This document shows, piece after piece, positions 1 through 64,000 of a stretch of 64,000 nucleotides of DNA. The DNA lies in IMG/VR virus record IMGVR_UViG_3300038393_002515. One strand, 5' to 3'. Below the pieces are notes generated by a model that was given only the letters and a program-made list of their open reading frames with translations, searched no databases and was not told the origin of the DNA. The stretch is from a virus. Each line of letters starts with the position of its first letter. Within the stretch, counting starts at the first letter, position 1. The translations under genes were made by a program, and so were the position numbers.

Positions 1-129
1 CGCACGGGCCCCTACGTCGCCCGCACCTGGGGCCTGCCCGACCTGCTCGCCACCCTCGCCCAGCGTGAGGGGATCACCGGCCCCCTCGACGTCCGCGAGA
101 CCGGCCGCGAGCGCCTCACCCGCCGCTGA
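1..129 (+). CDS. C-terminal fragment of a window-truncated hypothetical protein
   Basis: Frame 1 is open from the window edge to TGA 127-129. Third positions are mostly G/C. Followed by hairpin 138-166. Confidence 0.35.
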   Translation, partial: RTGPYVARTWGLPDLLATLAQREGITGPLDVRETGRERLTRR

Positions 130-137
130 CACACCCC

Positions 138-166
138 GGGGCGCTCCCGCCACCCGGGAGCGCCCC
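138..166 (+). terminator. Perfect 12-bp hairpin GGGGCGCTCCCG / CGGGAGCGCCCC with a 5-nt loop
   Basis: Inverted repeat read directly. The 3' arm is a variant of the CCCCAGGAGCGCCC box. There is no U-tract, so terminator function is uncertain. Confidence 0.4.
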
Positions 167-199
167 ACCCCCGCCGACCACCCGCCAGCACGCCAGACA

Positions 200-213
200 C
201 CCCAGGAGCGCCC
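200..213 (+). promoter_or_regulatory. Start-associated box CCCCAGGAGCGCCC (exact)
   Basis: The 14-mer contains GGAG and ends 3 nt before ATG 217. A CCCGCCAGC partner lies at 181-189. Confidence 0.6.
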
Positions 214-216
214 ACC

Positions 217-534
217 ATGACCACCACCGCCCCCGCCGTCCTCACCGCCGGACTCGCCATCACCGACGAGCACACCATCACCCGCATCACCGTCAAGCAC
301 GGGCACCGCGTCGTCGGCATCGTGGAGGGCAGCGACGAGCGCGGCTACGTGGCTGAGTACTGGTGGCCCGCCGTGAACGCGGACGGCAACTGGTACGGCC
401 CGTACGAAACCGAGCACTTCCCGCAGACGTTCGACGGCCCCCAGGGCCGCGCCAACGCCCTCGGCTGGCTCTCCGACGTGTTCAACGTCCGCCCCACCGG
501 CCGCGCCCTGGGAGCGCCCACCCTGACCCGCTGA
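217..534 (+). CDS. hypothetical protein (105 aa)
   Basis: The ATG follows the conserved box. Amino-acid composition is balanced, unlike the Arg/Pro/Gly-rich overlapping shadow ORFs. Confidence 0.65.
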   Translation: MTTTAPAVLTAGLAITDEHTITRITVKHGHRVVGIVEGSDERGYVAEYWWPAVNADGNWYGPYETEHFPQTFDGPQGRANALGWLSDVFNVRPTGRALGAPTLTR

Positions 535-605
535 ACGCCCCGCCACGGCCCGGCCGGACCACAACCCCGGCCGGGCCCCCACCGCCCGCCAGCCGCCCGC
601 ACAGA

Positions 606-619
606 CCCCAGGAGCGCCC
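606..619 (+). promoter_or_regulatory. Start-associated box CCCCAGGAGCGCCC (exact)
   Basis: Ends 3 nt before ATG 623. A CCCGCCAGC partner lies at 585-593. Confidence 0.6.
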
Positions 620-622
620 GCC

Positions 623-982
623 ATGCCGGTCACCTTCGGAGCCCCCACCGCCCCCACCGCCGACGACGACCAGCCGCGCCCCGTCCCTGTGGAGATCGTC
701 TGGATGCGCGCCGACGGCAACCGGCTCGGCGGCATGATCCAGCTCGGCCCCCTCCACCCCGCCGACATCGCCGCCGTGGAAGCCACCGGCAAGACCGACC
801 AGGCCCACATCACCGGCGGACGCCGCCGCACCACCCTGGACGCCTTCAGCGACTACGACCCCGCCGACACCTGGACCCTCACCCGCGCCACCCCCGAGCA
901 GGCCGCCCGCCACCTCGCCGACTGGCTCGGCCTCACCGGCCGCCCCGTCGCCCTCACCGTCATCGACGAGACCCGCATGTGA
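623..982 (+). CDS. hypothetical protein (119 aa)
   Basis: ATG after the conserved box, with coding-like composition. Confidence 0.65.
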   Translation: MPVTFGAPTAPTADDDQPRPVPVEIVWMRADGNRLGGMIQLGPLHPADIAAVEATGKTDQAHITGGRRRTTLDAFSDYDPADTWTLTRATPEQAARHLADWLGLTGRPVALTVIDETRM

Positions 983-994
983 GGCCCTGACAGC

Positions 995-1008
995 CCCCAG
1001 GAGCGCCC
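995..1008 (+). promoter_or_regulatory. Orphan copy of CCCCAGGAGCGCCC
   Basis: Exact 14-mer with no start codon within about 70 nt. A second copy in the same spacer lies at 1063-1076. Confidence 0.45.
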
Positions 1009-1062
1009 GGGGCCGCCCCCACGGCCCCGGCGCCCACCGACCACCCGCCAGCCCCGCACACA

Positions 1063-1076
1063 CCCCAGGAGCGCCC
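1063..1076 (+). promoter_or_regulatory. Start-associated box CCCCAGGAGCGCCC (exact)
   Basis: Ends 4 nt before ATG 1081. A CCCGCCAGC partner lies at 1044-1052. Confidence 0.6.
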
Positions 1077-1080
1077 CGCC

Positions 1081-1515
1081 ATGACCGACACCACCGCCAC
1101 CGCCACCCCCACCGCCGACGACGCCCCCGCCACCGGCCACCGCGTCACCTGGATGGACACCACCACCGGCCGCGTGTACTCCCGCGTCGTCCTCACCGAC
1201 CTGGAGGCGCTCCACATGATCGAGGCCGCCACCCTGTACGCCAACCTGGAGCCCCTCGGCTGCACCCCCGCCCCCGACTGGACCCGCTACGGCACCGGGC
1301 GCGCCCTGGCCGACGCCATCGCCGCCGGACGCGCCCGCCAGACCGCCGACCTGATCGCCGAATGGGAGCGCACCGCCCGCCCCTGGAGGCGCGCCAACAG
1401 CAACCTCACCGAGCGCCTCCAGGGCCACGCCCGCATCACCGGCGCCGCCATGCCCGACCCCGGCGACTGGGAGGCCGTCGCCGCCTACGTCACCGCCGCC
1501 CGCACCACCGCCTAG
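1081..1515 (+). CDS. hypothetical protein (144 aa)
   Basis: ATG after the conserved box, with coding-like composition. Confidence 0.65.
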   Translation: MTDTTATATPTADDAPATGHRVTWMDTTTGRVYSRVVLTDLEALHMIEAATLYANLEPLGCTPAPDWTRYGTGRALADAIAAGRARQTADLIAEWERTARPWRRANSNLTERLQGHARITGAAMPDPGDWEAVAAYVTAARTTA

Positions 1516-1529
1516 CCGCCCGCCAGCGC

Positions 1530-1543
1530 CCCCAGGAGCGCCC
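1530..1543 (+). promoter_or_regulatory. Orphan copy of CCCCAGGAGCGCCC
   Basis: Exact 14-mer at the start of the 240-nt spacer 1516-1756. A CCCGCCAGC partner lies at 1519-1527. Confidence 0.45.
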
Positions 1544-1607
1544 CGCACGCCCACACCGGGCCCGGGGCGCCCCCGACCCCCCGACGGCCCGCCAGCGCCC
1601 CGCCAGA

Positions 1608-1653
1608 CAGCGCGGAGCGCTGGCCCCCGGGACACCGTGGCGCGGAGCGCCAC
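1608..1653 (+). repeat. Two mini-hairpins with GGA loops (CAGCGC-GGA-GCGCTG at 1608-1622; GTGGCGC-GGA-GCGCCAC at 1637-1653)
   Basis: Read directly. Both embed GGAGCGC, the core of the start-associated box. Confidence 0.5.
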
Positions 1654-1756
1654 AGCCACCCGCCGCCGCGTAGCGGAGGAGCGCCGAGCCTGCGGAGCAG
1701 GCCGCGCGCCCAGGAGACACCCGACCACCCGCCCCGCCACACCAGGAGCGCGCGCC

Positions 1757-2269
1757 ATGGACTACACCCTGACCGTCACCCGGCCCGGCCAGCCCACCGA
1801 CCCCGACCCCCGCCACCACACCGACGCCACCGCCGCCCTGCTGATCACCACGGCGCTGCGCCAGGGGCTCACCCTCACCGCCGACGCCGACACCGGCCGG
1901 ATCACCCTCACCGACGACGGCCGCCGCGTCACCCTCACCCCCGCCGCGCCCCTGCCCGCCTGGACGACCGCGCAGCGCCGCGAGACGCTCGCCCTGGCCG
2001 CCAGCGACGAGCCCCTCGTGTGGCGCTACGGCCGCAGCAACGTCGCCCGCCTCGCCGACGGCCCCCGCTGGCTCACCCACTCCACCACCATGGCGCTCCT
2101 GCGCGGCGGCTACCTCACCGACCCCGCCCAGGGCGCGCCCCGCCTCACCCTGCTCGCGTACCTCACCCTCGGCACCCGCCCCAGCACCCGCCCCAAGGCC
2201 GTCCGCGACGAGGCCCTCGCCGCCATGCTCCGCAACGTCTACCGCCAGCCCACCCCCGCACCGGCCTGA
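1757..2269 (+). CDS. hypothetical protein (170 aa)
   Basis: ATG 1757 is preceded by CACCAGGAGCGCGCGCC. The upstream extension of track ORF 1637-2269 is Arg/Pro/Ala-rich and does not look coding. Confidence 0.6.
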   Translation: MDYTLTVTRPGQPTDPDPRHHTDATAALLITTALRQGLTLTADADTGRITLTDDGRRVTLTPAAPLPAWTTAQRRETLALAASDEPLVWRYGRSNVARLADGPRWLTHSTTMALLRGGYLTDPAQGAPRLTLLAYLTLGTRPSTRPKAVRDEALAAMLRNVYRQPTPAPA

Positions 2270-2358
2270 GCGCCCCGCCGCGCCCCGCCCACGACCCGGA
2301 CGGGGCGCAGCACCCCCGAACCCCCGACAGCCCGCCACACAGCCCCAGGAGCCCGCCC

Positions 2359-2685
2359 GTGCCCACCGCCCGAATCCTCATCCCCGCCGAGTACCTCGAC
2401 GCCCACCGCGCCGACCCGCACCCCGACATGCCCGCCGCCCTGCTGGCCCTCCTCGCCGACGCCGACACCATCGGCCCGGCCAGCAACCGCCGCGCCGTCG
2501 TCCACGTCCCCGCCGAACACCTGCCCGCCCTCGACGCCATCGCCCTCGCCCAGTTCACCGAGTGGGGCGACACCTACACCCGCCACCGCCGCAACATGCC
2601 CGCCGACGAGGCCGAGGCCCTGCGCCGCCTCTCCCGCGCCGCCTACCAGGTCCACCACCAGGCCCGCTACGCCGCCAACCGCTGA
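2359..2685 (+). CDS. hypothetical protein (108 aa)
   Basis: GTG 2359 is preceded by CCCCAGGAGCCCGCCC. Only the C-terminal part of track ORF 2020-2685 looks coding. Confidence 0.55.
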   Translation: MPTARILIPAEYLDAHRADPHPDMPAALLALLADADTIGPASNRRAVVHVPAEHLPALDAIALAQFTEWGDTYTRHRRNMPADEAEALRRLSRAAYQVHHQARYAANR

Positions 2686-2698
2686 CACCCGCCACACA

Positions 2699-2712
2699 CC
2701 CGAGGAGCGCCC
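2699..2712 (+). promoter_or_regulatory. Start-associated box variant CCCGAGGAGCGCCC (13/14)
   Basis: Ends 3 nt before ATG 2716. Confidence 0.5.
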
Positions 2713-2715
2713 CCG

Positions 2716-3135
2716 ATGACCCGCCCCGCCCGCCGCCCCGGCATCCACGCCAAGTGCGGCGCCACCGAACCCCGCCTCGGCTACACCCTCATGTGCGCCC
2801 GCTCCCCACAGCACATCCACAGCGCCGACCCCGAGCGCCGCAAGCACTACGACCCCGGCCACGAGGAGACGTGGACCGAGGAACGCCCCGCGCCGACCGG
2901 CATCCTGCCGCCGCCCGGCAAGACCTACGCCACCCGCCGCGTCACCGGCCGCCCCGGCTGGCACTGGGTGTACGACAGCGCCGGGAAGCTGCGCGCCATG
3001 GCCGAGCGCCGCCCCTCCTGGTGGCACCTGTACTGGGCCAGCGACGAGGAGCCCGGCGCGCACGGCGCGCCCCAGCGGTACGAGACCCTTGCCGACGGCG
3101 CCGACGCCTACACCTGCACGCCCGCCGACCAGTGA
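2716..3135 (+). CDS. hypothetical protein (139 aa)
   Basis: ATG after the box. Composition is Trp/His-rich and coding-like. Confidence 0.6.
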   Translation: MTRPARRPGIHAKCGATEPRLGYTLMCARSPQHIHSADPERRKHYDPGHEETWTEERPAPTGILPPPGKTYATRRVTGRPGWHWVYDSAGKLRAMAERRPSWWHLYWASDEEPGAHGAPQRYETLADGADAYTCTPADQ

Positions 3136-3204
3136 CCCGGAGCGCCCCGCCGACCGCCACGGCCGGGCGTAGCCTCACCCCGGGCCCGCCAGCCCGCCAA
3201 TACG

Positions 3205-3218
3205 CCCCAGGAGCAACC
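3205..3218 (+). promoter_or_regulatory. Start-associated box variant CCCCAGGAGCAACC (12/14)
   Basis: Ends 4 nt before ATG 3223. A CCCGCCAGC partner lies at 3185-3193. Confidence 0.45.
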
Positions 3219-3222
3219 CGCC

Positions 3223-3462
3223 ATGCCCCACCCCGACGACGAGACCGACGAGGAGCAGGCCCGCACCGCGCGGCTCCTGCGCATCCCGGCCGATCGGATC
3301 GCCTACTACAGCGCCGAGACCGTGTGCGCCTGGCTCCTCGCCCGCAACGAGCAGCACCGCACCCGACTGCGCGCCGCCTGCCAGGAGTTGCGGGCAGCGG
3401 CCGCCCAGGAGCGTTGCGCCCTTGCTGCGCTCTACCGCGCCACCGCCCAGGAGCGCCCCTGA
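3223..3462 (+). CDS. hypothetical protein (79 aa)
   Basis: ATG after the box. The stop overlaps the next start (TGATG). Confidence 0.6.
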   Translation: MPHPDDETDEEQARTARLLRIPADRIAYYSAETVCAWLLARNEQHRTRLRAACQELRAAAAQERCALAALYRATAQERP

Positions 3463-3773
3463 TGGCCGTCATCGACGGCCGCCAGAGCTGGCAGCGCCTG
3501 CGCCCCGCCACCCTCGCCCAGCTCGCCGCGACCATGACCGCCCCGGAGATCGCCGACATGTTCGGCGTCCCCCTGGGCACCGTCCGCTCGCGCCTCGCCG
3601 CCCACCGCATCACCGCCCGCTCCGCCCGCCCGGCAGCCAGCCCTCGGCCCGCCATCCCCCGATGCTCCGCCCCGCTCGCCCTCACCGGCGCACCCTGCGC
3701 CGCCCCGCTCGACCCCGACGGCTCGTGCCGCTGGGCTCACCAGCACACCGACCACACCGCCCAGGAGGCGTGA
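3462..3773 (+). CDS. small HTH DNA-binding protein (103 aa), sigma region-4 / LuxR-like helix-turn-helix
   Basis: The segment TAPEIADMFGVPLGTVRSRLAAHRI has the classic HTH pattern. ATG 3462 follows GCCCAGGAGCGCCC. The rest of the 403-aa track ORF 2562-3773 is compositional junk. Confidence 0.55.
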   Translation: MAVIDGRQSWQRLRPATLAQLAATMTAPEIADMFGVPLGTVRSRLAAHRITARSARPAASPRPAIPRCSAPLALTGAPCAAPLDPDGSCRWAHQHTDHTAQEA

Positions 3774-3777
3774 CCCC

Positions 3778-4167
3778 GTGAAGATCCGGATCACCCGTGC
3801 CGCCGCCGAGTTCACCGTGCGCGGCACGATCGGGCGCGGCCCGCACCTCGCCTACGGTCGCAACCTCGAACACACCATGACCGCCGAGGAGTTCACCGCC
3901 ACGGTGCGCCCCTGGGCCGACGGCGACGGCCCGGCCCGCTGGTCGGTGGCCACGCTCACCATCGAGGGCCGCGCGGTCGACGGCCGCCGCATCACCCCCG
4001 CATGGCAGGCCCGGGGGTTCTACTCCCCACTCGAAGTCCCCGACGCCGACACGCCCGCATGGTTGCTCGACCTCGCCCGCGCCTGCCTGCCCGCCCAGGA
4101 CGCGCCCGCCGTCCCCGTGCGCCCGTTCACCATCCACGCCACGACCGCCCAGGAGCAGCCCCGATGA
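3778..4167 (+). CDS. hypothetical protein (129 aa)
   Basis: GTG start 9 nt after AGGAGG. Stop and next start overlap as ATGA. Confidence 0.6.
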   Translation: MKIRITRAAAEFTVRGTIGRGPHLAYGRNLEHTMTAEEFTATVRPWADGDGPARWSVATLTIEGRAVDGRRITPAWQARGFYSPLEVPDADTPAWLLDLARACLPAQDAPAVPVRPFTIHATTAQEQPR

Positions 4168-4568
4168 ACCGCGACGACATGGCCGCCGTGCGCGCCACCG
4201 CCGACCGCCGCGAGGCCGAGTACCGCGCCCACTTCGACGGCTGCCCCGACTGCCCCGGCAGCCCGGACGGCGAGTGCGCCCGCGCCCAGGAGCTGTACCG
4301 CGCCTGGACCGCCGCCCGGGAACTCTCCACCCTCCGCTGCCAGCCCGGCCAGGACCAGCCGCAGGAGCACCCGCGCCCGCCGCACGACCTCATGGCCACC
4401 ATCGCTGCCGCCGAGACCGAACACGCCCGGCTGGTCGCCCTCCTCATCGCCGGAGGCCAGACCAAGGAGGCTGCCTGGCAAGCCGTCGACCGCCTGATCA
4501 TCGCTCTGCGCGACGCCGATGACGCTCGCGCGCTGATCGCCGCCAAGGCTCCCCGGGAGCAGCCGTGA
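4164..4568 (+). CDS. hypothetical protein (134 aa) with a CPDCPGSPDGEC motif
   Basis: ATG 4164 follows CCCAGGAGCAGCCCC. Only this part of track ORF 4002-4568 looks coding. Confidence 0.6.
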   Translation: MNRDDMAAVRATADRREAEYRAHFDGCPDCPGSPDGECARAQELYRAWTAARELSTLRCQPGQDQPQEHPRPPHDLMATIAAAETEHARLVALLIAGGQTKEAAWQAVDRLIIALRDADDARALIAAKAPREQP

Positions 4569-5005
4569 CCGTCCAGCCGCCCGCGCCGCGCCCCTGCGCC
4601 TCCTGCCCGTACCGCACCGACGTCCCGGCGGGCGTCTGGGCCGCCAGCGAGTACGCCAAGCTCGGCGCCTACGACGAGCCGACCCACCTGCAGCCCGCCG
4701 GTCTCTTCCTGTGCCACCAGACCGACCACGACGACGAGCGCGCCCGGGTGTGCTCGGGCTGGGCCGGATGCCACGACATGGACGAGAGCATGGCGCTGCG
4801 CGTCGCCGCCGTCTCCGGTGAGATCAGCGCCGAGGCCGTCCAGACGGTCCGCGACTACGTCTCGCCGGTGCCGCTGTTCGCCTCCGGCACCCAGGCCGCC
4901 GCCCACGGCATGAGCGGCATCGAGGAGCCCGGCGAGGACGCCCGGCGGGTGATTCGGAAGATCGAACGCACCCGAACCGACCTCACTACTGGCAAGGAGG
5001 GCTGA
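4565..5005 (+). CDS. Cys-rich hypothetical protein (146 aa)
   Basis: Starts at a GTGA overlap with the upstream stop. Contains CASCPYR ... LFLCHQ ... CSGWAGCH, a putative metal-binding pattern. Confidence 0.6.
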   Translation: MTVQPPAPRPCASCPYRTDVPAGVWAASEYAKLGAYDEPTHLQPAGLFLCHQTDHDDERARVCSGWAGCHDMDESMALRVAAVSGEISAEAVQTVRDYVSPVPLFASGTQAAAHGMSGIEEPGEDARRVIRKIERTRTDLTTGKEG

Positions 5006-5006
5006 G

Positions 5007-5204
5007 ATGGGACGCGGGAAGCCGCGCGTGAGCAACGCCGCCGTGCAGACGCGCAAGGCCGTCCTGGACGCGCTGCAGGCGGGCAAGCCGCTGACCGAAC
5101 CGGAGGCGCGCGCCCTGGTGGAGGAGCTGGAGCGCGAGTACCGGCACTCCGGATGGAGCGAGGGCTACGACGAGGGCCACCACGACGGGACCTGGCAGGA
5201 CTGA
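5007..5204 (+). CDS. hypothetical protein (65 aa)
   Basis: ATG 8 nt after AAGGAGGG. Charged, helical composition. Confidence 0.55.
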   Translation: MGRGKPRVSNAAVQTRKAVLDALQAGKPLTEPEARALVEELEREYRHSGWSEGYDEGHHDGTWQD

Positions 5205-5227
5205 CCTGCGAAAACACAGGAATTCAC

Positions 5228-5276
5228 CGAACCCCACCCTAACGCAGCTATAGATGCGCTAGGGTGGGGTTCGTTG
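5228..5276. promoter_or_regulatory. P1: 19-bp inverted repeat (18/19) whose right arm is the conserved promoter-like element, with -10-like TAGGGT at 5260-5265
   Basis: CGAACCCCACCCTAACGCA (5228-5246) pairs with TGCGCTAGGGTGGGGTTCG (5255-5273). The left arm read on the minus strand is identical to the P2 core TGCGTTAGGGTGGGGTTCG. Confidence 0.55.
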
Positions 5277-5346
5277 GCAGCGAGACCGGGTGTCCGACCC
5301 GTCCTCTACGCTGCCCTCCACCACCCCGCCTAGGAGAACAAGACAC

Positions 5347-6225
5347 ATGGGACTCCCGAAGGTCGACGAGGCCACCACCATCGCCCTGGAAGCCATCCGC
5401 GACGCCGCCCCCGCCCTGCTCACCGTGACCGAGGTCTCCAAGAAGGTCGCCTCGGCCGCCGACGTCTCCGTCGGCACCGCCCGCAGCCGGGTGCGCGCCG
5501 CCTTCGAGGCGGGCGGGCTCCTCGAACTCAAGCCCTGGTCGCGGAAGTTCTTCATCGAGCTGCCCGGCGCGGAGGCCGCCGGTCTCGGCCCGTTCTACAT
5601 CGCCCGCGAGTGGACGGGGACCGGCCGCGAACACCGCCACGTGATCACCACCGACGACAGCGCGATGCGCCCCAGCTCCTACGGCCCCGGCAACACCACG
5701 TACGTGGCCGACCCCGAGCAGATCCGCGAGTACGTCCAGCGGCTCACCGACGAGAAGAAGGCCAAGGAGGACGCCGAGGCCGAGGCTTGGAGGAACGACA
5801 GGAAGGCGCAGGTCAAGGAGATCGCCCGTCGCTTCCCCGGACTGCGCAAGGCGCTGCGCATGCTCGAACTTCTCGGCACCTTCGCCAACCCGACCGACGC
5901 GCACGGCTCCATGCTGACCGCCAGGGTGTACCTGGACACCTCCCGCCACCAGGCTCAGGACGCGCCGGTCTCCGAGCGGAACTCGAACATGGTGATCCAG
6001 GTGGAGGGTGACGAGAACGTGGGCATCCTGCAGACGATCCTGAGCGCCGGGCTCTCCTCCCTCCTCGCGGAACAGCCCGTCACCCACTGCAAGCACTGCT
6101 CGGGCCGCATCCTGTACGCCCAGGCCAGGTTCGGCACCGGCTGGTGGCACGTCGACACCACCAACGGCTCCTGCGGCGAGGACACCGACACCAAGGCCGA
6201 GCCCGCCGAGACCGAGGAGAACTGA
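5347..6225 (+). CDS. hypothetical protein (292 aa) with a C-terminal CxxC...WWH...C zinc-ribbon-like motif
   Basis: ATG 5347 lies 8 nt after AGGAGA. The C-terminus reads HCKHCSGRILYAQARFGTGWWHVDTTNGSC. GTG 5290 is an alternative start. Confidence 0.65.
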   Translation: MGLPKVDEATTIALEAIRDAAPALLTVTEVSKKVASAADVSVGTARSRVRAAFEAGGLLELKPWSRKFFIELPGAEAAGLGPFYIAREWTGTGREHRHVITTDDSAMRPSSYGPGNTTYVADPEQIREYVQRLTDEKKAKEDAEAEAWRNDRKAQVKEIARRFPGLRKALRMLELLGTFANPTDAHGSMLTARVYLDTSRHQAQDAPVSERNSNMVIQVEGDENVGILQTILSAGLSSLLAEQPVTHCKHCSGRILYAQARFGTGWWHVDTTNGSCGEDTDTKAEPAETEEN

Positions 6226-6228
6226 CCC

Positions 6229-6660
6229 ATGCGCACGTCCGCCACCTGCCCCGGCTGCAGGCAGTACCCCGTCACCGTCACGCCGACCGGCGCGCTGCGC
6301 GCCCACGACTCCGGCAACGGCATCCCGTGCCCCGGCAAGGGCTTCCGCCTCGACCAGCCCATCTACCCGCAGCTCATCAAGCTGTGGGGCTGGGAGACCG
6401 GCCAGAAGCTCATGAAGCAGGAGTTCCCCGAGTGGGTGTCGCCGATGGACAGCGGCCCGCACCCTATCGGCACCCTGCAGAAGCTGGTCCTCAAGGCGTA
6501 CCCCAGCGCTGACGCCTTCGGGTACACCAGCGGCCGGGGCATCACCTTCTGCGTCAGCAAGCGCTGGTACTTCGCCACGCCGGACGGCCACGTCGGCGAG
6601 AAGTACCCCACCCGCGTCGCCGCCGCCGACGCCGCCGACGAGTACCTCAAGGAGAAGTGA
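6229..6660 (+). CDS. hypothetical protein (143 aa) with an N-terminal CPxC...RAH...CP zinc-ribbon-like motif
   Basis: The motif TCPGCRQYPVTVTPTGALRAHDSGNGIPCPGKG is shared with the 13637-14227 product. Confidence 0.65.
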   Translation: MRTSATCPGCRQYPVTVTPTGALRAHDSGNGIPCPGKGFRLDQPIYPQLIKLWGWETGQKLMKQEFPEWVSPMDSGPHPIGTLQKLVLKAYPSADAFGYTSGRGITFCVSKRWYFATPDGHVGEKYPTRVAAADAADEYLKEK

Positions 6661-6662
6661 TC

Positions 6663-7019
6663 ATGGACGACAACCGCCTGCACTCCGACGAGGACCGCGA
6701 GGACCGCGAGGACGCCCTGCCCAAGTGGGCGCAGCTCAAGCTCGACCTGTACCGGCGGCGCCTCACCGACGAGCGGAAGATCAACGCCGAGCTCAGCGGT
6801 GACGTCGAGGAGAGCGACACCCTCATCCGGTGGCACGGCATCCGCGCCGACCACCTGCTGCCCCGCCGCGCCGAGATCACCTTCCTCCCCGACCTCACCC
6901 GCCCGGACCACGCGATCGACTGCACCATGCGCGACGGCGTGCTGCGCGTCCACGGCAGCAGGACCCTGGTCATCAAGCCGAGCGTGACCAACGCCCTCAC
7001 CATCGAGCTGGAGAAGTGA
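6663..7019 (+). CDS. hypothetical protein (118 aa)
   Basis: ATG lies in the conserved junction GGAGAAGTGATCATG. Confidence 0.6.
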   Translation: MDDNRLHSDEDREDREDALPKWAQLKLDLYRRRLTDERKINAELSGDVEESDTLIRWHGIRADHLLPRRAEITFLPDLTRPDHAIDCTMRDGVLRVHGSRTLVIKPSVTNALTIELEK

Positions 7020-7021
7020 TC

Positions 7022-7261
7022 ATGGCCGACGACTTCGCCCCGCGCGCCGCTGCCGATGTCACCGACGAACTCGTCCAACAGGCCCTCGGCATCGTGGAGG
7101 GCTGGTACGACGAGGGCCCGATCGACTGGGAGGACGTCTGGGACCGGCTGGAGCGCCGCGTCCTCGACGACGGCCGGGGCATCGACCTTGGCGAGGACCT
7201 CGGCTCGCCCGCCCTCAAGGCCCTCCAGCGCCGCGTGCGCGCCGCCCGCAAGGAGAACTGA
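7022..7261 (+). CDS. hypothetical acidic protein (79 aa)
   Basis: ATG lies in the identical junction GGAGAAGTGATCATG. Only the 3' part of track ORF 6830-7261 looks coding. Confidence 0.6.
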   Translation: MADDFAPRAAADVTDELVQQALGIVEGWYDEGPIDWEDVWDRLERRVLDDGRGIDLGEDLGSPALKALQRRVRAARKEN

Positions 7262-7263
7262 TC

Positions 7264-7551
7264 ATGTCGTTCAGCATGAGCACCCGCCGGGACGGGCGGC
7301 TGGGAGCCAAGACCGGTGCGCAGCCGGTCACGGTGTGGGGGTCCGACGCGGACGGCGGGGAGGACGGTCTGCCGGTCGTCGTCGCCCGTGGCTCGGTCCG
7401 CGTTCACCGCGACGGCCCCGAACTGTGCACCGTCACGACCCCTGAGGGCGTGATGTTCGAGGCCGCCGAGACGTCCTGGGCGCCGCTGCGCGGCGAGTGG
7501 ACGATCGAGGCCCGCAGGATCGATCCGGCCCCGGGGAGTCCCGGTGAGTGA
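7264..7551 (+). CDS. hypothetical protein (95 aa)
   Basis: ATG lies in the junction GGAGAACTGATCATG. Confidence 0.55.
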   Translation: MSFSMSTRRDGRLGAKTGAQPVTVWGSDADGGEDGLPVVVARGSVRVHRDGPELCTVTTPEGVMFEAAETSWAPLRGEWTIEARRIDPAPGSPGE

Positions 7552-7771
7552 GCCCAGGATCATCCAGCCGGTCAGGCCGACCCGGCCGAGCTACAGTCTG
7601 CGGGAGGCCGAGTTGCTGATGCGGATTCTCCTGAGCAGCGGGCATCCGCAGGCCGAGCATCTGGTCACCAAGCTGGTCACCGCCGCTGAACAGCCCGGGG
7701 CGTACATAGAGTTGATGGAGCGTGTGCGGGCCTCGGTCATCTTGAATCACGAAGGGCCTCGCACCCCGTAG
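7544..7771 (+). CDS. hypothetical protein (75 aa)
   Basis: GTG start overlaps the upstream gene end. Coding-like composition. Confidence 0.5.
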   Translation: MSEPRIIQPVRPTRPSYSLREAELLMRILLSSGHPQAEHLVTKLVTAAEQPGAYIELMERVRASVILNHEGPRTP

Positions 7772-7808
7772 ACACGCATCTATGTGTGCGTTAGGGTGGG
7801 GTTCGTTC
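7769..7808 (+). promoter_or_regulatory. P2: sigma-70/HrdB-like promoter, -35 TAGACA (7769-7774), 17-nt spacer, -10 TAGGGT (7792-7797)
   Basis: Geometry read directly. The 33-nt GCATCTATGTGTGCGTTAGGGTGGGGTTCGTTC is conserved with P1, P3 and P4. Confidence 0.6.
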
Positions 7809-7885
7809 TCAGGTGCTCAGGCCCGCCAGCCGGGCACCTGGTGACACCACCACCAGCCTCGACCCGCCACGAGGAGAACCTCACC

Positions 7886-8089
7886 ATGCCCATGCGTGAC
7901 TTCCTGGGCTTCCTGCCCATACTCCCGTCCGCGCTGACGCCCGCCGTCTGGCTGTGGCTGCACCACCACTACGCCGACACGCCCCAGGGCCGCGCCCTGT
8001 GCAGCAACCTGACCGTCCTGTACCTGGTCCTCACCGTCATCCTGGCCCTCGTCGGCCGCGCCTGGTCGGCCCCGAGGAGCGAGCGGTGA
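7886..8089 (+). CDS. small membrane protein (67 aa, 2 predicted TM)
   Basis: ATG follows GAGGAGAA. Hydrophobic segments are FLGFLPILPSALTPAVWLWL and LTVLYLVLTVILALVG. Confidence 0.6.
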   Translation: MPMRDFLGFLPILPSALTPAVWLWLHHHYADTPQGRALCSNLTVLYLVLTVILALVGRAWSAPRSER

Positions 8090-8424
8090 GCGACGACGGC
8101 CGCAGAGAGTGGGTCGAAGCCAACCGCGCCCGCTTCGCCGAACTCCTCATCCCCCGCGCGTTCCTGGCCGCCAGCGCCGTCGCGGACGAGCCCGACGCCC
8201 CCGAGGAGCTGAACGCCCGGCTCGGCGTCGCCTCCGGGTGCCGCCCGGCCGCCGGGGACTGCGTGCGCATCGACTGGCCCGTCGACCTTCTGACGCCACT
8301 CGCCGACTACGCCGAGGACTGCGCCCGTGCCTGGAGCACCGGCCGCACCTGGCGCACCGCGCACATCGCCGCCGGTGCCCTCGCCACCCACACCCGCCAC
8401 ATGATCGCCAGGGAGTCCCAGTGA
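8086..8424 (+). CDS. hypothetical protein (112 aa)
   Basis: GTG overlaps the upstream stop (GTGA). Coding-like composition. Confidence 0.55.
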   Translation: MSDDGRREWVEANRARFAELLIPRAFLAASAVADEPDAPEELNARLGVASGCRPAAGDCVRIDWPVDLLTPLADYAEDCARAWSTGRTWRTAHIAAGALATHTRHMIARESQ

Positions 8425-8744
8425 TGCAGCCCATCACCATGGAGGAGGCCGCCGACCTCGGCGTGCCGGAGTGCTTCTCCGCCGAGTTCGCCTTCCACGA
8501 GCGCAACGGGACGCTGCCGCCGTACGCGGGGCCGGTCGAACGGGACTGGGGCAGCGACGCCTACGACCTCTACCCCGAGCCGCCGGTGTACGAACCGCAT
8601 CCCGACGAGGCCCCGGAGCGCAAGCCGTGCCAGGGCCCGGCGCGCACCTTCGAGTTCCTCGGGATGCCGGAGCGCTGGCGCGCTCACGAAGGGGGCTGCT
8701 GGGACCTGCACGTCCCCAGCGAGTCCTGCCCGCCGCCGTTCTGA
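8424..8744 (+). CDS. hypothetical protein (106 aa)
   Basis: ATG overlaps the upstream TGA. Only the 3' part of track ORF 8109-8744 looks coding. Confidence 0.55.
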   Translation: MQPITMEEAADLGVPECFSAEFAFHERNGTLPPYAGPVERDWGSDAYDLYPEPPVYEPHPDEAPERKPCQGPARTFEFLGMPERWRAHEGGCWDLHVPSESCPPPF

Positions 8745-8753
8745 GAGGACGCC

Positions 8754-9217
<464 letters not shown>

Positions 9218-9335
9218 CGCCCGGTCCGCCCCGCCTGTACCACGGGGCCTCGGGATTCACCATCCGGGGCGGACACCATGCGCGCCGCCGCTACGGTGCG
9301 CAGCAGCAACACCCGTATCCCAAGGGGGGATTCAC

Positions 9336-9818
9336 ATGAAGGCCACCAAGCTGAACCGGTACTTCTTCCCGGTCATCACGCTCGCCGCCACGGTGCTGCT
9401 CACCGCGTGCGAGGCGGGCACCGGCAGCGACGGCTCCAGCCCGGCGCCGACGAAGACGGTCACCATGTCCCCGTCGCCGACGTCGGCCGACGACGCCCTC
9501 AAGAAGATCCAGGAGCACAACAAGAAGGGCCAGGACGACCTGAAGAAGGCGATCGAGGAGGCCTCGAAGTCGGCCGCCGCCGCCGCTCCCGAGACCGGCA
9601 CGCTGCCGGACTTCGTCGGCATGGACCTGCAGGACGCCCAGGACTCCGCGCAGGCCGCCGGGTTCTACAACCTGCGCGACAAGGACGCCTCCGGCCAGGG
9701 CCGGTTCCAGATCCTCGACCACGACTGGAAGGTCTGCTCCCAGGAGCCCGCCCCCGGCAGCCACGGCCTGGAGATCACCGTGACCATGTACGCGGTCAAG
9801 AAGTACGAGTCCTGCTGA
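9336..9818 (+). CDS. secreted lipoprotein (160 aa)
   Basis: Signal peptide with lipobox LLTAC (Cys25). The N-terminus MKATKLNRYFFP is paralogous to the next gene. Confidence 0.75.
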   Translation: MKATKLNRYFFPVITLAATVLLTACEAGTGSDGSSPAPTKTVTMSPSPTSADDALKKIQEHNKKGQDDLKKAIEEASKSAAAAAPETGTLPDFVGMDLQDAQDSAQAAGFYNLRDKDASGQGRFQILDHDWKVCSQEPAPGSHGLEITVTMYAVKKYESC

Positions 9819-9856
9819 ACCGCCACCAACCACCACATCCCTAGGGGGGATCGACC

Positions 9857-10219
9857 GTGAAGGTCACCAAGCTCAACCGCTACCTCCTTCCGCCCGCCGC
9901 TGTCGCGGCCGCCGCGCTGCTCCTCAGCGCCTGCAGCGGCATGGAGGCCAAGCCGGACCGGATCGCCGCCGACGTGATGTGCCACGACTTCGTCAAGGAC
10001 AAGCTCAAGAGCCCCGGCACCGCGAAGTTCGCCGGGGTCACCGAGTACAAGTACAAGACCCTGCACGCCACCAAGCCGTACAAGTTCCGCATCACCTCCT
10101 GGGTCGACAGCCAGAACAGCTTCGGCGGCGTCGTGCGCAACCCCTACGTGTGCACCGTGTCCACCAAGGACGGCAAGAACTGGCACCTGGACGACCTGCA
10201 GTTCACCCACCCGAACTGA
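9857..10219 (+). CDS. secreted lipoprotein (120 aa), paralogous leader
   Basis: Begins MKVTKLNRYLLP with lipobox LLSAC (Cys26). The upstream CCCTAGGGGGGAT mirrors CCCAAGGGGGGAT of the previous gene. Confidence 0.75.
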   Translation: MKVTKLNRYLLPPAAVAAAALLLSACSGMEAKPDRIAADVMCHDFVKDKLKSPGTAKFAGVTEYKYKTLHATKPYKFRITSWVDSQNSFGGVVRNPYVCTVSTKDGKNWHLDDLQFTHPN

Positions 10220-10234
10220 CCAAGGAGACCTCTC

Positions 10235-10585
10235 ATGGGACTGAACTCCCGCAAGGCCCAGATCGTCATGGGCGCGCTGCCCATCGTGACCCTGAGCCTG
10301 TTCATCTTCTTCCCGTTCGTGTGGCGGGCGCTGAAGACCAGGAGGGCCAGCGACATCCGTCTGGCCGTCCTGTTCAGCGCGGCCGAGCTGGCGGGCCTGG
10401 TGGGCCTCTCGCTCTCGCCGACGACTCACAAGGACGGCCCGGACAACCTGATCGCCATGCTGATGTGGGTCGTGATCCTCGCCGCGACCGTCACGGCCGC
10501 CTACCTGTACCGTCCGCTCAGCAAGGACGAGCGGATGGACCAGGCCGCCCGTGACGCCCGGCCCGGCTCCTCCTACCTGAACTGA
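10235..10585 (+). CDS. membrane protein (116 aa, ~3 TM)
   Basis: Hydrophobic segments are IVMGALPIVTLSLFIFFPFVW, LAVLFSAAELAGLVGLSL and LIAMLMWVVILAATVTAAYL. Confidence 0.65.
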   Translation: MGLNSRKAQIVMGALPIVTLSLFIFFPFVWRALKTRRASDIRLAVLFSAAELAGLVGLSLSPTTHKDGPDNLIAMLMWVVILAATVTAAYLYRPLSKDERMDQAARDARPGSSYLN

Positions 10586-10595
10586 CCCGCCCCGG

Positions 10596-10625
10596 CGGCC
10601 GCGCCCGACACAATGGGCGCGGCCG
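10596..10625 (+). terminator. Hairpin CGGCCGCGCCC / GGGCGCGGCCG followed by TCCTCTTCC
   Basis: 11-bp perfect stem with an 8-nt loop, directly after the stop at 10585. Confidence 0.55.
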
Positions 10626-10650
10626 TCCTCTTCCCGCCTAGGAGAACCTC

Positions 10651-11268
10651 ATGCACAACCTGCTCAACATGTCCGTCATGGAGCGCCGGGGTGACTACTC
10701 GGAGCAGTTCGCGCTGACGGAGGAGGCCCCACGAGTCCTGGACCCCAAGGGGGGCGGGAAGTCCTTCCAGCCGGACATGATCAAGATCGTGTTCTTCTGC
10801 TGGGACGACACCGGGTGGAAGGTCAGCTTCGTCTTCCTGAGCGGCAAGCTGATCCTGACCGACGGCACGGTCGGCAAGAAGCGGCAGCAGCTCGACTACA
10901 ACGACCCGCTCGACCCGGATCACGTCGAGGAGGACCGGGCGCCGGAGTGGGTGCGCGAGATCGCCTCCGAGCGGCTGGCGCTCCTGCGCGGCGAGAGTGC
11001 ACCCGCCGCCGAGCGCGCCACCATGAGCGGGCCCGAGGCGTACTCGAAGGCGCTGGAGTGCTTCGCCGAGTCTGACAAGGTGACGCGGACGTACGAGGAG
11101 GAGGCGCCCGAGGCCGACCGGCTCATCCGGTTGGGCGCCGGGTACGCCGCCCTCGCCTCGGCCGCCGCGCAGGCCCTGGGTGCCACGGGGAAGCTCACGC
11201 CGGAGCAGTGCGAGGAGTGGCAGCACGTGGCCGGGGCGATCGGTGACCGGGAGACGGTCCATGACTGA
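10651..11268 (+). CDS. hypothetical protein (205 aa)
   Basis: ATG lies 7 nt after TAGGAGAA. Coding-like composition. Confidence 0.65.
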   Translation: MHNLLNMSVMERRGDYSEQFALTEEAPRVLDPKGGGKSFQPDMIKIVFFCWDDTGWKVSFVFLSGKLILTDGTVGKKRQQLDYNDPLDPDHVEEDRAPEWVREIASERLALLRGESAPAAERATMSGPEAYSKALECFAESDKVTRTYEEEAPEADRLIRLGAGYAALASAAAQALGATGKLTPEQCEEWQHVAGAIGDRETVHD

Positions 11269-11833
11269 CAAGCCCACCTGCGGAGCCATGGGCTTCCTGC
11301 GGGCGCAGGAGGTCTGGTGCACCCGGCGGCCGCACAAGCACCGCGACCACCAGAACGAGGCTGGCGACAGCTGGCCCAGCTACGAAGGGGAGAACGACGA
11401 GATGCTGGTCATCACCACCGACGACCTGCGCAGGCTGCTGGACGGGCCCAGCGAGAGGCCGGTGCTCTACGTGGCTCGTGACAGCACCACCGGCGAGCCG
11501 GTTCAGCTGGCCGTCTGGGACGACGCCTACGTCTCCGACGCCGACATCATCGTCCGTCAGCACGAGCTGGTCGACGCCCTCGGCGGCCCGAACCACCCCG
11601 ACGGCGTGACCCAGGACGCCCTGGAGCACCTGCTGGAGGGCTACCAGGCCACCGTCGACGAGATCGAGGAGGCCAGCGAGGTCCCCGACGACGCCTGTGT
11701 CGACGCCGACGACAACGTCCACCCCGAGCACGACTACCCGCCGGAGGGTCAGGGCAGCGAGTGCCGCCGGTGCGGCGCCGAGGCCGACGATTCCATGGAG
11801 CCGGACGGCGTCTACGACGGAGAAATCCGCTGA
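11261..11833 (+). CDS. hypothetical acidic protein (190 aa)
   Basis: ATG 11261 overlaps the upstream end. The sequence before it in track ORF 11180-11833 does not look coding. Confidence 0.6.
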   Translation: MTDKPTCGAMGFLRAQEVWCTRRPHKHRDHQNEAGDSWPSYEGENDEMLVITTDDLRRLLDGPSERPVLYVARDSTTGEPVQLAVWDDAYVSDADIIVRQHELVDALGGPNHPDGVTQDALEHLLEGYQATVDEIEEASEVPDDACVDADDNVHPEHDYPPEGQGSECRRCGAEADDSMEPDGVYDGEIR

Positions 11834-11847
11834 TCGGATAGCACAAG

Positions 11848-11880
11848 GCCCGCCCCTTCGCTGGGGCGGGCTTTCGCGCT
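11848..11880 (+). terminator. Rho-independent-type terminator: GCCCGCCCC-TTCGCT-GGGGCGGGC followed by TTTCGCGCTTT
   Basis: 9-bp perfect GC stem with a 6-nt loop and a T-rich tail. Confidence 0.7.
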
Positions 11881-11892
11881 TTCCGGGATCCG

Positions 11893-11932
11893 TAGACATG
11901 CATCTATGGATACGTTAGGGTGAGATTCACCG
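11893..11932 (+). promoter_or_regulatory. P3: -35 TAGACA (11893-11898), 17-nt spacer, -10 TAGGGT (11916-11921)
   Basis: Same architecture and sequence family as P2 (CGTAGACAyGCATCTATG...CGTTAGGGTG). Confidence 0.6.
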
Positions 11933-11952
11933 CCCAGGAGAAGGAGAGGCAC

Positions 11953-12381
11953 ATGCCCGCCGACGCACTGACCATGGACACTCCCCACTGGAGCCGAGAC
12001 GACGTCACCACGGTCCTCGTCGAAAAGCTCGGCTTCACGCCCGACCCCAACGCCCCCGGCGTCAACTTCCTCCGGGGCAAGAACCTCCGGCTGAGCATCG
12101 TGGACGGCTACGGCAAGGTCCAGCTGGCGCACGACAACCCGCTGTGGGCCGCGACCTTCACCTCGTCCGTGCCCGCGAGCATCATCCTCAAGGCGGTCCG
12201 CCAGGCCGCCACCGAGGACGACTACGTCTACTGCCGACACTGCGCCCTGCGGATCGCGAAGGTCCCGCAAGACAGGGTGAAGAGTGGGTCGAGCGAGGTC
12301 CACTGGTGGCACCCCGACACCGGCAAGGGTGCCTGCTCCGTCGGCGGCACCGTGGCCGAGCCCGCACCCGCAGAGGACTGA
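11953..12381 (+). CDS. hypothetical protein (142 aa) with a C-terminal CxxC...WWH...C motif
   Basis: ATG follows GGAGAAGGAGAGG. YCRHCALRIAKVPQDRVKSGSSEVHWWHPDTGKGAC parallels the C-terminus of the 5347-6225 product. Confidence 0.65.
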   Translation: MPADALTMDTPHWSRDDVTTVLVEKLGFTPDPNAPGVNFLRGKNLRLSIVDGYGKVQLAHDNPLWAATFTSSVPASIILKAVRQAATEDDYVYCRHCALRIAKVPQDRVKSGSSEVHWWHPDTGKGACSVGGTVAEPAPAED

Positions 12382-12406
12382 GTGACCAACTGGAGGCGAA
12401 GCGCTG

Positions 12407-12712
12407 ATGTTCATGGTGCCCATTCCCGAGGACTGGGATCCCGCCGAGCACGGCTGGCGCCCCGCCGACAGGAGGGTTGATCTGTCGGGCACCACGGAGT
12501 GGTTGCACCGATGGGCGCCGCCGGTACGGTTCCCCGCCTCGCTGACCATCTTCCGCAACCCGTTCACGGGCCAGCGGGTCGCCTGGTACGGACCGCTGGC
12601 CACCGAAGACGCGGAACAGATACGCCAGGGCGCGCTGCTTGCCGAGATCGGCATCACCTCGGCCGATTGGGGTCCGGAGGACCGCCAGCCGGAGATGGGC
12701 CGACAAAGATAG
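12407..12712 (+). CDS. hypothetical protein (101 aa)
   Basis: Trp-rich, coding-like composition. Last gene before the terminator cluster. Confidence 0.55.
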   Translation: MFMVPIPEDWDPAEHGWRPADRRVDLSGTTEWLHRWAPPVRFPASLTIFRNPFTGQRVAWYGPLATEDAEQIRQGALLAEIGITSADWGPEDRQPEMGRQR

Positions 12713-12725
12713 TAACGAGTAAGCA

Positions 12726-12742
12726 AAAAACCGCATTTCCGT
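12726..12742 (+). repeat. 17-nt AAAAACCGCATTTCCGT, copy 1 of 2
   Basis: Exact second copy at 35642-35658. Both are followed by a TTTCCGTTGA...TGAAG(C/G)GG hairpin-like segment. Confidence 0.7.
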
Positions 12743-12775
12743 TGATCCGCTGAAGCGGACTTCGGCAAGATAAGT

Positions 12776-12814
12776 GACGGCCGCCACCACTGACCGCCAT
12801 CAGCGGCGGCCGTC
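12776..12814 (+). terminator. Hairpin GACGGCCGCC / GGCGGCCGTC (10-bp perfect, 19-nt loop) followed by CCCGTTT
   Basis: Read directly. Closes the P3 cassette. Confidence 0.55.
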
Positions 12815-12850
12815 CCCGTTTACCTCTTGACCCGCCACAGGAGGCCCCCA

Positions 12851-13129
12851 ATGTCACAGATGACCGCCACCGTCGGACCGTTGGTCCGCCTCGGCGGAAC
12901 GATCCGCCTGACCGCCCGGCGCAGCGACGGCTGCACCATCGAGATGGAGCTGACCCGGGGCAGGGAGCGCGGGCATGTCACCCACGCCGTGACCAGCGAG
13001 GACGGCCGCCTGGTGTCCGTGGCGGCTCGGTCGTGGCCGCTGACCGGCGCCGAGCCGAAGCTGGCCGCCGACGTCCGTGACGCCATCCAGATCGCCGAGA
13101 AAGGCCTCGCCGAGGCCTGCGCGCGCTAG
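12851..13129 (+). CDS. hypothetical protein (92 aa)
   Basis: ATG 12851 lies 6 nt after AGGAGG. The track ORF starts at TTG 12827. Confidence 0.55.
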   Translation: MSQMTATVGPLVRLGGTIRLTARRSDGCTIEMELTRGRERGHVTHAVTSEDGRLVSVAARSWPLTGAEPKLAADVRDAIQIAEKGLAEACAR

Positions 13130-13185
13130 CCTCGAACTGCCCGCCAGGCACCCCTTCCGTTCCGACTCACCGCCAGGAGTCCCCC

Positions 13186-13557
13186 ATGGCCGCCAAGTCA
13201 TCGACCCGCAGGCTGACCGCCGCCGAGCGTCAGGCCCTGCTCCACGCCGACCCGGCCACCGGTCGGATCAACGCATCCGGCTTCAACTTCCGCGAGGAGT
13301 TGCGCCGCAAGGGCTACGCCGAGTCCTCGCATGGAACCCTGTATCTGACCGAGTACGGCTGGCGGCTGCACGCCCGGCTGAAGGAGGAGCACCGGGAGTT
13401 CGCCGTCGAGGGTGTGCCCTGGGTGAAGATCCAGGAGATCACCGACCTGTACCTGTTGACCGGGCTCGGCATCGGCGAGATCTCACGGCGCACCCGTGTG
13501 ACCGGAGAAGGGGTCAGGGCCGCGCTCGCCTTTCGCAAGGTCCTTCCCGCCGCCTGA
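13186..13557 (+). CDS. putative DNA-binding protein (123 aa) with a C-terminal HTH
   Basis: The segment ITDLYLLTGLGIGEISRRTRVTGEGVRAAL has an HTH pattern. Confidence 0.5.
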   Translation: MAAKSSTRRLTAAERQALLHADPATGRINASGFNFREELRRKGYAESSHGTLYLTEYGWRLHARLKEEHREFAVEGVPWVKIQEITDLYLLTGLGIGEISRRTRVTGEGVRAALAFRKVLPAA

Positions 13558-13578
13558 AAGGTGCCCTCGCCACCCCTC

Positions 13579-13611
13579 GCATCCATAGATGCGTTAGGGT
13601 GAGAGTTGTTG
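13579..13611 (+). promoter_or_regulatory. P4: conserved element GCATCCATAGATGCGTTAGGGTGAGAGTTGTTG, -10-like TAGGGT at 13595-13600
   Basis: Contains the near-palindrome GCATCCATAGATGC. The -35 position (ACCCCT) is poor. Confidence 0.5.
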
Positions 13612-13636
13612 TCTGAAGCCGCCCTGGGAGCCCGCC

Positions 13637-14227
13637 ATGAGGATGTCCGACCTGAAGCCGCTGGAGCTGTACGCCACCAAGGCCCCCTCCCGCGCTGTGA
13701 GCCGCCGCTCCACCGGTCCGGTGCTGCTGCTGTCCACCCGCCTGTGGGATCTCGTTCCCGGGCCTCAGGGAAGTTCCATCGCTCCTGCGCCCGAGGACGC
13801 CCCGAGGTCGGAGGTCCTGAGCAGTATGGGAGCCCGTCGTGGGCTGCTCGTCGTTCAGGCGGCCCCTCTCGGTCTCTACACCGGCGCCCTCGACGAGCAG
13901 GAGATCGCCTCCCAGTTGTCCGCCATCCCCAAGAAGGGTGCCCGGAAGCTGTCCCGTCTCGTGCGCCGGGACGCTCTCGACCGCGCCCTGGAAGAGTTCC
14001 GCCAGAGCCTGCCCGAGACGCTCATGATCAACGTGGTGCTCCTGCAGTCCGTCGTGGAGCCCTTGAGCAAGCCCGAGAAGTACCCGTGCCCCGCCTGCCC
14101 GAACGACGTCAGCCTCGACGCCGTCGGCCGTATCCGGGCCCACGAGGCAGCAGACGGCACGCGATGCCCCGCCACCCGCACGTACATGCCCAGCAAGGAG
14201 CGCAAGACCAACCTCCTCGCGCCCTGA
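13637..14227 (+). CDS. hypothetical protein (196 aa) with a CPxCP...RAH...CP motif
   Basis: YPCPACPNDVSLDAVGRIRAHEAADGTRCPATR parallels the 6229-6660 product. Confidence 0.65.
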   Translation: MRMSDLKPLELYATKAPSRAVSRRSTGPVLLLSTRLWDLVPGPQGSSIAPAPEDAPRSEVLSSMGARRGLLVVQAAPLGLYTGALDEQEIASQLSAIPKKGARKLSRLVRRDALDRALEEFRQSLPETLMINVVLLQSVVEPLSKPEKYPCPACPNDVSLDAVGRIRAHEAADGTRCPATRTYMPSKERKTNLLAP

Positions 14228-14243
14228 CACCACCAGGAGAGCC

Positions 14244-14552
14244 ATGCTCAGAACCGCCCTTGACCGGATCACCGCCTCGTCGGTCACCATCGCCCTCAAG
14301 CGGGCCGGGCTGACCAAGGCCGAGAAGAACCCGGTCGCCCACAACGGCCAGCGCGCCACCATGACGTTCGGCTTCCGCACCATGCAGTACGCACCCACTG
14401 AGGTCCACGTGGTGCATTACGAGAACGACGTCGTCAAGCAGGCCCACGAACTGGGCCGCTGCGAGCAGGCCCTGATCCTCGCGGGCTACGCCGTCGAGAT
14501 GGCCGCCCCGCGCGACCGGCGCATGTACCTGAAGGTGACCCGATCCTCATGA
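14244..14552 (+). CDS. hypothetical protein (102 aa)
   Basis: ATG follows CAGGAGAG. Coding-like composition. Confidence 0.6.
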   Translation: MLRTALDRITASSVTIALKRAGLTKAEKNPVAHNGQRATMTFGFRTMQYAPTEVHVVHYENDVVKQAHELGRCEQALILAGYAVEMAAPRDRRMYLKVTRSS

Positions 14553-14890
14553 CCGAGAAGCCCTACGCCCTGGTCCTGGCCTCGGAGCACAAGCAGGGCC
14601 TGCACGAGGACACCCCGCACAAGATGTGCAGGCAGTGCCACCCCGCAGAAGCCGAGCTTCTGGACGGACTGGAGGAGCGCCTGCCGAACGTTCACATCGA
14701 GGTGGACGCCCACGCCGTCAACGTCCGCTGGACCGACAAGGAACCCGACGGGGAGCACGTCTTCGCCACCCTGGAAGAGGCCAAGGCCCGTGCGATACGC
14801 ACGGCCATCACTGAACGGAACGCCTGGATGCAGTGCGTCCGCGACGCCCAGGCGCTGACCATGGACGACATCGCACCGTCCTGGGACTGA
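14549..14890 (+). CDS. hypothetical protein (113 aa)
   Basis: ATGA overlap with the upstream stop. Confidence 0.6.
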   Translation: MTEKPYALVLASEHKQGLHEDTPHKMCRQCHPAEAELLDGLEERLPNVHIEVDAHAVNVRWTDKEPDGEHVFATLEEAKARAIRTAITERNAWMQCVRDAQALTMDDIAPSWD

Positions 14891-14976
14891 CCGGCCGGGC
14901 AGCCCGCCAGCTGTCCGGTCCCGTCACTTCTTTACAACTCCATCAGCAGTTCCTCGACCCGCCACGAAGGAACACC

Positions 14977-15429
14977 ATGACCGCCATCATGAACGGGCGG
15001 CGCGCTCTCGCAGGCGCCGACGCCTACCTGCGTCTGAACCACCGCACCCGTCACGCCGAGGTCGTCCACGGCTCCCAGGTCAACTTCGTCCTCACCCAGA
15101 TCCACCCGGACCGCGACGTGAAGCCGCAGAGGGGTGGAGGGTTCGTCGTCACCGCCGACGACTGGACCGTCATCCAGTACATCCCGCTCCACTACAGCCA
15201 GGACCTGCGCAAGCTGGCCGACCAGTACGAGCACCGGGCGGCGCCCGACGGCGGCAAGCCGCTCACGCAGAACGAGCCCATGAGCAGCAAGGGTCTGCAG
15301 ATGCTCATCCGGCGCGCGCCGGGCCGGTTCTACCTGACCCGGGTCGGCGAGATTGTCCACCTGGACGGCGGCCGGATTCGCAACCAGTTCAGGCCGTTGA
15401 CGGCCGCCGACATGGCCCCGGCCGCCTGA
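14977..15429 (+). CDS. hypothetical protein (150 aa)
   Basis: ATG 14977 follows GAAGGAAC. The upstream part of track ORF 14833-15429 does not look coding. Confidence 0.6.
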   Translation: MTAIMNGRRALAGADAYLRLNHRTRHAEVVHGSQVNFVLTQIHPDRDVKPQRGGGFVVTADDWTVIQYIPLHYSQDLRKLADQYEHRAAPDGGKPLTQNEPMSSKGLQMLIRRAPGRFYLTRVGEIVHLDGGRIRNQFRPLTAADMAPAA

Positions 15430-15433
15430 GAGG

Positions 15434-15847
15434 ATGACCGGCATGACGAAGGGTGTGCCTCCCCATGAGGAGACGACAGGGAAGCTGACGGCGACGTACT
15501 TCGTGTACGTGTCTGTCGACGAAGAAGAGCAGATCCCGGAGGCCGCAAGGGGGCTGGAGGCACCACTGCGGCGCGCCGTCGAAGAGTCGTACCCCGGCCA
15601 GGGCGGGTGTGCGACGGTGCAGAAGGTGACCAGCATGACGCCTCCCCCGAAGTCTGGGTACACGGGGTGGACGGTCATGGTGACGGTGCTCATCGACCTG
15701 ACAGTGTGGCGTCGGGACCTGAGTCTGGTGGACGGCAGGTACGCGGCCATGACGGTGCGCGATCTCCTCGCCGACGCCGACCTGACGGCCAGCGTCGCCC
15801 GGCTCGACAAGGTGGAGACCAAGATGCTCGCGCACGCTCCGGCGTAG
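15434..15847 (+). CDS. hypothetical protein (137 aa; alternative start ATG 15443)
   Basis: Coding-like composition. The GAGAGG SD fits ATG 15443 better. Confidence 0.55.
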   Translation: MTGMTKGVPPHEETTGKLTATYFVYVSVDEEEQIPEAARGLEAPLRRAVEESYPGQGGCATVQKVTSMTPPPKSGYTGWTVMVTVLIDLTVWRRDLSLVDGRYAAMTVRDLLADADLTASVARLDKVETKMLAHAPA

Positions 15848-15858
15848 TGTGAGATCGC

Positions 15859-15893
15859 GGAGCCCCGTCACCTTCCTGGAGTGGCGGGGCTTC
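15859..15893 (+). terminator. Hairpin GCCCCGTCAC / GTGGCGGGGC (10 bp with one G-U pair)
   Basis: Directly after the stop at 15847. Confidence 0.5.
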
Positions 15894-15941
15894 CGTCATG
15901 TCCCGCTCTGGCCTGCGAAAGTCACTGAGTGTCAGTTTTCT

Positions 15942-15978
15942 GCATATGCCTGGCCAAGGTGTTATGTGCGTGTAGAGT
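15942..15978 (+). promoter_or_regulatory. P5 (weak variant): palindrome GCATATGC plus TGTGCGTGTAGAGTG, with -10-like TAGAGT at 15973-15978
   Basis: Partial similarity to P2 (TGTGTGCGTTAGGGTG). The -35 is poor. Confidence 0.35.
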
Positions 15979-16048
15979 GAAGGCCACGCGGACCCGCCAG
16001 TCTGCAAGATCAAGTTTCTTCAATCTCCATCCCGCCAGGAGATCCTTC

Positions 16049-16321
16049 ATGCCTGCATCCACGTGCGCCATGCCCTCGAAGCCGCGCATCTCCGCCGAGA
16101 ACCTCAAGAAGCACGAGGTCGGCGACTACACGTTCACCCCGGAACTCGCGCGCGAGTGGCTCGGGCTGAGCCAGGCGGAACTGGACGAACTGGTGGAACG
16201 GTCGCAGCTGAACGCCTCGCGTGGACTGTTCGGCCCGCTGGTCCTGGTCAACGGGGGACAGAGCTTCACGATGGCCTCCGTGTTCTTCTGCCGCCGCCTG
16301 CTGGCAGCAACCCCTCACTGA
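16049..16321 (+). CDS. small putative HTH protein (90 aa)
   Basis: ATG follows CAGGAGA. FTPELAREWLGLSQAELDELV is HTH-like. Confidence 0.5.
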   Translation: MPASTCAMPSKPRISAENLKKHEVGDYTFTPELAREWLGLSQAELDELVERSQLNASRGLFGPLVLVNGGQSFTMASVFFCRRLLAATPH

Positions 16322-16347
16322 ACCTTCAGAAAGTAGGGCAACCCGCC

Positions 16348-16887
16348 ATGCCCCACCCTCACCTGTTCGCGGTCCGCGACAACCTGGGTCTCGCCGACAA
16401 GCAGGTCCACCGCATGGTCGCCATGGCCGCGATCGACGACATCACCACCCGGTCCCGGCCCCAGTGGCAGTGGACCCATCGCGACATGGCCCAGATGATG
16501 GGCGTGCCGCAGCCGTTCGTGTCCCTGGTCGGCAGTTACCTCGACTACCGGCGCAACCAGCGGAAAATCGGCACCGAGGTCGGCATTCGCCCCTTCAGGT
16601 CCACCTGCGCCCAGACGTTCCTCTACGAGGAGAAGGACCACCCGCTGGACATCCTGAACCTGGGCACCAGCGGGGACCAGACGGAGCAGATGGCTCAGCT
16701 GCTGATGGAGGCCACCTGCCGCAAGATCCGCGTCGAGCCGGACACCATGCACAAAATCGAGCGGATGCTGGGCCGCTTCTGCGGGATGTCCTGGGAAGTC
16801 ATCATCAACGCGGTCCAGCGCCAGCAGGCCGCCCGCAACAACGTCACCACCCTCACCACCACCGCCATGGGGGTCAAGGCAGCATGA
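16348..16887 (+). CDS. putative DNA-binding protein (179 aa)
   Basis: WTHRDMAQMMGVPQPFVSLV is HTH-like. Only the 3' part of track ORF 16063-16887 looks coding. Confidence 0.55.
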   Translation: MPHPHLFAVRDNLGLADKQVHRMVAMAAIDDITTRSRPQWQWTHRDMAQMMGVPQPFVSLVGSYLDYRRNQRKIGTEVGIRPFRSTCAQTFLYEEKDHPLDILNLGTSGDQTEQMAQLLMEATCRKIRVEPDTMHKIERMLGRFCGMSWEVIINAVQRQQAARNNVTTLTTTAMGVKAA

Positions 16888-17456
16888 ACGACATCACCGC
16901 CGAGCGCACCGGCACCACCGTCACCCTCGTCTACTGGCCCGGGTGGAGCGAGGAGCTCGCCAAGCGCTCCTTCCACGGGCTGACCGACGACGACGTCGTC
17001 TTCATCGTCAGCGGCCTCGCCGGACGCCGGTACGAGACTCCCGCGCTCCACGCCGCCGACATGCGGCAGCTCAAGGCCTCGCGGGAGGCGCAGATGCGCT
17101 GGTACGCCGACCGGATGCTGGAGGCCCTGTACGACGGGATGGGGCGCTGGTTCAAGTGGGTGCCGCTTCGCGTGCGCCGGAACACCGTCCAGCTGCTCAT
17201 GGACTACCTGCGGGACATCACCGCCGTCTGGACCAACGAGTTGGTCGCCGTGCACGCCGAGGTCGCCCGCACGCATGAGCAGGCCCGCGTGCTGCGCCCG
17301 GCTCCGGCTCCCGAGCCCCTTGTTTCCTGCCGCTGCTGCTCGGCCACCTTCGAGCGCGCCGACTTCCTGCCCGAGGGCTGGACGGCGGACGACGACGCTT
17401 TCCCGCGCTGCCCCAAGCACCGGGTCGTCACGCTGGTGAAGGACCGGGTGGGATGA
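16884..17456 (+). CDS. hypothetical protein (190 aa) with a C-terminal CRCC...CPKH motif
   Basis: ATGA overlap at 16884. Only the 3' part of track ORF 16221-17456 looks coding. Confidence 0.6.
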   Translation: MNDITAERTGTTVTLVYWPGWSEELAKRSFHGLTDDDVVFIVSGLAGRRYETPALHAADMRQLKASREAQMRWYADRMLEALYDGMGRWFKWVPLRVRRNTVQLLMDYLRDITAVWTNELVAVHAEVARTHEQARVLRPAPAPEPLVSCRCCSATFERADFLPEGWTADDDAFPRCPKHRVVTLVKDRVG

Positions 17457-17629
17457 GGTTCTTCGTCGGAGTGATTGTCGGCGCCATCGGCGCCGCCGTT
17501 GCCCACCACACTGACCAGACCGCGACGGTCGTCTACCTCGTCGGCTTCGGGTTGTGCATCGCCGTGTGGTGCCGTCTGTTCGACCTCGGGTGGGACCTGC
17601 TCTGCGCGGCGCTGGGGTGGGACGACTGA
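17453..17629 (+). CDS. tiny membrane protein (58 aa), below the track cutoff
   Basis: My own translation is MRFFVGVIVGAIGAAVAHH...LVGFGLCIAVWCRLF...GWDD*. ATGA overlaps at both ends. Confidence 0.5.
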   Translation: MRFFVGVIVGAIGAAVAHHTDQTATVVYLVGFGLCIAVWCRLFDLGWDLLCAALGWDD

Positions 17630-17784
17630 TGCGCGCTGTCATCGGCGCGGCCGCCGGTATCGCCACTGGCGCCACCGTCTGGTTCGTCAAGGACTCCGGT
17701 GCGGGCATCTGCGCCGGGGCCCTTGTCGGTATCACCATATGGTTCTGGGCCTGGGGGCCGGTTCTGGGCGGCCGTCGTGGCTAA
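17629..17784 (+). CDS. tiny membrane protein (51 aa)
   Basis: Reads MRAVIGAAAGIATGATVWFV...ICAGALVGITIWFWAWGP. In frame within track ORF 17554-17784. Confidence 0.5.
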   Translation: MRAVIGAAAGIATGATVWFVKDSGAGICAGALVGITIWFWAWGPVLGGRRG

Positions 17785-17971
17785 GGCGATCGACAAGGTG
17801 TGCTCGCGCTGCGGTGTCGTCCACTTCAGCGTGGAGACCGAGGCCGATGGCGACCTGGTGCACTTCCAGCTCGTGGTGACGAAGTGGCCCTGCACGGCCC
17901 CTGCTGTTCCCGAGCGCCCCCGGCTGGCCGACATGGTGGCCACGGCGCTCGTGAGTGAAACGGCGGCGTAG
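17777..17971 (+). CDS. small hypothetical protein (64 aa; start uncertain)
   Basis: GTG 17777 overlaps the upstream stop. Contains a CSRC motif. The N-terminal part of track ORF 17699-17971 overlaps the previous gene. Confidence 0.4.
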   Translation: MAKAIDKVCSRCGVVHFSVETEADGDLVHFQLVVTKWPCTAPAVPERPRLADMVATALVSETAA

Positions 17972-18026
17972 TAGCTGTCGCGTCGCCGGTCGGCGGCCCC
18001 ATGGGGTGGAGAAAGGGGACCACCAC

Positions 18027-18575
18027 ATGCTCGCCGACTGGCAGATCAAGAACGCCCTCTACACCGAGGGCCACCTGGACATCTCTCCGTTCGACCCGGA
18101 GCGGGTACAGCCCGCCTCCGTGGACCTGCTGCTCGACCAGTACGTGCGCACGCTGAACGACCCGGAGACGGGAGAGATCGACGTCGCGGACGTGAAGGAA
18201 GGGCACACCACGCTCGCCGAGATCAGTGAAGGAGGCTGGCTGATGCAGCCCGGCGACTTCCTTCTCGGCAGCACGGTCGAGCGGGTGACTCTCCCGAACG
18301 GGCTCGCGGCGAGAGTCGAAGGCAAGAGTTCCCTGGGCCGGTTGGGCCTGACCGTGCACGTGACGGCGGGCTTCATCGACCCGGGGTTCAGCGGGCAGAT
18401 CACGCTGGAGATCGCCAACCTGTCCGGCAAGCCGATCCGGCTCCGGCGGCTGATGCCGATCGCCCAGCTGTGTCTCATCCCGATGCAGGCCGTCCCCACG
18501 AGGCCGTACGGGATCGCGGGCAACCACTACCAGAACCAGTTCGGCCCCACCGAATCTCGCTACGAAATGCGCTGA
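18027..18575 (+). CDS. dcd: dCTP deaminase (dUTPase-fold)
   Basis: 182 aa. Motifs MLADWQIKNAL, ASVDLLLD, GKSSLGRLGLTVHVTAGFIDPGFSGQITLEIAN are typical of the Dcd family. ATG 18027 follows GAAAGGGGA. Confidence 0.85.
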   Translation: MLADWQIKNALYTEGHLDISPFDPERVQPASVDLLLDQYVRTLNDPETGEIDVADVKEGHTTLAEISEGGWLMQPGDFLLGSTVERVTLPNGLAARVEGKSSLGRLGLTVHVTAGFIDPGFSGQITLEIANLSGKPIRLRRLMPIAQLCLIPMQAVPTRPYGIAGNHYQNQFGPTESRYEMR

Positions 18576-18669
18576 TCTTTGCGTTTCGTCGCCGGATTTC
18601 TCCGGTCTGGCAGTGGTTGTCAGTGGCCGCCACCACAATGCAAACACCCGCCAACTGAAGGAGAACACC

Positions 18670-20418
18670 ATGGCCAAGCGGAAGTCGCTTCAGCCCTGGC
18701 CGGAGACGGTATGGCACAGCTCTGGCCGAGTCCGCGAGAGCACCTCGTTGCAGGTGATCCGCCAGCATCTGCAGAACTCGGTCGGCTTCGACACGATCGA
18801 GCGGTGGCGCGAGTTCACCCCGGAAGACGAGTCGCCGTGGTGGTGGGGATTCGATTCCGCCTGGAGGACTCCCGACGGTGACCGCGTCAAGGCCCGCCTG
18901 CTGCTGGCGCCGGACACCACCTTCGTCAAGCGCATGAAGCTCTCCAGGCAGGACCTGGAGGCCAAGAACATAGACGTCGAGCTCGCATGGGTTCTGACCG
19001 CCGAGGCCGACACCCCCTGGGACAACAACTGGAGGTCCCCGCTGGGGATGTTCGGCGACCGCCGGACGTACGACTGGGCCAGCGGGCGCATGCCGCTCAT
19101 GACCTACACCGGCTTCACCGAGATGGACACCGACCACATGCGGGAGGGGTTCGAGGAGCTCGCGGAATGCCCCTGGTACATCACGGTCATCACCCACGAC
19201 ACGCGGCCCTTGCACGAGGCCTCGGAGGGTGATGGGTGCGTCGCATCGTTCGTGCCGCCGTCCCTGCAGGGCCGGGTTCTGGAGTTCCGCGTCTTCGGAG
19301 ACCAGGACGCCATCATCAACGCCGACGGAGTCCTGCCGGACAGCAAGCTGAGACTGAAGATGGGCGGGGCACTGATCCTGCCGACCGTTCCTCGGCAGGA
19401 CGGATGGTCCTTCGCCGACTACGCCATCCGGCGGCCGCTCGGCGGAGACCTGGAGCAGCTGCTGAAGGAGGCGGCCGAGACCGTCGCCCGCTACGGCGCG
19501 CTGCAGCCGCACTACTGCGAAAACGCTCGCTGGGCTGTGGAGGACCTGCGCCGGTCGTGGGTGCTCCCGGAGATCGAGGAGGCGCCCCGGCGGGTCCTGT
19601 TGGAGAAGCAGCGCTCCGAGGAGCAGGTCGTAGAGCTGCAGGGTGCGCTGCAGAAGCTGCGGGGTGAGGCCGAGCAGGAGCGGCGGGAGCACAGGGCGAC
19701 CCGGCAGGAGAAGGACGAGGCCGTGAGGCGGCTGACGGAGCTCACGAAGAGCCCGCTGGTGCAGGGGGCTCACGAGGCCCGTCGCGAGGCTGAGATGGCG
19801 TGGTCGGCGCAGGAGGCGACCGACGAGCTGGCCGAGCGGCTCGCGTCCGAGATCGGCTGGCTGCGGCGGCAGCTGGCCGAGAGGCCCGGCCGCTCGTACG
19901 ACGAGAAGGCGCCGGAACTTCCCAAGGGCCCCGAGTCCTGGGAGGAGCTGCTGGTGCTCGCTCCGGAGCTGCTGCCGAAGATCCGCGTCCTCGACGACGT
20001 CCTCGACTCGGTGTCCAAGATCGACCGCCACCCCAAGACGAAGCTGTGGCTGCGCCGGACGTGGACCGCGCTGGAGGCCTACCAGGCCTACGCCGAGGCC
20101 AAGGAGTCCCAGGGGCCGGTGGTGCTGCCGACCATGCAGGCGTACCTGCAGTGGGAGCTGGCCGACACCATCTTCCCCCAGTCCTGGCACGCCGGTAAGG
20201 AGGCAAGCATGACGCGGAGGGATCCGAAGTACGCGGCCCTGCGGACCTTCACTGTGCCGGAGCACGGGCCGGTGCTCATGGGCGAGCACGTCCGGATCGG
20301 CGACAACCGGCCCCCGGCGCCGCGCATGTACCTCTTCGACGACACCTCCGGGCCGACCGGCCTGATCTGGGTCGGCTACATCGGCCCGCACCTGCCCAAC
20401 GGTGTGAAGGTGTCCTGA
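18670..20418 (+). CDS. large hypothetical protein (582 aa) with a central coiled-coil
   Basis: ATG 18670 follows GAAGGAGA. The central region is Glu/Arg/Leu heptad-like. No Walker A motif was seen. Confidence 0.7.
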   Translation: MAKRKSLQPWPETVWHSSGRVRESTSLQVIRQHLQNSVGFDTIERWREFTPEDESPWWWGFDSAWRTPDGDRVKARLLLAPDTTFVKRMKLSRQDLEAKNIDVELAWVLTAEADTPWDNNWRSPLGMFGDRRTYDWASGRMPLMTYTGFTEMDTDHMREGFEELAECPWYITVITHDTRPLHEASEGDGCVASFVPPSLQGRVLEFRVFGDQDAIINADGVLPDSKLRLKMGGALILPTVPRQDGWSFADYAIRRPLGGDLEQLLKEAAETVARYGALQPHYCENARWAVEDLRRSWVLPEIEEAPRRVLLEKQRSEEQVVELQGALQKLRGEAEQERREHRATRQEKDEAVRRLTELTKSPLVQGAHEARREAEMAWSAQEATDELAERLASEIGWLRRQLAERPGRSYDEKAPELPKGPESWEELLVLAPELLPKIRVLDDVLDSVSKIDRHPKTKLWLRRTWTALEAYQAYAEAKESQGPVVLPTMQAYLQWELADTIFPQSWHAGKEASMTRRDPKYAALRTFTVPEHGPVLMGEHVRIGDNRPPAPRMYLFDDTSGPTGLIWVGYIGPHLPNGVKVS

Positions 20419-20437
20419 CCCTCCTCTCTTCCTGTCT

Positions 20438-20477
20438 CACCCCTCCCTCGGCCCCTCAAGGGGCGGAAGGAGGGGTG
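20438..20477 (+). promoter_or_regulatory. Late motif copy: 9-bp hairpin CACCCCTCC/GGAGGGGTG enclosing CAAGGGGCGGA (20457-20467)
   Basis: Read directly. The 3' arm contains the SD for ATG 20484. Confidence 0.6.
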
Positions 20478-20483
20478 TTTCGC

Positions 20484-22661
20484 ATGTACGACGCCGTTGA
20501 GCCGAGCCCGTACGACTCGCTGAACATCAACGACCCGTGGGCCGACGAGGACCGCGAGCGCACGAGCGAGCCGATGCGCCCTCATGAGCGCGGCCCGCGC
20601 CGCAACCCCTCCCGTGAAGACCGTTCCGTACGTCGCCGGATGCGCCGCGCGGGCGCGCAGGAGGAGAACAGCATGCCCAGCCCTGACCGCTCCGAGCTGC
20701 TGAAGCGGATCGAGAGTGCCAAGACCTTCGACGAACAGGTCCAGCTCGTCGCCCAGCTTCACGAGCTCGACCGGCGGGCCCAGCGCACCGCCGCGCTGGA
20801 GCGCGAGGCCGACCTGGCCAACACCTCCATCCGCGAGGCGTTCACGCCGGTCATCTCCGCCACCGCGCGCGGCACCACGGCCTCCGACTGGCTGGACACC
20901 GAGGTCGCCGACGCACCGTTCGACCACGGCCAGCTGATCGCGCAGGCCGCGCTGTGGTTCAAGGACGTGCCGGACTTCGTCCGCGCCGACCGGGACGAGT
21001 TCACCGAGCAGGCCGTCGGCAAGGCCCGTCAGGTCACCTCCAGCCTCGGCGCGCAGGCAGGGACGGCCGAGGACATCTTCGTCGGCTACGCCCACTTTCT
21101 GCGTGGCCAGTCGGTCGTCGTCGAGGCCGCCTCGGGCCTGGACCAGATCCAGCAGACGACCGCGCCGGACGGCGTCACCAGCAAGCCCACGCCGCTCCCG
21201 CCCGACGCGTTCGACAACTTCGCGCCGCCGGTCGCCGACATCAACACCGCCGTCTCCGGCACGGAGACCTCCAGCGCGGCTCCGGCGATCCAGATGGCCG
21301 TCGGCGGCGGCGGGAACTCCAGCCCCGAGGTGCCCGGCGGCCACGACAGCAGCGGCCAGCTGACCGGTCCCGGCGCCGAGCCGTCCCTGTCCGGCGGTGG
21401 CGGCAACTCCTCGCCGGAGCGCGCGGGCGGCCACTCCATCTCCGGGGACGTCCCGGCGCAGGGCGGCCCTACCAACGCCGCGCCGCAGGCCGAACCGGCG
21501 CAGGAGGAGACCGAGCAGACCCAGGAGGCCGGGGACGTCTCCCAGCGGCCCAAGACGGCCGCGTCCGGCCTGCAGCAGGTCCAGCAGTCGGTCGACGTCC
21601 ACGACCAGAACCACACCACGCCGCTGCCGACCACCGTGGCCTTCCCCTGGACCATGGACGAGGGCGAGTCGGCCGACGGCATGACCGGCGAGGCCCACTA
21701 CGACCAGGGCGGCCAGGTCTCCTCCGGCCACCAGGCGCACGCCAGCCTGCAGCGGCAGGCCGACTCCTGGACCCAGCCGAACCAGATCATCGAGCCGAAC
21801 ATCGCCAACTCGCCCCGCTCCACGCCGCCTCGGAACGTGGGGCAGGCCGGTGACGGCGCGGCCGACGCCCGCGCGGCCGAGACGCAGCCTTCGTTCGGTG
21901 ACGCGCACGCCGCGCCCCAGTACACACAGGGCTACACCAGCGCTGCCCCGGCCGCGCCCGCGCAGGACGTGCCGGTGTCGATGGGCGGCGACAACGGACA
22001 GTCCCTGAAGCACCCGGCGTTCGCCTCGCGGCGCGTCGCCAGCAAGCAGGACATGCAGCACCCGGACTTCCAGAAGGGCTACAAGTACGCGGCCCGCTGG
22101 CAGGAGGGCACCCCCGTCGTGCGTCCCGGCTCTCCGGAGCTGGAAGCCGGTATCTACGCCGCCTTCACCGACCGGCCGCAGCACCGGGCGGCGTGGCTGT
22201 CCGCGCACGCGGCGCTGGCCAGTGTCGAACCGGGCCTGGGCCGCCGGATCGCCAAGCACAGGGAGCTGACCCACAAGGTGGCGGCCGCGCAGGCGCTGCC
22301 GACTGACGGCACCTACCTGCAGGTCCAGGCCGCCACCGGGATCGACCTGGACACCACCAACCCGTCCACGTCGCCGTCGCCGACCGGCGACACCCCGATC
22401 AACGGCCCCGGCAAGCCCGGCCCGCTCGCCGGACAGATGGACGCGGCCGCCCCGGCCGGTGCCGCCCCCTACAACGGCGCCGAACCGTTCGGGCAGCCGG
22501 TCGTGCCGTCCGCTCCGGCCGTTCCGCAGGGCCAGCCGGTGACCATCCCCGACAGCGGCATGGCGTCCGCCTACAACAGCGGCTCCGGCCTGTCCCCGAC
22601 GGCGGCTGCGTTCCGCCGCCAGGTTCAGGCGGGCCTCCTCGCCGAGAGGACCGGCCGATGA
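20484..22661 (+). CDS. large low-complexity protein (725 aa), possible internal virion or scaffold-type protein
   Basis: ATG 20484 follows GGAAGGAGGGG. Has an internal tandem repeat GGGGNSSPE(V/R)(P/A)GGH and shares the VAFPWTM heptapeptide with the 42844-43713 product. Confidence 0.65.
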   Translation: MYDAVEPSPYDSLNINDPWADEDRERTSEPMRPHERGPRRNPSREDRSVRRRMRRAGAQEENSMPSPDRSELLKRIESAKTFDEQVQLVAQLHELDRRAQRTAALEREADLANTSIREAFTPVISATARGTTASDWLDTEVADAPFDHGQLIAQAALWFKDVPDFVRADRDEFTEQAVGKARQVTSSLGAQAGTAEDIFVGYAHFLRGQSVVVEAASGLDQIQQTTAPDGVTSKPTPLPPDAFDNFAPPVADINTAVSGTETSSAAPAIQMAVGGGGNSSPEVPGGHDSSGQLTGPGAEPSLSGGGGNSSPERAGGHSISGDVPAQGGPTNAAPQAEPAQEETEQTQEAGDVSQRPKTAASGLQQVQQSVDVHDQNHTTPLPTTVAFPWTMDEGESADGMTGEAHYDQGGQVSSGHQAHASLQRQADSWTQPNQIIEPNIANSPRSTPPRNVGQAGDGAADARAAETQPSFGDAHAAPQYTQGYTSAAPAAPAQDVPVSMGGDNGQSLKHPAFASRRVASKQDMQHPDFQKGYKYAARWQEGTPVVRPGSPELEAGIYAAFTDRPQHRAAWLSAHAALASVEPGLGRRIAKHRELTHKVAAAQALPTDGTYLQVQAATGIDLDTTNPSTSPSPTGDTPINGPGKPGPLAGQMDAAAPAGAAPYNGAEPFGQPVVPSAPAVPQGQPVTIPDSGMASAYNSGSGLSPTAAAFRRQVQAGLLAERTGR

Positions 22662-23047
22662 GCGCTGAACTGACCGAACTTGCCGAGCTGTGGAGCCGGT
22701 TCGCCGAACAGGCCGCTGGCGCGGAGCCCGACCGGGCCAGGGGGATCTTCCTCATCAAGGCCGACGGGAGCGGCGAAATGCTGGCCGTCGACCACGAGGG
22801 CGGACTGCGGACCGCCGACTTCTCGGCCGAGAACCTGGCTTATCAGTCGGCAACCCCGCTCAAGCAGTGCATCTCGATGCTGCGGCTCATGTGCAAGGAC
22901 GCCGACCGGCCCCCCGGCCAGCGCACATACCCGCTGCCCCAGTCCATCGACCGCGTCCGGGCCCTCCTGGGCGAGGCGGGCCTGGACGCCCCCGAAGTCC
23001 ACATCTGGGAGGTCTACACGACCTCCGCCGCCGAGAAGGGCGCCTGA
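22658..23047 (+). CDS. hypothetical protein (129 aa)
   Basis: ATGA overlap with the upstream stop. Coding-like composition. Confidence 0.6.
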   Translation: MSAELTELAELWSRFAEQAAGAEPDRARGIFLIKADGSGEMLAVDHEGGLRTADFSAENLAYQSATPLKQCISMLRLMCKDADRPPGQRTYPLPQSIDRVRALLGEAGLDAPEVHIWEVYTTSAAEKGA

Positions 23048-23050
23048 GCC

Positions 23051-24313
23051 ATGGACATCGCATCCCTGATGTGGGACGAGACCGGCCGCGACATCGACCA
23101 CGAGCAGCGTGAGCTGGCCCGTACGGCCGCCCTGAACGACGCGGAGCGCCTGGTCGGCCAGTTCCTCTACCAGGCGGCCAGCGACGCCGACCTGACCAAC
23201 CGTCTCGCGCTGGCCGACGAGCGGCTGCAGGCCGTCGCATCCGTGCGCGGCTACCCGATGCAGGACCTGACCGGCGATCTGAAGGAGCGCTGGCGGCTGC
23301 TGTCCCAGGCCCGGACGGCGACCGCGCAGAAGACGGCCGCCGTCCGGCAGGTGACGGCCGCCCAGGAACGCGCCATGGACGCGGTGGCGGCCCGCCTGGC
23401 GGCCGTGGCGGCGCGGCAGAACCCGTCCGTGCCGATGTCCGAGTGCCTGAAGCTGGCCGTCGAGGCCGTCCGCAAGCACGCCGACGCCTACCCGCTGGCG
23501 TACGAGTCGTGGGGAGGCACGGCCGACGGTCCCATCACCAACCGGGTCAAGAACTTCACGCCGGGCAACCTGCCGAAGTCCTATGACCCCAGCGGCGCGC
23601 CGGACGCGGACCCGGGCATGTTCGACTCGGTCCACAAGCGCCTGGACGACATGGAGACGAAGCTGGCCGGGCCCTCCAGCCCCTCTGGCCCGGCCTCCGG
23701 GCCGCCGTCGGGACCCGCCGGACCCGGCAGTCCGACCACCGCGTCTCTGGAGCCCACCGTCGCCGGGTTTTTCGAGCGGCTGAAGGACTGGTGGCACGGA
23801 CCGAGCCAGGAGCCGACCACAGCCCCGGCCCCGGCGGCCGAGGAGCGGGCCCCTTACATGATCCCGAGCAACAACGCGGCCTCCGACCACGTCGATGACG
23901 CCGTCGCGCGCCACCACGACGAGCAGGGGCGCCGGGAGTTCGACGAGATCATGCGGCGTCTGGACAGCGACCAGGCCGAGATGAACCACAAGTGGGACAC
24001 CGCCCGCGAGGACCGCTTCGAGAGCCCTGCGGAGACCAACCAGCGCACGCGGTACCTGCAGGACGCTCACGACCGGCGGACGACCGACATGGAGCGGCGT
24101 CTGGACGAGATGGGGCGCACTCCTTCCCGGCTTCCGTTCTCGCACGCCGAGCCCGAACAGAGCGGGTCGTCGGCGCCGCTGGACCACCCGGCCCCGGCCA
24201 GCTTCTCCCACGCCGACACCGGCGCCAGCGGCGGCCAGCAGGTGCTGCCGACCGACCCGGCCGAGCACGCCTTCTCCCACCGAGCCAGCCTCCAGCACAG
24301 CCTGTTCGAGTAG
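23051..24313 (+). CDS. hypothetical protein (420 aa)
   Basis: Helical N-terminal half with a Pro/Ser-rich linker. No recognisable domain. Confidence 0.65.
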   Translation: MDIASLMWDETGRDIDHEQRELARTAALNDAERLVGQFLYQAASDADLTNRLALADERLQAVASVRGYPMQDLTGDLKERWRLLSQARTATAQKTAAVRQVTAAQERAMDAVAARLAAVAARQNPSVPMSECLKLAVEAVRKHADAYPLAYESWGGTADGPITNRVKNFTPGNLPKSYDPSGAPDADPGMFDSVHKRLDDMETKLAGPSSPSGPASGPPSGPAGPGSPTTASLEPTVAGFFERLKDWWHGPSQEPTTAPAPAAEERAPYMIPSNNAASDHVDDAVARHHDEQGRREFDEIMRRLDSDQAEMNHKWDTAREDRFESPAETNQRTRYLQDAHDRRTTDMERRLDEMGRTPSRLPFSHAEPEQSGSSAPLDHPAPASFSHADTGASGGQQVLPTDPAEHAFSHRASLQHSLFE

Positions 24314-24322
24314 GAGCCGACC

Positions 24323-24541
24323 GTGGACCTGGACCCGAACATCGCCTGGGGCACGATCCTCGGTGCCGCGTTCGCCTACGAGATGTACGGCGTCTTCAAC
24401 GGCCGCGAGGGCGACACGCTCTCCGAGCGGATCCGGACCTGGTTCCACACCAGTAGCAGGCCCGGCAAGGCGGTCTTTGTCGTCGCCTGGCTGGGCCTGA
24501 CGGCCTGGTTCATCCCGCACATCATCTTCGGAGGCAAGTAG
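24323..24541 (+). CDS. small membrane protein (72 aa, 2 TM)
   Basis: GTG start. Hydrophobic segments are IAWGTILGAAFAYEMYGVF and AVFVVAWLGLTAWFIPHIIF. Confidence 0.55.
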   Translation: MDLDPNIAWGTILGAAFAYEMYGVFNGREGDTLSERIRTWFHTSSRPGKAVFVVAWLGLTAWFIPHIIFGGK

Positions 24542-24901
24542 GTGTTCATCTACCAGGCCACCGTGGACAAGGTGGTCGACGGGGACACCCTGGACCTGCA
24601 GGTCGACCTGGGGTTCGGGGTGTTCACCCGGCAACGGGTACGCCTCCTGGGGATCAACGCGCCCGAGCACAACACCGACGACGGCAAGAAGGCCATCGCC
24701 TTCGTCCAGGCGTGGGTGAAGGAGCACGGACCCACCTTCACTGTGCGCACCCTGAAGGACAAGAAGGAGAAGTACGGCCGGTACTTGGCCACGCTCCTCT
24801 CCGACACCGAGGAGCTGGGTCAGGCCCTGGTCGATGCCGGGCTCGCCGTGCCCTGGGACGGCGAGGGCGCCCGGCCGGTTCCTGCCACGGCGGCCAGTTG
24901 A
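24542..24901 (+). CDS. staphylococcal-nuclease-like (thermonuclease/SNase) protein
   Basis: 119 aa. Carries VVDGDTLDL, RVRLLGINAPE and KYGRYLA, which are characteristic SNase motifs. Confidence 0.75.
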   Translation: MFIYQATVDKVVDGDTLDLQVDLGFGVFTRQRVRLLGINAPEHNTDDGKKAIAFVQAWVKEHGPTFTVRTLKDKKEKYGRYLATLLSDTEELGQALVDAGLAVPWDGEGARPVPATAAS

Positions 24902-24948
24902 TACGGTGATACGGCAGCTACAAGCCGATGTGTAGCGCCCAACACAAC

Positions 24949-24978
24949 GCCCCCTCCGGATACCAGCCGAGAGGGGGC
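24949..24978 (+). terminator. Hairpin GCCCCCTC / GAGGGGGC (8 bp, 14-nt loop)
   Basis: Lies after the stop at 24901 and is followed by ATTGTGCTGT. Confidence 0.45.
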
Positions 24979-25008
24979 ATTGTGCTGTCCGGGGACGCTC
25001 CCGTCACC

Positions 25009-25020
25009 GTAGGGGGTGGA
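25009..25020 (+). promoter_or_regulatory. Late motif copy GTAGGGGGTGGA
   Basis: Resembles the 56683 copy. Lies 10 nt upstream of ATG 25031 and overlaps its SD. Confidence 0.45.
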
Positions 25021-25030
25021 GGTGAGCGGT

Positions 25031-25552
25031 ATGACGCTGCGCGCGGTGGTGGCGCATCAGTCCGGCGATGGGGTGACCATCTGCCACTGCCCGTTCTGCG
25101 GCTCGGGGCAGGTCATCGGCCGCTCGGACGGCAACACGGAGTGCTCGTTCTGCAATCAGTCGTTCCTGGTCAGGGTGCAGCCGATGTTCTCGGCGTTCCC
25201 ACAGTCGATCGACGGGATGCCGGTGCAGATCCCCGGGATGCCGCCTCCGACCATGCCCGGGATGCCGCCGGGCGGCGACCCCAACGACCCGAACGCGATG
25301 CCGCCCGGCGCCGAGGGGCCGGAGGGTGGTCCCGAGGGCGGCGATGACGGCGGCGCGCCTCCGTTCGGCGGTGGCAGCGACTCAAGCGACTCGGGCTCCG
25401 ACTCGGGCGGGTCGGACGACTCCGGCTCCGACGACTCCGGCGGCGGGCCGCCGTTCGGGAAGAAGGAGTCCTCCTTCCGTGCGGGAGGCCGCACGCTCGG
25501 GCGGGCCGCTTACGTCGACTACCTCGCCGGACTCCTGGGAGGCCAGCAGTGA
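25031..25552 (+). CDS. Zn-ribbon protein with Pro-rich and Asp/Ser-rich tails (173 aa)
   Basis: Carries CHCPFCGSG...CSFCNQ, followed by PGMPPPTMPGMPPGG and GGSDSSDSGSDSGGSDDSGSDDSGGG. Confidence 0.6.
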   Translation: MTLRAVVAHQSGDGVTICHCPFCGSGQVIGRSDGNTECSFCNQSFLVRVQPMFSAFPQSIDGMPVQIPGMPPPTMPGMPPGGDPNDPNAMPPGAEGPEGGPEGGDDGGAPPFGGGSDSSDSGSDSGGSDDSGSDDSGGGPPFGKKESSFRAGGRTLGRAAYVDYLAGLLGGQQ

Positions 25553-25776
25553 GCATCGCCCTGCAGGCGCTCGTACAGCTGGAGATCGACGGCGCCGTCT
25601 ACCAGCCCGGCGAGTGGATCACCCTGCCTGACGGCCAGGAGGCCCGCGCGGCCGAGCTGCAGTCGTACGGCTACGCCGACGAGCTGGTCACCGGCTCCGA
25701 AGAGGCGCCGGTGGCTGTGCAGGAGGCGGCCGCGCCGGTGAGGACGCGGCGGAAGCGGACTGCCTCCACCTCCTGA
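25549..25776 (+). CDS. hypothetical protein (75 aa)
   Basis: GTGA overlap with the upstream stop. Basic C-terminal tail. Confidence 0.5.
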   Translation: MSIALQALVQLEIDGAVYQPGEWITLPDGQEARAAELQSYGYADELVTGSEEAPVAVQEAAAPVRTRRKRTASTS

Positions 25777-25790
25777 CCAGCACGCCCTGT

Positions 25791-25831
25791 CTGTGGCGGC
25801 TCGTCCACCCCCAAGGGGTGAGCCACCACAG
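25791..25831 (+). promoter_or_regulatory. Late motif copy: 12-bp hairpin (11/12) CTGTGGCGGCTC/GAGCCACCACAG enclosing CCAAGGGGTGA (25811-25821)
   Basis: Read directly. The 3' arm abuts the SD GGAGGA of ATG 25840. Confidence 0.6.
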
Positions 25832-25839
25832 GAGGATTC

Positions 25840-28005
25840 ATGGCACAGCGGGGCGCCAGCGGGCCGAACTACGAGGGCGAGCAGTCGCGGATCGACCGCC
25901 TGTTCCGTCGCTTCTCGTCGCGGCCGGGCGAGTCGGGTGAAGAGGCCGAGATGCGCGCCAACCGGCGCGTGGCCCGGCGCAAGACCGCTGCGGCCGGATT
26001 CACCGGCGGCGGCCATGCCGGTCCAGCGGTGGACTTCGCCACGGTCCGGCCCCGCGACCCGCTGTTCTACTGGCGGCAGAACAACCTGCCGTTCCAGTTC
26101 GACGACCCCGCGCAGATGCAGAAGATGCGGGCGTACTGCCGACTTCTTTACATCTCGCACCCGCTGGTCGGCTCCTGCGTCGACATCTACTCGAAGTACC
26201 CGCTGCTCGGGCTGAAGATGACCTGCAAGGACGAGCGGCTCACCGAGTTCTACACCGACCACTTCCTCTCCGAGGACGGCCTGGACTACCAGAAGTTCCT
26301 GCCCAAGCTGGGCCGGGAGTACTGGACGGTCGGCGAGGCGTGGCCGCTGGGCACCTTCAACGAGGACCTCGGCGTGTGGGACACCGAGGAGCTGCTCAAC
26401 CCCGACGACGTCGAGGTGCAGCCCTCCCCGTTCCTGCGCGAGCCGAGGTTCCTGATCCGGCTGCCGCAGAACATGAAGGAACTCATCCGCACCCGGCAGC
26501 CCGCCTGGGAGTACGAGAAGCTGATCACGGCGTACCCGGAGCTGACGTACTACGCCGATGACAACGCCCTCATGCCGGTGTCGAACATCCTGCTGCGGCA
26601 GATGAAGTTCGAGGCCGACAACTTCAACCCCCGGGGCATCCCCCTGCTGTACCGCGCGATGCGGTCGCTGATGCAGGAGGAGATGCTCAACGCGGCCGTC
26701 GACTCCATCGCCGACCGGCTCTACACGCCGCTCATCCACGCCAAGCTCGGCGCCTCTGCCTCGGACCTGGGCACGAACGTGCCGTGGATTCCGACCCTGG
26801 ACGACCTCGCCGACTTCGAGGAGGCCGTGGACGCTGCCCTGGCGGGCGACTTCCGCATCATCATGACCCACTTCGCGGTCCAGATGGAGTCGGTGCTGGG
26901 CAAGGAGGACATCCCCGACCTCACGGGCGACTTCGACCGGATCGAGGGCCGGGTCCTGCAGACCTTCGGTCTGTCCAAGACGATGCTGGCCGGTGCGTCC
27001 TCCGGTGAGACGTACGCGGCCGACGCCCTCAACCGCGACCTGGTCACGCAGATGCTGACCAGTTACCAGAACCTGATCTCCTCCCACTACCGCCAGCGCG
27101 CCCTCGTCGTTGCCGAGGCCCAGGAGCACTTCGACTACGAAGAGCGCAACGGCAAGCGGTACGTGAAGATGGAGGAGATCTACGAGGTCGACGAGGAGAC
27201 CGGCGAGGGCCGGATCGTCGAGCAGCCCAAGCTCCTCATCCCCGACCTGCAGTTCAAGACGATGAGCCTCCAGGACGAGGCCGCGCAGAACGAGTTCTTC
27301 GAGGCCCTGCGCGAGGCCGGTGTCCCGATCTCGGTCAAGACCCGCCTGCACAACGTCAACATCGACTTCGACGAGGAGATCGAGAAGTCGCGCGACGAGG
27401 CCGTCGAGATGGCGGTCGCCGAACAGGAGACCCGCAAGGCCATCTACATCGCGCTCAAGGACAAGGGCCTGCCGATCCCGCAGGACCTGCGCTCTGACTT
27501 CGAGCCGCGCGCCCTGCCCGAGGATCAGGACCCGAACCAGATGCCGACGGCTCCGTCGCGCATCCCGATCCTCGGCATGGACCCGGTCACCTCGCAGCCC
27601 ACGCTCGCGCCGACCATGCAGGACCTGACCTCGATCCCGCCGGACGGCGGCGTGGCCATGCCTGGCGGCGTGCCGGAGCCGGTCGACGCCGACCAGGGCG
27701 AGGGCGAGCAGCGGCCGGACGAGTCCGACGAGGCGCGAGGCGACATGCCCAAGGAGTCCTCGCTGATCCCGTACCCCCGGCCGCGCCTGGACGACGCCAC
27801 AGGCCTGTTCCAGAACCACGAGCGGATGAAGGCGCTGGCCGACGAGCACCGGCCCAAGGTCCTGGTGCCCGTCGCCCAGGAGGGCGCGGAAAAGCCCGAG
27901 GCGATCCAGCGCAAGCAGGCCGTCGGCCTCTACCAGGGCCCGCGCCACCTCGGCATGCGCCGCCACATCCAGGAGGACGAGATCAACAAGGAGTTGCAGG
28001 CATGA
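25840..28005 (+). CDS. portal protein (721 aa)
   Basis: Size, position next to morphogenesis genes, acidic C-terminus and overall sequence resemble tailed-phage portal families. Called by recognition only, with no search run. Confidence 0.6.
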   Translation: MAQRGASGPNYEGEQSRIDRLFRRFSSRPGESGEEAEMRANRRVARRKTAAAGFTGGGHAGPAVDFATVRPRDPLFYWRQNNLPFQFDDPAQMQKMRAYCRLLYISHPLVGSCVDIYSKYPLLGLKMTCKDERLTEFYTDHFLSEDGLDYQKFLPKLGREYWTVGEAWPLGTFNEDLGVWDTEELLNPDDVEVQPSPFLREPRFLIRLPQNMKELIRTRQPAWEYEKLITAYPELTYYADDNALMPVSNILLRQMKFEADNFNPRGIPLLYRAMRSLMQEEMLNAAVDSIADRLYTPLIHAKLGASASDLGTNVPWIPTLDDLADFEEAVDAALAGDFRIIMTHFAVQMESVLGKEDIPDLTGDFDRIEGRVLQTFGLSKTMLAGASSGETYAADALNRDLVTQMLTSYQNLISSHYRQRALVVAEAQEHFDYEERNGKRYVKMEEIYEVDEETGEGRIVEQPKLLIPDLQFKTMSLQDEAAQNEFFEALREAGVPISVKTRLHNVNIDFDEEIEKSRDEAVEMAVAEQETRKAIYIALKDKGLPIPQDLRSDFEPRALPEDQDPNQMPTAPSRIPILGMDPVTSQPTLAPTMQDLTSIPPDGGVAMPGGVPEPVDADQGEGEQRPDESDEARGDMPKESSLIPYPRPRLDDATGLFQNHERMKALADEHRPKVLVPVAQEGAEKPEAIQRKQAVGLYQGPRHLGMRRHIQEDEINKELQA

Positions 28006-30902
28006 CGTTCACCCTGGTCCCGATCACGCGGACCTACCTCGACGGCTCGGGGAACCCGCGTACCGGAACGGTTCGGCTGCAACTCGTCGGCGTGCTCACC
28101 AACAACGGGGAGATCGCCGACCGGCGGCCGTACAGCGCCACGCTGGACGCGCAGGGGAAGATATCCCTGAGCGTCCCGGCCACCAACGACCCGGACACGC
28201 TCCCGGTTGGGGGCGGCACCTACGAGGTGACCGAGACCCTGTCCGGGCTGGCCACGGCCACATACTTCATCGCCGTGCCGTACGACGGAGGCCCGATCGA
28301 CCTGGCGACGGCGCCCCGGCTCGCGCAGGCCCTCGCGCCGGGCATCTTCTTCCAGCCCATCAACCAGCGCGGTCTGCCCAACGGGTACGCGATCCTGGAC
28401 GGCTCCGGCCGCGTCCCCTACAGCCAGCTGCCCACCGACATCGGCTCCGGCGGCGGGGGCGGCGGGGGCGCCACCCCGATCAGCGGCGACGACACCGACA
28501 TCCAGTCCCTGGGCGTGCGGGCCGCTGGAGCCAGCGGCAAGGCCGCCGACGCCCGGCACGTCCACCAGATGCCGCTCCTGCACCAGGTGGGCAAGCCGAC
28601 CTCGGACGTCGATCTGAACGGCAGGCGGATCACGAACGCCGCCGACGGCATCAACCCGCAGGACTACGCCACCGTAGCCCAGCTCGGCCAGTCTGTCCTC
28701 GGCTGGTTCAACGTCAAGGACAAGCAGTACGGCGCCAAGGGCGACGGCACCACGGACGACACGGCGGCCATCCAGGCCGCGATCGACGCGTGCCCGGCCG
28801 GTGGCGTCGTCTACCTGCCGCAGGGCATCTACCGCACCTCCTCGACGCTGTACCCGAAGCCGGGCATCGTCATCCAGGGAGCGCACGCGTCCCTGATGTC
28901 CGGGGTCAACCTCACCGACCCGCCCTGCTACATCCAGCCGCTGACCTCGTTCACCGGCAACGCGCTGATCACCTTCAAGGACCAGGCCTCCGGGGGCTAC
29001 GCGAACCTGCCCGCCGAGCACCGGCTGAACGACATCATGCTCGACGGCTCGACACTGGACGGCACCAAGCCGGTCGACGGCATCTACGCGGCCGGGAACA
29101 TCCAGAACGTCGTCATGCGCAACGTGACGATCCGGAAGATGTCGAACAACGGCATCGTCACCGCCGGGATCGACAACGTCTTCCCCTACAGCTGGCGCCT
29201 GCACTCGGTGATGATCGACAACTGCCGTGGCAACGGCATGCTCATCACCCGCATGACCGACCTCACCATGATCGACTGTCAGGCGATCGGCTGCTGGGCC
29301 ACCGGCTTCAAGTTCACGAACATCGCCAACTCCACCCTGTCGGTCTGCCGGGCCGAGTGGAACGGCAACCACGGCTTCTGGCTCACCGGCTCCTGGGGTA
29401 ACGCCGCCGGATCCGGCGGCGCCATCCTGTCCGCCTGCAGCACCGACCGCAACGGCTGGGACGGCGTACACGTGGACGCCACCGGCAACGGCCCGCTCAC
29501 CATCAGCGCGCTCACCACGCGGCGCGACGGACGCAACGGCGGCTCCGGCGGCGGCGGGTATGCGGGCCTGGCCATCAAGAACGCCACGCTGCCCGTCGTC
29601 GTCGATGGCGTCACCTGCTACACCAGCACCGACGACGACGGTACCGGCGCCCCCTCCCCCGACTACGGCGCCAGCATCACCGGCAACACCAGCGTGCAGC
29701 TGTCCGTCGGCTACCTGCACGGCTTTCTCGGCGGTCTGCACGACGACAACACCAATGCCAGCCTCGTCCTCACCCCGGGCGTCACCCTGGTCAGCGGCCC
29801 GACCACCAACCCGGCGCGTACGGTGAAGCCCTCACCGACGGACTGGATCAACGCCAAAGACCCCAAGTACGGCGCCAGGGGCGACGGCGTCACCGACGAC
29901 ACGGCCGCGCTGCAGGCCGCAGTAAGCGCCGCCGCCGCCCTGAAGACCACCCTCTACATACCCAACGGCACCTACATCGTGTCCACGCCCGTCGTCCTCC
30001 CGGCCGGAGAGGGCTACTCCATCGTCGGCTCCGGCTGGGGCACGTCCCTGAAGCTGAAGGCAGCCTCCAACTGCTTCATCCTAAAGATGACCGGCGCCGA
30101 CACCCGGGTCACCATCCGCGACCTGACCCTCGACGGCAACTGCCTGGAGCAGGGCGCCACCGGCACCTCCGGCGGCATCGACGGCTCCGGCGCCGTCGCC
30201 TGCCGCATCGACAACGTGCACTTCACCGCCTGCCGCGACGACGGGCTCTACCTCGCCGGACAGACGGGCGGAGCGTTCGGGCACAACAACCGCATCATCG
30301 GCTGCTTGTTCGACCAGTCCATGACGTCGACCGGCCCCGGCCGGGGCATCCAGATGAACAGCAACGACGAGAACCAGATCATCGGCTGTGACTTCGAGTT
30401 CCTCGGCGGCTCCGGCGGCACGGGTGCCGATACCGCCGTGTGCATCCTCGACAAGGCGGGCACGCAGTTCATCTCCGACTGCAATTTCGTCGGCGGAGCC
30501 ACGAACAACACCAAGGGCGTCCGCCTGCAGGACTGCAGCGCAACCAAGATCGAGGGATGCAACTTCGACGGCACCGCCGGTGACTCGATCTTCGTCGCCG
30601 CCACCGGCAACGTCATCGTCGGCAACACCATCTTCAGCCCCGGCGAAGTCGGCACCCTCAGCGGCCAGGTCTCCGGCATCCACCTGGAATACGCCACCAA
30701 GAACAACCTGATCAGCGCCAACTCCATCGCCTCCTCGCCCACCAACGGCAAGACCCGCAGCCTCATCCGCGAGGAAGCAACAGGCAGCGCCGGACCCAAC
30801 CTCATCACCAACAACGTCCTGATCACCAAGGGGACGCTCGCGGTGGCGGCCACCGAGTTCGCGGGCGCCGGATCCATCACGACCCCCAACCTCGGCGTCT
30901 GA
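28002..30902 (+). CDS. tailspike / depolymerase with two tandem right-handed beta-helix (pectate-lyase-3-like) domains (966 aa)
   Basis: Two copies of the N-cap motif: KQYGAKGDGTTDDTAAIQAAIDA and PKYGARGDGVTDDTAALQAAVSA. Each is followed by Gly/Asn/Thr-rich repeats (NNGI, CxxNG). Confidence 0.75.
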   Translation: MTFTLVPITRTYLDGSGNPRTGTVRLQLVGVLTNNGEIADRRPYSATLDAQGKISLSVPATNDPDTLPVGGGTYEVTETLSGLATATYFIAVPYDGGPIDLATAPRLAQALAPGIFFQPINQRGLPNGYAILDGSGRVPYSQLPTDIGSGGGGGGGATPISGDDTDIQSLGVRAAGASGKAADARHVHQMPLLHQVGKPTSDVDLNGRRITNAADGINPQDYATVAQLGQSVLGWFNVKDKQYGAKGDGTTDDTAAIQAAIDACPAGGVVYLPQGIYRTSSTLYPKPGIVIQGAHASLMSGVNLTDPPCYIQPLTSFTGNALITFKDQASGGYANLPAEHRLNDIMLDGSTLDGTKPVDGIYAAGNIQNVVMRNVTIRKMSNNGIVTAGIDNVFPYSWRLHSVMIDNCRGNGMLITRMTDLTMIDCQAIGCWATGFKFTNIANSTLSVCRAEWNGNHGFWLTGSWGNAAGSGGAILSACSTDRNGWDGVHVDATGNGPLTISALTTRRDGRNGGSGGGGYAGLAIKNATLPVVVDGVTCYTSTDDDGTGAPSPDYGASITGNTSVQLSVGYLHGFLGGLHDDNTNASLVLTPGVTLVSGPTTNPARTVKPSPTDWINAKDPKYGARGDGVTDDTAALQAAVSAAAALKTTLYIPNGTYIVSTPVVLPAGEGYSIVGSGWGTSLKLKAASNCFILKMTGADTRVTIRDLTLDGNCLEQGATGTSGGIDGSGAVACRIDNVHFTACRDDGLYLAGQTGGAFGHNNRIIGCLFDQSMTSTGPGRGIQMNSNDENQIIGCDFEFLGGSGGTGADTAVCILDKAGTQFISDCNFVGGATNNTKGVRLQDCSATKIEGCNFDGTAGDSIFVAATGNVIVGNTIFSPGEVGTLSGQVSGIHLEYATKNNLISANSIASSPTNGKTRSLIREEATGSAGPNLITNNVLITKGTLAVAATEFAGAGSITTPNLGV

Positions 30903-30929
30903 CTGCTGTCCCGGCCCGGCGGCTCCTCC

Positions 30930-30948
30930 CCAAGGGGTGAGATCTCAC
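30930..30948 (+). promoter_or_regulatory. Late motif copy CCAAGGGGTGA overlapping the 12-nt palindrome GTGAGATCTCAC
   Basis: Read directly, 33 nt upstream of ATG 30973. Confidence 0.5.
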
Positions 30949-30972
30949 ACCACCCCTTCGGGAGGGCACCCC

Positions 30973-31842
30973 ATGACCACGACCCCCGACTGGCGCCGCC
31001 TGGTCGACCACGTCCAGTCCATACCCGAGAAGATCTACGAGACCTGGAACAGCCGCGACGGCTGGGACAACCACACCATCTTCGGCAAGGAGTACGGCTG
31101 GGACGGTGTGGCCTGGTGCTGCATCTTCGACTGGGACATGTACCACGACTGCGGCCTCGACGCGATCGTCCCCAAGACCGCGTCCGTCGCGGGCATGACC
31201 GCCTGGGCCAAGCAGAAGGGCCAGTGGAGCGAGTACCCGAGCATCGGCGCCTGGGTCAACTTCTCCAACGGCGGCCACACCGAGATCGTCGTCGGCTTCG
31301 ACGAGACGTGGGTGTACACCAAGGGCGGCAACAGCATCCAGACCGGGTCCGAGGACAACGGCCAGGGCAACGGCGTCTGGTCCCACACCACCGCCCGCCG
31401 CGCCACCAAGGTCGTCGGCTACTTCGCCCCGCACTTCCCCGACGGCGTCTGCCCTCCCACCGCCGACCCCAACGACCCGCGCGGCGGCAAGGCGGTCGCC
31501 TCCTGGCGCTGGTCGCCGCAGGTCACCCCCGCGCCGACCAAGCCGACCCCGTCCACCCCGGCGCCGACCAAGCCGAAGTGCCCGGCCTTCCCCGGCCGCC
31601 AGTACTTCAAGCTCGGCGCGAAGAACAAGTACGCCAAGCAGCTGCAGACCTGGCTCGACAAGGGCAACTGGGGCCCCAAGTACGTCATCGGCCCGTCCGA
31701 CACCATGACCCAGAAGGACCTCGACAAGGTCAAGGCGCTGCAGGCGCACTACCTCTCCGCGCTCGGCCCGGCCGACGGCCTGTGCGGCCCGAAGACCTGG
31801 CAGTACGCCTTCGAGGTCGCCAACGGTCTGCGCAAGAAGTAG
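30973..31842 (+). CDS. endolysin: CHAP-like peptidase/amidase plus C-terminal peptidoglycan-binding domain (289 aa)
   Basis: Cys-His pair in context (GVAWCCIFDW ... NGGHTEIVVG). Pro/Thr linker. The C-terminal LQAHYLSALGPADGLCGPKTWQYAF is PG_binding_1-like. Confidence 0.8.
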   Translation: MTTTPDWRRLVDHVQSIPEKIYETWNSRDGWDNHTIFGKEYGWDGVAWCCIFDWDMYHDCGLDAIVPKTASVAGMTAWAKQKGQWSEYPSIGAWVNFSNGGHTEIVVGFDETWVYTKGGNSIQTGSEDNGQGNGVWSHTTARRATKVVGYFAPHFPDGVCPPTADPNDPRGGKAVASWRWSPQVTPAPTKPTPSTPAPTKPKCPAFPGRQYFKLGAKNKYAKQLQTWLDKGNWGPKYVIGPSDTMTQKDLDKVKALQAHYLSALGPADGLCGPKTWQYAFEVANGLRKK

Positions 31843-31852
31843 CACGCACGGT

Positions 31853-31890
31853 GAAGGCCCGGATTGTGATCATCCGCAATCCGGGCCTTC
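31853..31890 (+). terminator. Perfect 14-bp hairpin GAAGGCCCGGATTG / CAATCCGGGCCTTC
   Basis: Lies 11 nt after the endolysin stop, with a 10-nt loop. Confidence 0.7.
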
Positions 31891-31918
31891 GCCCTGTCTG
31901 GCATGCACGCGGCTGCCG

Positions 31919-31929
31919 CCAAGGGGTGA
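31919..31929 (+). promoter_or_regulatory. Late motif copy CCAAGGGGTGA(AGACG)
   Basis: Between the terminator and ATG 31971. Shares GGGGTGAAGACG with the 43813 copy. Confidence 0.5.
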
Positions 31930-31970
31930 AGACGCCCCCACACCACCACCCTGAAGCAGGAGTTGCGCCC

Positions 31971-32321
31971 ATGGCCCAGCAGACCGACCCCACCACCCTG
32001 GGGGACCTGTGGCGGATGATCGAGCGTGACTCGAACCTCACCCGCGAACAGGTCAGGCGTGAGATCGACGACGTCAAGGGTCGTCTGCAGAGCTTCGTGA
32101 CACGCGACCACTTCGAGGCCGAGAAGCGGCTGCTGGAGGCCCGCATCGACCACCTGGAGCAGGTCGTCGAGCGCTGGGAGCAAGAGGCCGAGGAGCAGGC
32201 CAGGTCGACCGCCGCCCAGGCCGACTCCCGCAGGCAGAGCCGCCGCGAGTTCGTCTACAAGGGGATCATCCCGGTCCTCGCCCTCGTTATCGCGGTCGTC
32301 TCCATCGTCGCCTCCCGCTGA
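31971..32321 (+). CDS. coiled-coil protein with a C-terminal TM anchor (116 aa), possible lysis accessory or holin-like
   Basis: ATG 31971. The C-terminus is FVYKGIIPVLALVIAVVSIVASR. Adjacent to the endolysin. Confidence 0.5.
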   Translation: MAQQTDPTTLGDLWRMIERDSNLTREQVRREIDDVKGRLQSFVTRDHFEAEKRLLEARIDHLEQVVERWEQEAEEQARSTAAQADSRRQSRREFVYKGIIPVLALVIAVVSIVASR

Positions 32322-32352
32322 GCCCTTGCTGTCGCTCCACCGGCGGCAGACC

Positions 32353-32363
32353 CCAAGGGCTGA
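32353..32363 (+). promoter_or_regulatory. Late motif variant CCAAGGGCTGA
   Basis: 10/11 match, 28 nt upstream of GTG 32392. Confidence 0.4.
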
Positions 32364-32391
32364 AGGAAACAGGCCGTTGAGGGAGGCGCCG

Positions 32392-35220
32392 GTGGGCGGC
32401 AAGTTCGAGCGCGGCGAGCGCCTGGAGCACCAGACGCTGGGCGTGCAGCGGCTCGCGGTGCGCTCCGAGGACTACTGGGAGTACAAGCCCGAGCAGCGCG
32501 TCCGGACGATCGACGGCGTCACCGGCGTTGTCAAGCACGTCGAGGACGGACCCTTCCCCGGTGCTGAGGAGTATCACGTCGTCCTGGACCGGGGCATGGG
32601 TGGCGGCCAGTACACCGCCTCGCAGCTCAGCCCGGCCCCCATCACCACCGAGGCCATGGAGCAGACGGCGGCCGCCGACTACCCCGAGCTCTCCCAGATC
32701 CTCGTCGAGCGCCCGGACCCGGCCCGCCAGTTCGTCACGGCGGGCAAGAACCCCTTCGCCGATGACGACAACGACGATGACTCCTCTGACGAGGGCGACG
32801 ACTCTCATGACGACTCGCAAGACGACCCACATGACGAGGACGACGACTCCGACGAGGACGACTCGGACGACGACTCCGACGACAAGGACGCTGACGGCGA
32901 CGACGCGCCTCCGTGGGCCAAGAAGGCGTCCTCCCTCTTCTCCGACCTGGTTGTGACGGCTGCCACCGATGTCGACTTCCGCTTCCACATCACGGCCGCC
33001 TGGCGCGACGTGGTGGCCAAGGCCAAGCGGATCCGTTCCGAGGGCCGCCTGCGCGTCACTCTCGCCTCCGACGGCTACGTGTTCGGCGAGGTCAAGGGTG
33101 ACCACCACGTGTACGAGACCGGCCTGCAGCGCCTGCCTGGCCGGGTGGCCGCGCACTCCTGGTCCTGCGGCTGCAAGTGGGGCGCCTACCACTGGGGCGC
33201 CGACGACGACTTCTCCCGGTTCGCCGGGCGCATGTGCTCCCACGCCCTGGCCCTGCAGTACGAGGCCCAGTCGAGGGGGATGTTCGGCCGCGACATTCAC
33301 GTGGACGAGCACAAGCCCACCTGGGTGCCCCGCAAGGTCGTCGTCCGCTACGACATCGACGCCGACACCAACCGGCTCGCGCCGTCGACCGCCCGCAAGC
33401 TCGCCTCGTGGGACGCCCCTGAACCCTCCATGTGGGACATGCATTACGGCGACGACCACGACCACGAAGCCGAGCGCCAGGCCAAGTCGGACGAGTGGGA
33501 CAGCATTCACGAGGGACTGGGGGACATCCATCGAGGCGTGAACGTCCACCTGCGCCCCGAGGATCACGCGATCGTCCACGACGAGTCCCGGCCGCTACAC
33601 GAGCGCGCCCAGCACCTGCTCAAGTCGCTCCCGCACAGCGACCTGGGCCGTGGCCGCGAGGGCCTGGGACGACACTGGACCGACAACGAGGGCGTGGCTG
33701 AGTCCTTCGGTGACATGGACGACCGCCCGAACCGGCACGGCACGCACCCGACCTCGGTCATCTTCCACGCCGAGAAGCCCGACCGGCACGCGATCGACGA
33801 GGACCCGGACCAGTCGGACGGGATGATCTACGGCTACCACGACCACGGCGAGAGCGAGATCCCGCTCCACCCTGGGGCCGGGGTGAACCTCAAGGGCATC
33901 TCCTGGAAGAACATGGACACGCCCGACGAGGACTTTCGGACCTTCAAGGGCGACGGCCTCTTCGATCACTACTGGGAGCACCAGCGTCACGACTTCCCGG
34001 GCGGCCAGCACGCCTACGCGTCGCTGAGCAAGGCCCCGTTGTCCACCGTCGCGCGCGCTGCCGTGGCGGCCGGTGAGGACAGTGCCGAGGTCGAGTTGGC
34101 CATGCGCACGGTGGGTATTCGACGGACGGCCAGCAGCTGGGACGAGTACCACGAGGACGAAAACGGCCGCCGGTACACCCTCGACGAGGACGGCGAGCCG
34201 AACTACACCTGCCACAACAAGTACTGCGACGAGGGCGGCGAGCACGGCGGCGACGGCGAGACCGCACAGCGGCACGACGACGTCTACACCGACTGGGACA
34301 CCGTTCACCCGCACCTCGGTCCGCACCTCCACCGGGGCATGGCCGTCAGCCTGCCGGACGACGTGCACGGCGTCGTCCATGACGACGGCAGGCCGGTAGA
34401 AGAGCGCGCGAGCGCGCTGGCCGACCACCTTCGCGAAGAGGGGCTCGGTACGCACTGGACCCCGAACCACGACCAGGCCAGGCACTACTCGGGCATCACC
34501 GACGGCCGGGACCGCGACACACACGTCATCCTGCACGCCCACACCCCGGCCAAGGAGCACATCGAGACCGACCCCGACGAGCTGGCCCGCCAGGACGTCA
34601 TCGCCATGGGCGACCACGACGACGCCGAGGTGCCTCTGCAGTCCGGCGCCCCGGTGAAACTGAAGGGCATTTCCTGGAGGCACCGTACCGACAAAAAGTG
34701 GACCCGGCACGACTTCCCTGGCGGCCTGCAGCACGAGGCCAACGCCAACGCGCCGTTCGGAGAGCCGTCGGGGACGTCGTACGTGCTGCCCAAGGCGCCG
34801 GGTGCGACGGCGCCGAAGAAGCCGTGGGAGAACCCGGCCTCCGCCGGGCCGCTGGCGGGCGCGGACCCGGCGGGCTGGAACCGGCAGCTGCCGCTGCAGT
34901 CGTACGCGGGCATGGACACCGCGCTGTTCGAGCCCGGCGGTACGGAGGCGACGCTGCACGACGAGCCGGAGGGGGCGCTGCCGTCCACGGACGGTGCGGT
35001 GCCGACGGACGAGGCGTCGGATCTGACGCCGTCGATGACGGCGGGTCTGAAGCGGCAGGCGCTGAAGGACTTCACCTTGGCTGAGCAGCAGGCGCTGATC
35101 AACGAGGGCGAGAACGTGCGGGCGGCGAACCTCGACCGCCTGGACATCAAGGGGACCCACTACGCCGACCTGGAGAGCGTCCTGGCGGCACAGGAGGAGG
35201 ACACCACATGGCTGGCCTGA
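32392..35220 (+). CDS. 942-aa multidomain protein: poly-acidic tract, SWIM zinc finger, two tandem ~135-aa repeat modules
   Basis: GTG 32392 follows GAGGGAGG. Has the tract DDDNDDDSSDEGDDSHDDSQDDPHDEDDDSDEDDSDDDSDDKDADGDD and a SWIM-like CGCKWGAYHW...CSHALAL. Modules carry HRG...LG.HWT.N...E(I/V)PL..GA.V.LKGISW twice. Confidence 0.7.
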   Translation: MGGKFERGERLEHQTLGVQRLAVRSEDYWEYKPEQRVRTIDGVTGVVKHVEDGPFPGAEEYHVVLDRGMGGGQYTASQLSPAPITTEAMEQTAAADYPELSQILVERPDPARQFVTAGKNPFADDDNDDDSSDEGDDSHDDSQDDPHDEDDDSDEDDSDDDSDDKDADGDDAPPWAKKASSLFSDLVVTAATDVDFRFHITAAWRDVVAKAKRIRSEGRLRVTLASDGYVFGEVKGDHHVYETGLQRLPGRVAAHSWSCGCKWGAYHWGADDDFSRFAGRMCSHALALQYEAQSRGMFGRDIHVDEHKPTWVPRKVVVRYDIDADTNRLAPSTARKLASWDAPEPSMWDMHYGDDHDHEAERQAKSDEWDSIHEGLGDIHRGVNVHLRPEDHAIVHDESRPLHERAQHLLKSLPHSDLGRGREGLGRHWTDNEGVAESFGDMDDRPNRHGTHPTSVIFHAEKPDRHAIDEDPDQSDGMIYGYHDHGESEIPLHPGAGVNLKGISWKNMDTPDEDFRTFKGDGLFDHYWEHQRHDFPGGQHAYASLSKAPLSTVARAAVAAGEDSAEVELAMRTVGIRRTASSWDEYHEDENGRRYTLDEDGEPNYTCHNKYCDEGGEHGGDGETAQRHDDVYTDWDTVHPHLGPHLHRGMAVSLPDDVHGVVHDDGRPVEERASALADHLREEGLGTHWTPNHDQARHYSGITDGRDRDTHVILHAHTPAKEHIETDPDELARQDVIAMGDHDDAEVPLQSGAPVKLKGISWRHRTDKKWTRHDFPGGLQHEANANAPFGEPSGTSYVLPKAPGATAPKKPWENPASAGPLAGADPAGWNRQLPLQSYAGMDTALFEPGGTEATLHDEPEGALPSTDGAVPTDEASDLTPSMTAGLKRQALKDFTLAEQQALINEGENVRAANLDRLDIKGTHYADLESVLAAQEEDTTWLA

Positions 35221-35642
35221 CGACCGACGACACCGAGTCGATGCCCGCCGAGGCGGCGGTCGACGGTACCGATCCGAAGTGCCCGTTCCTGGGTGACAGT
35301 CAGCGCTTCACCTGGTCCCGTGAGCTGGAGATGGGCCAGCTGCAGGACGAGGTCACCGAGGCCATGGGCTCGGCCGTCCGGCTGGCGGCGTTCTTCCCGC
35401 TCGATGACGAGGGGAACCGGCTCGGGGTGGACGCGCAAAATCCGGTCACCGTGTACGTCACGCCGTCCTCGGCGGACCTGGCGGCGGTGAAGCAGGTGCT
35501 GGCCGCGCACAGGCCGGATCCGTACTACGGCATGACGGACGAGGAGAAGGCGCAGGTGCAGCTGCGGGAGAAGATAGCGGCGGGCCAGGCGCTGTCTCCG
35601 GAGGAGATGACGCTGGCCCTGCAGATGCTGATCTCCGGCTGA
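35208..35642 (+). CDS. hypothetical protein (144 aa)
   Basis: Overlaps the upstream gene end. Last + strand gene before the island. Confidence 0.6.
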   Translation: MAGLTTDDTESMPAEAAVDGTDPKCPFLGDSQRFTWSRELEMGQLQDEVTEAMGSAVRLAAFFPLDDEGNRLGVDAQNPVTVYVTPSSADLAAVKQVLAAHRPDPYYGMTDEEKAQVQLREKIAAGQALSPEEMTLALQMLISG

Positions 35643-35658
35643 AAAACCGCATTTCCGT
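35642..35658 (+). repeat. 17-nt AAAAACCGCATTTCCGT, copy 2 of 2
   Basis: Exact match to 12726-12742. Confidence 0.7.
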
Positions 35659-35692
35659 CGAGCCGCCTTTCCGTTGAAGGGCGGCTCGACGG
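35655..35692. terminator. Bidirectional terminator: perfect 13-bp hairpin CCGTCGAGCCGCC / GGCGGCTCGACGG
   Basis: Sits between convergent genes (35642 + end, 35695 - end), with a 12-nt loop. Confidence 0.75.
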
Positions 35693-35694
35693 CG

Positions 35695-36267
35695 TTACAG
35701 GCCCAGCATGAAAACGGGTCCGGCAACGACGGCGCCGAGGATGGCACCGGCGATCGTCTGGGGGACGGTGTGGTCCTTGAGGTGCTGCCGAGACCAGGCC
35801 ACGAGCGGGATGAGCGCGGCGGAGAGAATCCACCAGGGGCCGTAGAGCAGGCCGAGCATGGCGAGTGCGCCCGACAGGACGGACGTGTGGAAGCTGATCT
35901 TGGTGTACTTCGTGATGGGCCACAGAAGGGCGACGGTGGCCAGCATGGCGCCGACCATGGACAGGACCGGCTTCGGGGCCCCGCCGACGACCATGAGCGT
36001 CAGGCAGGTCAGGACGGACAGGACGATGACCGGGATGACGACCATCCGGCGGGACCGCTCGGGGACGTGCCGGTCGGCGAAGGTCTTCTTCTCGCCGGTG
36101 AGGACGATGAACATGATCGGTATGACGGCGCAGAAGACTATGGCCACCGCACCCCAGCCGAGGCCGGACCAGCCGTAGTTCACGCCGACGAGCATGCACA
36201 GGACGAAGATGACGTTCTTGGGGTCGACGAAGTCGGTCAGGGCTCGTGCGGCCTGGGTGCGGGTCAC
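35695..36267 (-). CDS. PAP2-like (divergent) integral membrane protein (190 aa, ~6 TM)
   Basis: ISFHTS and WSRQHLKDHTVPQTIAGAILG resemble the PAP2 motifs PSGH and SRxxxxxHxxxD, with D replaced by Q. Overlaps the upstream gene by 4 nt. Confidence 0.55.
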   Translation of the reverse strand: MTRTQAARALTDFVDPKNVIFVLCMLVGVNYGWSGLGWGAVAIVFCAVIPIMFIVLTGEKKTFADRHVPERSRRMVVIPVIVLSVLTCLTLMVVGGAPKPVLSMVGAMLATVALLWPITKYTKISFHTSVLSGALAMLGLLYGPWWILSAALIPLVAWSRQHLKDHTVPQTIAGAILGAVVAGPVFMLGL

Positions 36268-37532
36268 GCGTGCACTCCGGTGGAAAGTCTGCGGTACATG
36301 AGCCCCAGCTGAGTCGTGTCGCGGATGGACCGGCCGACGGGGAGGAGCGTGTTCGTGGCGATGAAGGGGTCGGTGGTGCCGGTGAGAGTCGCCAGCGGCT
36401 GGATGGCCACCGGTTCGCCGTCGAACGGCTTCTCTCCGTTCCGCTTAAGCCGCATCGCTTCGCGGAGCAGGTAGGCGGCCACCGCGTGCTCCGGGAGCTT
36501 CAGCGCCCGGCCCGCAGCCCCGGCGCGGCTGTGGAGGTCCGGCGGCACGTAGTAGGCGAGGTTGAGGGCGGCATCGAGAATCTCGTTGACCCTCCTGCGA
36601 AGCCGGGTGTCCAGGTCTCGCCAGTCCCAGTACTCGCGCAGGTGGCTGGTCCGCTTGGGCCGCCGGTGTGCCGGGCAGTCGTAGATGGCGGTGGGTACCG
36701 CGTCGGTGAGGACGGCCCACAGCGGGCGCAGGTCGTTGATGGCTCCGTGGGCCTTCACTATCTCGTTCAGACGCTCCCACTTCGGGGCCGCGCCTCCGAC
36801 GACGACGAGGAGGATGCAGGTGACGAGGCAGAAGTTCGAGGTGAAGTCGACGAAGTGGTCGCCGCCGAGGAACGGTTTGTCGCACAGGCGGGTGATCAGG
36901 TACCCGGAGCGGAGGATCCCGTACGCCGAGCCGATCGAGCAGCCGAGGGCGACGACCTGCATGCCGTACTTGAAGGGGCCCGGGGCGGCGGCGCGGGCGG
37001 CGTCGAGGCACATCAGGGTCGCGCAGATCAGGCCGAAGACGAGGTAGGCGTAGAAGAGCAGGAGGTGGAGGCTGCCCCAGAGGTGGCCTGCCTGGACGAA
37101 GATGAAGTCGGCGTCGTCCTGGTTTCCCGTCCGTCGCTGGGCGAGGGGGAAGATGGCGGTGATGACGGCGATGGCGGCCCAGGTGATGATGCGTCGGGGG
37201 TTGCTGCTGATGAGCTGCCGGTAGGTGGGCTCCCGGCGGCCGTCCAACCGGCCGGGGACGACATCGGTCACCCAGTGCAGAAGGAGGGCAACGGCGGCGA
37301 TCCCCGTGAGGTGCTTGGCGAGGGTGGCGATGTCGTCCACGCCGGTGAGGTGGTAGAGGAAGTCCCCGACCGCCTGGATCTTGGTGACCATCGAGATGTC
37401 GAGGGCCAGGAAGACCATAAAGAGGGTCCGGGAGCGGGGGTTGCGGTAGGCGGCGGGTCCCCTGCGGATGACTTCCTCAGTGAGGAGGACGACGACGATC
37501 CAGGCGGGAAGATCGGAAGGTGTGGCGGGCAC
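36264..37532 (-). CDS. 422-aa polytopic membrane protein with a soluble C-terminal domain; resembles the actinobacterial MAB_1171c-type family as far as I recall
   Basis: About 8 hydrophobic segments in the N-terminal 250 aa. The C-terminal region reads LRPLWAVLTDAVP...LDTRLRRRVNEILDAALNL. The family assignment is from memory and unverified. Confidence 0.6.
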   Translation of the reverse strand: MPATPSDLPAWIVVVLLTEEVIRRGPAAYRNPRSRTLFMVFLALDISMVTKIQAVGDFLYHLTGVDDIATLAKHLTGIAAVALLLHWVTDVVPGRLDGRREPTYRQLISSNPRRIITWAAIAVITAIFPLAQRRTGNQDDADFIFVQAGHLWGSLHLLLFYAYLVFGLICATLMCLDAARAAAPGPFKYGMQVVALGCSIGSAYGILRSGYLITRLCDKPFLGGDHFVDFTSNFCLVTCILLVVVGGAAPKWERLNEIVKAHGAINDLRPLWAVLTDAVPTAIYDCPAHRRPKRTSHLREYWDWRDLDTRLRRRVNEILDAALNLAYYVPPDLHSRAGAAGRALKLPEHAVAAYLLREAMRLKRNGEKPFDGEPVAIQPLATLTGTTDPFIATNTLLPVGRSIRDTTQLGLMYRRLSTGVHA

Positions 37533-37545
37533 CGGTTCTCATCTC

Positions 37546-38157
37546 TCAGGTGTCGAGACTTGCTCTCATGTTGTTTTCGAGGAGGGTTGCCCCACGGGGG
37601 GCGTGCTTGGCCATCCAGGTCTCGGCGTAGTACCCGAAGTCCTCGGCTTTGCGTTCGCGGTCCTCGTTGCTGGTGCCGTCGGCGCGGCACTGGACGCCAG
37701 CGGCCGCGAGGGAGTCTGACAGGAGGGCCGCCGATCCGCTGCACACCCCCCTCAGGAGGCGGAGGACGGCGGCGAGGTCGAGCCGGTTGGGCTCGTCTCC
37801 GTTGACCATGTGACCAAGCTCGTGACCGAGGACGTGGTGGTACTGCACAGGCGGGATCGTGGGGTGGGCCCACACCAGGTCGGCGTCCGGGGTGGGGTAC
37901 CACATGCCGCTCGGCCCGTTCGGTGAGGTCATCCGGGAGTCGCGGCTCAGGATGAGCTTGCGGCCGCGTACCTGCTCTACATAAGCGCGCAGCAGGTCCT
38001 CAACGGTCCAGGGAGACGTGGGAAGCGCCAGTCCCGTCAGCGCCTGCCCCCAGGTCCCCTTCAGGCCGCTCCGGTTCCGCATCAGTCCCATCCAAGCCCC
38101 CAGTTGATCACTAAGGCCGCCATTTACGCCACTCAGCGTAAGGCAAGGGGCTGACAA
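37546..38157 (-). CDS. ImmA/IrrE-family zinc metallopeptidase (203 aa; alternative ATG start at 38091)
   Basis: HExxH in the typical context YHHVLGHELGHMVNGDEP. Immediately downstream of an XRE HTH gene. Confidence 0.8.
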   Translation of the reverse strand: MSAPCLTLSGVNGGLSDQLGAWMGLMRNRSGLKGTWGQALTGLALPTSPWTVEDLLRAYVEQVRGRKLILSRDSRMTSPNGPSGMWYPTPDADLVWAHPTIPPVQYHHVLGHELGHMVNGDEPNRLDLAAVLRLLRGVCSGSAALLSDSLAAAGVQCRADGTSNEDRERKAEDFGYYAETWMAKHAPRGATLLENNMRASLDT

Positions 38158-38162
38158 TGGCC

Positions 38163-38738
38163 CTACCCGGTCTGGTCCTCCTGGGCCCCCTGTAGGCCGA
38201 GCAGCGCGAGACGCAGGATGGCTCTTGCCTGCCCGGAGTCCGCCCCGTCGAGCCCTCGGAAGAGGGCGCCCATCAACGCCGTGCCCTGGGTACTCTCATC
38301 GCTACCCTCCGTAGTGCTGTCGAGCTTCTGGATGGCCTTGGCCGCTTGCACGCCGAGCTCGATGAGTTCCACTTCGCGCTCGATCTGTCTGGTTCTCTCC
38401 GTGGCGTCGGTGCCGACGCGCCAGTAGTCCGTCTCGACCCCGAAGAACAGACTGAGCGCCTCGATGATGCTGAACGGCGGGTTCGTCCGCTTGCCGTCCT
38501 TCAGGTCGCTCAGGTACTGGCGGTTGACGGCGTCGGACTCTGCTCGAATCATCTCGCACGCCTGTGCGATTTCCTCCATACTGGCACCGGCGTCCTGGAG
38601 CTCCTGGGTCACCCGCGAAATCTTCTTGTCGCGGTACAACCCTGAGGCCCTCGCGGCGATCTCACTCAACGGGTACGTCTGCCCGTCCGGTCCGCGCTTG
38701 AGGTCACGCAACTTGCGGAACTTCTCACCGAGCGGCAT
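38163..38738 (-). CDS. XRE-family helix-turn-helix transcriptional regulator (191 aa)
   Basis: The N-terminus is LGEKFRKLRDL...YPLSEIAARASG...LSDLKDGKRTNPPFSIIEALSLFFGVETDYW, a Cro/C1-type HTH. The C-terminal domain is extended. Confidence 0.8.
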   Translation of the reverse strand: MPLGEKFRKLRDLKRGPDGQTYPLSEIAARASGLYRDKKISRVTQELQDAGASMEEIAQACEMIRAESDAVNRQYLSDLKDGKRTNPPFSIIEALSLFFGVETDYWRVGTDATERTRQIEREVELIELGVQAAKAIQKLDSTTEGSDESTQGTALMGALFRGLDGADSGQARAILRLALLGLQGAQEDQTG

Positions 38739-38788
38739 GGCCTCCCCCCTCCGTGTGTCTAGTTGAAAAAAGTCGGCCCATGGAGGCG

Positions 38789-38794
38789 ATCCTA
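38789..38794 (-). promoter_or_regulatory. -10-like TAGGAT on the minus strand upstream of the XRE gene
   Basis: The reverse complement of ATCCTA at 38789-38794 lies about 50 nt upstream of the start at 38738. No good -35 was seen. Confidence 0.3.
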
Positions 38795-38854
38795 GCGCCG
38801 CCGTAAGGATTCATGACACCGGGAACCCGGAAACGAGCTGAAGCGTCAGAAAAG

Positions 38855-38885
38855 TTGACACCAGCACCACTTGGCGTCATACGAT
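38855..38885 (+). promoter_or_regulatory. sigma-70-like promoter TTGACA (38855-38860) - 19 nt - TACGAT (38880-38885)
   Basis: Perfect -35 hexamer and a TAnnnT -10. The spacer is slightly long. Points toward 39037-39342. Confidence 0.4.
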
Positions 38886-39000
38886 CAGCTCAACAAACTG
38901 ACAGACCGCGAACTGACGGGGGTGACGGGGCATGGGCGCAGCGCCGACAACCGCACCGATCCCCTTCTCGTGGATCCTGTCCGGGCGCACCTGTACGTCG

Positions 39001-39013
39001 GCAAGGGGCGAAG
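39001..39013 (+). promoter_or_regulatory. Late motif variant GCAAGGGGCGAAG
   Basis: Resembles the 47690 copy (CCAAGGGGCGAAGG). Lies 23 nt upstream of GTG 39037. Confidence 0.35.
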
Positions 39014-39036
39014 AGTCCCCGGCCCGAGGAGACAAG

Positions 39037-39342
39037 GTGCTCACGCCCCCAGCCATCATCCGGACGATCGTCCCCTCGATCGTCGGCTTCATCCTGGCGT
39101 TCCTCGCCTCGCACAACATCCATGTCAGTGCCGAGGTCGAGACGTACCTGACCGGCCTGCTGACCGTGGGTCTCGGCGGCGTCTACTACGTCGTCGCCTC
39201 TGCTCTGCAGTCGCGCTGGCCGCTCGCGGGCCTGCTCCTCGGCTCCACCGCTCGGCCGACCTACACGGGACGGCACCGCCTGACCAGCGCCACCGATCCG
39301 ACGACCGCCACGTCGGATCCCACTCCGGAAGACCGGCCGTAG
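39037..39342 (+). CDS. small membrane protein (101 aa, 2 TM), holin-like topology
   Basis: GTG 39037 follows GAGGAGA. Hydrophobic segments are IIRTIVPSIVGFILAFLA and YLTGLLTVGLGGVYYVVASAL. The N-terminal part of the track ORF does not look coding. Confidence 0.55.
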   Translation: MLTPPAIIRTIVPSIVGFILAFLASHNIHVSAEVETYLTGLLTVGLGGVYYVVASALQSRWPLAGLLLGSTARPTYTGRHRLTSATDPTTATSDPTPEDRP

Positions 39343-39374
39343 ACCGCCATCTACCGCTGACGAAGACCGGAGCC

Positions 39375-39421
39375 GAGCCCCGGCCGACCCACTTCCTCGC
39401 CAGGAAGGTCGGCCGGGGCTC
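39375..39421 (+). terminator. Perfect 15-bp hairpin GAGCCCCGGCCGACC / GGTCGGCCGGGGCTC
   Basis: 17-nt loop, followed by TCTGTATTG. Confidence 0.7.
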
Positions 39422-39478
39422 TCTGTATTGCCGGTCTGCGGGCGTCACGTTCTTCAACGACGCTTCGGGTGAACGGTA

Positions 39479-39509
39479 GCGACAAACTCTTAATAAGTCT
39501 ATTTGTCGC
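39479..39509. repeat. 8-bp inverted repeat GCGACAAA / TTTGTCGC around the AT-rich 15-mer CTCTTAATAAGTCTA
   Basis: This is the most AT-rich spot I noticed in the window. It lies in the 320-nt non-coding leader before the head-gene block. Confidence 0.6.
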
Positions 39510-39684
39510 CAAAGCGAGGTTCACGCCTCCGCTTCGGCAACAAACCGGTCGCCCAACCTGAATTGTGCCTCAACCCTTGGCCACAGGTTCCCCCTTCACG
39601 AGGCCTATACAACTCCGTATCGAACCCGTTGCCGCCAACGCCCTCCTGCCCGCCCAGCGCACGAGACCTCCTGTTCGTCACACC

Positions 39685-39708
39685 CCCTCCGCCCCCAAGG
39701 AGCGAGGG
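39685..39708 (+). promoter_or_regulatory. Late motif variant CCAAGGAGCGA (39695-39705) in a 5-bp CCCTC/GAGGG hairpin
   Basis: Degenerate copy, 40 nt upstream of GTG 39746. Confidence 0.3.
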
Positions 39709-39745
39709 CGCACCATGCGCCGCCGCCCGCACAGGAGGACCCGGT

Positions 39746-42700
39746 GTGCTGAAGTTCGCCACGGCCCAGATCATCGCCGCGTCGCTCGGCGACCAACAGC
39801 GCATCACCAGGGCGGCCCACCGCGCGGTCTTCCAGTACGAAGCGCGCCCCGGCTTCTTGTACGTACGCAGCAGGGCCATCAGTTCACGCTGCAACGACAA
39901 CTTCGACGAGTTCCCCGCCGAAGAGATCGAAAAGTCGTACAAGACCTTCGTCGGCAAGCCGGTCTTCGTGAACCACGTCAACGACAACCACCGGCGCGCC
40001 CGGGGCGTCATCATCGACGCCGCCCTCCACCGAGACCGCAACCCCGACGGCACGCCGGACACATGGGCCGAAGTCCTCATGGAAATCGACGCCGTCCGGT
40101 TCCCGAAGCTGGCCAAGGCGATCCTCGCCGGACACATCGACCGGACCTCCATGGGCTGCGACGTCGAGCGCTCCGTGTGCTCCGCCTGCGGCAACGAGGC
40201 CCGCACGCCCACCGAGTACTGCTCCCACATCCCGCACCTGAAGGGCAAGCGCATCTTCCGCGCCACCGCCAGCGGGAAGAAGGTCGGCGAGCTCGTCCGC
40301 GAGACCTGCTTCGGCCTCCGGTTCTTCGAGAACAGCGTGCTCGTCGAGCCCCCGGCGGACCCGACTGCTCATTTCCTCGGCGTGGACTCTTCCGGCCTCG
40401 GCAAGGCCGCCTCGAAGAGCGCCGCGATCGACTACTCCGCCTTCGAGGACAACGACGACCTGGAGGCGGACGACGACGGCGAGGACACCGCGCCTCAGCC
40501 GAAGCCCGCCTACCCGGCCTCGCACGCCAAGTCGCCGGTGCCGCATGTCCCGTTCGAGGGCACCACGCACGACCACCAGCGCCGCCAGGACGCGGTGCAG
40601 CACGCCCGGCCCTTCACGCCGCTCAAGCCGAGCCTCAACGGCCTGCAGGCGACGGCGGCCGCGAAGAAGCCCGCGCCCAAGGCGGCCGAGCCCGAGGTGG
40701 ACGAGTACGGCACCCCGAAGCCGAAGCGAGGCCAGCCGTACGAGCCTGCGGGAGACCACCCCTGGTACAAGCAGGTCCCGCTGCACCACTCCAACATCGT
40801 CGACCACTGGGACAAGGCCACCGACGAGGAGAAGGACTCGGGCATGCGCTGGTACAGCGACGCCCACCACGTCGCCAAGGCCATCGCCCGCCTCGACCCG
40901 CGCATCAAGACCGACGAGGAGGCCGCCCACAAGGGCGCCGGTGTCCTGTCGGCCTACAGCCCGCGCACCAACTGGCCGCAGAACATGTTCAACGCGGCCC
41001 ACTCCTTCCACCGCCAGGCCGCCGTCCGCCCTCTCAAGGACGACCCGGACAAGCCCGCCCACGTCACCACCATGGGTATGCACGCCGACAAGGCGCAGCG
41101 CATCATGGACGGCGAGCACCACCAGCCGGTCCTGAACTCGCCCAAGACGCAGGACTTCGCCCACCTCATCGAGCACGGCGGCTACGAGCCGCAGACCGAG
41201 GAGGAGAAGAAGTCCGGTGCCGAACGGCGGCACAGCGGCCGCGTGGTCATCGACCGCCACGCGCTGTCCGTGGCGGCCGGGCGCCGGATCACCGACGTCG
41301 AGAACGACGCCCACCAGGGCTTCCCCGGCGCCTCCAGCGGCAAGCACGCACGGCACTACTACGAGCACGCCGCCAACACCTACCGCAACGCGGCCGCCGC
41401 CATCTCCGAGAAGGAGGGCAAGCCGGTCGCCGCGCACCAGGTGCAGGCGGTGACCTGGCTGGTGCGCCAACGGCTCAACACCGCCGAGGACCAGGCCAAC
41501 GCGAACGCCAGCGCGAAGAACCTGGGCGCGGGCCGCAACAAGGCCGAGGAGAACATCAAGGGCCACTGGAAGGACTTCGCGGGCGAGCACACGCCGGAGC
41601 TGAAGGAAAAGGGCAACTCCCACGTGGCCAGGCTCATTGACGCCACGTACATCAACGACGACGGCACGATCCGCGCCATCGCGTACGGGGAGATCAAGGC
41701 ACCGGCCGACGTCGACACGCTCCGCGAGGAGAACTGCCCGGTCTGCGGCGACAAGGACACCTTCGACGGTATCCAGTGCCAGATCTGCGGGTTCATCAAC
41801 CCGCCCGAGCAGTTCCGTGACCCCGACCTCGACAAGGCCAAGACCCTCGACCTGCGCAAGCAGATCGTCGACCCCAGCCTCGTCGACGACAACGGCGAGC
41901 TGCAGCGTGTCAACGACGACGGCACCGGCATGCCGCAGGAAGACGGCATGCCTGGCGACGAGGAACAGCAGCTGGGCCCCGACGGTCAGCCGCTCGACGA
42001 GGACGGCCCGCAGATGGTCGACCCCGAGCAGCTCGACGAGAACGGCCTGCCGCCCTCCCCGTGGGGCGACCAGACCCTCGACGGCACGATGCAGGGTGCC
42101 CCGACCTTCTCCGACCGCAACGGCGACGGCATGATCCAGCCGGACGAGATCGACCCCGACGGCAACGTCAACGTCCAGCAGAACATGATGGTCGACCCCG
42201 AGCAGGGCGGCCAGGCAGGCCCGCGCGAGCTGCCCGGCCGCGCCAGGGACCGCACGGGCGACCCGTTCACCCCCGGCCCCGACATGCCCCGCCTCCAGGG
42301 CCCCGAAGGACCGGAAGACGGACTGGACGACGAAGACACCTTCCAGGCCGGTCCCGGCATGGGAGCTCCGCAGGAGCCGATCCTGGCGCACCCCGGCGAC
42401 TACACCGGCGACGAGAGCGAGACGCCGCACTGGTCCTGGAACAGGGACGTGGACGAGGAACCCCAGGCGCCCAACGAGGACGAGGACCCGCAAGACCCGC
42501 GTCGCCGACGCCTTGGGATGTCGGCGGCCCCGCGCACCCCGAAGGACGGACAGCCGAACGACGGCGCGCCCGACCTGAGCTGCCCCCACTGCGGATTCGG
42601 AGCGGACGCCACCGCCCCGCAGACCCAGGACATGGGCAACCCGCAAGGCGCGACCGACGGCATCGTCGCCGGAGACGTCTGCCCGAACTGCCGCAAGGCC

Positions 42701-42778
42701 CAGCTGCTCACCCCCGCCGAGCTGCAGGGCGAGTCTTCCGTCCCTCCGCCTGCTGTCCCGCAGCTGTCCCGGAGCTGA
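39746..42778 (+). CDS. 1010-aa fusion protein: N-terminal prohead-protease-like domain, central helical domain of unknown function, Asp/Pro/Gly-rich region and two C-terminal zinc ribbons
   Basis: GTG 39746 follows AGGAGGA. The N-terminal domain reads FVNHVNDNHRRARGVIIDA...IDRTSMGCDVERSVCSACGNEARTPTEYCSHIPH, which recalls T4 gp21-type prohead proteases. Also carries CPVCGDKDTFDGIQCQICG and CPHCGF...CPNCRKAQ. Confidence 0.6.
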   Translation: MLKFATAQIIAASLGDQQRITRAAHRAVFQYEARPGFLYVRSRAISSRCNDNFDEFPAEEIEKSYKTFVGKPVFVNHVNDNHRRARGVIIDAALHRDRNPDGTPDTWAEVLMEIDAVRFPKLAKAILAGHIDRTSMGCDVERSVCSACGNEARTPTEYCSHIPHLKGKRIFRATASGKKVGELVRETCFGLRFFENSVLVEPPADPTAHFLGVDSSGLGKAASKSAAIDYSAFEDNDDLEADDDGEDTAPQPKPAYPASHAKSPVPHVPFEGTTHDHQRRQDAVQHARPFTPLKPSLNGLQATAAAKKPAPKAAEPEVDEYGTPKPKRGQPYEPAGDHPWYKQVPLHHSNIVDHWDKATDEEKDSGMRWYSDAHHVAKAIARLDPRIKTDEEAAHKGAGVLSAYSPRTNWPQNMFNAAHSFHRQAAVRPLKDDPDKPAHVTTMGMHADKAQRIMDGEHHQPVLNSPKTQDFAHLIEHGGYEPQTEEEKKSGAERRHSGRVVIDRHALSVAAGRRITDVENDAHQGFPGASSGKHARHYYEHAANTYRNAAAAISEKEGKPVAAHQVQAVTWLVRQRLNTAEDQANANASAKNLGAGRNKAEENIKGHWKDFAGEHTPELKEKGNSHVARLIDATYINDDGTIRAIAYGEIKAPADVDTLREENCPVCGDKDTFDGIQCQICGFINPPEQFRDPDLDKAKTLDLRKQIVDPSLVDDNGELQRVNDDGTGMPQEDGMPGDEEQQLGPDGQPLDEDGPQMVDPEQLDENGLPPSPWGDQTLDGTMQGAPTFSDRNGDGMIQPDEIDPDGNVNVQQNMMVDPEQGGQAGPRELPGRARDRTGDPFTPGPDMPRLQGPEGPEDGLDDEDTFQAGPGMGAPQEPILAHPGDYTGDESETPHWSWNRDVDEEPQAPNEDEDPQDPRRRRLGMSAAPRTPKDGQPNDGAPDLSCPHCGFGADATAPQTQDMGNPQGATDGIVAGDVCPNCRKAQLLTPAELQGESSVPPPAVPQLSRS

Positions 42779-42843
42779 AGCGGTGAAAACCCGCCCACGG
42801 CAAGTCGTCGTGAGCTGAAACAGGCTTTGAAGGAGTAACCAGT

Positions 42844-43713
42844 ATGAGCCGACCGCTCATGACCGCCGTGGCCGCCCAGCAGGCCGTCATCGACGAGCAG
42901 CGCCAGCAGCTGGCCGCCGCCCACCGGCGACTGGCCGTCCAGGGGCAGCAGATCGCGCTGATCGCCCGGCTGGCCGGTGTCACCGACGAGGTCGAAGCCC
43001 TCGCCAAGACCGCCGACATCGCCAACCCCGCCCAGCCCATCCCGGACGGACCGGAGCAGGCGCCCTCGGAGACCACCGAGCAGGCCGCCACCCCCGAGAC
43101 CAACGACGACGTCCGCTCCCCGGGCCAGACCGGCAACTCCACCCAGGGCGTCCCGGCCGCCGCGACCGACACCGCCCTCACCCCCGGCGGCACCATCCCG
43201 GCCGAGCCCTACGGCAACCTGCAGGACGTCACCTCCCCGGTCTCCGGCGTCAACACCGGCGAGATCCCGCTGGACGAAACCCGCATCGAATCCGACGTCC
43301 GCGTCGGCAACCCGGCCAACTGGGACGTCGCCTTCCCCTGGACCATGGGCGACAACAAGTCCAACAGCAACCCGGTGACCACCGGCGAGATGGCCGGGGC
43401 ATCGCCGTCGCGTACCCACGCCTGCCTCCGCCTGGCACGCCTGCAGATCCAGGCCGGACTCACCCCCGGCGCCGACGACCTGCAGCTGGCCGCGAGCCTG
43501 GAAGCCGACACCAACCGCACCGACACGATGATCAACCACGAGATCGGCGTCCTCACCGGAGTCGTCAAGGCCGCGACCGCCCGGACCGCGCCGTCGGGCG
43601 CCCGCGTCGCAACCCGCAGCGCGGAGCGCGTCGCCCCCTCCCTGGCGTCCCAGGCGACCGCCTCGGCGGCCCCGCTCGCGGGCGACGACGGACTCTCCGA
43701 CCTGTTCGAGTGA
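42844..43713 (+). CDS. scaffolding-like protein (289 aa)
   Basis: Lies between the protease and capsid genes. Has an N-terminal coiled coil (QQAVIDEQRQQLAAAHRRLAVQGQQIALIARL) and is Ala/Thr/Pro-rich. Shares VAFPWTM with the 20484 product. Confidence 0.55.
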   Translation: MSRPLMTAVAAQQAVIDEQRQQLAAAHRRLAVQGQQIALIARLAGVTDEVEALAKTADIANPAQPIPDGPEQAPSETTEQAATPETNDDVRSPGQTGNSTQGVPAAATDTALTPGGTIPAEPYGNLQDVTSPVSGVNTGEIPLDETRIESDVRVGNPANWDVAFPWTMGDNKSNSNPVTTGEMAGASPSRTHACLRLARLQIQAGLTPGADDLQLAASLEADTNRTDTMINHEIGVLTGVVKAATARTAPSGARVATRSAERVAPSLASQATASAAPLAGDDGLSDLFE

Positions 43714-43812
43714 GCCACTGAGCGCAGAGGGCCTGGCACTTACGCCAGGCCCTCTCGCATGTCCCCAGAAATTCCTTGCGGTTCGGCACTGTCTCCCACC
43801 CCATTGCCAGCG

Positions 43813-43824
43813 CCTAGGGGGTGA
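43813..43824 (+). promoter_or_regulatory. Late motif copy CCTAGGGGGTGA(AGACG)
   Basis: Intergenic, 55 nt upstream of ATG 43880. Confidence 0.45.
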
Positions 43825-43879
43825 AGACGGCCTGCCGGTCCCTCGGCGGCCAGCCGAGACCCACTGGAGGGCGGAACAC

Positions 43880-44392
43880 ATGATCCGCGTGCGGGCAAAC
43901 CTGGCCCACATCAAGCGCACCCTGCGCCCGCTGTACGCCTGGACCCAGGCAACTCCCGCGTCCGTGTTCCTTGACCCGGCGTGGGACCGCAGCATCCCGA
44001 TCTACCCCGGCATGGTCCTGGCCCAGACCGCAGGCGAGACGGTCAGCCTCATCGGCGCCTCCGGCGTCCCCTACGGCCTCGCCGGTGACTACGTCGGCGG
44101 CGACGGCTTCGACCCGCTGCTCGACGTCGGCGTCAACGCCACCTCCGTGTGGATGCTCGGCTCGGACGCTCAGTTCGAGGTCCTCTCGCCCGCGTTCGAC
44201 GACACCCAGACCTGGACCGAGCCGACCGGCACCACCGAGAAGCTCGTCTACGCGATCACCGCCGGTACCGGCCGAGGCAAGCTCGCGCTCGCCACCAACG
44301 GCGCCGTCGCCACCGCGATCTCCACGCTGCCGGTCGCCCGACTGGTCCGGGTCAACTCCCCGTCCAAGATCACCATCGGCGGCCTGCGCTGA
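43880..44392 (+). CDS. head-associated protein (170 aa), possibly decoration or capsid accessory
   Basis: Lies immediately upstream of the major capsid gene. Beta-rich composition. Function inferred from position only. Confidence 0.4.
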   Translation: MIRVRANLAHIKRTLRPLYAWTQATPASVFLDPAWDRSIPIYPGMVLAQTAGETVSLIGASGVPYGLAGDYVGGDGFDPLLDVGVNATSVWMLGSDAQFEVLSPAFDDTQTWTEPTGTTEKLVYAITAGTGRGKLALATNGAVATAISTLPVARLVRVNSPSKITIGGLR

Positions 44393-44426
44393 CGCGCCTG
44401 AGCCGAGCGAGAGGACTCAACTCACC

Positions 44427-45413
44427 ATGACCGCAGCGCCCGCCGCCACCGGCCACGTCCGCACCGCCAGGAAGTCGGACGACTACGTCGCCGAGATCCT
44501 CGCCCGACGCGAGCAGCGCGGCAACCAGCCGCTCTCCTTCGAGGCCAAGCGCCAGCGCCTCCAGGCCGTCGCCAGCGACTCCGTCAACGGCATCAAGCGC
44601 CTCGGCGTCGGCATGATCGGCCCCATCCAGCTCAAGCTCCGCTACCAGGGCATCACCCGAAACGTCCTGGTCGAGGACCCCTGCACCCCCGGCACCCCGG
44701 TCGAGTACGACGTCTGGGATGACCTCGGACAGGCCTACATCATGTCCGGCACGGACGGCGAAGTCCGCATCACGCCGTTCGAAGGCAAGCGCATCCAGGT
44801 GCGGTTCTTCCGCATCGCCAGCCGCCCGGCCATCCGCAAGGAAGACCTGCTCTACCTGCGCATCAACGCCGTCGAGCAGGCCCAGGACGAGACCAAGCAG
44901 GCCATCCTCAAGCAGGAAGACTCGCGCCTCGTTACCATCCTGCAGGCCGCGATCTCCGACTACGCGACCCGCTCCGACCACACGGTCACCCCGAACCACA
45001 CGATCACCGAAGCGTCGGGCTACCTGACCCCGGGCTCGCTGTACTCGGCCGTCTCCATGACGGACATGCACGAGCTGCAGTCCAGCCGGATCCTCATCAA
45101 CCCGATGGACTACCGGGACATGTACCGGTGGGACATCAACCAGACCGGCTGGGCGTTCAAGGACCGAGTCGTCGCAGGTGAGACCATCACCAGCTTCGGC
45201 GAGTTCCAGATCCAGCGCTCCATCGTCATCCCGCAGAACAAGATCTTCCTGACGCCGGACCCGCAGTTCCTGGGCGTCTTCCCGGTCCTGTACTCGCTGG
45301 ACGTCGAGGAAAACCACCGTGTCGAGTCCTTCTGGAAGGGCTGGGTGTTCGACGAGATGGTGAGCATGCTGATCCTCAATCCGCGCGGTTTGGCGGTCAT
45401 TCAGAAGAGTTGA
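44427..45413 (+). CDS. major capsid protein (328 aa)
   Basis: ATG 44427. Size and order (protease, scaffold, capsid) fit, and a very strong terminator follows. The sequence style matches phage major capsid families. No search was run. Confidence 0.7.
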   Translation: MTAAPAATGHVRTARKSDDYVAEILARREQRGNQPLSFEAKRQRLQAVASDSVNGIKRLGVGMIGPIQLKLRYQGITRNVLVEDPCTPGTPVEYDVWDDLGQAYIMSGTDGEVRITPFEGKRIQVRFFRIASRPAIRKEDLLYLRINAVEQAQDETKQAILKQEDSRLVTILQAAISDYATRSDHTVTPNHTITEASGYLTPGSLYSAVSMTDMHELQSSRILINPMDYRDMYRWDINQTGWAFKDRVVAGETITSFGEFQIQRSIVIPQNKIFLTPDPQFLGVFPVLYSLDVEENHRVESFWKGWVFDEMVSMLILNPRGLAVIQKS

Positions 45414-45460
45414 TCATGAACCCCTAACGGGGGATCGACTCCTGGATCTGGCATGATCAA

Positions 45461-45495
45461 CGAAGGCCCCCTCGGTCGCTGCGAGGGGGCCTTCG
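45461..45495 (+). terminator. Perfect 14-bp hairpin CGAAGGCCCCCTCG / CGAGGGGGCCTTCG with a 7-nt loop
   Basis: Lies 48 nt after the capsid stop. Confidence 0.75.
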
Positions 45496-45751
45496 TCATG
45501 CCCACTGGCTTCGGGGGCGCCGCCATAGGCTCTGGCCTTCCAGCTCGTGGGCGGTGGCTGGTGGCCATCGTGAGCCCTGGCCCCCGAAGGGGGACCAGGG
45601 TCACCGCCGGGCGTTGCGCTCGGTGTGTCGTCTGGCGGGTGACATATTCTCACCTTGGCACAGTCGGGGCGTAGTTGGAACCCCACCTTCAGTAATTCTG
45701 GCCGCTGGAGAGAATTTTGGCCATGGTCGCTGTCTCCTGGCCCGCTGAGAT

Positions 45752-45766
45752 CCTTAGGGGGTGAGG
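45752..45766 (+). promoter_or_regulatory. Late motif copy CCTTAGGGGGTGAGG (no annotated gene directly downstream)
   Basis: Followed by GAGGAGGG plus GTG 45774, which opens a 37-codon ORF. That ORF ends at the TGA of the next motif copy. Confidence 0.4.
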
Positions 45767-45877
45767 AGGGTTTGTGGTGGGCCCTCTGTGCGGCTCCGTT
45801 CTCCGGCCGCTGGGCCTCGACCCCCGGGTTCCCCCTTCCCGGGGGTCGAGTGCTGTCTGGGGTGGGGTTGGGCTGCT

Positions 45878-45887
45878 CAAGGGGTGA
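45878..45887 (+). promoter_or_regulatory. Late motif copy CAAGGGGTGA
   Basis: 33 nt upstream of ATG 45921. Confidence 0.5.
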
Positions 45888-45920
45888 CGGAGGATCCGTC
45901 CCTTTGATCTAGGAGGCGTC

Positions 45921-46304
45921 ATGCCTGTCCAGCAGCTCCAGGTGTCCAACCCGTCGGATGGTGTCACGGTCGTGACTCCAGACCCTGACAAGCCGAAGTC
46001 GTACCTGCGTTTCGAGGGCAAGGGCGATGAAGCGGGTGGCGATGTCCTGTTCGTGTCCCGTGACACGGCGCTGCTGGCGCCTTTCGTGCGTGCGGTGCGC
46101 AACGGGACGCTGGTCATCGACGACGACATCTCGGCCGACCCGGAGCTGCTGCGTGTCCTCGGCACGGTCAAGGAGCGTCAGCCGGAGGCTCAGGCGCCGT
46201 TGACCGCGATCCGTGTGGTCAGCGAGTGGGACGAGGCTGACGAGTCTTACAAGTCTGTCGACAAGCCCCTCCGTGTCGTCATCGAACCCCTCTTCAAGGC
46301 GTGA
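45921..46304 (+). CDS. hypothetical virion-module protein (127 aa)
   Basis: ATG follows TAGGAGG. Confidence 0.65.
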   Translation: MPVQQLQVSNPSDGVTVVTPDPDKPKSYLRFEGKGDEAGGDVLFVSRDTALLAPFVRAVRNGTLVIDDDISADPELLRVLGTVKERQPEAQAPLTAIRVVSEWDEADESYKSVDKPLRVVIEPLFKA

Positions 46305-46594
46305 GTCACATGAGCATGAGCGATCACGAGCGGGCGTTGCTGGTCACCGGCACGCTCGACACTTCCGGCGTCGGCGGCAGCCCGTACGCGCGCCTCGACA
46401 TGGTCGCCGTGGCGTTCGGCGCCGAGACGGCCGAGGCTTCGGTGGCCGAGGAGGTCGCGGAGCCGGAGGAGAAGGCGGCCGAAAACAGCCCCTCGGTGCC
46501 GGAGCCCAAGGTCGAGGAAAGGGCTCAGGCGCGTACCACGACCAAGCGTTCCCCGGCGAAGAAGGCGCAGGCGTCCGCGCCTGCTGAGAAGTAA
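46301..46594 (+). CDS. hypothetical protein (97 aa; alternative starts ATG 46310 and 46316)
   Basis: GTGA overlap. Ala/Glu/Lys-rich C-terminus. Confidence 0.5.
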   Translation: MSHMSMSDHERALLVTGTLDTSGVGGSPYARLDMVAVAFGAETAEASVAEEVAEPEEKAAENSPSVPEPKVEERAQARTTTKRSPAKKAQASAPAEK

Positions 46595-46606
46595 AGGAGT
46601 GGGCTG

Positions 46607-47614
46607 ATGGCCGCATCTGACCAGACAGGCACCTACCAGACCGACGGGTCGATCGGCACCAAGGGTCTGCCGGGTGCGGCCCCCAGCCCGGTCACGGCGC
46701 CCGACACCAGTGGCGTGGCCCTTGGTACCTCCGCAGGCTGGGCGCCGACGTCGACCAATCTGTCGGGTACCAAGGACACGCTGTACGGGCCGGTGGTCGA
46801 CAAGTACCCGGCGCCGCATGCGCAGCCGGTGCCTTCGGCGGCGTCGAACGCGGACACCACGAAGACGGACTCGCCCGTGGGTAACGGCATCACTCAGCCG
46901 ATCAACCCGATCGTCTGGATGTCCGGTACGACGGACACTGCAGCGTTCGGCGCTGTTCCGGCGGGCACCACGACCGTACCGGCCGCACCCGCCGCGCCCA
47001 CGGCTGTCGCTGGGGACCGCTACATTCAGGTGTCCTGGACGCCGGTTTCCAACCCGGGCGCGGACGCCAAGGTCACCCAGTACGTCATCGAGTCGGACAC
47101 CGGCGGCCACGTCTTCGCGGCCGCCAATGCGACCTCTGTCCGGTTCGACAACGTCAAGGGCGGCCAGGCGTACAAGTTCCGTGTCTGCGCGGTCAACAAG
47201 AACGGCGACGGCCCGTTCAGCCCGTTCTCGGCGGCCGCCGTCGCGCCTGGCAACGAGGACGAGGTCCGTCCCGTGTCGCTGGCTGCCGACAACGCCGTGA
47301 ACCCGATCTACAACCAGGACGGCTCGATCAAGCCGGGTTCGTACGGGGCACCGACCGCGCCCGGCAAGCCGACCGTGGCGGCCGGTGCAACGACCACCGC
47401 CAACGTCACTTGGACGGCGCCGTCCACTGGTCAGCCGTCTGGCGGCTACGACGTGAAGGCCTCCTCGGGCCAGACCGTCCACGTCGGTCCGGCCGTCCTG
47501 ACGGTCAACGTGCCCGGTCTGACGGTGTCGCAGGTGATCACGTTCACCGTCACCGCGATCGGCCAGCTGCAGAACGCCACGTCGACTCCGTCGAACAACT
47601 ACACCGTGGTCTGA
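46607..47614 (+). CDS. structural protein with two fibronectin type III-like domains (335 aa)
   Basis: PAAPTAVAGDRYIQVSWTPVSNPGADAKVTQYVIES...YKFRVCAVNKNGDGPFS is a typical FN3. A second copy reads PGKPTVAAGATTTANVTWTAPS...FTVTAIG. Confidence 0.7.
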   Translation: MAASDQTGTYQTDGSIGTKGLPGAAPSPVTAPDTSGVALGTSAGWAPTSTNLSGTKDTLYGPVVDKYPAPHAQPVPSAASNADTTKTDSPVGNGITQPINPIVWMSGTTDTAAFGAVPAGTTTVPAAPAAPTAVAGDRYIQVSWTPVSNPGADAKVTQYVIESDTGGHVFAAANATSVRFDNVKGGQAYKFRVCAVNKNGDGPFSPFSAAAVAPGNEDEVRPVSLAADNAVNPIYNQDGSIKPGSYGAPTAPGKPTVAAGATTTANVTWTAPSTGQPSGGYDVKASSGQTVHVGPAVLTVNVPGLTVSQVITFTVTAIGQLQNATSTPSNNYTVV

Positions 47615-47631
47615 GTTCAGCTGGTCTGGCG

Positions 47632-47659
47632 GCCCCGTCCCACGACTCCGGGACGGGGC
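47632..47659 (+). terminator. Perfect 10-bp hairpin GCCCCGTCCC / GGGACGGGGC followed by TGCTTGCTGTT
   Basis: 18 nt after the stop at 47614. Confidence 0.65.
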
Positions 47660-47674
47660 TGCTTGCTGTTCGTG

Positions 47675-47720
47675 GCCCTCTCGCGGCCGCCAAGGGGCGA
47701 AGGCGACATGAGGAGAGGGC
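47675..47720 (+). promoter_or_regulatory. Late motif copy: 8-bp hairpin GCCCTCTC/GAGAGGGC enclosing CCAAGGGGCGA (47690-47700)
   Basis: The 3' arm overlaps the SD AGGAGAGGG of ATG 47725. Confidence 0.55.
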
Positions 47721-47724
47721 GGCG

Positions 47725-48384
47725 ATGTCCGGTACGACACCACGGCTGGGGCTGAAGACGTGGGATCAGTCCGATCCCTTCCTCCGCCAGGACTTCAACG
47801 ACAACAACGGGCGCCTGGACGCCTATCCCGGTACCTACATCTGCACGTCTGGTTCCCGGCCCGCCTGGGGTGGCGCGCAGTCGGGCATGCGTATCTTCGA
47901 GACGGACACGCGGCGTGAGCTGATGTGGAACGGCACGGCGTGGCGGGAGCCTTTGGTCACGCCGCCGGTGTGGACGGGGTATATCCAGCCCCAGGCCACG
48001 ATGGGCAAGGACACGCACGTCTACTACAAGCTGGCGACGTTTCAGGTCAACCGGCCGGGTGCGCTTCTGGTGCACCTGGAGGTCGAGGTCACGGTCCAGT
48101 CTCTGTATACGGCGAACATGTCGGCGCGGCCGCAGGTGGATGGTGGTGACTGTCAGATCGGCAGTACGGCGTCGTACATGCGGGTGGCGCAGACGAACAC
48201 TTCTGGCAGTGGTTGGCAGAGGCACTGGATGATGGGTGCGGTCGGCCTGCGTTCGGTTGGTGTGGGCTCGCACAACTTCGGTCTCCACTTCTACACGACG
48301 CCGACGTCGACCACGTCTTCGGTGTCGGTGATGCTGTCGTCGGTGCGTGGCTACGCAATGCTCGTCAACTCGCAGGACACCTGA
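47725..48384 (+). CDS. fibre / minor-tail-like protein (219 aa)
   Basis: The N-terminus TPRLGLKTWDQSDPFLRQDFNDNNGRLD resembles N-termini of actinophage minor tail or fibre proteins. The remainder is beta-rich. Confidence 0.5.
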   Translation: MSGTTPRLGLKTWDQSDPFLRQDFNDNNGRLDAYPGTYICTSGSRPAWGGAQSGMRIFETDTRRELMWNGTAWREPLVTPPVWTGYIQPQATMGKDTHVYYKLATFQVNRPGALLVHLEVEVTVQSLYTANMSARPQVDGGDCQIGSTASYMRVAQTNTSGSGWQRHWMMGAVGLRSVGVGSHNFGLHFYTTPTSTTSSVSVMLSSVRGYAMLVNSQDT

Positions 48385-49259
48385 TGGCGATCGACGAGTA
48401 CACGGACCGGGCCTACGTCTCTCGTTATGCGGCGGCGGACTTCGGGCTGCAGGTCATGCGGGATGGCGTGCCGGGCGAGGCTGACGGTGACGTCACGGTG
48501 GCGCTGCTGCACGACACCGATGCGCAGACGCAGGTGTTCTCCCGGGCGGCCGACCATCCTGGTGTCGGTCAGTACACGGTGCGCTTGTCGTCGAAGGAGA
48601 CGGCTGCTCCGGGTCCGTACGTGCTGGTGTGGACGTACGCCGTGGCCGGGTCCGCCGAGGAGTGGCGGTACTGGCTGGAGGTCGGCAAGGCGGCTCCGGA
48701 GTACGACCGGCTGGCCGACTCGATGAAGGCGGTGATCGAGACCACGTGGAACCGGTTCAGCGACCTGTTCGACTACGCCACCGAAGGCCCGCACCTGCAG
48801 TCGTACGTCCAGTCGAACTTCGGCCGGAACCGTCTCGCTCAGCTGCTCAGGATCGCCGTCGGCCGCCTGAACACGGTGGCGCAGCCGTACCAGACGTACA
48901 CCCTCGACGGTGACGGCGGCGCAACGTTCCCGGTGCAGCAGTGGGGCTCTCTGCTGGAGTCCGCGCTGTATGTGGAGTGTCTGAAGCACTTGATGCGCTC
49001 CTACGTCGAGCAGCCTGAGGTGCAGTCCGGTTCGGGGGTCTCGCGGCTGGACCGGCGGGACTACATGGATCGTTGGGGCACCGTGCTGCAGGGCGAGGAC
49101 CAGGTCCTGAAGTCCCAGCTGGACACCTTCAAGATCGCCCACATGGGGCTCGGTACCGCCCGGGTCCTGGTCTCCGGCGGTGCCTATGGCAGGTGGGGTC
49201 CGACCCGGCTGCCGCTGTCTGAGGCCGCACGGCCTCGTTGGCTCACTCGGTTCTACTGA
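48384..49259 (+). CDS. virion protein (291 aa), possibly a head-tail adaptor or connector
   Basis: ATG overlaps the upstream TGA. Function inferred from position only. Confidence 0.4.
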   Translation: MAIDEYTDRAYVSRYAAADFGLQVMRDGVPGEADGDVTVALLHDTDAQTQVFSRAADHPGVGQYTVRLSSKETAAPGPYVLVWTYAVAGSAEEWRYWLEVGKAAPEYDRLADSMKAVIETTWNRFSDLFDYATEGPHLQSYVQSNFGRNRLAQLLRIAVGRLNTVAQPYQTYTLDGDGGATFPVQQWGSLLESALYVECLKHLMRSYVEQPEVQSGSGVSRLDRRDYMDRWGTVLQGEDQVLKSQLDTFKIAHMGLGTARVLVSGGAYGRWGPTRLPLSEAARPRWLTRFY

Positions 49260-49278
49260 TCGGTAACAAGGAGGGGCC

Positions 49279-49455
49279 ATGTCCGGTGGCGCCCAAGAAG
49301 GTCCTGCACCGTCCGTCGAATTCGACCTGGGTGTTCTCGCCCCGGGCCAGGTGGTGGTCTCGCACCGCACCTGCACCTACGGCGAGATCGTCGAGTCCCT
49401 CTACGACGCCGAGAAGTTCCGCATCCTGCACATCTGCCCCGGCCCGCAAGCCTGA
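49279..49455 (+). CDS. small hypothetical protein (58 aa), below the track cutoff
   Basis: My own translation is MSGGAQEGPAPSVEFDLGVLAPGQVVVSHRTCTYGEIVESLYDAEKFRILHICPGPQA*. A strong SD AAGGAGGGG lies 3 nt upstream. Confidence 0.5.
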   Translation: MSGGAQEGPAPSVEFDLGVLAPGQVVVSHRTCTYGEIVESLYDAEKFRILHICPGPQA

Positions 49456-49466
49456 CGGGAGAACCC

Positions 49467-50024
49467 ATGTACAGCGTCACCCTCAAGGCCGGTCTGGTCG
49501 ACGTCGTCCTGCCCAACGGCAACCGCTACCAGGGCGGCGACACCGTCGCCCTGTCCGACACGCACTACGGCCAGATGTCGGCGGCCACACGTGCGGCCGT
49601 ATTCGCCACCGCGCCTTCGCCCGCCTCCTCGGCCACGCAGGAGCTGTTCCGGGCAACCGGGCTGACCCTGAACGCCAGTTCAGACATCGTGACAGCGAAT
49701 ACCGTCAACCAGGCCACGGGCAAGACCGGCGTGATCGATGTGTCGGCCGTCCAGAACGGCCTCCTCGTCGTCAGCGTGGCCTCCGTATCCGGCACCACCC
49801 CTGGTCTGGCAGTCTTCTTCGACTGCCAGGACGCCGCCGGGAACTGGGTGCAGACCTCCGCGCCAACGTCGATCGGCGGAGTCGTCCTGAACGCCTCCGG
49901 CTACACCTACGGCGTCATCAACAACGGCTACCGCCTCACGCACAAGGGCCGTATCCGCTGGACCGTCACCGGCACCGGCAGCCCCACGTTCAACGGCGTC
50001 ACCTTCAGCCTGTTCGGCAGCTGA
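49467..50024 (+). CDS. hypothetical virion-module protein (185 aa)
   Basis: Beta-rich, Gly/Thr/Val-rich composition. Confidence 0.6.
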   Translation: MYSVTLKAGLVDVVLPNGNRYQGGDTVALSDTHYGQMSAATRAAVFATAPSPASSATQELFRATGLTLNASSDIVTANTVNQATGKTGVIDVSAVQNGLLVVSVASVSGTTPGLAVFFDCQDAAGNWVQTSAPTSIGGVVLNASGYTYGVINNGYRLTHKGRIRWTVTGTGSPTFNGVTFSLFGS

Positions 50025-50026
50025 CG

Positions 50027-50692
50027 ATGAGAACGACCCGAGGCACGTACGTACGGGCCCAGCAGAACTGGGCCGTCGACCAGGAACGCCAGCGGCACGA
50101 TCAAGCCCTGTGGGCTCTTGGAGAGAGCACTCTGTTCTGCCTGCTCTGGACGGCCCGGGACTACGACAACGGGCTCGTCGGCCTGTGCACGGTGTGCGCG
50201 TCCGACCGCATCTCCAAGGCGTACGGGCAGCCGACCCGGAACAAGTGCCCGAACTGCTTCGGCACCCGCTTCGAGGGTGGCTACCGGGCGCTCATCGTCC
50301 GCCCGGCCATCTTCACGGACGCCGACGACGGCCAGTCCTTCACCGCCCGGGGTGTCGTCTCGCCGCAGGAGGTCCATCTGGAGACCACCAGCGACTTCCG
50401 CGTCCACGGCGGCGACTACGCTATGCGCGCCACCGGTGAGCGCCTGCAGCTGCGCACCCCGCAGCGCACCACGCTGCGCACCGGCTTCGGGACCCCGCAC
50501 CAGCGCGACGTCGGCACGGCGTACAACCTGACCCGGGCGGCCGTCGAGGACGAGGACTCCGTGGCCTACACGATCCCGCCGAACACCACCGACCTCATCA
50601 CCATCCTGTCCCGTTCTGGGTCAACTCCTCCCAGTTGGTCCGACGTGGAAGTAATTCGGGCTCCGCTGATTCCGCTGTACGAGCGAGACTGA
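50027..50692 (+). CDS. virion-module protein with a Zn-ribbon (221 aa)
   Basis: ATG 50027. Carries CTVCASD...KCPNCFGTRFEGGY. The 5' 790 nt of track ORF 49238-50692 do not look coding. Confidence 0.6.
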   Translation: MRTTRGTYVRAQQNWAVDQERQRHDQALWALGESTLFCLLWTARDYDNGLVGLCTVCASDRISKAYGQPTRNKCPNCFGTRFEGGYRALIVRPAIFTDADDGQSFTARGVVSPQEVHLETTSDFRVHGGDYAMRATGERLQLRTPQRTTLRTGFGTPHQRDVGTAYNLTRAAVEDEDSVAYTIPPNTTDLITILSRSGSTPPSWSDVEVIRAPLIPLYERD

Positions 50693-50710
50693 GCCCGCCA
50701 CACCACCACA

Positions 50711-50720
50711 CCAAGGGGTA
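50711..50720 (+). promoter_or_regulatory. Late motif copy CCAAGGGGTA, here at SD distance
   Basis: 5 nt upstream of ATG 50726. Confidence 0.45.
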
Positions 50721-50725
50721 CCGCC

Positions 50726-51445
50726 ATGCCCGAGCCCACCTTCCGCGACGACGTCACCGTCGAGCTGGTCAAGCACACCGCGTCCGACGCCGATGTTCTC
50801 TTCGCCGCCCGGGTATCCACCGGTACACCCACTGCTCTCGAAGAGATCGGCGCTCTCACAGACCGCGACACCGGCCTCATCAACTACCTGATGAGAGACC
50901 GTCATGGCAGCCCCTTCGAGCACAACTCGATGACGTTCTTCGTCAGCGCGCCGATCTTCGTGTTCCGCGAGTTCATGCGCCACAGGGTCGGGTTCTCCTA
51001 CAACGAGGAGAGCGGGAGGTACCGCGAACTGCAGCCGGTCTTCTACGTGCCCGGGGAGGACCGCAAGCTCGTTCAGACCGGCAAGCCGGGTGCGTACACC
51101 TTCCTCCCCGGCCCGAAGAGCCTGCACGAGCAGGTGTACCGCGAGATGGCCGAGGCCTACGACCGGTCGTACGCGCACTACGTGAGCCTGCTGGGCAAGG
51201 GCGTCGCCCGCGAGGTCGCCCGCGCCGTCCTGCCGGTGGGTCTGTTCTCGTCGATGTACGTCACCTGCAACGCGCGCTCGCTGATGCACTTCCTCGGCCT
51301 GCGCACGACCCACCCGGACGCCAAGGTGCCCTCGTTCCCGCAGCGTGAGATCGAGATGGTGGCCGAGCAGATGGAGGCCGCCTGGGCCGAGCTGATGCCG
51401 GTCACCTACGCCGCCTTCAACGCCAACGGCCGCGTCGCACCGTAG
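50726..51445 (+). CDS. thyX: FAD-dependent thymidylate synthase ThyX
   Basis: 239 aa with the ThyX signature RHRVGFSYNEESGRY (RHRxxSxxxxSxR). Also carries ARSLMHFLGLRT. Confidence 0.9.
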   Translation: MPEPTFRDDVTVELVKHTASDADVLFAARVSTGTPTALEEIGALTDRDTGLINYLMRDRHGSPFEHNSMTFFVSAPIFVFREFMRHRVGFSYNEESGRYRELQPVFYVPGEDRKLVQTGKPGAYTFLPGPKSLHEQVYREMAEAYDRSYAHYVSLLGKGVAREVARAVLPVGLFSSMYVTCNARSLMHFLGLRTTHPDAKVPSFPQREIEMVAEQMEAAWAELMPVTYAAFNANGRVAP

Positions 51446-51479
51446 CGCTCTGGATAAAAATTGGGTACGATCTGGATTC

Positions 51480-51812
51480 ATGACGGATATCAAGCGTGTT
51501 CGTACGTCCAGTGGGGATGTAGTCGACGTCAAGGAACGCATCCGCGAGGGCGTGCCTGAAGGCGATGTTGGTGACGCGGTGGCCGAGGTGGCCGAGCTGC
51601 GTGGCAGGAGTGGCGACGTACAGCTGCACACCAAGCTCGTCCCGGATGCCAACCAGGCCCTCGTCGAGGCGATCGTCCGAAGCGGTCTCGGCAAGTCGGA
51701 AGCGGTCAACCGACTCATCATGATCGGTGGCTTCTTCGACAAGATGAAGAGGCAGGGCTACGACCTGCTGCTCAGCAAGGACGGCGCGACCGAGAAGGTC
51801 CACATCGTCTGA
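51480..51812 (+). CDS. small protein with a ribbon-helix-helix-like segment (110 aa)
   Basis: VQLHTKLVPDANQALVEAIVRSGLGKSEAVNRLI fits a beta-alpha-alpha RHH pattern. The upstream region is locally AT-richer (GGATAAAAATTGGGTACGATCTGGATTC). Confidence 0.45.
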   Translation: MTDIKRVRTSSGDVVDVKERIREGVPEGDVGDAVAEVAELRGRSGDVQLHTKLVPDANQALVEAIVRSGLGKSEAVNRLIMIGGFFDKMKRQGYDLLLSKDGATEKVHIV

Positions 51813-51834
51813 TCATCTGAGCCCTGCACTGTCC

Positions 51835-51876
51835 GCGCCTCCTCCGCCGCCCTCAAGGGGTGAGCAGAGGAGGCGC
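51835..51876 (+). promoter_or_regulatory. Late motif copy: perfect 10-bp hairpin GCGCCTCCTC/GAGGAGGCGC enclosing CAAGGGGTGA (51854-51863)
   Basis: The 3' arm is the SD GAGGAGG of GTG 51878. Confidence 0.65.
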
Positions 51877-51877
51877 C

Positions 51878-52549
51878 GTGCTTGTTTCGTTGGCCGCGTG
51901 GTGGACGACAGATCCCGATGAGTACCGCGAGTACGAGAACATGCACGACCCGGACTACCGGCTGCGCGACCCCAAGGAGACGCCGGTAGCCCGGCGCAAC
52001 CGGTTCATCAAGCACGTCTCCGACGCCCATGGCGTGGATGAGAAGGCGGCCACCAACGCCCTCAAGCACGTCGTCACGCGCGGCCTCGGCGGCTTCGACG
52101 ACCCGGAGAGCTACGGCTTCGCCAGCTCGGCGAACCAGATGACGCACTACTCCCACAGCACTCGCCAGAAGCTGATGGACCCGAAGACCTGGGCGGGCAA
52201 GAAGGAGGAGAGCATCCCCCTTCACCAGGAGATTCACGCCAGCCAGAACTTCATCCGGCCGGACTCCGTGGCGCACAACCTCTTCCACCCTGGCAAGCGC
52301 CAGGCATATGACCACGAGGCCGTTGGCGACCCGGACTACGACCCGAGCTGGGACGAGGACTCACACCGCGAAGAGGACGAAGGGTCGGAGTCCACGCCCG
52401 AGGAGCGCGCTCTGCATGGCACCGCGCGGTTCATGCGGCGCAACAGCGGTCGCCTGGAGGTCGTGGACGGGCATCACCGGGTCGCTGCCGACATGCTGCT
52501 CGGCAAGCCCCACACCAAGGGTGTGATCATCCACGAGCGGGACCTGTAA
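51878..52549 (+). CDS. ParB/Srx-fold (ParB-like nuclease domain) protein (223 aa)
   Basis: The C-terminal LEVVDGHHRVAADMLLG is the characteristic DGxHR motif of ParB N-terminal/Srx domains. The start is uncertain. Confidence 0.55.
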   Translation: MLVSLAAWWTTDPDEYREYENMHDPDYRLRDPKETPVARRNRFIKHVSDAHGVDEKAATNALKHVVTRGLGGFDDPESYGFASSANQMTHYSHSTRQKLMDPKTWAGKKEESIPLHQEIHASQNFIRPDSVAHNLFHPGKRQAYDHEAVGDPDYDPSWDEDSHREEDEGSESTPEERALHGTARFMRRNSGRLEVVDGHHRVAADMLLGKPHTKGVIIHERDL

Positions 52550-53274
52550 TGCTGGTCGAGGTCCCGGAGGTCCACCTGGTCACCCATCCCGACCGCATGA
52601 TCATGGTCGAGAAGGGGCTGTCGCCGAAGCGCGCCCGTGCCGCCGCGCTGGAGGCCGTACGACAGGCCCGGCGCCGGATGCCGAAGCTCACCGGCGCCGC
52701 CGCGCGCGGGCTGCAGCCGCTGTACGGCAAGGGGTACTTCGGGCTCTCCTGGGCCACCGAGGTCGTCTGGTACCAGGACCACGGCACCAAGCCGTTCACC
52801 ATGCGCTCGCTGGCCGGGCGGGTCATCCCGATGTGGATCGACGACCCGACCGGCCAGGAGCGGCGCGACAACCCCAAGGCCAAGACGCGCACCACGGAGT
52901 CCGGGAAGGTGCAGGTGCTGATCTTCCGGCGCGCGGCCCGCATCGGGGAGCGGAAGAAGGTCTACCGCAAGGACCCGAAGACGGGTCTGAAGGTGCTGGT
53001 CTCCGACACCCCGGCCCACTACCCGGGCGCGCCGGGCCGCATCGGCTGGCGTGAGGCCAAGCAGCCCTGGACCAGGCCGGGAAAGCGGCCGGGCGCCATC
53101 CACCCGGGCAACATCGGCGTCTGGTGGCGCCACCCGGGCCTGAAGCCCCGGAGTTTTTTGAACACGTCCATGACCCTCGCGGCGCAGAAGAACGGCCTGG
53201 TGGCCGAGCGGGTCTACGTCGCCGACCGGTCCTGGAGAAACAGCGTCCGCCTGCACGGCGAGGAGTTCCGGTAG
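52549..53274 (+). CDS. virion protein (241 aa), HK97 gp10-like tail-completion candidate
   Basis: GLSWATEVVWYQDHGTKPFTM resembles the gp10-family motif (y..y.E.GT...P). Weak call. Confidence 0.35.
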   Translation: MLVEVPEVHLVTHPDRMIMVEKGLSPKRARAAALEAVRQARRRMPKLTGAAARGLQPLYGKGYFGLSWATEVVWYQDHGTKPFTMRSLAGRVIPMWIDDPTGQERRDNPKAKTRTTESGKVQVLIFRRAARIGERKKVYRKDPKTGLKVLVSDTPAHYPGAPGRIGWREAKQPWTRPGKRPGAIHPGNIGVWWRHPGLKPRSFLNTSMTLAAQKNGLVAERVYVADRSWRNSVRLHGEEFR

Positions 53275-53285
53275 GGAGCTGTCCG

Positions 53286-53323
53286 GCCCGCCTCTCGCAC
53301 CCCAAGGGGTGACGGAGGAGGGC
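53286..53323 (+). promoter_or_regulatory. Late motif copy: 9-bp hairpin (8/9) GCCCGCCTC/GAGGAGGGC enclosing CCAAGGGGTGA (53302-53312)
   Basis: The 3' arm overlaps the SD GGAGGAGGG of ATG 53328. Confidence 0.55.
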
Positions 53324-53327
53324 TGCC

Positions 53328-54083
53328 ATGACCTTGGTGTGGTCGCAGATCATTCGGCTGAGCCAGTGGGGCGACGACTGGGCGCCGAAGGACAGCGACG
53401 AGGACGTCCACCCGGGCGAGATCGAGAGTCACCGGGGCAGCTGGGAGCTGAACCAGCATCATGTCAACCGGCTGGCCGACTCCATCCGGCAGCACGGCTA
53501 CAGCCCGGAGCGGCACGGCGTGCTGGGGTGGAACTTCCACCAGGGCGGCGAGAACGTCTACAACCACGCCTCGGGCACCGAGACCGACCCCAACGACCAC
53601 CTGCACCACGAGCATCTGCTGCAGGCGCTCAAGGACGTCGGGCACGGCCCGGTACGGGTGCACATCCACGATCAAGACTCGGACGAGCGCGGCAACTCGC
53701 CTCGGTACTACCACGGCACCACGGTCGAGGATCTCAAAGAGGTCAAGCCCAACCACAGCACGCGGGGCTCCTTCGGGAACAACGGAGCGATCCACGAGCC
53801 GGGCTACGCCTACGCCACCAGCCGCGAGAACGCTGAGAGCTACGCCGAGAGCAAGGCCGAAATCCATGGCGGTCGCCCTCTCGTCTACCGCGTCTCGCCG
53901 CTGGGTCCGGTCGAGAAGGACCCTTCGCACGACGCGCAGGGGCGCAGCAGGGCTAACTACGAATCGGACGTCCGGTCCAAGCACGGCTTCCAGGTCCTGG
54001 ACCACGTCTGGTCCGGCGAGCACCCGGACGGCGACGAGGCATGGCACGACGATGAGGATGATTACGACGGCGGGTGGCACTGA
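53328..54083 (+). CDS. two-domain protein (251 aa): N-terminal ParB-like segment plus C-terminal Arr-like (rifampin ADP-ribosyltransferase family) domain
   Basis: PRYYHGTTVEDL...PGYAYATSRENAESYAE...GGRPLVYRVSPLGPVEKDPS aligns by eye to the Arr pattern FYHGT...IYF(S/T)...A.WGAELA...GRGYIYIVEPTGPFEDDPN, covering the H, Y and D catalytic positions. Confidence 0.6.
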   Translation: MTLVWSQIIRLSQWGDDWAPKDSDEDVHPGEIESHRGSWELNQHHVNRLADSIRQHGYSPERHGVLGWNFHQGGENVYNHASGTETDPNDHLHHEHLLQALKDVGHGPVRVHIHDQDSDERGNSPRYYHGTTVEDLKEVKPNHSTRGSFGNNGAIHEPGYAYATSRENAESYAESKAEIHGGRPLVYRVSPLGPVEKDPSHDAQGRSRANYESDVRSKHGFQVLDHVWSGEHPDGDEAWHDDEDDYDGGWH

Positions 54084-54718
54084 TGTACATCACCCGGGTC
54101 AAGGCCCTCGCCATCGAGGCGCTGCAGGCGGTCTTCGACAGCCAGTATCCCGTGACGGAGTTCCGGGGTCTGCACTGCTCGCTGGAGTACCCGGTCGAGA
54201 AGTCGTCGTTCCCCGAGGTCTGGGTGCGCTACAACGACACCGGCCCGCTGCGGCGGGCGGGCGTCTCACACGTCGAGGACACCGATCCGGGTGACGGTGG
54301 CCGGGTGCCGCCGTACACGCGTTTCCGGTTCGAGGGCTCCTGGGAGTTCGTTGTCGTCGCGCTGTCGAGCGTGGAGCGGGACCGGGTCTACGACGAGCTG
54401 GTCGCGACGATCGCCTTCTCCGGCTTCGATCCGTTGCGCAGCCGGTTCCGGTCGTACCTGGAGAACAACGACCTGATCGACCTGACAATCCGGACGGACG
54501 AGATCGAGTCGACCGGCGAGTCGGCTGAGCCGGGCACGCCGTGGGGGACGGACGAGGTCGTCTACGAGCGGACGTTGGCCATCGACCTGATCGGGGACTT
54601 CACGCCGGACCCGATGCAGGCCGGAGTGATCGTGCCTCTGTCGAAGATCGTGGTCACGCCGACCGCCGACCCCACCCTCGACGACCTCAGCGACAGCGGC
54701 TTCGACTCCTGGCACTGA
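54083..54718 (+). CDS. virion or tail-proximal protein (211 aa)
   Basis: ATGA overlap at 54083. Lies just upstream of the sheath gene. Function inferred from position only. Confidence 0.55.
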   Translation: MYITRVKALAIEALQAVFDSQYPVTEFRGLHCSLEYPVEKSSFPEVWVRYNDTGPLRRAGVSHVEDTDPGDGGRVPPYTRFRFEGSWEFVVVALSSVERDRVYDELVATIAFSGFDPLRSRFRSYLENNDLIDLTIRTDEIESTGESAEPGTPWGTDEVVYERTLAIDLIGDFTPDPMQAGVIVPLSKIVVTPTADPTLDDLSDSGFDSWH

Positions 54719-54720
54719 GA

Positions 54721-54966
54721 TCAGGACCCTAGCGATCCGCCTTCGTTCTCCCAGACCTCCACCATCGTCCTCCAGGAGGCTTCCTTGCGCCTTCGCTTCG
54801 AGCGGTTCAGAGTGTGCCACCAGCCACATACGCACTGGTAGGGCTTGTGGACGTCGCCGTCCCTCTCGTGTAGCTCCTGGCACTTCAGGAGAGCCAAGTC
54901 CTTGCTGAACTTCCGCTTCTTCGTCGGGCATGGAACGTACCGCCTGCGCCCACCTCTCCTCGCCAT
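54721..54966 (-). CDS. small basic protein (81 aa) with a CxCGWWH motif and a WENEGG tail, on the opposite strand inside the tail module
   Basis: Reads MARRGGRRRYVPCPTKKRKF...KPYQCVCGWWHTLNRSKRRRKE...WENEGGSLGS. Codon third positions are mostly G/C. Flanked by a 19-nt direct repeat. Confidence 0.55.
   Translation of the reverse strand: MARRGGRRRYVPCPTKKRKFSKDLALLKCQELHERDGDVHKPYQCVCGWWHTLNRSKRRRKEASWRTMVEVWENEGGSLGS
54722..54740. repeat. Direct repeat copy 1: CAGGACCCTAGCGATCCGC
   Basis: 18/19 identical to 54969-54987. Overlaps the stop codon and last codons of the minus-strand ORF. Confidence 0.75.
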
Positions 54967-54968
54967 GC

Positions 54969-54987
54969 CAGGACTCTAGCGATCCGC
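54969..54987. repeat. Direct repeat copy 2: CAGGACTCTAGCGATCCGC
   Basis: Lies immediately upstream (minus sense) of the start at 54966. On the minus strand it reads GCGGATCGCTAGAGTCCTG, with TAGAGT ending 6 nt before the ATG. This is a leaderless-type promoter geometry. Confidence 0.75.
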
Positions 54988-55006
54988 TCCTGTCCACCGC
55001 CGCCCC

Positions 55007-55031
55007 GTCAGCCCAAGGGGTGACAGCTGAC
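55007..55031 (+). promoter_or_regulatory. Late motif copy: 6-bp hairpin GTCAGC/GCTGAC enclosing CCAAGGGGTGA (55013-55023)
   Basis: Read directly, 28 nt upstream of ATG 55052. Confidence 0.55.
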
Positions 55032-55051
55032 CGACGCGACTGGTGGGTGGC

Positions 55052-56578
55052 ATGCCCGACATCTCTTCTGCGACGTACACGCCGCCCGGCGTGTACGTCA
55101 GCGACGAATCGACTCCCACGGTCACCCCGCGCGGTGTGTCGACCACGACCGTCACGGTGATCGGCCCGGCCCTGGGCTACCAGACGACCAGCGAGGTCGT
55201 CACCGTCAACTCCGCCTCGGCGACCGCGCTGTCGCAGCGCGGCGTGTACACCACGGCCGTCGTGGGCCCGCCTGCCATCGCGGCGCCCGTGGTCACGACC
55301 CTGTCGGGCACGGCCATGGTCTACAACACCGACTACACCTTCGTGGTGACCGCCGGTTCCGGCGGTGCGGCGACGGCGGTCACCTCGATCAAGCGGCTGT
55401 CGGCCAGCCAGAGTGACCTGACCCAGCCGTCGCCGAACGGTCTGAAGGACGGCGACCAGGTCCGGGTGACGTACGCGTTCACCAACGCGACGTACTACGA
55501 GCCGACCGAGTTCGAGGACTACGACCAGATCGTGGCCACGTACGGGCAGGCGATGGTGACGACCGCGCCGACGAGCCCGACCGCGTCGCAGGTCGCCTCG
55601 GCGCTGACGCTGGCGGCGAAGATCGCCCTGGAGAACGGCGCGGCCAGCGTCCTGTGCGTCGCCACCAACCCGTCGGCCGGGGACTACAGGGCGCAGCTGC
55701 AGGCGGCGTACAGCAAGCTGGAGGCGGACTACCGGGCGCAGATCCTGGTGCCGCTGTTCGTGGACGGTGCGTACAACGCGCACACGCCGACGAACGTGGC
55801 GAACCTGCTGGCCGACGTCAAGAATCACTGCGAGACGGCGGCGGCCGACGGCTACGGGCGCCTGGCGTTCACCGGCCTGGCCACGAACTACGACAACACG
55901 GTCGGTCACGACCAGCTGGCGCTGGCGCAGGCCAGCAAGCGGCTGGTGCTGTGTTACCCGAACCGGCTGTTGGCCTTCAACTCGGCTGTGAACGCCTCTA
56001 CGGAGGTCGACGGCTTCTACCTGGCCGCCGCGATGGCCGGGCGTCTGGCGCGGAACGCGGTCGCGCGTGGGCTGACGAACCAGTCGCTGACGTCGTTCAC
56101 CGGTCTGCCCGCGACGATCGCGCAGGCCATGACCCGGACCTTCCGTAACAACCTGTCGAAGTCCGGTGTGAACGTCGCGGAGATCAACCAGAACGGCCAG
56201 CTGGTCGCCCGGCACGGCGTCTCGACGAACATGTCGTCGATCCTGACGCAGGAGATCTCGCTGACCCGGATCGGCGACGTCCTGCTGCAGATGATCCAGG
56301 TCGGCATGTCCAACGCCGGGCTGATCGGTGAGCCGATCACGGCCGAGACAACGATCAACGTGAAGTCGGCGCTGATCGGCCTGCTGGAGCAGGCGGTCTC
56401 CGACTCGATCATCGTCTCCTACGCGAACGCGCAGGTGCGGCAGCAGTCGGCGGACCCCTCGGTGATCGAGGGGACCTTCAGCTACAAGCCCCCGATCCCG
56501 ATGAACTACGTCGTCGTGAAGTTCGCCGTCGACCTGACAACCGGCGACACGACCACGGAGACGGACCAGAACGCCTGA
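55052..56578 (+). CDS. contractile tail sheath protein (508 aa)
   Basis: The N-terminus ATYTPPGVYVSDES is the typical sheath PGVY motif. Size fits and it is followed by tube and chaperone genes. GTG 55043 is an alternative start. Confidence 0.8.
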   Translation: MPDISSATYTPPGVYVSDESTPTVTPRGVSTTTVTVIGPALGYQTTSEVVTVNSASATALSQRGVYTTAVVGPPAIAAPVVTTLSGTAMVYNTDYTFVVTAGSGGAATAVTSIKRLSASQSDLTQPSPNGLKDGDQVRVTYAFTNATYYEPTEFEDYDQIVATYGQAMVTTAPTSPTASQVASALTLAAKIALENGAASVLCVATNPSAGDYRAQLQAAYSKLEADYRAQILVPLFVDGAYNAHTPTNVANLLADVKNHCETAAADGYGRLAFTGLATNYDNTVGHDQLALAQASKRLVLCYPNRLLAFNSAVNASTEVDGFYLAAAMAGRLARNAVARGLTNQSLTSFTGLPATIAQAMTRTFRNNLSKSGVNVAEINQNGQLVARHGVSTNMSSILTQEISLTRIGDVLLQMIQVGMSNAGLIGEPITAETTINVKSALIGLLEQAVSDSIIVSYANAQVRQQSADPSVIEGTFSYKPPIPMNYVVVKFAVDLTTGDTTTETDQNA

Positions 56579-56622
56579 GCCCGCGCGACAGGCGCTGTGA
56601 CGGGCCGCCTGCCGCGCTCTTG

Positions 56623-56656
56623 GAGGACCCCCGGTGTGAGGGCGCCGGGGGTCCTC
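56623..56656 (+). terminator. Perfect 12-bp hairpin GAGGACCCCCGG / CCGGGGGTCCTC
   Basis: 45 nt after the sheath stop, with a 10-nt loop. Followed by TGCTGT. Confidence 0.65.
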
Positions 56657-56680
56657 TGCTGTCCGTGGTCGCCCTCCCCG

Positions 56681-56702
56681 CCGTAGGGGGTGAGACCTAC
56701 GG
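56681..56702 (+). promoter_or_regulatory. Late motif copy: 7-bp hairpin CCGTAGG/CCTACGG overlapping GTAGGGGGTGA (56683-56693)
   Basis: 24 nt upstream of ATG 56718. Confidence 0.5.
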
Positions 56703-56717
56703 ATGGGGTGGTGAGCA

Positions 56718-57221
56718 ATGCCTGCAGGCAAGGTCCGCGTCACCGGCTCCGGCTACAGCACGTTCGTGTACGCCGGTAAGCCGATCGCGTTCCTCAACTC
56801 GGTGGAGGACTCCGGCCAGCGGGCGTGGAGCGACAAGGGGCAGGCGTACAGCTTCATCCAGCCCCTCGGCTCGCGCACGCCGGTGGAGATCGCGACCTCC
56901 CGCGTTCTGGGCGGCGGCACGCTGCAGCTGACGATCCAGGAGCTGTGGAACCAGGCGATCTGGGAGCAGCTGGCCGGTCTGGCCGGAACGAACAACATCG
57001 TCGAGATCTTCGACCGCCTGGCGCGGACGCCGAACTACGTCACCGCGCAGACGATCATCAAGCCGCCGGGCACCGAGGCAACCCCCTCGAAGTGGCGCGG
57101 CAAGATCTATCACAACGTCACCGTGGTCGACATCGCCGACGGCGACACCTTGACGGTCGGCGGCCTGGACGTCGCCAAGCCCGTGGTCTGCGCCTACACC
57201 CACACATCCCGACTGCGCTGA
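56718..57221 (+). CDS. tail tube protein (167 aa)
   Basis: Position between the sheath and the G/GT chaperones, plus size. Confidence 0.6.
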   Translation: MPAGKVRVTGSGYSTFVYAGKPIAFLNSVEDSGQRAWSDKGQAYSFIQPLGSRTPVEIATSRVLGGGTLQLTIQELWNQAIWEQLAGLAGTNNIVEIFDRLARTPNYVTAQTIIKPPGTEATPSKWRGKIYHNVTVVDIADGDTLTVGGLDVAKPVVCAYTHTSRLR

Positions 57222-57235
57222 CCAGGAGCGACGCG

Positions 57236-57751
57236 ATGACGGACACCTACGGCACCTTCGACCCCGCCGACCGGCCGGGCCGTAAGGCCGCCATGCCGGA
57301 GGCCAAGCCGAGCCTGAAGGCCGAGGACGGCACGGAGCTGCCCGGCTTCGACCCGCGCTACACCGAGGCGTTCGAGGGGCTCGCTTTCCTGGGCTCGCTG
57401 ACCGAGAGCTTCTCCTGGCTCGGGCACGAGTTCGTGATCCGCACCCTCGGCGTGGACGAGCAGCTCGCCGTCGCCCAGGTCACCGCCCGGTACAAAGACG
57501 GCGGCGAGCAACTCGCCTACGTCGCGGCCGTGGTGGCCATGTCGATCGTGACGGTCGACGGCGAGGAGCTGCCTACGCCGATCGGTGAGGACCAGCAGCT
57601 GGCGGAATGGGCGCACCGGCGGTTCGCCTACGTCAAGGCCAACTGGTTCCAGCCGACGATCAACGAGGTGTTCCAGCGCTACCTGAAGCTGGAGGACACG
57701 GTCGCCCAGGTCGTCGAGGCCATGGGAAAAGCGTTCGCCCCGGCCGCATAG
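57236..57751 (+). CDS. tail assembly chaperone (G-like, 171 aa)
   Basis: Lies immediately upstream of the tape measure. Carries a slippery heptamer near its 3' end. Confidence 0.75.
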   Translation: MTDTYGTFDPADRPGRKAAMPEAKPSLKAEDGTELPGFDPRYTEAFEGLAFLGSLTESFSWLGHEFVIRTLGVDEQLAVAQVTARYKDGGEQLAYVAAVVAMSIVTVDGEELPTPIGEDQQLAEWAHRRFAYVKANWFQPTINEVFQRYLKLEDTVAQVVEAMGKAFAPAA

Positions 57752-58164
57752 ATCCGTGGCTGGAGCGCCGTCTGCGGATCGCTGAGCGGCGGGGGCTGCT
57801 GTCGGGGCGGCACCTGTCTCGGGTGCAGGAGTTCGGCCTGGAGCTGCTCATCCTCGCCGACGGCTGGAAGGCGGCCGAGCAGGACGAGAAGGCGTTCGAG
57901 GACCAGCTGAAGTTCGCCCTGGTGGCTGCGGGCGTGGACGCGCCCGATCTGTGGCCGAGGGACGCCGCCGACGTCCCGGACGACGAGGACGTCGACTACG
58001 ACTACTCCGCCGTCGACTGGCAGCAGGGGTCGACGGACGACTGGGAGCGCATGCAGCAGGCTCTCTCGGCCTCGCGGGTGCAGGTGTCCGGGGACCGGCA
58101 GGAGCCGGAGGACGAGCCGCCGGTGCCGGACATGGACGACGGATTCGATCGGGAGTGGCAGTAG
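57236..58164 (+). CDS. tail assembly chaperone frameshift product (GT-like, ~309 aa; join 57236..57730,57730..58164)
   Basis: The downstream ORF is in the -1 frame, lacks its own plausible start and SD, and ends exactly at the tape-measure ATG 58165. Confidence 0.7.
57724..57730 (+). promoter_or_regulatory. -1 programmed ribosomal frameshift site G_GGA_AAA
   Basis: X_XXY_YYZ heptamer in the zero frame of 57236-57751 (codons GGA 57725, AAA 57728). The -1 frame continues GKSVRPGRIDPWLERR... to TAG 58164. Confidence 0.75.
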
Positions 58165-60297
58165 ATGGCGACCCCTCCGCCGCCCCCTCCGGGTGGCAGC
58201 ACTCCGCCGGGCGGCCTGACGGGCGCCCTGCAGTCGTTGGCCATGCAGCTGCAGGCGCTGCTGCACCAGAACCAGACGTTGCAGAACCTGCCGTCCAGCA
58301 CGGCCAACGCGCTGCGACAGGCGCGACAGAACATCCTGAACCCGCAGGCGCTGATGGGCGGCCAGGTGCCTGCTCCCGTCGCGCCGAACGCGCAGTGGCT
58401 GCAGCAGACGGCCGCGCAGTTCCTGAGCCAGGTGGTGCTCAACCAGCCTCAGCGTTCGACGGGATCGGGGCCGACGCCGCCTGGGCCGACGCCTCCGACC
58501 ACACCGCCTCCGCCCGCGCCCTTGGGTATGCCGTACCCGTACCCCTTCCCGTACGTGAGCCCGTATGGGCACCCGCACATGCCGTACACCGGCCCCATGC
58601 CGGGCTACGGCGGCCCTCTCGTTGCGCCGTCGCACCCGGGCAGCAGCGGCGGCCACTCCTCGGGCATCGGCTCGTGGACGAAGTCGATGCTGCCCCGTGT
58701 CGGCGCGGCCATCGGCGGCCCCTGGGGCGCCGTCGCGGGTGCCGCTGTCGCTGCGGCCACGGACATCCCGGCAGAGATCCGCAGCCAGCGCGACAAGAAC
58801 GCCTACTACCAGTCGATCGAGGGCGGCTCGAACTTCGACGGCTTCGGCGAGCGCCTCCACGAGGAGGCGTACCGGTGGACGACGTTCGGTGTGCTCTCCT
58901 CCGACGAGGCCCGCCAGGCATTCAAGGGCGTCACGAAGTTGGGCTACAACTCCAAGGTGGAGGGCGGCATCGGCCGCCAGGACGCGCTGAACTTCATCTA
59001 TCACGGCAAGACCCGGCGCGGTGAGACCGTCGGCGAGTCCCTGCAGCAGCTGCAGGTGAACTCGAAGAACGCCCTGGGGTCGCTCAACGATCTCAACGAT
59101 GCCCTGAACGCGGTCTCCGACAGCGCGGGCAAGGCCGGGGTCAACGCGCAGCAGGCGCGCGCCGAGTTCACCCAGCTGATGGACCAGGCGATCAAGAGCG
59201 GCTACGGCTCGTCATCGACGGACGTGGCACGCCAGGAACAGGACCTGAAGAACAGCTACGGCCGGTCGTTCCAGGACATCGACGCCTCGGGCCGTCTGTC
59301 GCAGTCGCACGCCTACATGGCGGCTTCCCTCAGCGGGATCTCCGTCTCTCAGTACCTCACTGGAGGGGTGGAGACGAAGGCGCACGCCGATCAGGTCCTG
59401 GACCGGGCCACGGTGAAGGCCGCACTGAAGCCGGGCGTCGAGGACTGGATCAAGGCGCACGTCAAGGCTGCCGGAGGGAAGCTCGACGAGCAGGCGGCGA
59501 CCCAGCTCGGCCAGGAGATGCTCCAGCAGTTCTACCCCAACGACCCTTACGCTCTCTCGGCTGTCGTGGCGTCGCTGTCCGGGTACTCGAACCTGGGAAG
59601 CGACCCGGTCAAGGCCGCTACGTGGCTCGTTCAGCAGTACAACGGCAAGGGTGCGCTGGCCACGGCCAAGGCGGACGAGAAGAAGACCAGCAAGTCGAAC
59701 GCGGTCAAGACCGGGCTGACCAGCATCAGCTACCCGGACCAGGAGAAGCACGGCGGCTTCCTGGGCTTCGGCGCCAGCAACTCCAAGGCGTGGGACGCCT
59801 ACTCGAAGTGGGTGCACGAGAAGGGCCACGGCAAGCTGCAGGACGACCCTGTCATCGACAGCCTGCTCAACAAGATCAAGGGCGACGACAAGACGAAGGT
59901 CGCCGTCACCACGAAGTCCGGCAAGCGGGTGGTGTCGCTGGCCGACGCGATCAAGAACCACCGCAACGAGCTGGCGTCCGGCAAGGCCGTCATCGTCGAG
60001 GGAGACCAGGCGGGCAAGTCCGTCGCCGACATCCTCGGCAAGGGCGGTGTCGACCCGCTGCGCGACTTCTCCAAGGAGGCCAAGGCCACCGACAAGTCCG
60101 GCGAGTCGTACGCCAAGTGGGAGCAGGGCAGCAACGCCAAGGAGAGGAAGGCGCGGCAGAACCTGCAGCTCACTCTGACGCCGGAGGCGCGGCGCCTGCT
60201 GACCGTCCTGGACTCCACCGGTGTGGCCGGGTCCTCCGCGACCGCCACGCCGCCGCTGAGCCCGTACGCCTCGAACCCCAGCTACGGCGGGGAGTAG
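58165..60297 (+). CDS. tape measure protein (710 aa)
   Basis: Position after the G/GT pair. Has a Pro/Gly-rich N-terminus, a hydrophobic Gly/Ala segment (AAIGGPWGAVAGAAVAAA) and a long helical remainder. Confidence 0.75.
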   Translation: MATPPPPPPGGSTPPGGLTGALQSLAMQLQALLHQNQTLQNLPSSTANALRQARQNILNPQALMGGQVPAPVAPNAQWLQQTAAQFLSQVVLNQPQRSTGSGPTPPGPTPPTTPPPPAPLGMPYPYPFPYVSPYGHPHMPYTGPMPGYGGPLVAPSHPGSSGGHSSGIGSWTKSMLPRVGAAIGGPWGAVAGAAVAAATDIPAEIRSQRDKNAYYQSIEGGSNFDGFGERLHEEAYRWTTFGVLSSDEARQAFKGVTKLGYNSKVEGGIGRQDALNFIYHGKTRRGETVGESLQQLQVNSKNALGSLNDLNDALNAVSDSAGKAGVNAQQARAEFTQLMDQAIKSGYGSSSTDVARQEQDLKNSYGRSFQDIDASGRLSQSHAYMAASLSGISVSQYLTGGVETKAHADQVLDRATVKAALKPGVEDWIKAHVKAAGGKLDEQAATQLGQEMLQQFYPNDPYALSAVVASLSGYSNLGSDPVKAATWLVQQYNGKGALATAKADEKKTSKSNAVKTGLTSISYPDQEKHGGFLGFGASNSKAWDAYSKWVHEKGHGKLQDDPVIDSLLNKIKGDDKTKVAVTTKSGKRVVSLADAIKNHRNELASGKAVIVEGDQAGKSVADILGKGGVDPLRDFSKEAKATDKSGESYAKWEQGSNAKERKARQNLQLTLTPEARRLLTVLDSTGVAGSSATATPPLSPYASNPSYGGE

Positions 60298-60300
60298 GCC

Positions 60301-60960
60301 ATGGCTCTCGCGTCCCTGGGCTTCGCGGGCGGCCCGCAGATCACGTTCCGGATCAACCCCACGTCGATCGACTGGGGGTTCGACATCCACACCTCGGTCA
60401 CCCCGACCGTAGGCGGCAGGGTCGTGCAGATCACCGGCGCGACCCTGCGGGACGTGACGGTCGTCGGCTACCTCGGCGAAAACCGGAAGGCAGGAGCGGC
60501 CCCACGCGGCCAGGACCACCACGGGGCCAGCTGGCGCCTGCACGAGGCCTTCATCGCCAAGTGCCGAGCCATCATGGAGCACCAGTCCCGGGACTCCCGT
60601 ACGCCCGGCAAGATGCACGCCCCGGCGGTCTTCAACTACCCGCCGCACGGCTGGCGCTGGCAGGTCTACCTCACCGAGGTCTCCGACATCGACGGCCAGG
60701 CCTCGATCGAGCACCGCACCGGGAAGTACTCCCACGGCTACCAGCTGAGGCTGTTCATCGTGCAGGTCGGCTCCGACTCGCTGGTCAAGGCGGGCACCTC
60801 GAAGAACGCGGTCGACGCCGCCCAGGAGAAGGCCATCGCCTCCTACATCGCCCGCATCAGTGAGGGCATCGGCTGGCGCCAGACCGAGTACAACGGCGGC
60901 CTCATCGACGACGGCCAGACCAGCAAGGAAAGCGACAAAGGCCAGAAGGAGGACAAGTAG
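60301..60960 (+). CDS. baseplate or tail assembly protein (219 aa)
   Basis: First gene after the tape measure. Function inferred from position only. Confidence 0.5.
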   Translation: MALASLGFAGGPQITFRINPTSIDWGFDIHTSVTPTVGGRVVQITGATLRDVTVVGYLGENRKAGAAPRGQDHHGASWRLHEAFIAKCRAIMEHQSRDSRTPGKMHAPAVFNYPPHGWRWQVYLTEVSDIDGQASIEHRTGKYSHGYQLRLFIVQVGSDSLVKAGTSKNAVDAAQEKAIASYIARISEGIGWRQTEYNGGLIDDGQTSKESDKGQKEDK

Positions 60961-61181
60961 TGGCCAACCAGTGGGGCGCCGACGTGCCCGTCTCCATGCC
61001 GCAGCCGCTGCGCGCCGACCAGAAGGCCATCGTGCCCATGGGCGGCTTCGTGATGACCCTCGACGGCCTCTTCCCGGACATGTCCGCCGCCGACCACGAG
61101 CGGCTCGCCACGCCCTCCTACGCCCCCTACAACCCGCACCGGCCGGTCCAGGAGACGATCCCCGACCCCGAGGAGGAGTGA
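60960..61181 (+). CDS. small tail-module protein (73 aa)
   Basis: GTG overlaps the TAG by 1 nt, with SD AAGGAGGA upstream. Confidence 0.5.
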   Translation: MANQWGADVPVSMPQPLRADQKAIVPMGGFVMTLDGLFPDMSAADHERLATPSYAPYNPHRPVQETIPDPEEE

Positions 61182-61184
61182 GCC

Positions 61185-61838
61185 GTGGCCGACACCCGCA
61201 AGGGCCTGAACTGCACGCTCACCTACCCCAAGGACGGAACGAACCACACCTTCCGGGTGCGCGCCGACGTCCTCGGCCACGGCATGACGATGGTCGCCGA
61301 CTCCTCCAGCGCACGGAACGCGCGCGCGTACTACCCGCACCGGCCGACCCCGTCCCGCTTCTACCTGCGGGTGCTGCTCAAGGGGTACAGCGAACGGAAG
61401 GCGTTCGCCGACTGGATGCAGGGCTACGCGAACTTCGTCATGAACCCCGGCCTGCCCGCCGGAGACAAGTTCCCCGACATGCGAGTACTCCTCCCCGCCC
61501 GGGGCTTCGACCGGGAAGGTGTGCCGCTGTCGGGCTTCGAGTGGGGCAACACGGTGGGAGCCATGGTGTGGACGCCGGTCATCACGTTCGAGTGCACCCG
61601 GGAGCCGCAGGACACCGAGTCCTGGGCGCCGAGCAAGTTCGTGGACGCCAAGGACCCGGACATGAAGTACTTCTGGCCCATGGGCACACAGCTCGGCGGC
61701 AACGCGGTCCCGTCCGGCAACTACCAGACCATCGACCCCAGCAGCGACGGCGGCTCCGACCCCGGCCAGACCGAGCCCAGCACCCCAATGCCCAACGAGG
61801 GCACCCCGCCGAACGAGCGGTACGACTACGGGAACTAG
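61185..61838 (+). CDS. tail or baseplate protein (217 aa)
   Basis: GTG follows GAGGAGGAG. Function inferred from position only. Confidence 0.55.
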   Translation: MADTRKGLNCTLTYPKDGTNHTFRVRADVLGHGMTMVADSSSARNARAYYPHRPTPSRFYLRVLLKGYSERKAFADWMQGYANFVMNPGLPAGDKFPDMRVLLPARGFDREGVPLSGFEWGNTVGAMVWTPVITFECTREPQDTESWAPSKFVDAKDPDMKYFWPMGTQLGGNAVPSGNYQTIDPSSDGGSDPGQTEPSTPMPNEGTPPNERYDYGN

Positions 61839-61894
61839 GCCTTGACGGGAATAGGCCGACACACTGGTCATCCTTCCAGAAGCCTCACTGTGAA

Positions 61895-61932
61895 GAGACC
61901 TCTTTCGCCCACCAAGGGGCGGAGGTGGTCTC
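61895..61932 (+). promoter_or_regulatory. Late motif copy: hairpin GAGACC/GGTCTC enclosing CCAAGGGGCGGA (61912-61923)
   Basis: The 3' arm abuts GTG 61933. The SD GGAGGTGG lies inside the structure. Confidence 0.5.
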
Positions 61933-64000
61933 GTGCCGAATTTCGTCCTGGCCCCGGGCGTGAAGGCATACATCGCGACGGAGAAGCACGGAATCATCGA
62001 CGTCTCGGACGACCTTGTCGAGGGCTCGATGACGCGCCGGTCGGACGGCGTCAGCTCATTCAATTTCAGCCTGCAGAACACCCGGCGGAAGTACGACGGC
62101 GTGCTCACCCCGAACGACCGCATCTCGGTGCAGATGAAGCGGCTGAAGTGGGTGCAGGTCTTCACCGGCTACCTGAACAAGGTGCCGCTCGTGACGGCCT
62201 GGCCGCGTGTCGTCCACCTGACCGCTTCGTGCTCGCTGAAGCGGCTGCAGTACTGGTACTGGGACTCCCACGCCGAGGCGTCGCAGGCCATGGTGCGCCA
62301 GGCCCTGGAGGACGCGGGGAAGGACACCGGTGTCTCCGACGGCGGCATGACGAATGTCGCGCTCACCGTGCTGAAGAAGGTCGTCGGCTGGCCCGAGTCG
62401 AAGGTCCACATCGCCCGTATCCCGGGCACCTGGTTCTCCGTCGTCGAGACCCTGGCCAAGCAGATCAACGCCCAGCTCGACGACGCCGACGAGATCGCGC
62501 GTGCCCTGTTCGAGCAGCTTGGCACCGCGTCCGTCGGCGGTACGGGCGGTGCCGACGCCAGCTCGCTGAACGGCACCTACGGCGGGTTCAACAACCCGGA
62601 CCAGAAGGCCAACGCCGCGATCATCTACAACGTCGGCAAGGAGAAGGGCGGCTCCGGCCGCGACTGCATCATCGCGATCATGGTGGCGATGCAGGAGTCA
62701 GGCCTGCGCAACCTCAAGGGGGGCGACCGGGACAGCGCAGGCCTGTTCCAGCAGCGGCCCTCACAGGGCTGGGGTACGTACGAGCAGGTGACGGACCCTC
62801 GGTACGCGTCGGGGAAGTTCTTCGACGCCCTCTTCGAGGTCAAGAACCGCAACAGCATGGAGCTGTGGCAGGCATGCCAGGCCGTGCAGCGCTCCGGGGT
62901 CCCGAGGGCGTACGCGAAGCGCGAGAAGCCTGCGACCGCCATGGTGCGCGACCTGGAAAAGGGCGGCGGGAAGTACGGGGACCTCAAGTCGAAGCCCCAG
63001 GGCACCATCTCCGGCGTCGACCTGGCCCAGCTCGCGGTGAACTTCTGCCAGAAGTACCCGAACATCCCGTACACCCAGAAGTACGGCGGCACCCAGCTCG
63101 ACGTACTCTCGCAGAACCCCCCGCCCGGCCTGGACTGCTCCAGCTTCGTGCAGGCCATGTACCTGCGCGCGTTGGGCTCGCTGTACGGCCTGCCGCGCGT
63201 GGCGTCCGCGCAGTACGACGCCTGCAAGAAGGTGTCGGTGGAGAAGGCGCTGAAGACGCCCGGGGCGCTCGTCTTCAAGGGGTCCTCGCCGGACGGCATC
63301 TACCACGTCGAGATGAGCCTGGGTGACGGCAAGAGCACGATCGGCGCGCACCGCGCCGGGGCCAAGCCGCACGACGTCGGCATCAACCCGCCGTCGGCGC
63401 CGTCGTACTGGGACTACGGCGGCTTCCTGCCTCGCGTCGCGTACACCACCGGCGCGGGCACGGTCATCTTCGAGGGGTCGGACGGCACCAGCGGCGGCGT
63501 CAACGACATGAGCGGCGATCCCGGGGTCGAGCTGTCCACCGGCGCCGACGCGCCTGGGTACAACCCCAAGGACCCGTTCGACAAGATGTTCGGCGACAAC
63601 GCCTGGGCGCCGATCTCGACGGCGGAGAACGACCCGAACTACTTCCTGGCCCAGGCTCTGGCCGGACCGCGTGCGCTGCTGAACGACCAGCCGCTGCTGC
63701 CTTACCTGAAGAACCTGTTCAACTCGACGATGCGGAGCTTCTGCAGCGCACCGAATGGTGACCTGATCGCCTGGTACCCGGACTACTACGGGATGTGGGG
63801 CACGGCCGCCAAGATGGTCATCCAGCCCATCGAGGTGCAGGACTTCGAGGTGTCCTGGTCGGACGACTACATGGTCACCCACCAGTTCGTCGTCACCTCG
63901 CCGCAGACGCGAAACCTCTTCGACCCGGCGACTGGAACCGTGCAGCAGTCCGTCGCTGACTCCGTCCTGGCGAACATGGCCGTCTTCACCACGGGCGTCG
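61933..64000 (+). CDS. baseplate hub / tail-associated lysin, window-truncated (>689 aa): N-terminal hub-like region, muramidase/transglycosylase-like domain and NlpC/P60 peptidase domain
   Basis: The frame is open from GTG 61933 to the window end, so it is absent from the ORF track. IAIMVAMQESGLRNL..DSAGLFQQRPSQGWG is a lytic-domain motif seen in actinophage tail lysins. GLDCSSFVQAMY...IYHVEMSLG is the NlpC/P60 Cys/His pattern. Confidence 0.7.
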   Translation, partial: MPNFVLAPGVKAYIATEKHGIIDVSDDLVEGSMTRRSDGVSSFNFSLQNTRRKYDGVLTPNDRISVQMKRLKWVQVFTGYLNKVPLVTAWPRVVHLTASCSLKRLQYWYWDSHAEASQAMVRQALEDAGKDTGVSDGGMTNVALTVLKKVVGWPESKVHIARIPGTWFSVVETLAKQINAQLDDADEIARALFEQLGTASVGGTGGADASSLNGTYGGFNNPDQKANAAIIYNVGKEKGGSGRDCIIAIMVAMQESGLRNLKGGDRDSAGLFQQRPSQGWGTYEQVTDPRYASGKFFDALFEVKNRNSMELWQACQAVQRSGVPRAYAKREKPATAMVRDLEKGGGKYGDLKSKPQGTISGVDLAQLAVNFCQKYPNIPYTQKYGGTQLDVLSQNPPPGLDCSSFVQAMYLRALGSLYGLPRVASAQYDACKKVSVEKALKTPGALVFKGSSPDGIYHVEMSLGDGKSTIGAHRAGAKPHDVGINPPSAPSYWDYGGFLPRVAYTTGAGTVIFEGSDGTSGGVNDMSGDPGVELSTGADAPGYNPKDPFDKMFGDNAWAPISTAENDPNYFLAQALAGPRALLNDQPLLPYLKNLFNSTMRSFCSAPNGDLIAWYPDYYGMWGTAAKMVIQPIEVQDFEVSWSDDYMVTHQFVVTSPQTRNLFDPATGTVQQSVADSVLANMAVFTTGV

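Follow-up and report, generated by a model that had tools for sequence, protein, structure and literature searches.

A bipartite intergenic element as the probable late promoter of a Streptomyces phage-plasmid

What is the role of the short G-rich sequence that recurs between genes across the half of a Streptomyces phage-plasmid that encodes virion and lysis functions? In a 64,000-nt stretch of this DNA, referred to here as the window, an initial annotation listed 18 intergenic copies, at least eight of them in covarying hairpins that mostly cover the Shine-Dalgarno (SD) sequence of the next gene. Three readings were offered and none was chosen: (a) a late promoter that depends on a special specificity factor, (b) a hairpin that masks the SD, and (c) a standby ribosome-loading site. 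The sequence analysis presented here shows that a bipartite element, CTGTC followed by about 20 free bases and CAAGGGGTGA, lies ahead of about 19 gene groups; it is most likely the late promoter.

Architecture and distribution of the element

The motif occurs far more often than chance would give. With one mismatch or fewer, the 11-mer was observed at 11 positions, where 1.02 were expected. For the 3′ box, [CT]A[AG]GGGG[TC]G[AG], there were 15 matches in + strand intergenic DNA, two on the − strand and none in + strand CDS, with 0.23 copies expected in shuffled intergenic DNA. The single short sequence originally described is real, but it is only half of the element, as a second conserved box, CTGTC, was present 20 ± 1 nt 5′ of every copy. 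The distance from the start of CTGTC to A[AG]GGGG was 26 in 12 of 16 sites, 25 in two and 27 in two, and the consensus was (C/A)TGTC, a 20 ± 1 nt spacer and YARGGGG(T/C)G(A/G). This bipartite pattern was found 16 times in 6.3 kb of + strand intergenic DNA (0.03 expected), with no match in 57.7 kb of CDS or on the − strand. In a PWM scan, members scored 18.6–32.2, shuffles 15.3 or less, and the top − strand site 7.6. Gene calls matched external calls as well as the PGAP annotation of a replicon that is 96% similar.

There were 16 canonical copies, two near-canonical (17975 and 39671) and one decayed (42753). All 19 were on the + strand, and all were intergenic except the decayed copy. Seventeen of the 18 positions originally listed belonged to this one element. 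The other, at 50711, lacked a correctly spaced 5′ box, and relatives keep only an SD there, AAGGGGT-N8-ATG; the sequences at 9319 and 9838 likewise proved to be SD-position sequences, as annotated. The motif lay 19–65 nt from the start codon, rather than the 5–55 nt reported, and the copy at 45752 (element 45730) had no downstream ORF. Most copies were followed 15–55 nt 3′ by a canonical SD of their own.

The first copy of the block, CTGTC-N20-CATGGGGTGG (17975–18009), lies 5′ of the dCTP deaminase gene and outside the range covered by the initial annotation. Its PWM score was 21.0, against the shuffle maximum of 15.3, and both boxes were retained in L039 and in pRLB1-9.1, a complete 154-kb Streptomyces plasmid relative, with a different spacer. 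This copy implies that the deaminase gene begins at the ATG at 18027. Further copies precede a 725-aa gene at 20484 (20432–20466), the portal gene at 25840 (25787–25821), the endolysin gene at 30973 (30906–30940), a 942-aa gene at 32392 (CAAGGGCTGA, 32329–32363), gene 39037 in a divergent intergenic region (CAAGGGGCGA, 38977–39011), genes 51878 (51829–51863) and 53328 (53279–53312), the tail sheath gene at 55052 (54990–55023), and the NlpC/P60 tail hydrolase gene at 61933 (CTGTG...CAAGGGGCGG, 61888–61922; in relatives the 5′ box is GTGTC or ATGTC). The near-canonical CTGTT-N20-CAAGGAGCGA (39671–39705, PWM 20.4), 5′ of a 1010-aa head-protease fusion gene (39746), is canonical CAAGGGGCGA in L041 and L022. 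The decayed CTGTC-N19-GAAGCGGTGA (42753–42786, PWM 18.7), 5′ of gene 42844, has its 5′ box and most of its spacer within the last codons of the upstream gene (39746–42778); in L122, a distant relative, the site reads as the canonical CAAGGGGTGA.

The terminator–motif–gene units described earlier were confirmed, with strong terminator hairpins directly 5′ of six copies. These copies were 24985–25019 (TAGGGGGTGG, behind terminator 24950–24977, 5′ of gene 25031), 31894–31929 (directly behind 31850–31893, 5′ of gene 31971), 43789–43824 (behind 43726–43755, 5′ of the cement and major head protein genes), 45853–45887 (2 nt behind 45816–45850, 5′ of gene 45921), 47666–47700 (CTGTT...CAAGGGGCGA, 2 nt behind 47628–47663, 5′ of gene 47725) and 56659–56693 (directly behind 56621–56658, 5′ of the tail gene operon from 56718 onward). 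The terminators, all on the + strand and exemplified by 31850–31893, form a class that sits 0–2 nt 5′ of the 5′ box. They have perfect stems of 10–17 bp (−26 to −38 kcal/mol) and no U-tract, with the CTGTC box directly after. Six copies lie between a strong terminator and late genes, among them those for the major head protein, sheath and tail operon, which are probably highly expressed. Between these terminators and the late genes the element boxes were the only conserved sequence, and no match to a housekeeping-type promoter was found on the + strand of 40–60 kb.

One copy (45730–45764) heads a candidate small RNA of 82–92 nt (45765–45852, + strand) with three hairpins, the last being the terminator. 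Indels of 1–3 nt among nine relatives show that it is non-coding, and four invariant U-G pairs that it folds in the + sense only. The terminator stem contained three compensatory pairs, and no matching Rfam family was found. A copy heading a conserved non-coding RNA argues against both the SD-operator and the standby-site readings.

Conservation and the promoter reading

In an unbiased footprint across 12 orthologue groups, identity to the window was 0.97 for CTGTC and 0.95 for the 3′ box; the spacer reached 0.60–0.62, the upstream flank 0.67 and the leader 0.81. Spacer length stayed fixed at 20 ± 1 in relatives while spacer sequence drifted. A more distant clade, with tail protein 54–61% identical, keeps (C/A)TGTC-N20-(G/C)AAGGGGTG(A/G) on the coding strand only. 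In pRLB1-9.1, 19 of 20 copies fell in one 55-kb head, tail and lysis block, running from 118.5 kb through the origin to 19.2 kb. Early genes use a separate class of classical promoters, TTGAC(T/C)-N18-TAGGGT with an embedded palindrome; in pRLB1-9.1 TTGAC...TAGRNT occurred at 77.8–97 kb only, so that the two promoter classes occupy disjoint regions.

Reading (a) is the best supported of the three, on grounds that the initial annotation did not have: a second box whose distance is fixed, the phylogenetic footprint, the restriction to the virion and lysis block and the separate early housekeeping-type class. The element would be a sigma-type DNA signal with a −35-like (C/A)TGTC and a −10-like YARGGGG(T/C)G(A/G), 20 ± 1 bp apart, and its reader would be a specificity factor of RNA polymerase distinct from the housekeeping sigma of the host. 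Transcription would start within a few nucleotides 3′ of the 3′ box. Each copy would then begin a unit within the block of virion, lysis and nucleotide-metabolism genes, the small RNA being the unit in one case. Against this reading, the −10-like box is G-rich, without the usual T at −7, and to our knowledge the boxes fit no known promoter consensus. Neither the window nor the PGAP product names of pRLB1-9.1 revealed a full-length sigma factor or a phage RNA polymerase; only stand-alone sigma region-4 or HTH proteins and a WhiB-like protein were present.

Pairing between spacer and leader

The stems listed in the initial annotation were recovered in MFE structures, and the hairpins are real: a spacer pairs better with its own leader than with a swapped one, and compensatory changes occur. 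Folding energy was −31.4 kcal/mol for cognate and −25.6 kcal/mol for swapped combinations, a difference of 5.8 (permutation p < 5 × 10−5) that was replicated in relatives. The signal was confined to about half of the sites, and the sense strand was only marginally more stable than the antisense (p = 0.052).

The strongest hairpin was at 51829, where GCGCCTCCTC pairs with GAGGAGGCGC, covering the SD. In its eight orthologues 94.7% of cells were paired and seven pairs showed changes in both partners; none of 500 shuffles attained this level, and slid partners were about 50% paired. At 20432, spacer CACCCCTCC pairs with GGAGGGGTG, the SD itself (swap rank 0; orthologue z = −3.1 and −3.4). At 25787, TGTGGCGGCTC pairs with GAGCCACCACA, ending just 5′ of the SD (swap rank 0; mean z = −3.45, 11 orthologues). 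The arms of 30906 vary between relatives (CCTCCC, GGGTTCC, GGCCCTCC, CCCTCCC), each fitting its own leader (z = −4.3 and −7.1). The 3′ arm also covers the SD at 53279 (orthologue group u2, z = −2.8). Swap rank was 0 at 61888 and 1 at both 32329, which abuts the upstream ORF, and 38977 (z = −3.1 in pRLB1-9.1). The signal was weak behind the terminator at 31894 (swap rank 3; z = −0.4) and was not detected at 24985 (swap rank 5; z = −0.6) or 45853 (swap rank 7).

Hairpins were concentrated at copies abutting an upstream ORF (p ≈ 0.001). With the PGAP gene calls of pRLB1-9.1, including three sites outside the window, z was −3.2 to −7.1 in seven of the eight sites with an upstream stop within 20 nt and mostly near 0 in the other 12 (Mann-Whitney p = 0.0011; Spearman rho 0.65, p = 0.0018). 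The sheath copy abuts the upstream ORF in pRLB1-9.1, with a 13-bp stem (z = −4.2); in the window it lies behind an insertion of about 270 nt and its stem has decayed to 6 bp. An objective upstream-structure measure did not correlate with hairpin signal in the window alone (p = 0.59).

These data are probably best explained by a sigma-type late promoter combined with a hairpin that masks the ribosome-binding site (RBS) of read-through RNA. Where a promoter abuts the preceding ORF, upstream RNA would run through it, and the spacer would be under selection for complementarity to the leader that follows, in most cases with the SD included. Read-through RNA would then carry a long hairpin, with its apex in the 3′ box and the RBS masked, whereas promoter-initiated RNA would lack the 5′ arm and be open for translation. 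Computed RBS accessibility was 0.32 in the read-through form, against 0.52 for RNA started after the box (p = 3 × 10−4) and 0.40 with non-cognate spacers (p = 0.004). Such masking of read-through RNA is known for phage T4 genes e, soc, 49 and I-TevI (PMC3014915), and the element hairpins fit the gene e design, in which the RBS is masked in read-through but not in promoter-initiated RNA. Masking by a promoter spacer and leader has so far been documented for only a few T4 genes. What counts against this second layer is that the promoter opening the block, at 17975 in the window and at 118504 in pRLB1-9.1, abuts an ORF yet has no hairpin.

Reading (b) therefore stands in part. The hairpins co-evolve and usually lower predicted RBS accessibility, but they occur at a subset of sites, mainly where an upstream ORF abuts, the boxes persist without a hairpin behind terminators, and one copy lacks an ORF to regulate. 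No trans-acting RNA-binding regulator would be required, as transcript origin alone would switch the mask.

Other readings of the hairpins and boxes

A less probable account, which concerns the hairpins only and is compatible with masking, keeps the promoter and treats them as compact terminators or insulators of the upstream unit. At junctions too tight for a separate terminator they would overlap the next promoter and, instead of masking the RBS, prevent read-through and promoter occlusion. On this account, too, an association with abutting junctions is expected, and the genuine terminators here also lack U-tracts and have the CTGTC box directly next to them. The SD is outside the 3′ arm at the portal site and at the pRLB1-9.1 sheath site, which counts against masking. 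However, the SD itself forms the 3′ arm in five of the seven strongest sites, RBS accessibility falls specifically with the cognate spacer, and the hairpins are long, broken by interruptions and structured at the apex, in contrast to the perfect 10–17 bp terminator stems.

It is unlikely that the whole element works in RNA, with CUGUC and CAAGGGGUGA recognised in a long late transcript by a phage-encoded RNA-binding protein. The element might then act as a translational operator through which the SD hairpin opens or closes, or as an endoribonuclease site between the upstream 3′ hairpin and the leader, likened to RNase III cutting between T7 genes. Such a signal would suit hairpins that co-evolve and tolerate G-U pairs, an apex that always falls within the SD-like 3′ box in predicted read-through structures, and terminator-like hairpins that could stabilise 3′ ends after cleavage. 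However, a pair of short boxes whose linear distance is fixed, with a spacer free in sequence and variable in structure, is the signature of duplex DNA recognition and not of RNA recognition, and the boxes are equally conserved at hairpin-less sites. Should the upstream hairpins act as terminators, no RNA would extend into the element there; the block offers no other promoter candidates, copy 45730 has no ORF, and no Rfam family matched.

A binding site for a DNA-binding regulator, either a stoperator-like repressor site or an activator site beside an unrecognised promoter, appears improbable. The copies are asymmetric, share one orientation relative to transcription, lie in short intergenic regions and number about 20 per genome, resembling the oriented stoperators of cluster A mycobacteriophages; a repressor could here silence the late block in the plasmid-prophage state, and late genes must be silent since the family is kept as a circular plasmid-prophage. 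Stoperators, however, are single contiguous 13-mers found also inside early promoters, whereas the element consists of two unlike boxes separated by 20 bp, 35 bp in all, a layout that matches −35/−10 geometry, and is missing from early promoters, which have their own palindromic operator. The units behind terminators would still need a promoter, and no other is conserved.

Reading (c), a standby site or translational enhancer, was proposed because the 3′ box resembles an SD, and GGGGUGA can pair with the 16S rRNA 3′ end; genuine SD-position relatives occur at 9319, 9838 and 50711. It is scarcely credible for the element, as it explains neither the CTGTC box and its fixed spacing, nor those copies that lie 40–65 nt from a start codon and have their own SD, nor the non-coding unit at 45730, and read-through RNA is predicted to hold the 3′ box itself in base pairs.

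A bipartite element upstream of late genes

The initial annotation had described about 18 intergenic copies of an 11-mer, and enrichment of this 11-mer was confirmed, with 11 copies found against 1.02 expected. The 11-mer is just the 3′ half of a bipartite element, since each copy has CTGTC 20 ± 1 nt upstream. The full element consists of boxes of 5 nt, (C/A)TGTC, and 10 nt, YARGGGG(T/C)G(A/G), set across 20 nt (35 bp in total), with a spacer of 20 ± 1 nt in 16/16 sites. The pattern CTGT[CTG]-N19-21-[CT]A[AG]GGG[GC] gave 16 matches in 6.3 kb of intergenic DNA and none in 57.7 kb of coding DNA, while dinucleotide shuffles of the intergenic DNA yielded 0.03. All 16 canonical sites were intergenic and on the + strand, with none on the − strand. 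They scored 18.6–32.2 in a PWM scan, in which the shuffle maximum was 15.3 and the best − strand score 7.6. The element lies 19–65 nt from the start codon, and a separate Shine-Dalgarno (SD) sequence is present.

Three + strand sites were added by the PWM scan, at 17975, 39671 and 42753. The copy at 39671 had been listed as a variant and is canonical in relatives; that at 42753 is decayed in the window and canonical in the distant relative L122. The copy at 17975, upstream of the dCTP deaminase gene, is conserved in relatives, and for this reason the start of that gene is most likely the ATG at 18027 (SD AAAGGGGA) rather than the upstream GTG at 18006. An uncalled small ORF probably occupies 17630–17974, ending in TAGTAG just ahead of this copy. 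The proposed copy at 50711 was rejected as a member, as it has no 5′ box and is conserved merely as an SD sequence; the related sequences at 9319 and 9838 are likewise SD sequences. To our knowledge, no described consensus matches the boxes CTGTC and YARGGGGTGA. The motif sequence returned only coincidental primer matches in the searchable literature, and an Rfam 15 covariance-model scan at the gathering score gave no matches in the window.

For an unbiased footprint, BLAST was used to delimit orthologous regions, and these were aligned with the motif left out of account. Identity to the window was 0.97 for CTGTC and 0.95 for the 3′ box, 0.60–0.62 for the spacer, whose length was kept, 0.67 for the upstream flank and 0.81 for the leader that follows the 3′ box. 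A fixed distance between two short boxes, combined with a free spacer, points to recognition of duplex DNA by a factor with two domains, of which sigma is an example. With the invariant A of YAR set at −11, CTGTC would fall at about −37 to −33, and transcription would start 2–3 nt past the box. Sigma-type promoters initiate about 6–8 nt past the −10 element, and a start near the 3′ box has indirect support here in that the conserved leader sets in at this box. Six copies sit 0–33 nt behind strong terminator hairpins, ahead of the major head, sheath and tail operons; a scan for E. coli-type terminators was uninformative at 68% G+C. As these copies lie between terminator and genes, where the boxes are the sole conserved sequence, the promoter must fall within the 60–90 nt behind the terminators.

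In pRLB1-9.1 (L170), a complete relative deposited as a Streptomyces plasmid, the PWM found 20 sites, all on the + strand and none on the − strand, of which 19 fall within one 55-kb block running from dCTP deaminase to the baseplate and fibre genes. The single copy outside the late block, at 71163, is upstream of an 82-aa ORF and adjoins a divergently transcribed ATP-grasp RiPP (tgmA/MvdC-like) cluster. A more distant high-G+C clade (tail protein 54–61% identical) keeps (C/A)TGTC-N20-(G/C)AAGGGGTG(A/G) on the coding strand, and no element was found in low-G+C relatives. With its fixed spacer, intergenic placement, co-orientation with genes and position at the head of transcription units, the element has, as judged from sequence, the features of a sigma-type bipartite −35/−10 promoter.

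Some bipartite promoters are read by alternative or phage-encoded sigma factors such as ECF sigmas, B. subtilis SPO1 gp28 and gp33/34, and phiEco32/7-11 gp36 (see also PMC8948821). The element shares with these the two short boxes, fixed spacer, co-orientation with genes and a temporal class apart from host-type early promoters. It differs in a spacer that, at 20 nt, is at the long end, and in that no complete sigma gene could be recognised in the window and none is annotated in the complete relative. Two families of actinophage repeats were also weighed. Each cluster A stoperator is a single contiguous asymmetric 13-mer recognised by a two-domain repressor that acts as a monomer, and stoperators double as operators of early promoters (PMC9283540). 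They resemble the element in their number (more than 20), their asymmetry, their placement in short intergenic stretches and an orientation that follows transcription; however, the element is bipartite, spans 35 bp and is absent from the early promoters, which carry a different palindrome, and this identity was ruled out. The start-associated sequence (SAS) of cluster K phages, a 13-mer that includes the SD, occurs in the non-structural half of the genome at 3–7 bp from start codons, and the associated ESAS are 17-bp inverted repeats of conserved sequence with no covariation (PMC3203893). These are similarly asymmetric, SD-like, intergenic in actinophages and confined to a single orientation and one genome half. 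In contrast, the present element lies in the structural half, 19–65 nt from the start with a separate SD, and has a partner box 20 nt upstream and arms that vary and covary, which rules out SAS/ESAS identity.

A host housekeeping (HrdB-type) promoter was rejected, as the sites have no hexamer consensus: no TTGACN-N16-18-TAGAPuT-like match was found at element sites or on the + strand of the late block (40–60 kb scanned), and that class occurs separately, in the early region. At every N4 vRNAP promoter there is a short hairpin (5–7 bp stem, 3-nt loop); a promoter of this type was rejected, since about half of the copies have no cognate hairpin and keep the boxes. A nut-like antitermination site was rejected because the copies come after terminators, not before them, and a sigma-54 promoter for want of a GG-N10-GC architecture.

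The early promoter class, TTGAC(T/C)-N18-TAGGGT, was found in the early region (5256 on the − strand; 7777, 11901 and 13580 on the + strand) and in the 10 kb upstream of the window, with copies in L134 at 1244, 3360, 5447, 6985 and 8410. Its spacer carries a perfect palindrome, GCATC-N4-GATGC, which is probably the operator of an immunity repressor. The exact operator sequence occurs in only one other IMG/VR contig and is therefore lineage-specific. In pRLB1-9.1, the TTGAC...TAGRNT class is restricted to 77.8–97 kb. Early intergenic DNA of the window also holds 27 + strand copies of an (A)CCCGCCA repeat between 146 and 18647, typically 10–25 nt upstream of the SD; three of its eight − strand copies are intergenic. 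This placement resembles that of the start-associated sequences of cluster K mycobacteriophages.

One copy of the element, at 45730, is followed not by a gene but by 82–92 nt (45765–45852, + strand in the window) conserved in nine relatives. Frame-breaking indels of 1–3 nt among the relatives mean that this stretch cannot be coding. Its predicted fold has three hairpins, the last being a terminator with compensatory changes, and four invariant U-G pairs indicate that it folds in the sense orientation only. No Rfam family matched 45765–45852. It is a candidate late small RNA that would have its own copy of the element as promoter. A promoter explains this non-coding unit; a translational operator or a standby site, both proposed in the initial annotation, does not.

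Predicted hairpins between promoter spacers and leaders

MFE structures showed a recurring long interrupted hairpin, with its apex at the YAR of the 3′ box and its arms in the spacer and the leader. The 3′ arm usually lies over the SD, and RNA starting past the box is predicted to be nearly unstructured. Spacers were swapped between sites to separate signal from G+C richness. Cognate combinations averaged −31.4 kcal/mol and non-cognate ones −25.6 kcal/mol (permutation P < 5 × 10−5), with the cognate spacer ranking 0–1 (0 being best) at 11 of the 16 sites. The swap effect recurred in diverged relatives at 20458, 25813, 30932, 51829 and 53279 (z about −3 to −4), and was absent at terminator-preceded sites. 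The sense strand was only marginally more stable than the antisense (P = 0.052).

Covariation of the hairpin arms, claimed from copy to copy at the outset, was seen between relatives. At 51829 the arms are GCGCCTCCTC/GAGGAGGCGC in the window and ACGCCCTCCCAAC/GTTGGGAGGGCGT in the relative L130. Across eight orthologues, 94.7% of cells were paired, compared with about 50% in slid controls, and seven pairs had changed on both sides, a level reached by 0/500 shuffles. At 30906, four relatives have four different anti-SD arms, each fitting its own leader. The accompanying claim, that the hairpins cover the next SD, held in silico for most hairpin-class sites; for the portal promoter, and for the sheath promoter of pRLB1-9.1, the SD lies outside the 3′ arm. 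About half of the copies have no cognate hairpin at all, with both boxes still kept.

Such hairpins have a precedent in phage T4, in which the RBS of e (lysozyme), soc, 49 and I-TevI is sequestered by a hairpin with a late promoter inside it (PMC3014915, reviewing McPheeters et al. 1986). The late promoter is in the DNA for the 5′ strand of the inhibitory structure, so that longer transcripts are masked and promoter-initiated ones are open (PMC3014915). The design predicted here likewise places the promoter in the 5′ strand, including that of the endolysin gene (30906). T4 uses it at a handful of genes, and gp55 reads its late promoter, which has one −10-type box (TATAAATA). Here, unlike in T4, the 5′ arm is part of a bipartite promoter's spacer, occurs at about half of some 20 promoters, tracks the abutting of an upstream ORF, and co-evolves with its partner arm. 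In silico, SD pairing of the kind known for the T4 gene e mask was predicted at most hairpin-class sites, and the compensatory changes and swap tests indicate selection on the stem.

By this model, the hairpin would be relevant solely to RNA entering the promoter from upstream, in which the RBS would be masked. RNA initiated at the promoter would have no 5′ arm and would be translatable. Predicted RBS accessibility was 0.32 in the read-through form and 0.52 in RNA begun after the box (P = 3 × 10−4); with non-cognate spacers it was 0.40 (P = 0.004). The hairpin may also stop RNA arriving from upstream, and that the hairpins are purely terminators or insulators, with no masking role, seems somewhat unlikely. 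We class the element as a combination of two known kinds: a phage late promoter read by an alternative factor, and an RBS mask embedded in a promoter, as in T4. What is new is the arm in a bipartite promoter spacer, its recurrence across a regulon, and its tracking of gene arrangement.

The relation to gene arrangement was analysed in pRLB1-9.1 with PGAP gene calls and an a-priori rule, by which a site was abutting if the upstream stop codon lay ≤20 nt from the 5′ box. The eight abutting sites gave z = −3.75, −4.68, −3.17, +0.69, −3.40, −4.16, −7.10 and −4.18, and the remaining 12 were mostly near 0 (Mann-Whitney P = 0.0011; Spearman rho = 0.65, P = 0.0018). Three of the abutting sites lie beyond the extent of the window, and all three had rank 0. 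The association is significant only by this distance-to-stop criterion in the annotated relative: the separation within the window (P = 0.002) rested on post-hoc classification, and upstream structure in the window (MFE of the 60 nt upstream) did not correlate with the hairpin signal (P = 0.59). The first promoter of the block abuts an ORF but has no hairpin. The sheath promoter is a natural experiment on gene arrangement and stem. The pRLB1-9.1 copy directly adjoins the upstream ORF and forms a stem of 13 bp. In the window, an insertion of about 270 nt, absent from pRLB1-9.1, separates it from the gene at 54083–54718, and the stem is down to 6 bp. The insertion contains a small − strand ORF, called by an external gene caller as 81 aa at 54721–54966 within the 333-nt gap 54719–55051. 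These data suggest that promoter spacers, usually held to be free sequence, can be strongly selected for an RNA-level function of run-through transcripts, and this selection appears to be present or absent according to how the neighbouring genes are arranged.

Candidate readers of the element

About 90 window proteins were scanned with Pfam and PHROGs; a weak region-4 match was the single hit, with no complete sigma factor or RNA polymerase among them, and no full-length sigma or phage RNA polymerase is annotated in pRLB1-9.1. Candidate readers include a 130-aa protein whose Sigma70_r4_2 match is above the Pfam threshold (WP_143626633.1) and, from the pRLB1-9.1 replication module, a WhiB-family protein (WP_164331333.1) and a GerE-type HTH protein (WP_143626616.1). 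In the window, the candidate is a 103-aa early protein (3462–3773, + strand) with an HTH resembling region 4 of the ECF sigma SigR (region 4.2, EIADMFGVPLGTVRSRL). The HTH is its only recognisable feature, and its best PDB match, SigR region 4, is weak (E = 0.09). It is an orphan, with no homologues outside its own cluster among 5.8 billion proteins. The complete 154-kb relative has no annotated full-length sigma or RNA polymerase, just stand-alone region-4 proteins and a WhiB-like protein, which led us to consider that CTGTC is recognised by a region-4 module that stands alone (a 'split' or appropriated sigma) and the G-rich box by another partner, with much late translation gated by transcript origin through the anti-SD spacer arms. 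This full scheme is improbable as a whole; if true, the specificity system would be of a novel type, and the arrangement that T4 has at a few genes would be in use genome-wide. Tracing the reader of this promoter consensus could lead to a new transcription specificity factor, and possibly to an orthogonal promoter/factor pair for Streptomyces engineering.

A family of Streptomyces phage-plasmids

The window has 68% G+C, with coding nearly all on the + strand. No close cultured relatives were found among deposited phages, with DNA matches to ThyX only, and the tail sheath protein shares about 29% identity with its counterparts in cluster C mycobacteriophages (29% with that of Myrna). Relatives with 76–96% sheath identity are uncultivated viral genomes of about 155 kb and also separate contigs of about 156 kb in Streptomyces isolate assemblies. 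One of them, pRLB1-9.1, is deposited as a circular "plasmid" of Streptomyces sp. RLB1-9 (NZ_CP041653.1, 154,158 bp; sheath 96% identical) and encodes, among about 185 proteins, ParA, recombinases, a DnaB-like helicase and Pol III alpha together with head, tail and lysis genes. Published work treats it solely as a plasmid, often lost in crosses. The family, to which the window belongs, is therefore one of phage-plasmids; it is undescribed, and its contractile-tailed Streptomyces members are ~155 kb in size, one of them having been deposited and discussed merely as "plasmid pRLB1-9.1". A late regulon, including the candidate small RNA, is defined here for this family, and its readings are directly testable, since a cultured strain carries a replicon with a 96%-identical sheath.

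Gene calls for the window matched independent calls. Small early genes occupy 1–18 kb, and the late block (18–64 kb) encodes dCTP deaminase, portal (25840), a beta-helix protein, endolysin (30973), a head protease fusion (39746), cement (43880) and major head (44427) proteins, ThyX, sheath (55052) and an NlpC/P60 tail hydrolase. The protease fusion (39746–42778, + strand, 1010 aa) joins a DUF7178 domain to a PHROGs match to head maturation protease; in a relative, PGAP annotates the N-terminal region as ParB/RepB/Spo0J-like. A tRNA scan of the window found none, no convincing catalytic DxDGD motifs were seen in its large unannotated proteins, and PDB sequence searches with the 582-, 725- and 420-aa proteins gave no matches. 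A 251-aa protein (53328–54083, + strand) has a sub-threshold match to the rifampin ADP-ribosyltransferase (Arr) family (E = 2.5 × 10−4, 21.6 bits against a cutoff of 25). T4 Alt is an ADP-ribosyltransferase that targets host RNA polymerase, and, speculatively, this putative late enzyme might act similarly. The sole − strand module (35695–38738) lies inside the late block, bounded by a bidirectional terminator (35643–35694) and a divergent region with a TTGACA-type promoter. It encodes a DUF6545/MAB_1171c-family putative transporter, a weak PAP2-like protein and two unknown proteins, and looks like a moron or prophage-expressed cassette.

Follow-up and report, generated by a model that had tools for sequence, protein, structure and literature searches.

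A repressor, protease and membrane-protein cassette on Streptomyces phage-plasmids is one copy of a widespread actinobacterial operon

Why would a virus carry, amid its late genes, a block read in the opposite direction in which a regulator and a protease accompany two membrane proteins? This question is raised by a 64,000-nucleotide stretch of DNA (IMG/VR record IMGVR_UViG_3300038393_002515), hereafter the window. A sequence-only reading of this locus had proposed a damage- or infection-triggered switch driving two membrane effectors, in the manner of a prophage-borne defence module or of a lysogeny switch. The locus contains the following features:

35655..35692, no strand assigned: strong hairpin where a plus-strand 144-aa gene and the cassette converge
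35695..36267, minus strand: multi-TM PAP2-superfamily phosphatase-like protein, 190 aa, with a 4-nt overlap with the upstream gene
36264..37532, minus strand: MAB_1171c-family membrane protein, 422 aa, seven TM helices and a DUF6545 domain (about residues 250-422)
37546..38091, minus strand: soluble zinc metalloprotease, ~181 aa, HELGH and downstream Glu, divergent ImmA/IrrE (COG2856)-like family
38163..38738, minus strand: EspR-family XRE-type HTH regulator, 191 aa (profile and PDB matches, alignment)
38739..39036, no strand assigned: divergent control region with putative promoter function
about 38764-38773, minus strand: conserved T-run in the cassette 5' UTR
38789-38794, minus strand: cassette -10 TAGGAT, a conserved block
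38855-38860 and 38880-38885, plus strand: promoter-like TTGACA and TACGAT, putative promoter of the 2-TM gene
39037..39342, plus strand: 2-TM gene, 101 aa, phrog_10742 (E 1e-11)
39375..39421, plus strand: terminator-like hairpin 3' of the 2-TM gene, 15-nt perfect arms, without T-tract

The four tightly spaced minus-strand ORFs and the divergent 2-TM gene are present as had been claimed, the former at 38738->38163, 38157->37546, 37532->36264 and 36267->35695 (191, 203, 422 and 190 aa, the second in its longest-ORF form), and all four have a coding-type GC3 of 0.82-0.93. According to GC3 frame analysis, essentially all other credible genes of the 64 kb lie on the plus strand, an ambiguous minus ORF at 6363-6953 overlapping plus-strand ORFs. 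The cassette is thus the only opposite-strand block of the window, as proposed, but not of the complete relative pRLB1-9.1, which has three more minus-strand islands outside the homologous stretch. Its flanks are also those described, with portal, tail spike and endolysin genes upstream and a prohead protease fusion and the major capsid protein downstream. The last three genes are spaced as described (13-nt gap, 4-nt overlap), whereas the 5-nt gap between the regulator and protease genes becomes 71 nt once the protease start is revised. The region from TTG 38157 to ATG 38091 has a GC3 of only ~50% and protease homologues are all 174-192 aa long; the start is therefore placed at ATG 38091 (or 38082), giving a protein of ~181 aa instead of the 203 aa assumed initially.

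The window is a member of the pRLB1-9.1 family of ~154-kb circular Streptomyces phage-plasmids. The carrier element, ~150 kb in size, is extrachromosomal and encodes ParA, which accounts for the lack of an integrase adjoining the cassette. The cassette is kept in the same position in all six family members examined, and six relatives with cassette proteins of just 29-73% identity retain the blocks of its control region. At the 3' end of the cassette, the hairpin at 35655-35692 (17-nt arms, 94% complementary; -35 kcal/mol on either strand) has z-scores of -6.6 and -7.0, with 0/200 shuffles equally stable, and looks like a bidirectional terminator. On the other side, the hairpin at 39375-39421 reaches -42.8 kcal/mol (z -5.5). 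Of the repeats thought to delimit the island, these two strong hairpins hold, whereas the AT-rich inverted repeat at 39479-39509 is present but does not fold into a significantly stable structure (z -1.4). The conserved -10/-35 blocks and the flanking hairpins suggest that the cassette forms its own transcription unit.

Such an arrangement is reminiscent of a lysogeny/induction switch, in which an EspR-like repressor would be countered by an ImmA-like anti-repressor, the 7-TM protein would feed in an envelope or extracellular signal, and transcription from the divergent plus-strand promoter would enter the head-gene block. The ImmR/ImmA paradigm applies here (PMC2701414), and the opposite orientation directly upstream of the head module, the conserved back-to-back promoters and the invariant position all fit. 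The HTH protein is, in addition, the fastest-evolving component of the cassette (29-58% identity vs 62-86% for the neighbouring protease), a divergence typical of immunity specificity. However, the conserved control-region blocks have no second occurrence within the 64 kb, and pRLB1-9.1 encodes a separate 414-aa HTH protein, whose gene is divergent from the replication genes across a ~1-kb intergenic region and which is a more classical candidate for the repressor/switch position. For these two reasons, a role as master lysogeny switch is not favored. Neither an operator shared with lytic promoters nor an adjacent integrase, as expected from ImmR/ImmA-type systems, was found within the 64 kb, and a strong hairpin stands between the 2-TM gene and the head operon. 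A further objection is that the module is autonomous in many non-phage loci, and the lysogeny reading is considered unlikely.

Loci were surveyed in Streptomyces, Kitasatospora, Amycolatopsis, Nocardia and other genera (81 loci in total). The protease gene adjoins the membrane protein gene, within 1.5 kb and on the same strand, in 66 of them, and lies 5 kb upstream in eight others. An EspR-like, XRE-family gene adjoins the protease gene in 49/81 loci, as it does in the window, and a PAP2 gene is found directly downstream in 16/81. Two gene orders were encountered, regulator-protease-membrane protein, with or without PAP2, and membrane protein-regulator-protease. Homologues of the 422-aa protein thus co-occur with the regulator and the protease outside phages, notably on a 437-kb linear plasmid, amid TetR, MFS and PKS genes, and in chromosomes of Streptomyces and Amycolatopsis, where its synteny is conserved. 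The module adjoins a MazF toxin gene in one case and CRISPR-Cas in another. Since dozens of unrelated loci show the genes in the same order and on the same strand, the four form one unit, and the possibility that the membrane genes were unrelated morons, raised at the outset as a refutation, does not hold. By gene content and linkage, the cassette is one copy of a widespread and previously uncharacterised actinobacterial operon.

The regulator was correctly recognized as an XRE-type HTH protein and can be assigned to the EspR family. A profile of its family aligns with EspR structures from end to end (EspR residues 3-133, E 1.3e-31), HTH_3 is matched by 11/13 of its relatives, and a search with the window protein by itself gives EspR as best PDB match (E 2e-4, HTH part only). 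It is thus predicted to carry an N-terminal Cro/C1-type HTH and the C-terminal dimerisation domain of EspR (Rv3849) from Mycobacterium tuberculosis, to which the family profile is homologous over both parts. Unlike EspR, which is 132 aa long, the window regulator has 191 aa, with a ~35-aa insertion within its HTH region that, in the alignment, is specific to the phage-plasmid clade. The genomic context also differs: in M. tuberculosis and M. kansasii, the neighbors of espR encode a GDT1-family protein and a DUF6474 protein, and the protease, MAB_1171c and PAP2 HMMs have no match at this locus (Rv3848-espR-Rv3850). EspR is autoregulated and has cell-wall functions under its control (PMC3315491).

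The HELGH metallopeptidase proposed from the sequence is likewise borne out, as a member of a divergent ImmA/IrrE-like family. Residues H90, E91, H94, R136, E146 and E150 are invariant across 19 distant relatives (15-51% identity), providing an HExxH motif and a downstream Glu as third zinc ligand. While the window protease has no match to Pfam Peptidase_M78 (PF06114), its best match being M48 (E 0.013), 13 of the 19 relatives match PF06114 at E<=1 (best 4e-5) and a homologue is labelled ImmA/IrrE by PGAP. With a model of pLDDT 77, the top Foldseek matches were PrpR (6cyy), IrrE (3dti, 3dte) and PprI (8sln), all weak (E 0.04-0.1, TM 0.33-0.39). The protein can thus be viewed as a divergent ImmA/IrrE-like gluzincin that would, by inference, cut a repressor. 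Its subfamily lacks a precomputed Pfam match and was found nowhere but next to MAB_1171c genes, so that the two proteins appear to be dedicated partners.

To our knowledge, no function has been demonstrated for the MAB_1171c / DUF6545 family, to which the 422-aa protein belongs, with scores above both curated cut-offs (NCBIfam NF042915, 135.8 bits vs 100; Pfam DUF6545, 68.5 bits vs 24.4). The family comprises 728 clusters at 50% identity in public data. An AlphaFold model (pLDDT 85, pTM 0.75), together with hydropathy and charge, indicates seven TM helices, and not the ~8 first counted, with the N-terminus out and the C-terminus in. The helical DUF6545 domain is hence predicted to be cytoplasmic, on the same side as the protease and the repressor. 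In M. abscessus, transposon mutants of MAB_1171c have lower cefoxitin and clarithromycin MICs and form less biofilm (PMC8707978).

The NCBIfam name of the family, "putative transporter", invites another reading, in which the 7-TM protein would be a transporter, for instance a polyprenyl-phosphate flippase or exporter working with PAP2, and the regulator and protease would merely provide transcriptional control. Three residues within TM helices (K73, Y204, R208) are invariant among distant members, and fusion to PAP2 (see below) fits an enzyme-translocase pair in lipid-carrier recycling. Yet fold and sequence comparison give the label no support: no solved transporter was matched, and no significant PDB fold match was obtained beyond a weak 7TM-bundle similarity. 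A plain transporter would also leave unexplained the big conserved cytoplasmic domain and the strict link to one protease subfamily, and this reading appears quite improbable.

The divergent PAP2-like nature suggested for the 190-aa protein is supported by its relatives. Whereas the window protein scores 18.7 bits against Pfam PAP2 (PF01569), below the cut-off of 27.2, eight of nine relatives match (best E 8.8e-8) and a homologue is named "phosphatase PAP2 family protein" by PGAP. Compared with the PAP2 motifs C1 (KxxxxxxRP), C2 (SGH-like) and C3 (SRxxxxxH), the family has an invariant C2-like K123-x-S125-x-H127 and C3-like S159-R160-x5-H166; the canonical C1 was not found in the 190-aa protein, H67, R71 and R74 being invariant instead, along with T167 and Q170. 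The protein is probably a polyprenyl-diphosphate phosphatase, a substrate suggested by homology and gene context. Proteins in which the MAB_1171c and PAP2 parts are fused occur in several sources (L079, P0342, P0281 and P0315), one being a Ktedonobacterales MAG. In Gilgamesh-like phage-plasmids, a different phage lineage, the operon runs on into the gene for the polyprenyl-diphosphate synthase UppS. Gilgamesh itself and two circular plasmids related to it, 125-130 kb in size, have uppS immediately after PAP2. This context (PAP2, UppS) ties the operon, as far as gene neighborhood can tell, to cell-wall lipid-carrier metabolism. PAP2 is missing in three of six phage-plasmid relatives and thus cannot be the sole output; if the 7-TM protein is the sole non-regulatory gene product of these versions, it may be an effector and not a sensor.

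The explanation currently preferred, with a probability of roughly 0.4, is that the cassette is a self-contained, autoregulated actinomycete operon captured by temperate phage-plasmids, and that it encodes a membrane-coupled repressor/protease switch, expressed from the prophage, with polyprenyl-phosphate enzymes under its control. The repressor would bind the back-to-back promoters and keep its own operon off, and probably the divergent 2-TM gene too. The cytoplasmic domain of the 7-TM protein would act together with the protease, or license it, so that an envelope or lipid-carrier signal registered by the membrane protein would lead to destruction of the repressor. The output would be more 7-TM protein and more PAP2, the latter converting polyprenyl-PP into polyprenyl-P, the cell-wall lipid carrier. 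On the phage-plasmid, a cassette with its own promoter, oriented against the lytic genes and insulated by terminators, would be expressed in the prophage state and alter host envelope physiology.

A repressor-protease pair on a mobile element could instead silence a toxic or excluding 7-TM protein, with or without PAP2, and release it only upon infection or damage, as in abortive infection, superinfection exclusion or a three-component toxin-antitoxin-like system. XRE-COG2856 pairs indeed govern toxins and defence operons, such as CapH/CapP and predicted three-component TA systems (PMC2701414), the 7-TM gene is the sole non-regulatory gene in PAP2-less versions, and phage-plasmids and plasmids are among the carriers of the module, with MazF and CRISPR-Cas each once as neighbors. 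With PADLOC, however, only a weak capH match was obtained (19 bits, E 4.9e-4); the other four proteins, including the protease and both membrane proteins, had no match, and no effector was found. The operon partners are biosynthetic (PAP2, UppS) and not toxins, the chromosomal synteny is stable across whole clades, unlike that of defence islands, and the M. abscessus mutants have an envelope and antibiotic phenotype (PMC8707978). The defence module initially proposed is thus not supported and is judged improbable.

The preferred switch can be compared with established systems in which an XRE-COG2856 pair controls a third component, as shown for ImmR/ImmA (PMC2701414). As in ImmR/ImmA of ICEBs1, DdrO/IrrE and CapH/CapP, an XRE-type repressor gene adjoins, within one operon, that of a small HExxH gluzincin on a mobile element, and a third component would depend on the pair. 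Unlike in these systems, the protease belongs to a divergent subfamily, whose window member has no Peptidase_M78 match, the repressor is EspR-like with a predicted C-terminal dimerisation domain, and the role of constant third partner falls to a membrane protein with seven TM helices and a DUF6545 domain. Nor does the cassette include the integrase or the defence effector of ImmR/ImmA and CapH/CapP, and its trigger need not be DNA damage.

In BlaR1/BlaI (MecR1/MecI), the repressor is inactivated by a zinc protease that is coupled to a sensor in the membrane, and in the bcrABD system, the membrane-tied XRE-type regulator BcrR controls an undecaprenyl-PP phosphatase upon exposure to a lipid-carrier antibiotic. 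The likeness to both is a functional analogy only; in the cassette, sensor, protease and repressor would each be a polypeptide of its own, unrelated in sequence to BlaR1 or BcrR. A broader proposal, tentative and still rather doubtful, is that MAB_1171c/DUF6545 proteins form a new class of bacterial 7-TM sensors, or of polyprenyl-phosphate-sensing translocases, which would signal via a dedicated ImmA/IrrE-type protease destroying an EspR-type repressor. If true, actinomycetes would possess a previously unrecognised three-component transmembrane signalling route governing cell-wall lipid-carrier supply, and temperate phage-plasmids would have acquired this route on at least two occasions, reprogramming the host envelope.

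All phage-plasmid relatives have the divergent 2-TM gene in the same place, and it is missing where the module occurs outside phages. It is a gene of the phage backbone that the regulator may control locally.

A mechanism can be proposed for the minus-strand island, to which we assign a probability of roughly 40%: it would be a repressor/protease switch coupled to the membrane, with a 7-TM protein and a lipid-carrier phosphatase as its outputs, and its expression on a phage-plasmid would fall in the prophage state. Its four ORFs are present where the sequence-only reading had placed them, with coding-type third-position GC (0.82-0.93), and nearly all other credible genes of the 64 kb lie on the plus strand by GC3 frame analysis. 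The two hairpins are likewise real and far stabler than shuffled sequence. The main features are as follows.

35655-35692: hairpin, -35 kcal/mol, z -7 versus shuffles
38738 to 35695, minus strand: cassette of HTH regulator, protease, 422-aa membrane protein and PAP2-like protein
38789-38794, minus strand: predicted cassette -10, TAGGAT, conserved in six relatives
cassette 5' UTR: T-run, conserved in six relatives
38855-38885: predicted promoter pair TTGACA-N19-TACGAT for the divergent 2-TM gene, conserved in six relatives
39037-39342, plus strand: divergent 2-TM gene
39375-39421: hairpin, -43 kcal/mol, z -5.5 versus shuffles

The longest form of the HELGH ORF starts at TTG 38157, from which 22 codons with a GC3 of only ~50% lead to ATG 38091, and 36/36 protease homologues span 148-192 aa. 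Because of this low upstream GC3 and these homologue lengths, the protease is taken to start at ATG 38091 and to comprise ~181 aa, so that the gap to the regulator gene, first given as 5 nt, becomes 71 nt; RNA structure in this spacer is not significant against shuffles. The other two junctions, a 13-nt gap and a 4-nt overlap, were correct. Blocks of the control region (38739-39036) are conserved in 6/6 relatives, and each of three of them occurs once in the 64 kb, which speaks against a phage-wide operator in the window. The AT-rich inverted repeat at 39479-39509 stands as a palindrome (GCGACAAA...TTTGTCGC) but not as a significant RNA fold (z -1.4); the genome has 68% G+C, and the palindrome sits just 5' of the head-gene operon, where it may bind a protein or form part of a promoter.

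The regulator belongs with EspR: a profile of 13 family members matched EspR structures over the whole length (E 1.3e-31), and when the 191-aa window protein is searched alone, its best PDB match is EspR (2e-4). Regulators of the phage-plasmid clade carry an insertion of ~35 aa within their HTH region. In the protease, HExxH, R136, E146 and E150 are invariant across 19 relatives, 13 of which match Pfam Peptidase_M78 (best 4e-5); the window protein itself does not reach this family. Foldseek with the protease model gave PrpR, IrrE and PprI as top matches, below significance, and one homologue bears the PGAP name 'ImmA/IrrE family metallo-endopeptidase'. We infer that the cassette protease cleaves the repressor.

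The 422-aa protein clearly belongs to NCBIfam MAB_1171c and Pfam DUF6545, and its AlphaFold model (pLDDT 85, pTM 0.75) has 7 TM helices instead of the ~8 counted initially. Judged by the Lys/Arg distribution in its loops, the N-terminus lies outside and the C-terminal third inside. A physical partnership of the DUF6545 protein with the protease, as sensor or licensing factor, is likely, because one protease subfamily is strictly paired with one membrane-protein family and DUF6545 is cytoplasmic. At 50% identity the MAB_1171c/DUF6545 family falls into at least 728 clusters, for which the only annotations are 'putative transporter' and DUF6545. A Foldseek search of the PDB and a profile search of its sequences gave no match to the 422-aa protein, and neither supports a transporter fold; a plain regulated transporter, which the annotation would suggest, seems to us quite improbable. 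The TM bundle weakly resembles 7-TM receptors and, somewhat better, membrane proteins of the Gordonia phages Rabbitrun, Sephiroth and Bantam (BFVD), which are stand-alone proteins of 220-260 aa without DUF6545 (target TM-score 0.58-0.74, E 4e-4 to 0.03 against the bundle of model m9732dc0e12c0).

The 190-aa window protein scores below the Pfam PAP2 cut-off, and 8 of 9 relatives match this family (best 8.8e-8), with invariant C2- and C3-like motifs; a PAP2-family profile retrieved nothing useful from PDB sequences. Gene fusions link PAP2 domains to the membrane-protein family. In a 687-aa protein from a Ktedonobacterales (Chloroflexota) MAG, outside Actinomycetota (L079 5467-7530), the membrane protein is fused to a PAP2 domain, and the gene is preceded by genes for an EspR-like protein and a HELAH protease. 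Three more representatives (P0342, P0281 and P0315) are MAB_1171c-like 7-TM/DUF6545-PAP2 fusions, and PAP2 is the only fused partner among 150 representatives, none of which joins the membrane protein to a protease or HTH. In Streptomyces phage Gilgamesh (L001) and two related plasmids, uppS lies 3' of PAP2 on the same strand (Pfam Prenyltransf 8e-48).

L001 6879-7598: uppS, deposited as hypothetical (gp102); last cassette-operon gene, just before ParA
L091 10866-11585: uppS
L092 5374-6093: uppS

UppS produces polyprenyl diphosphate. The PAP2 enzyme encoded beside it is most simply a diphosphate phosphatase yielding lipid carrier, and polyprenyl diphosphate is the substrate we infer for the PAP2 proteins of the cassette. 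In M. abscessus, MAB_1171c transposon mutants have lower cefoxitin and clarithromycin MICs and form about half the biofilm (PMC8707978).

The distribution was surveyed with a four-sequence alignment query on one genome per species, which gave 77 loci, and HMMs from the four cassette proteins were run on these and on plasmid and phage loci. All four genes occur in the window order in 16 loci, the first three without PAP2 in 16, the membrane gene followed by regulator and protease in 17, protease plus membrane gene in 17 and the membrane gene alone in 15; at least 8 of the latter (Amycolatopsis) have a protease gene 5 kb upstream, beyond an inserted PKS/epimerase pair. The carriers include Streptomyces, Kitasatospora, Streptantibioticus, Amycolatopsis, Nocardia, Micromonospora, Actinoplanes and Haloechinothrix, in addition to the Ktedonobacterales MAG. 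The module is also found on a MOBF plasmid and on a linear plasmid of 437 kb, where TetR, MFS and PKS genes surround it and PGAP names the fourth gene 'phosphatase PAP2 family protein'. Gilgamesh gp98-101, 31% identical and adjoining ParA, place it in a second, unrelated phage lineage, and related circular plasmids of 125-130 kb carry it too. The module is conserved as a unit and is not confined to phages. An ordinary immunity cassette joined by unrelated membrane morons does not describe it, because the membrane genes accompany the regulators everywhere. That it is an abortive-infection or exclusion module with a membrane effector, as first envisaged, we judge unlikely; no named defence system had been recognised, and the island is indeed not a PADLOC system. 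One chromosomal clade (L023, L048, L053, L059 and others) always has a TetR-like gene upstream and convergent genes for a ~1170-aa PKS-like protein and an NAD-epimerase; in Amycolatopsis loci L036, L042 and L050, the PKS-like/NAD-epimerase pair is inserted between protease and membrane genes.

The window element is a phage-plasmid of a ~150-157-kb circular Streptomyces family (L003, L083-L085, NZ_CP041653), a lifestyle that accounts for the lack of an integrase beside the island. Homologues of the 422-aa protein lie on single contigs of ~150-157 kb in many Streptomyces assemblies, including the complete circular 'plasmid' pRLB1-9.1 (154,158 bp), whose genes lie nearly all on one strand and are annotated as encoding, among others, HK97 capsid protein, baseplate J, DnaE, DnaB, ParA and tyrosine recombinases; a 156-kb member is entered in IMG/VR as a viral genome. 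The window and pRLB1-9.1 are colinear, with 62-86% identity between neighbouring proteins and ORF sizes that agree across the record start. Literature citing pRLB1-9.1 handles it as an ordinary plasmid, and such 'plasmids' represent a common phage-plasmid family, so far unrecognised. The cassette occupies the same position in 6/6 members, 3/6 of which have no PAP2, and its divergence parallels that of core genes but is larger (422-aa protein 41-60% and regulator 29-58% versus head protease 62-86% identity). We regard a lysogeny or induction switch as a rather doubtful reading; the same module also resides on chromosomes. By megablast, the island had no match among 50,697 phage records, and exact-protein look-up gave no entry for the JGI version of the 422-aa protein. 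Assembly dimers may account for two contigs of the family that measure about 304 and 310 kb. pRLB1-9.1 has three further minus-strand islands.

Island 1: parA within the tail-gene block
Island 2: 414-aa HTH gene facing the replication genes across ~1 kb
Island 3 (L085), 66.6-77.2 kb: minus-strand accessory region with genes for two tyrosine recombinases, an ATP-grasp RiPP pair resembling tgmA/MvdC, and XRE alongside DUF397

The membrane-coupled switch proposed here would work like the XRE-COG2856 repressor-protease switches ImmR/ImmA, DdrO/IrrE and CapH/CapP (PMC2701414). The island departs from these in three respects: its repressor is of the EspR type, its protease is divergent and a 7-TM protein is a constant partner. 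It also differs from the mycobacterial espR locus: the idea that Rv3848 and Rv3850, beside M. tuberculosis espR, encode a membrane protein and a protease was ruled out, as these are GDT1 and DUF6474 proteins with no cassette HMM matches. Literature on DUF6545, MAB_1171c, COG2856 in Streptomyces and EspR paralogues with proteases contained no description of the module. Known triggers of ImmA/IrrE-type switches are DNA damage, zinc and cell-cell signals. If the proposed mechanism is true, a membrane-derived input would be a new kind of trigger, the family of at least 728 clusters would gain a testable function, and large Streptomyces phage-plasmids would carry regulated lipid-carrier metabolism genes (PAP2, UppS), by which antibiotic-producing bacteria could be altered in their phage receptors or in their tolerance of antibiotics.

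The island is flanked by portal, tail spike and endolysin genes upstream and by a prohead protease fusion and the major capsid protein downstream. The fusion (39503-42778, 1091 aa) joins a prohead protease domain (phrog_18299) to DUF7178; PGAP names its pRLB1-9.1 homologue 'ParB/RepB/Spo0J family partition protein', a label that seems misleading for a protein of head maturation. A 964-aa protein encoded immediately upstream of the island (32326-35220) has long acidic runs of Asp, Glu and Ser, a C-terminal module present in duplicate and a CxCxnCxH stretch resembling a SWIM zinc finger, and its PHROG matches are all of unknown function. Finally, G+C amounts to 75-79% in positions 1-5000, where GC skew is strongly negative (-0.16 to -0.33), and to ~64-74% in the remainder of the window.
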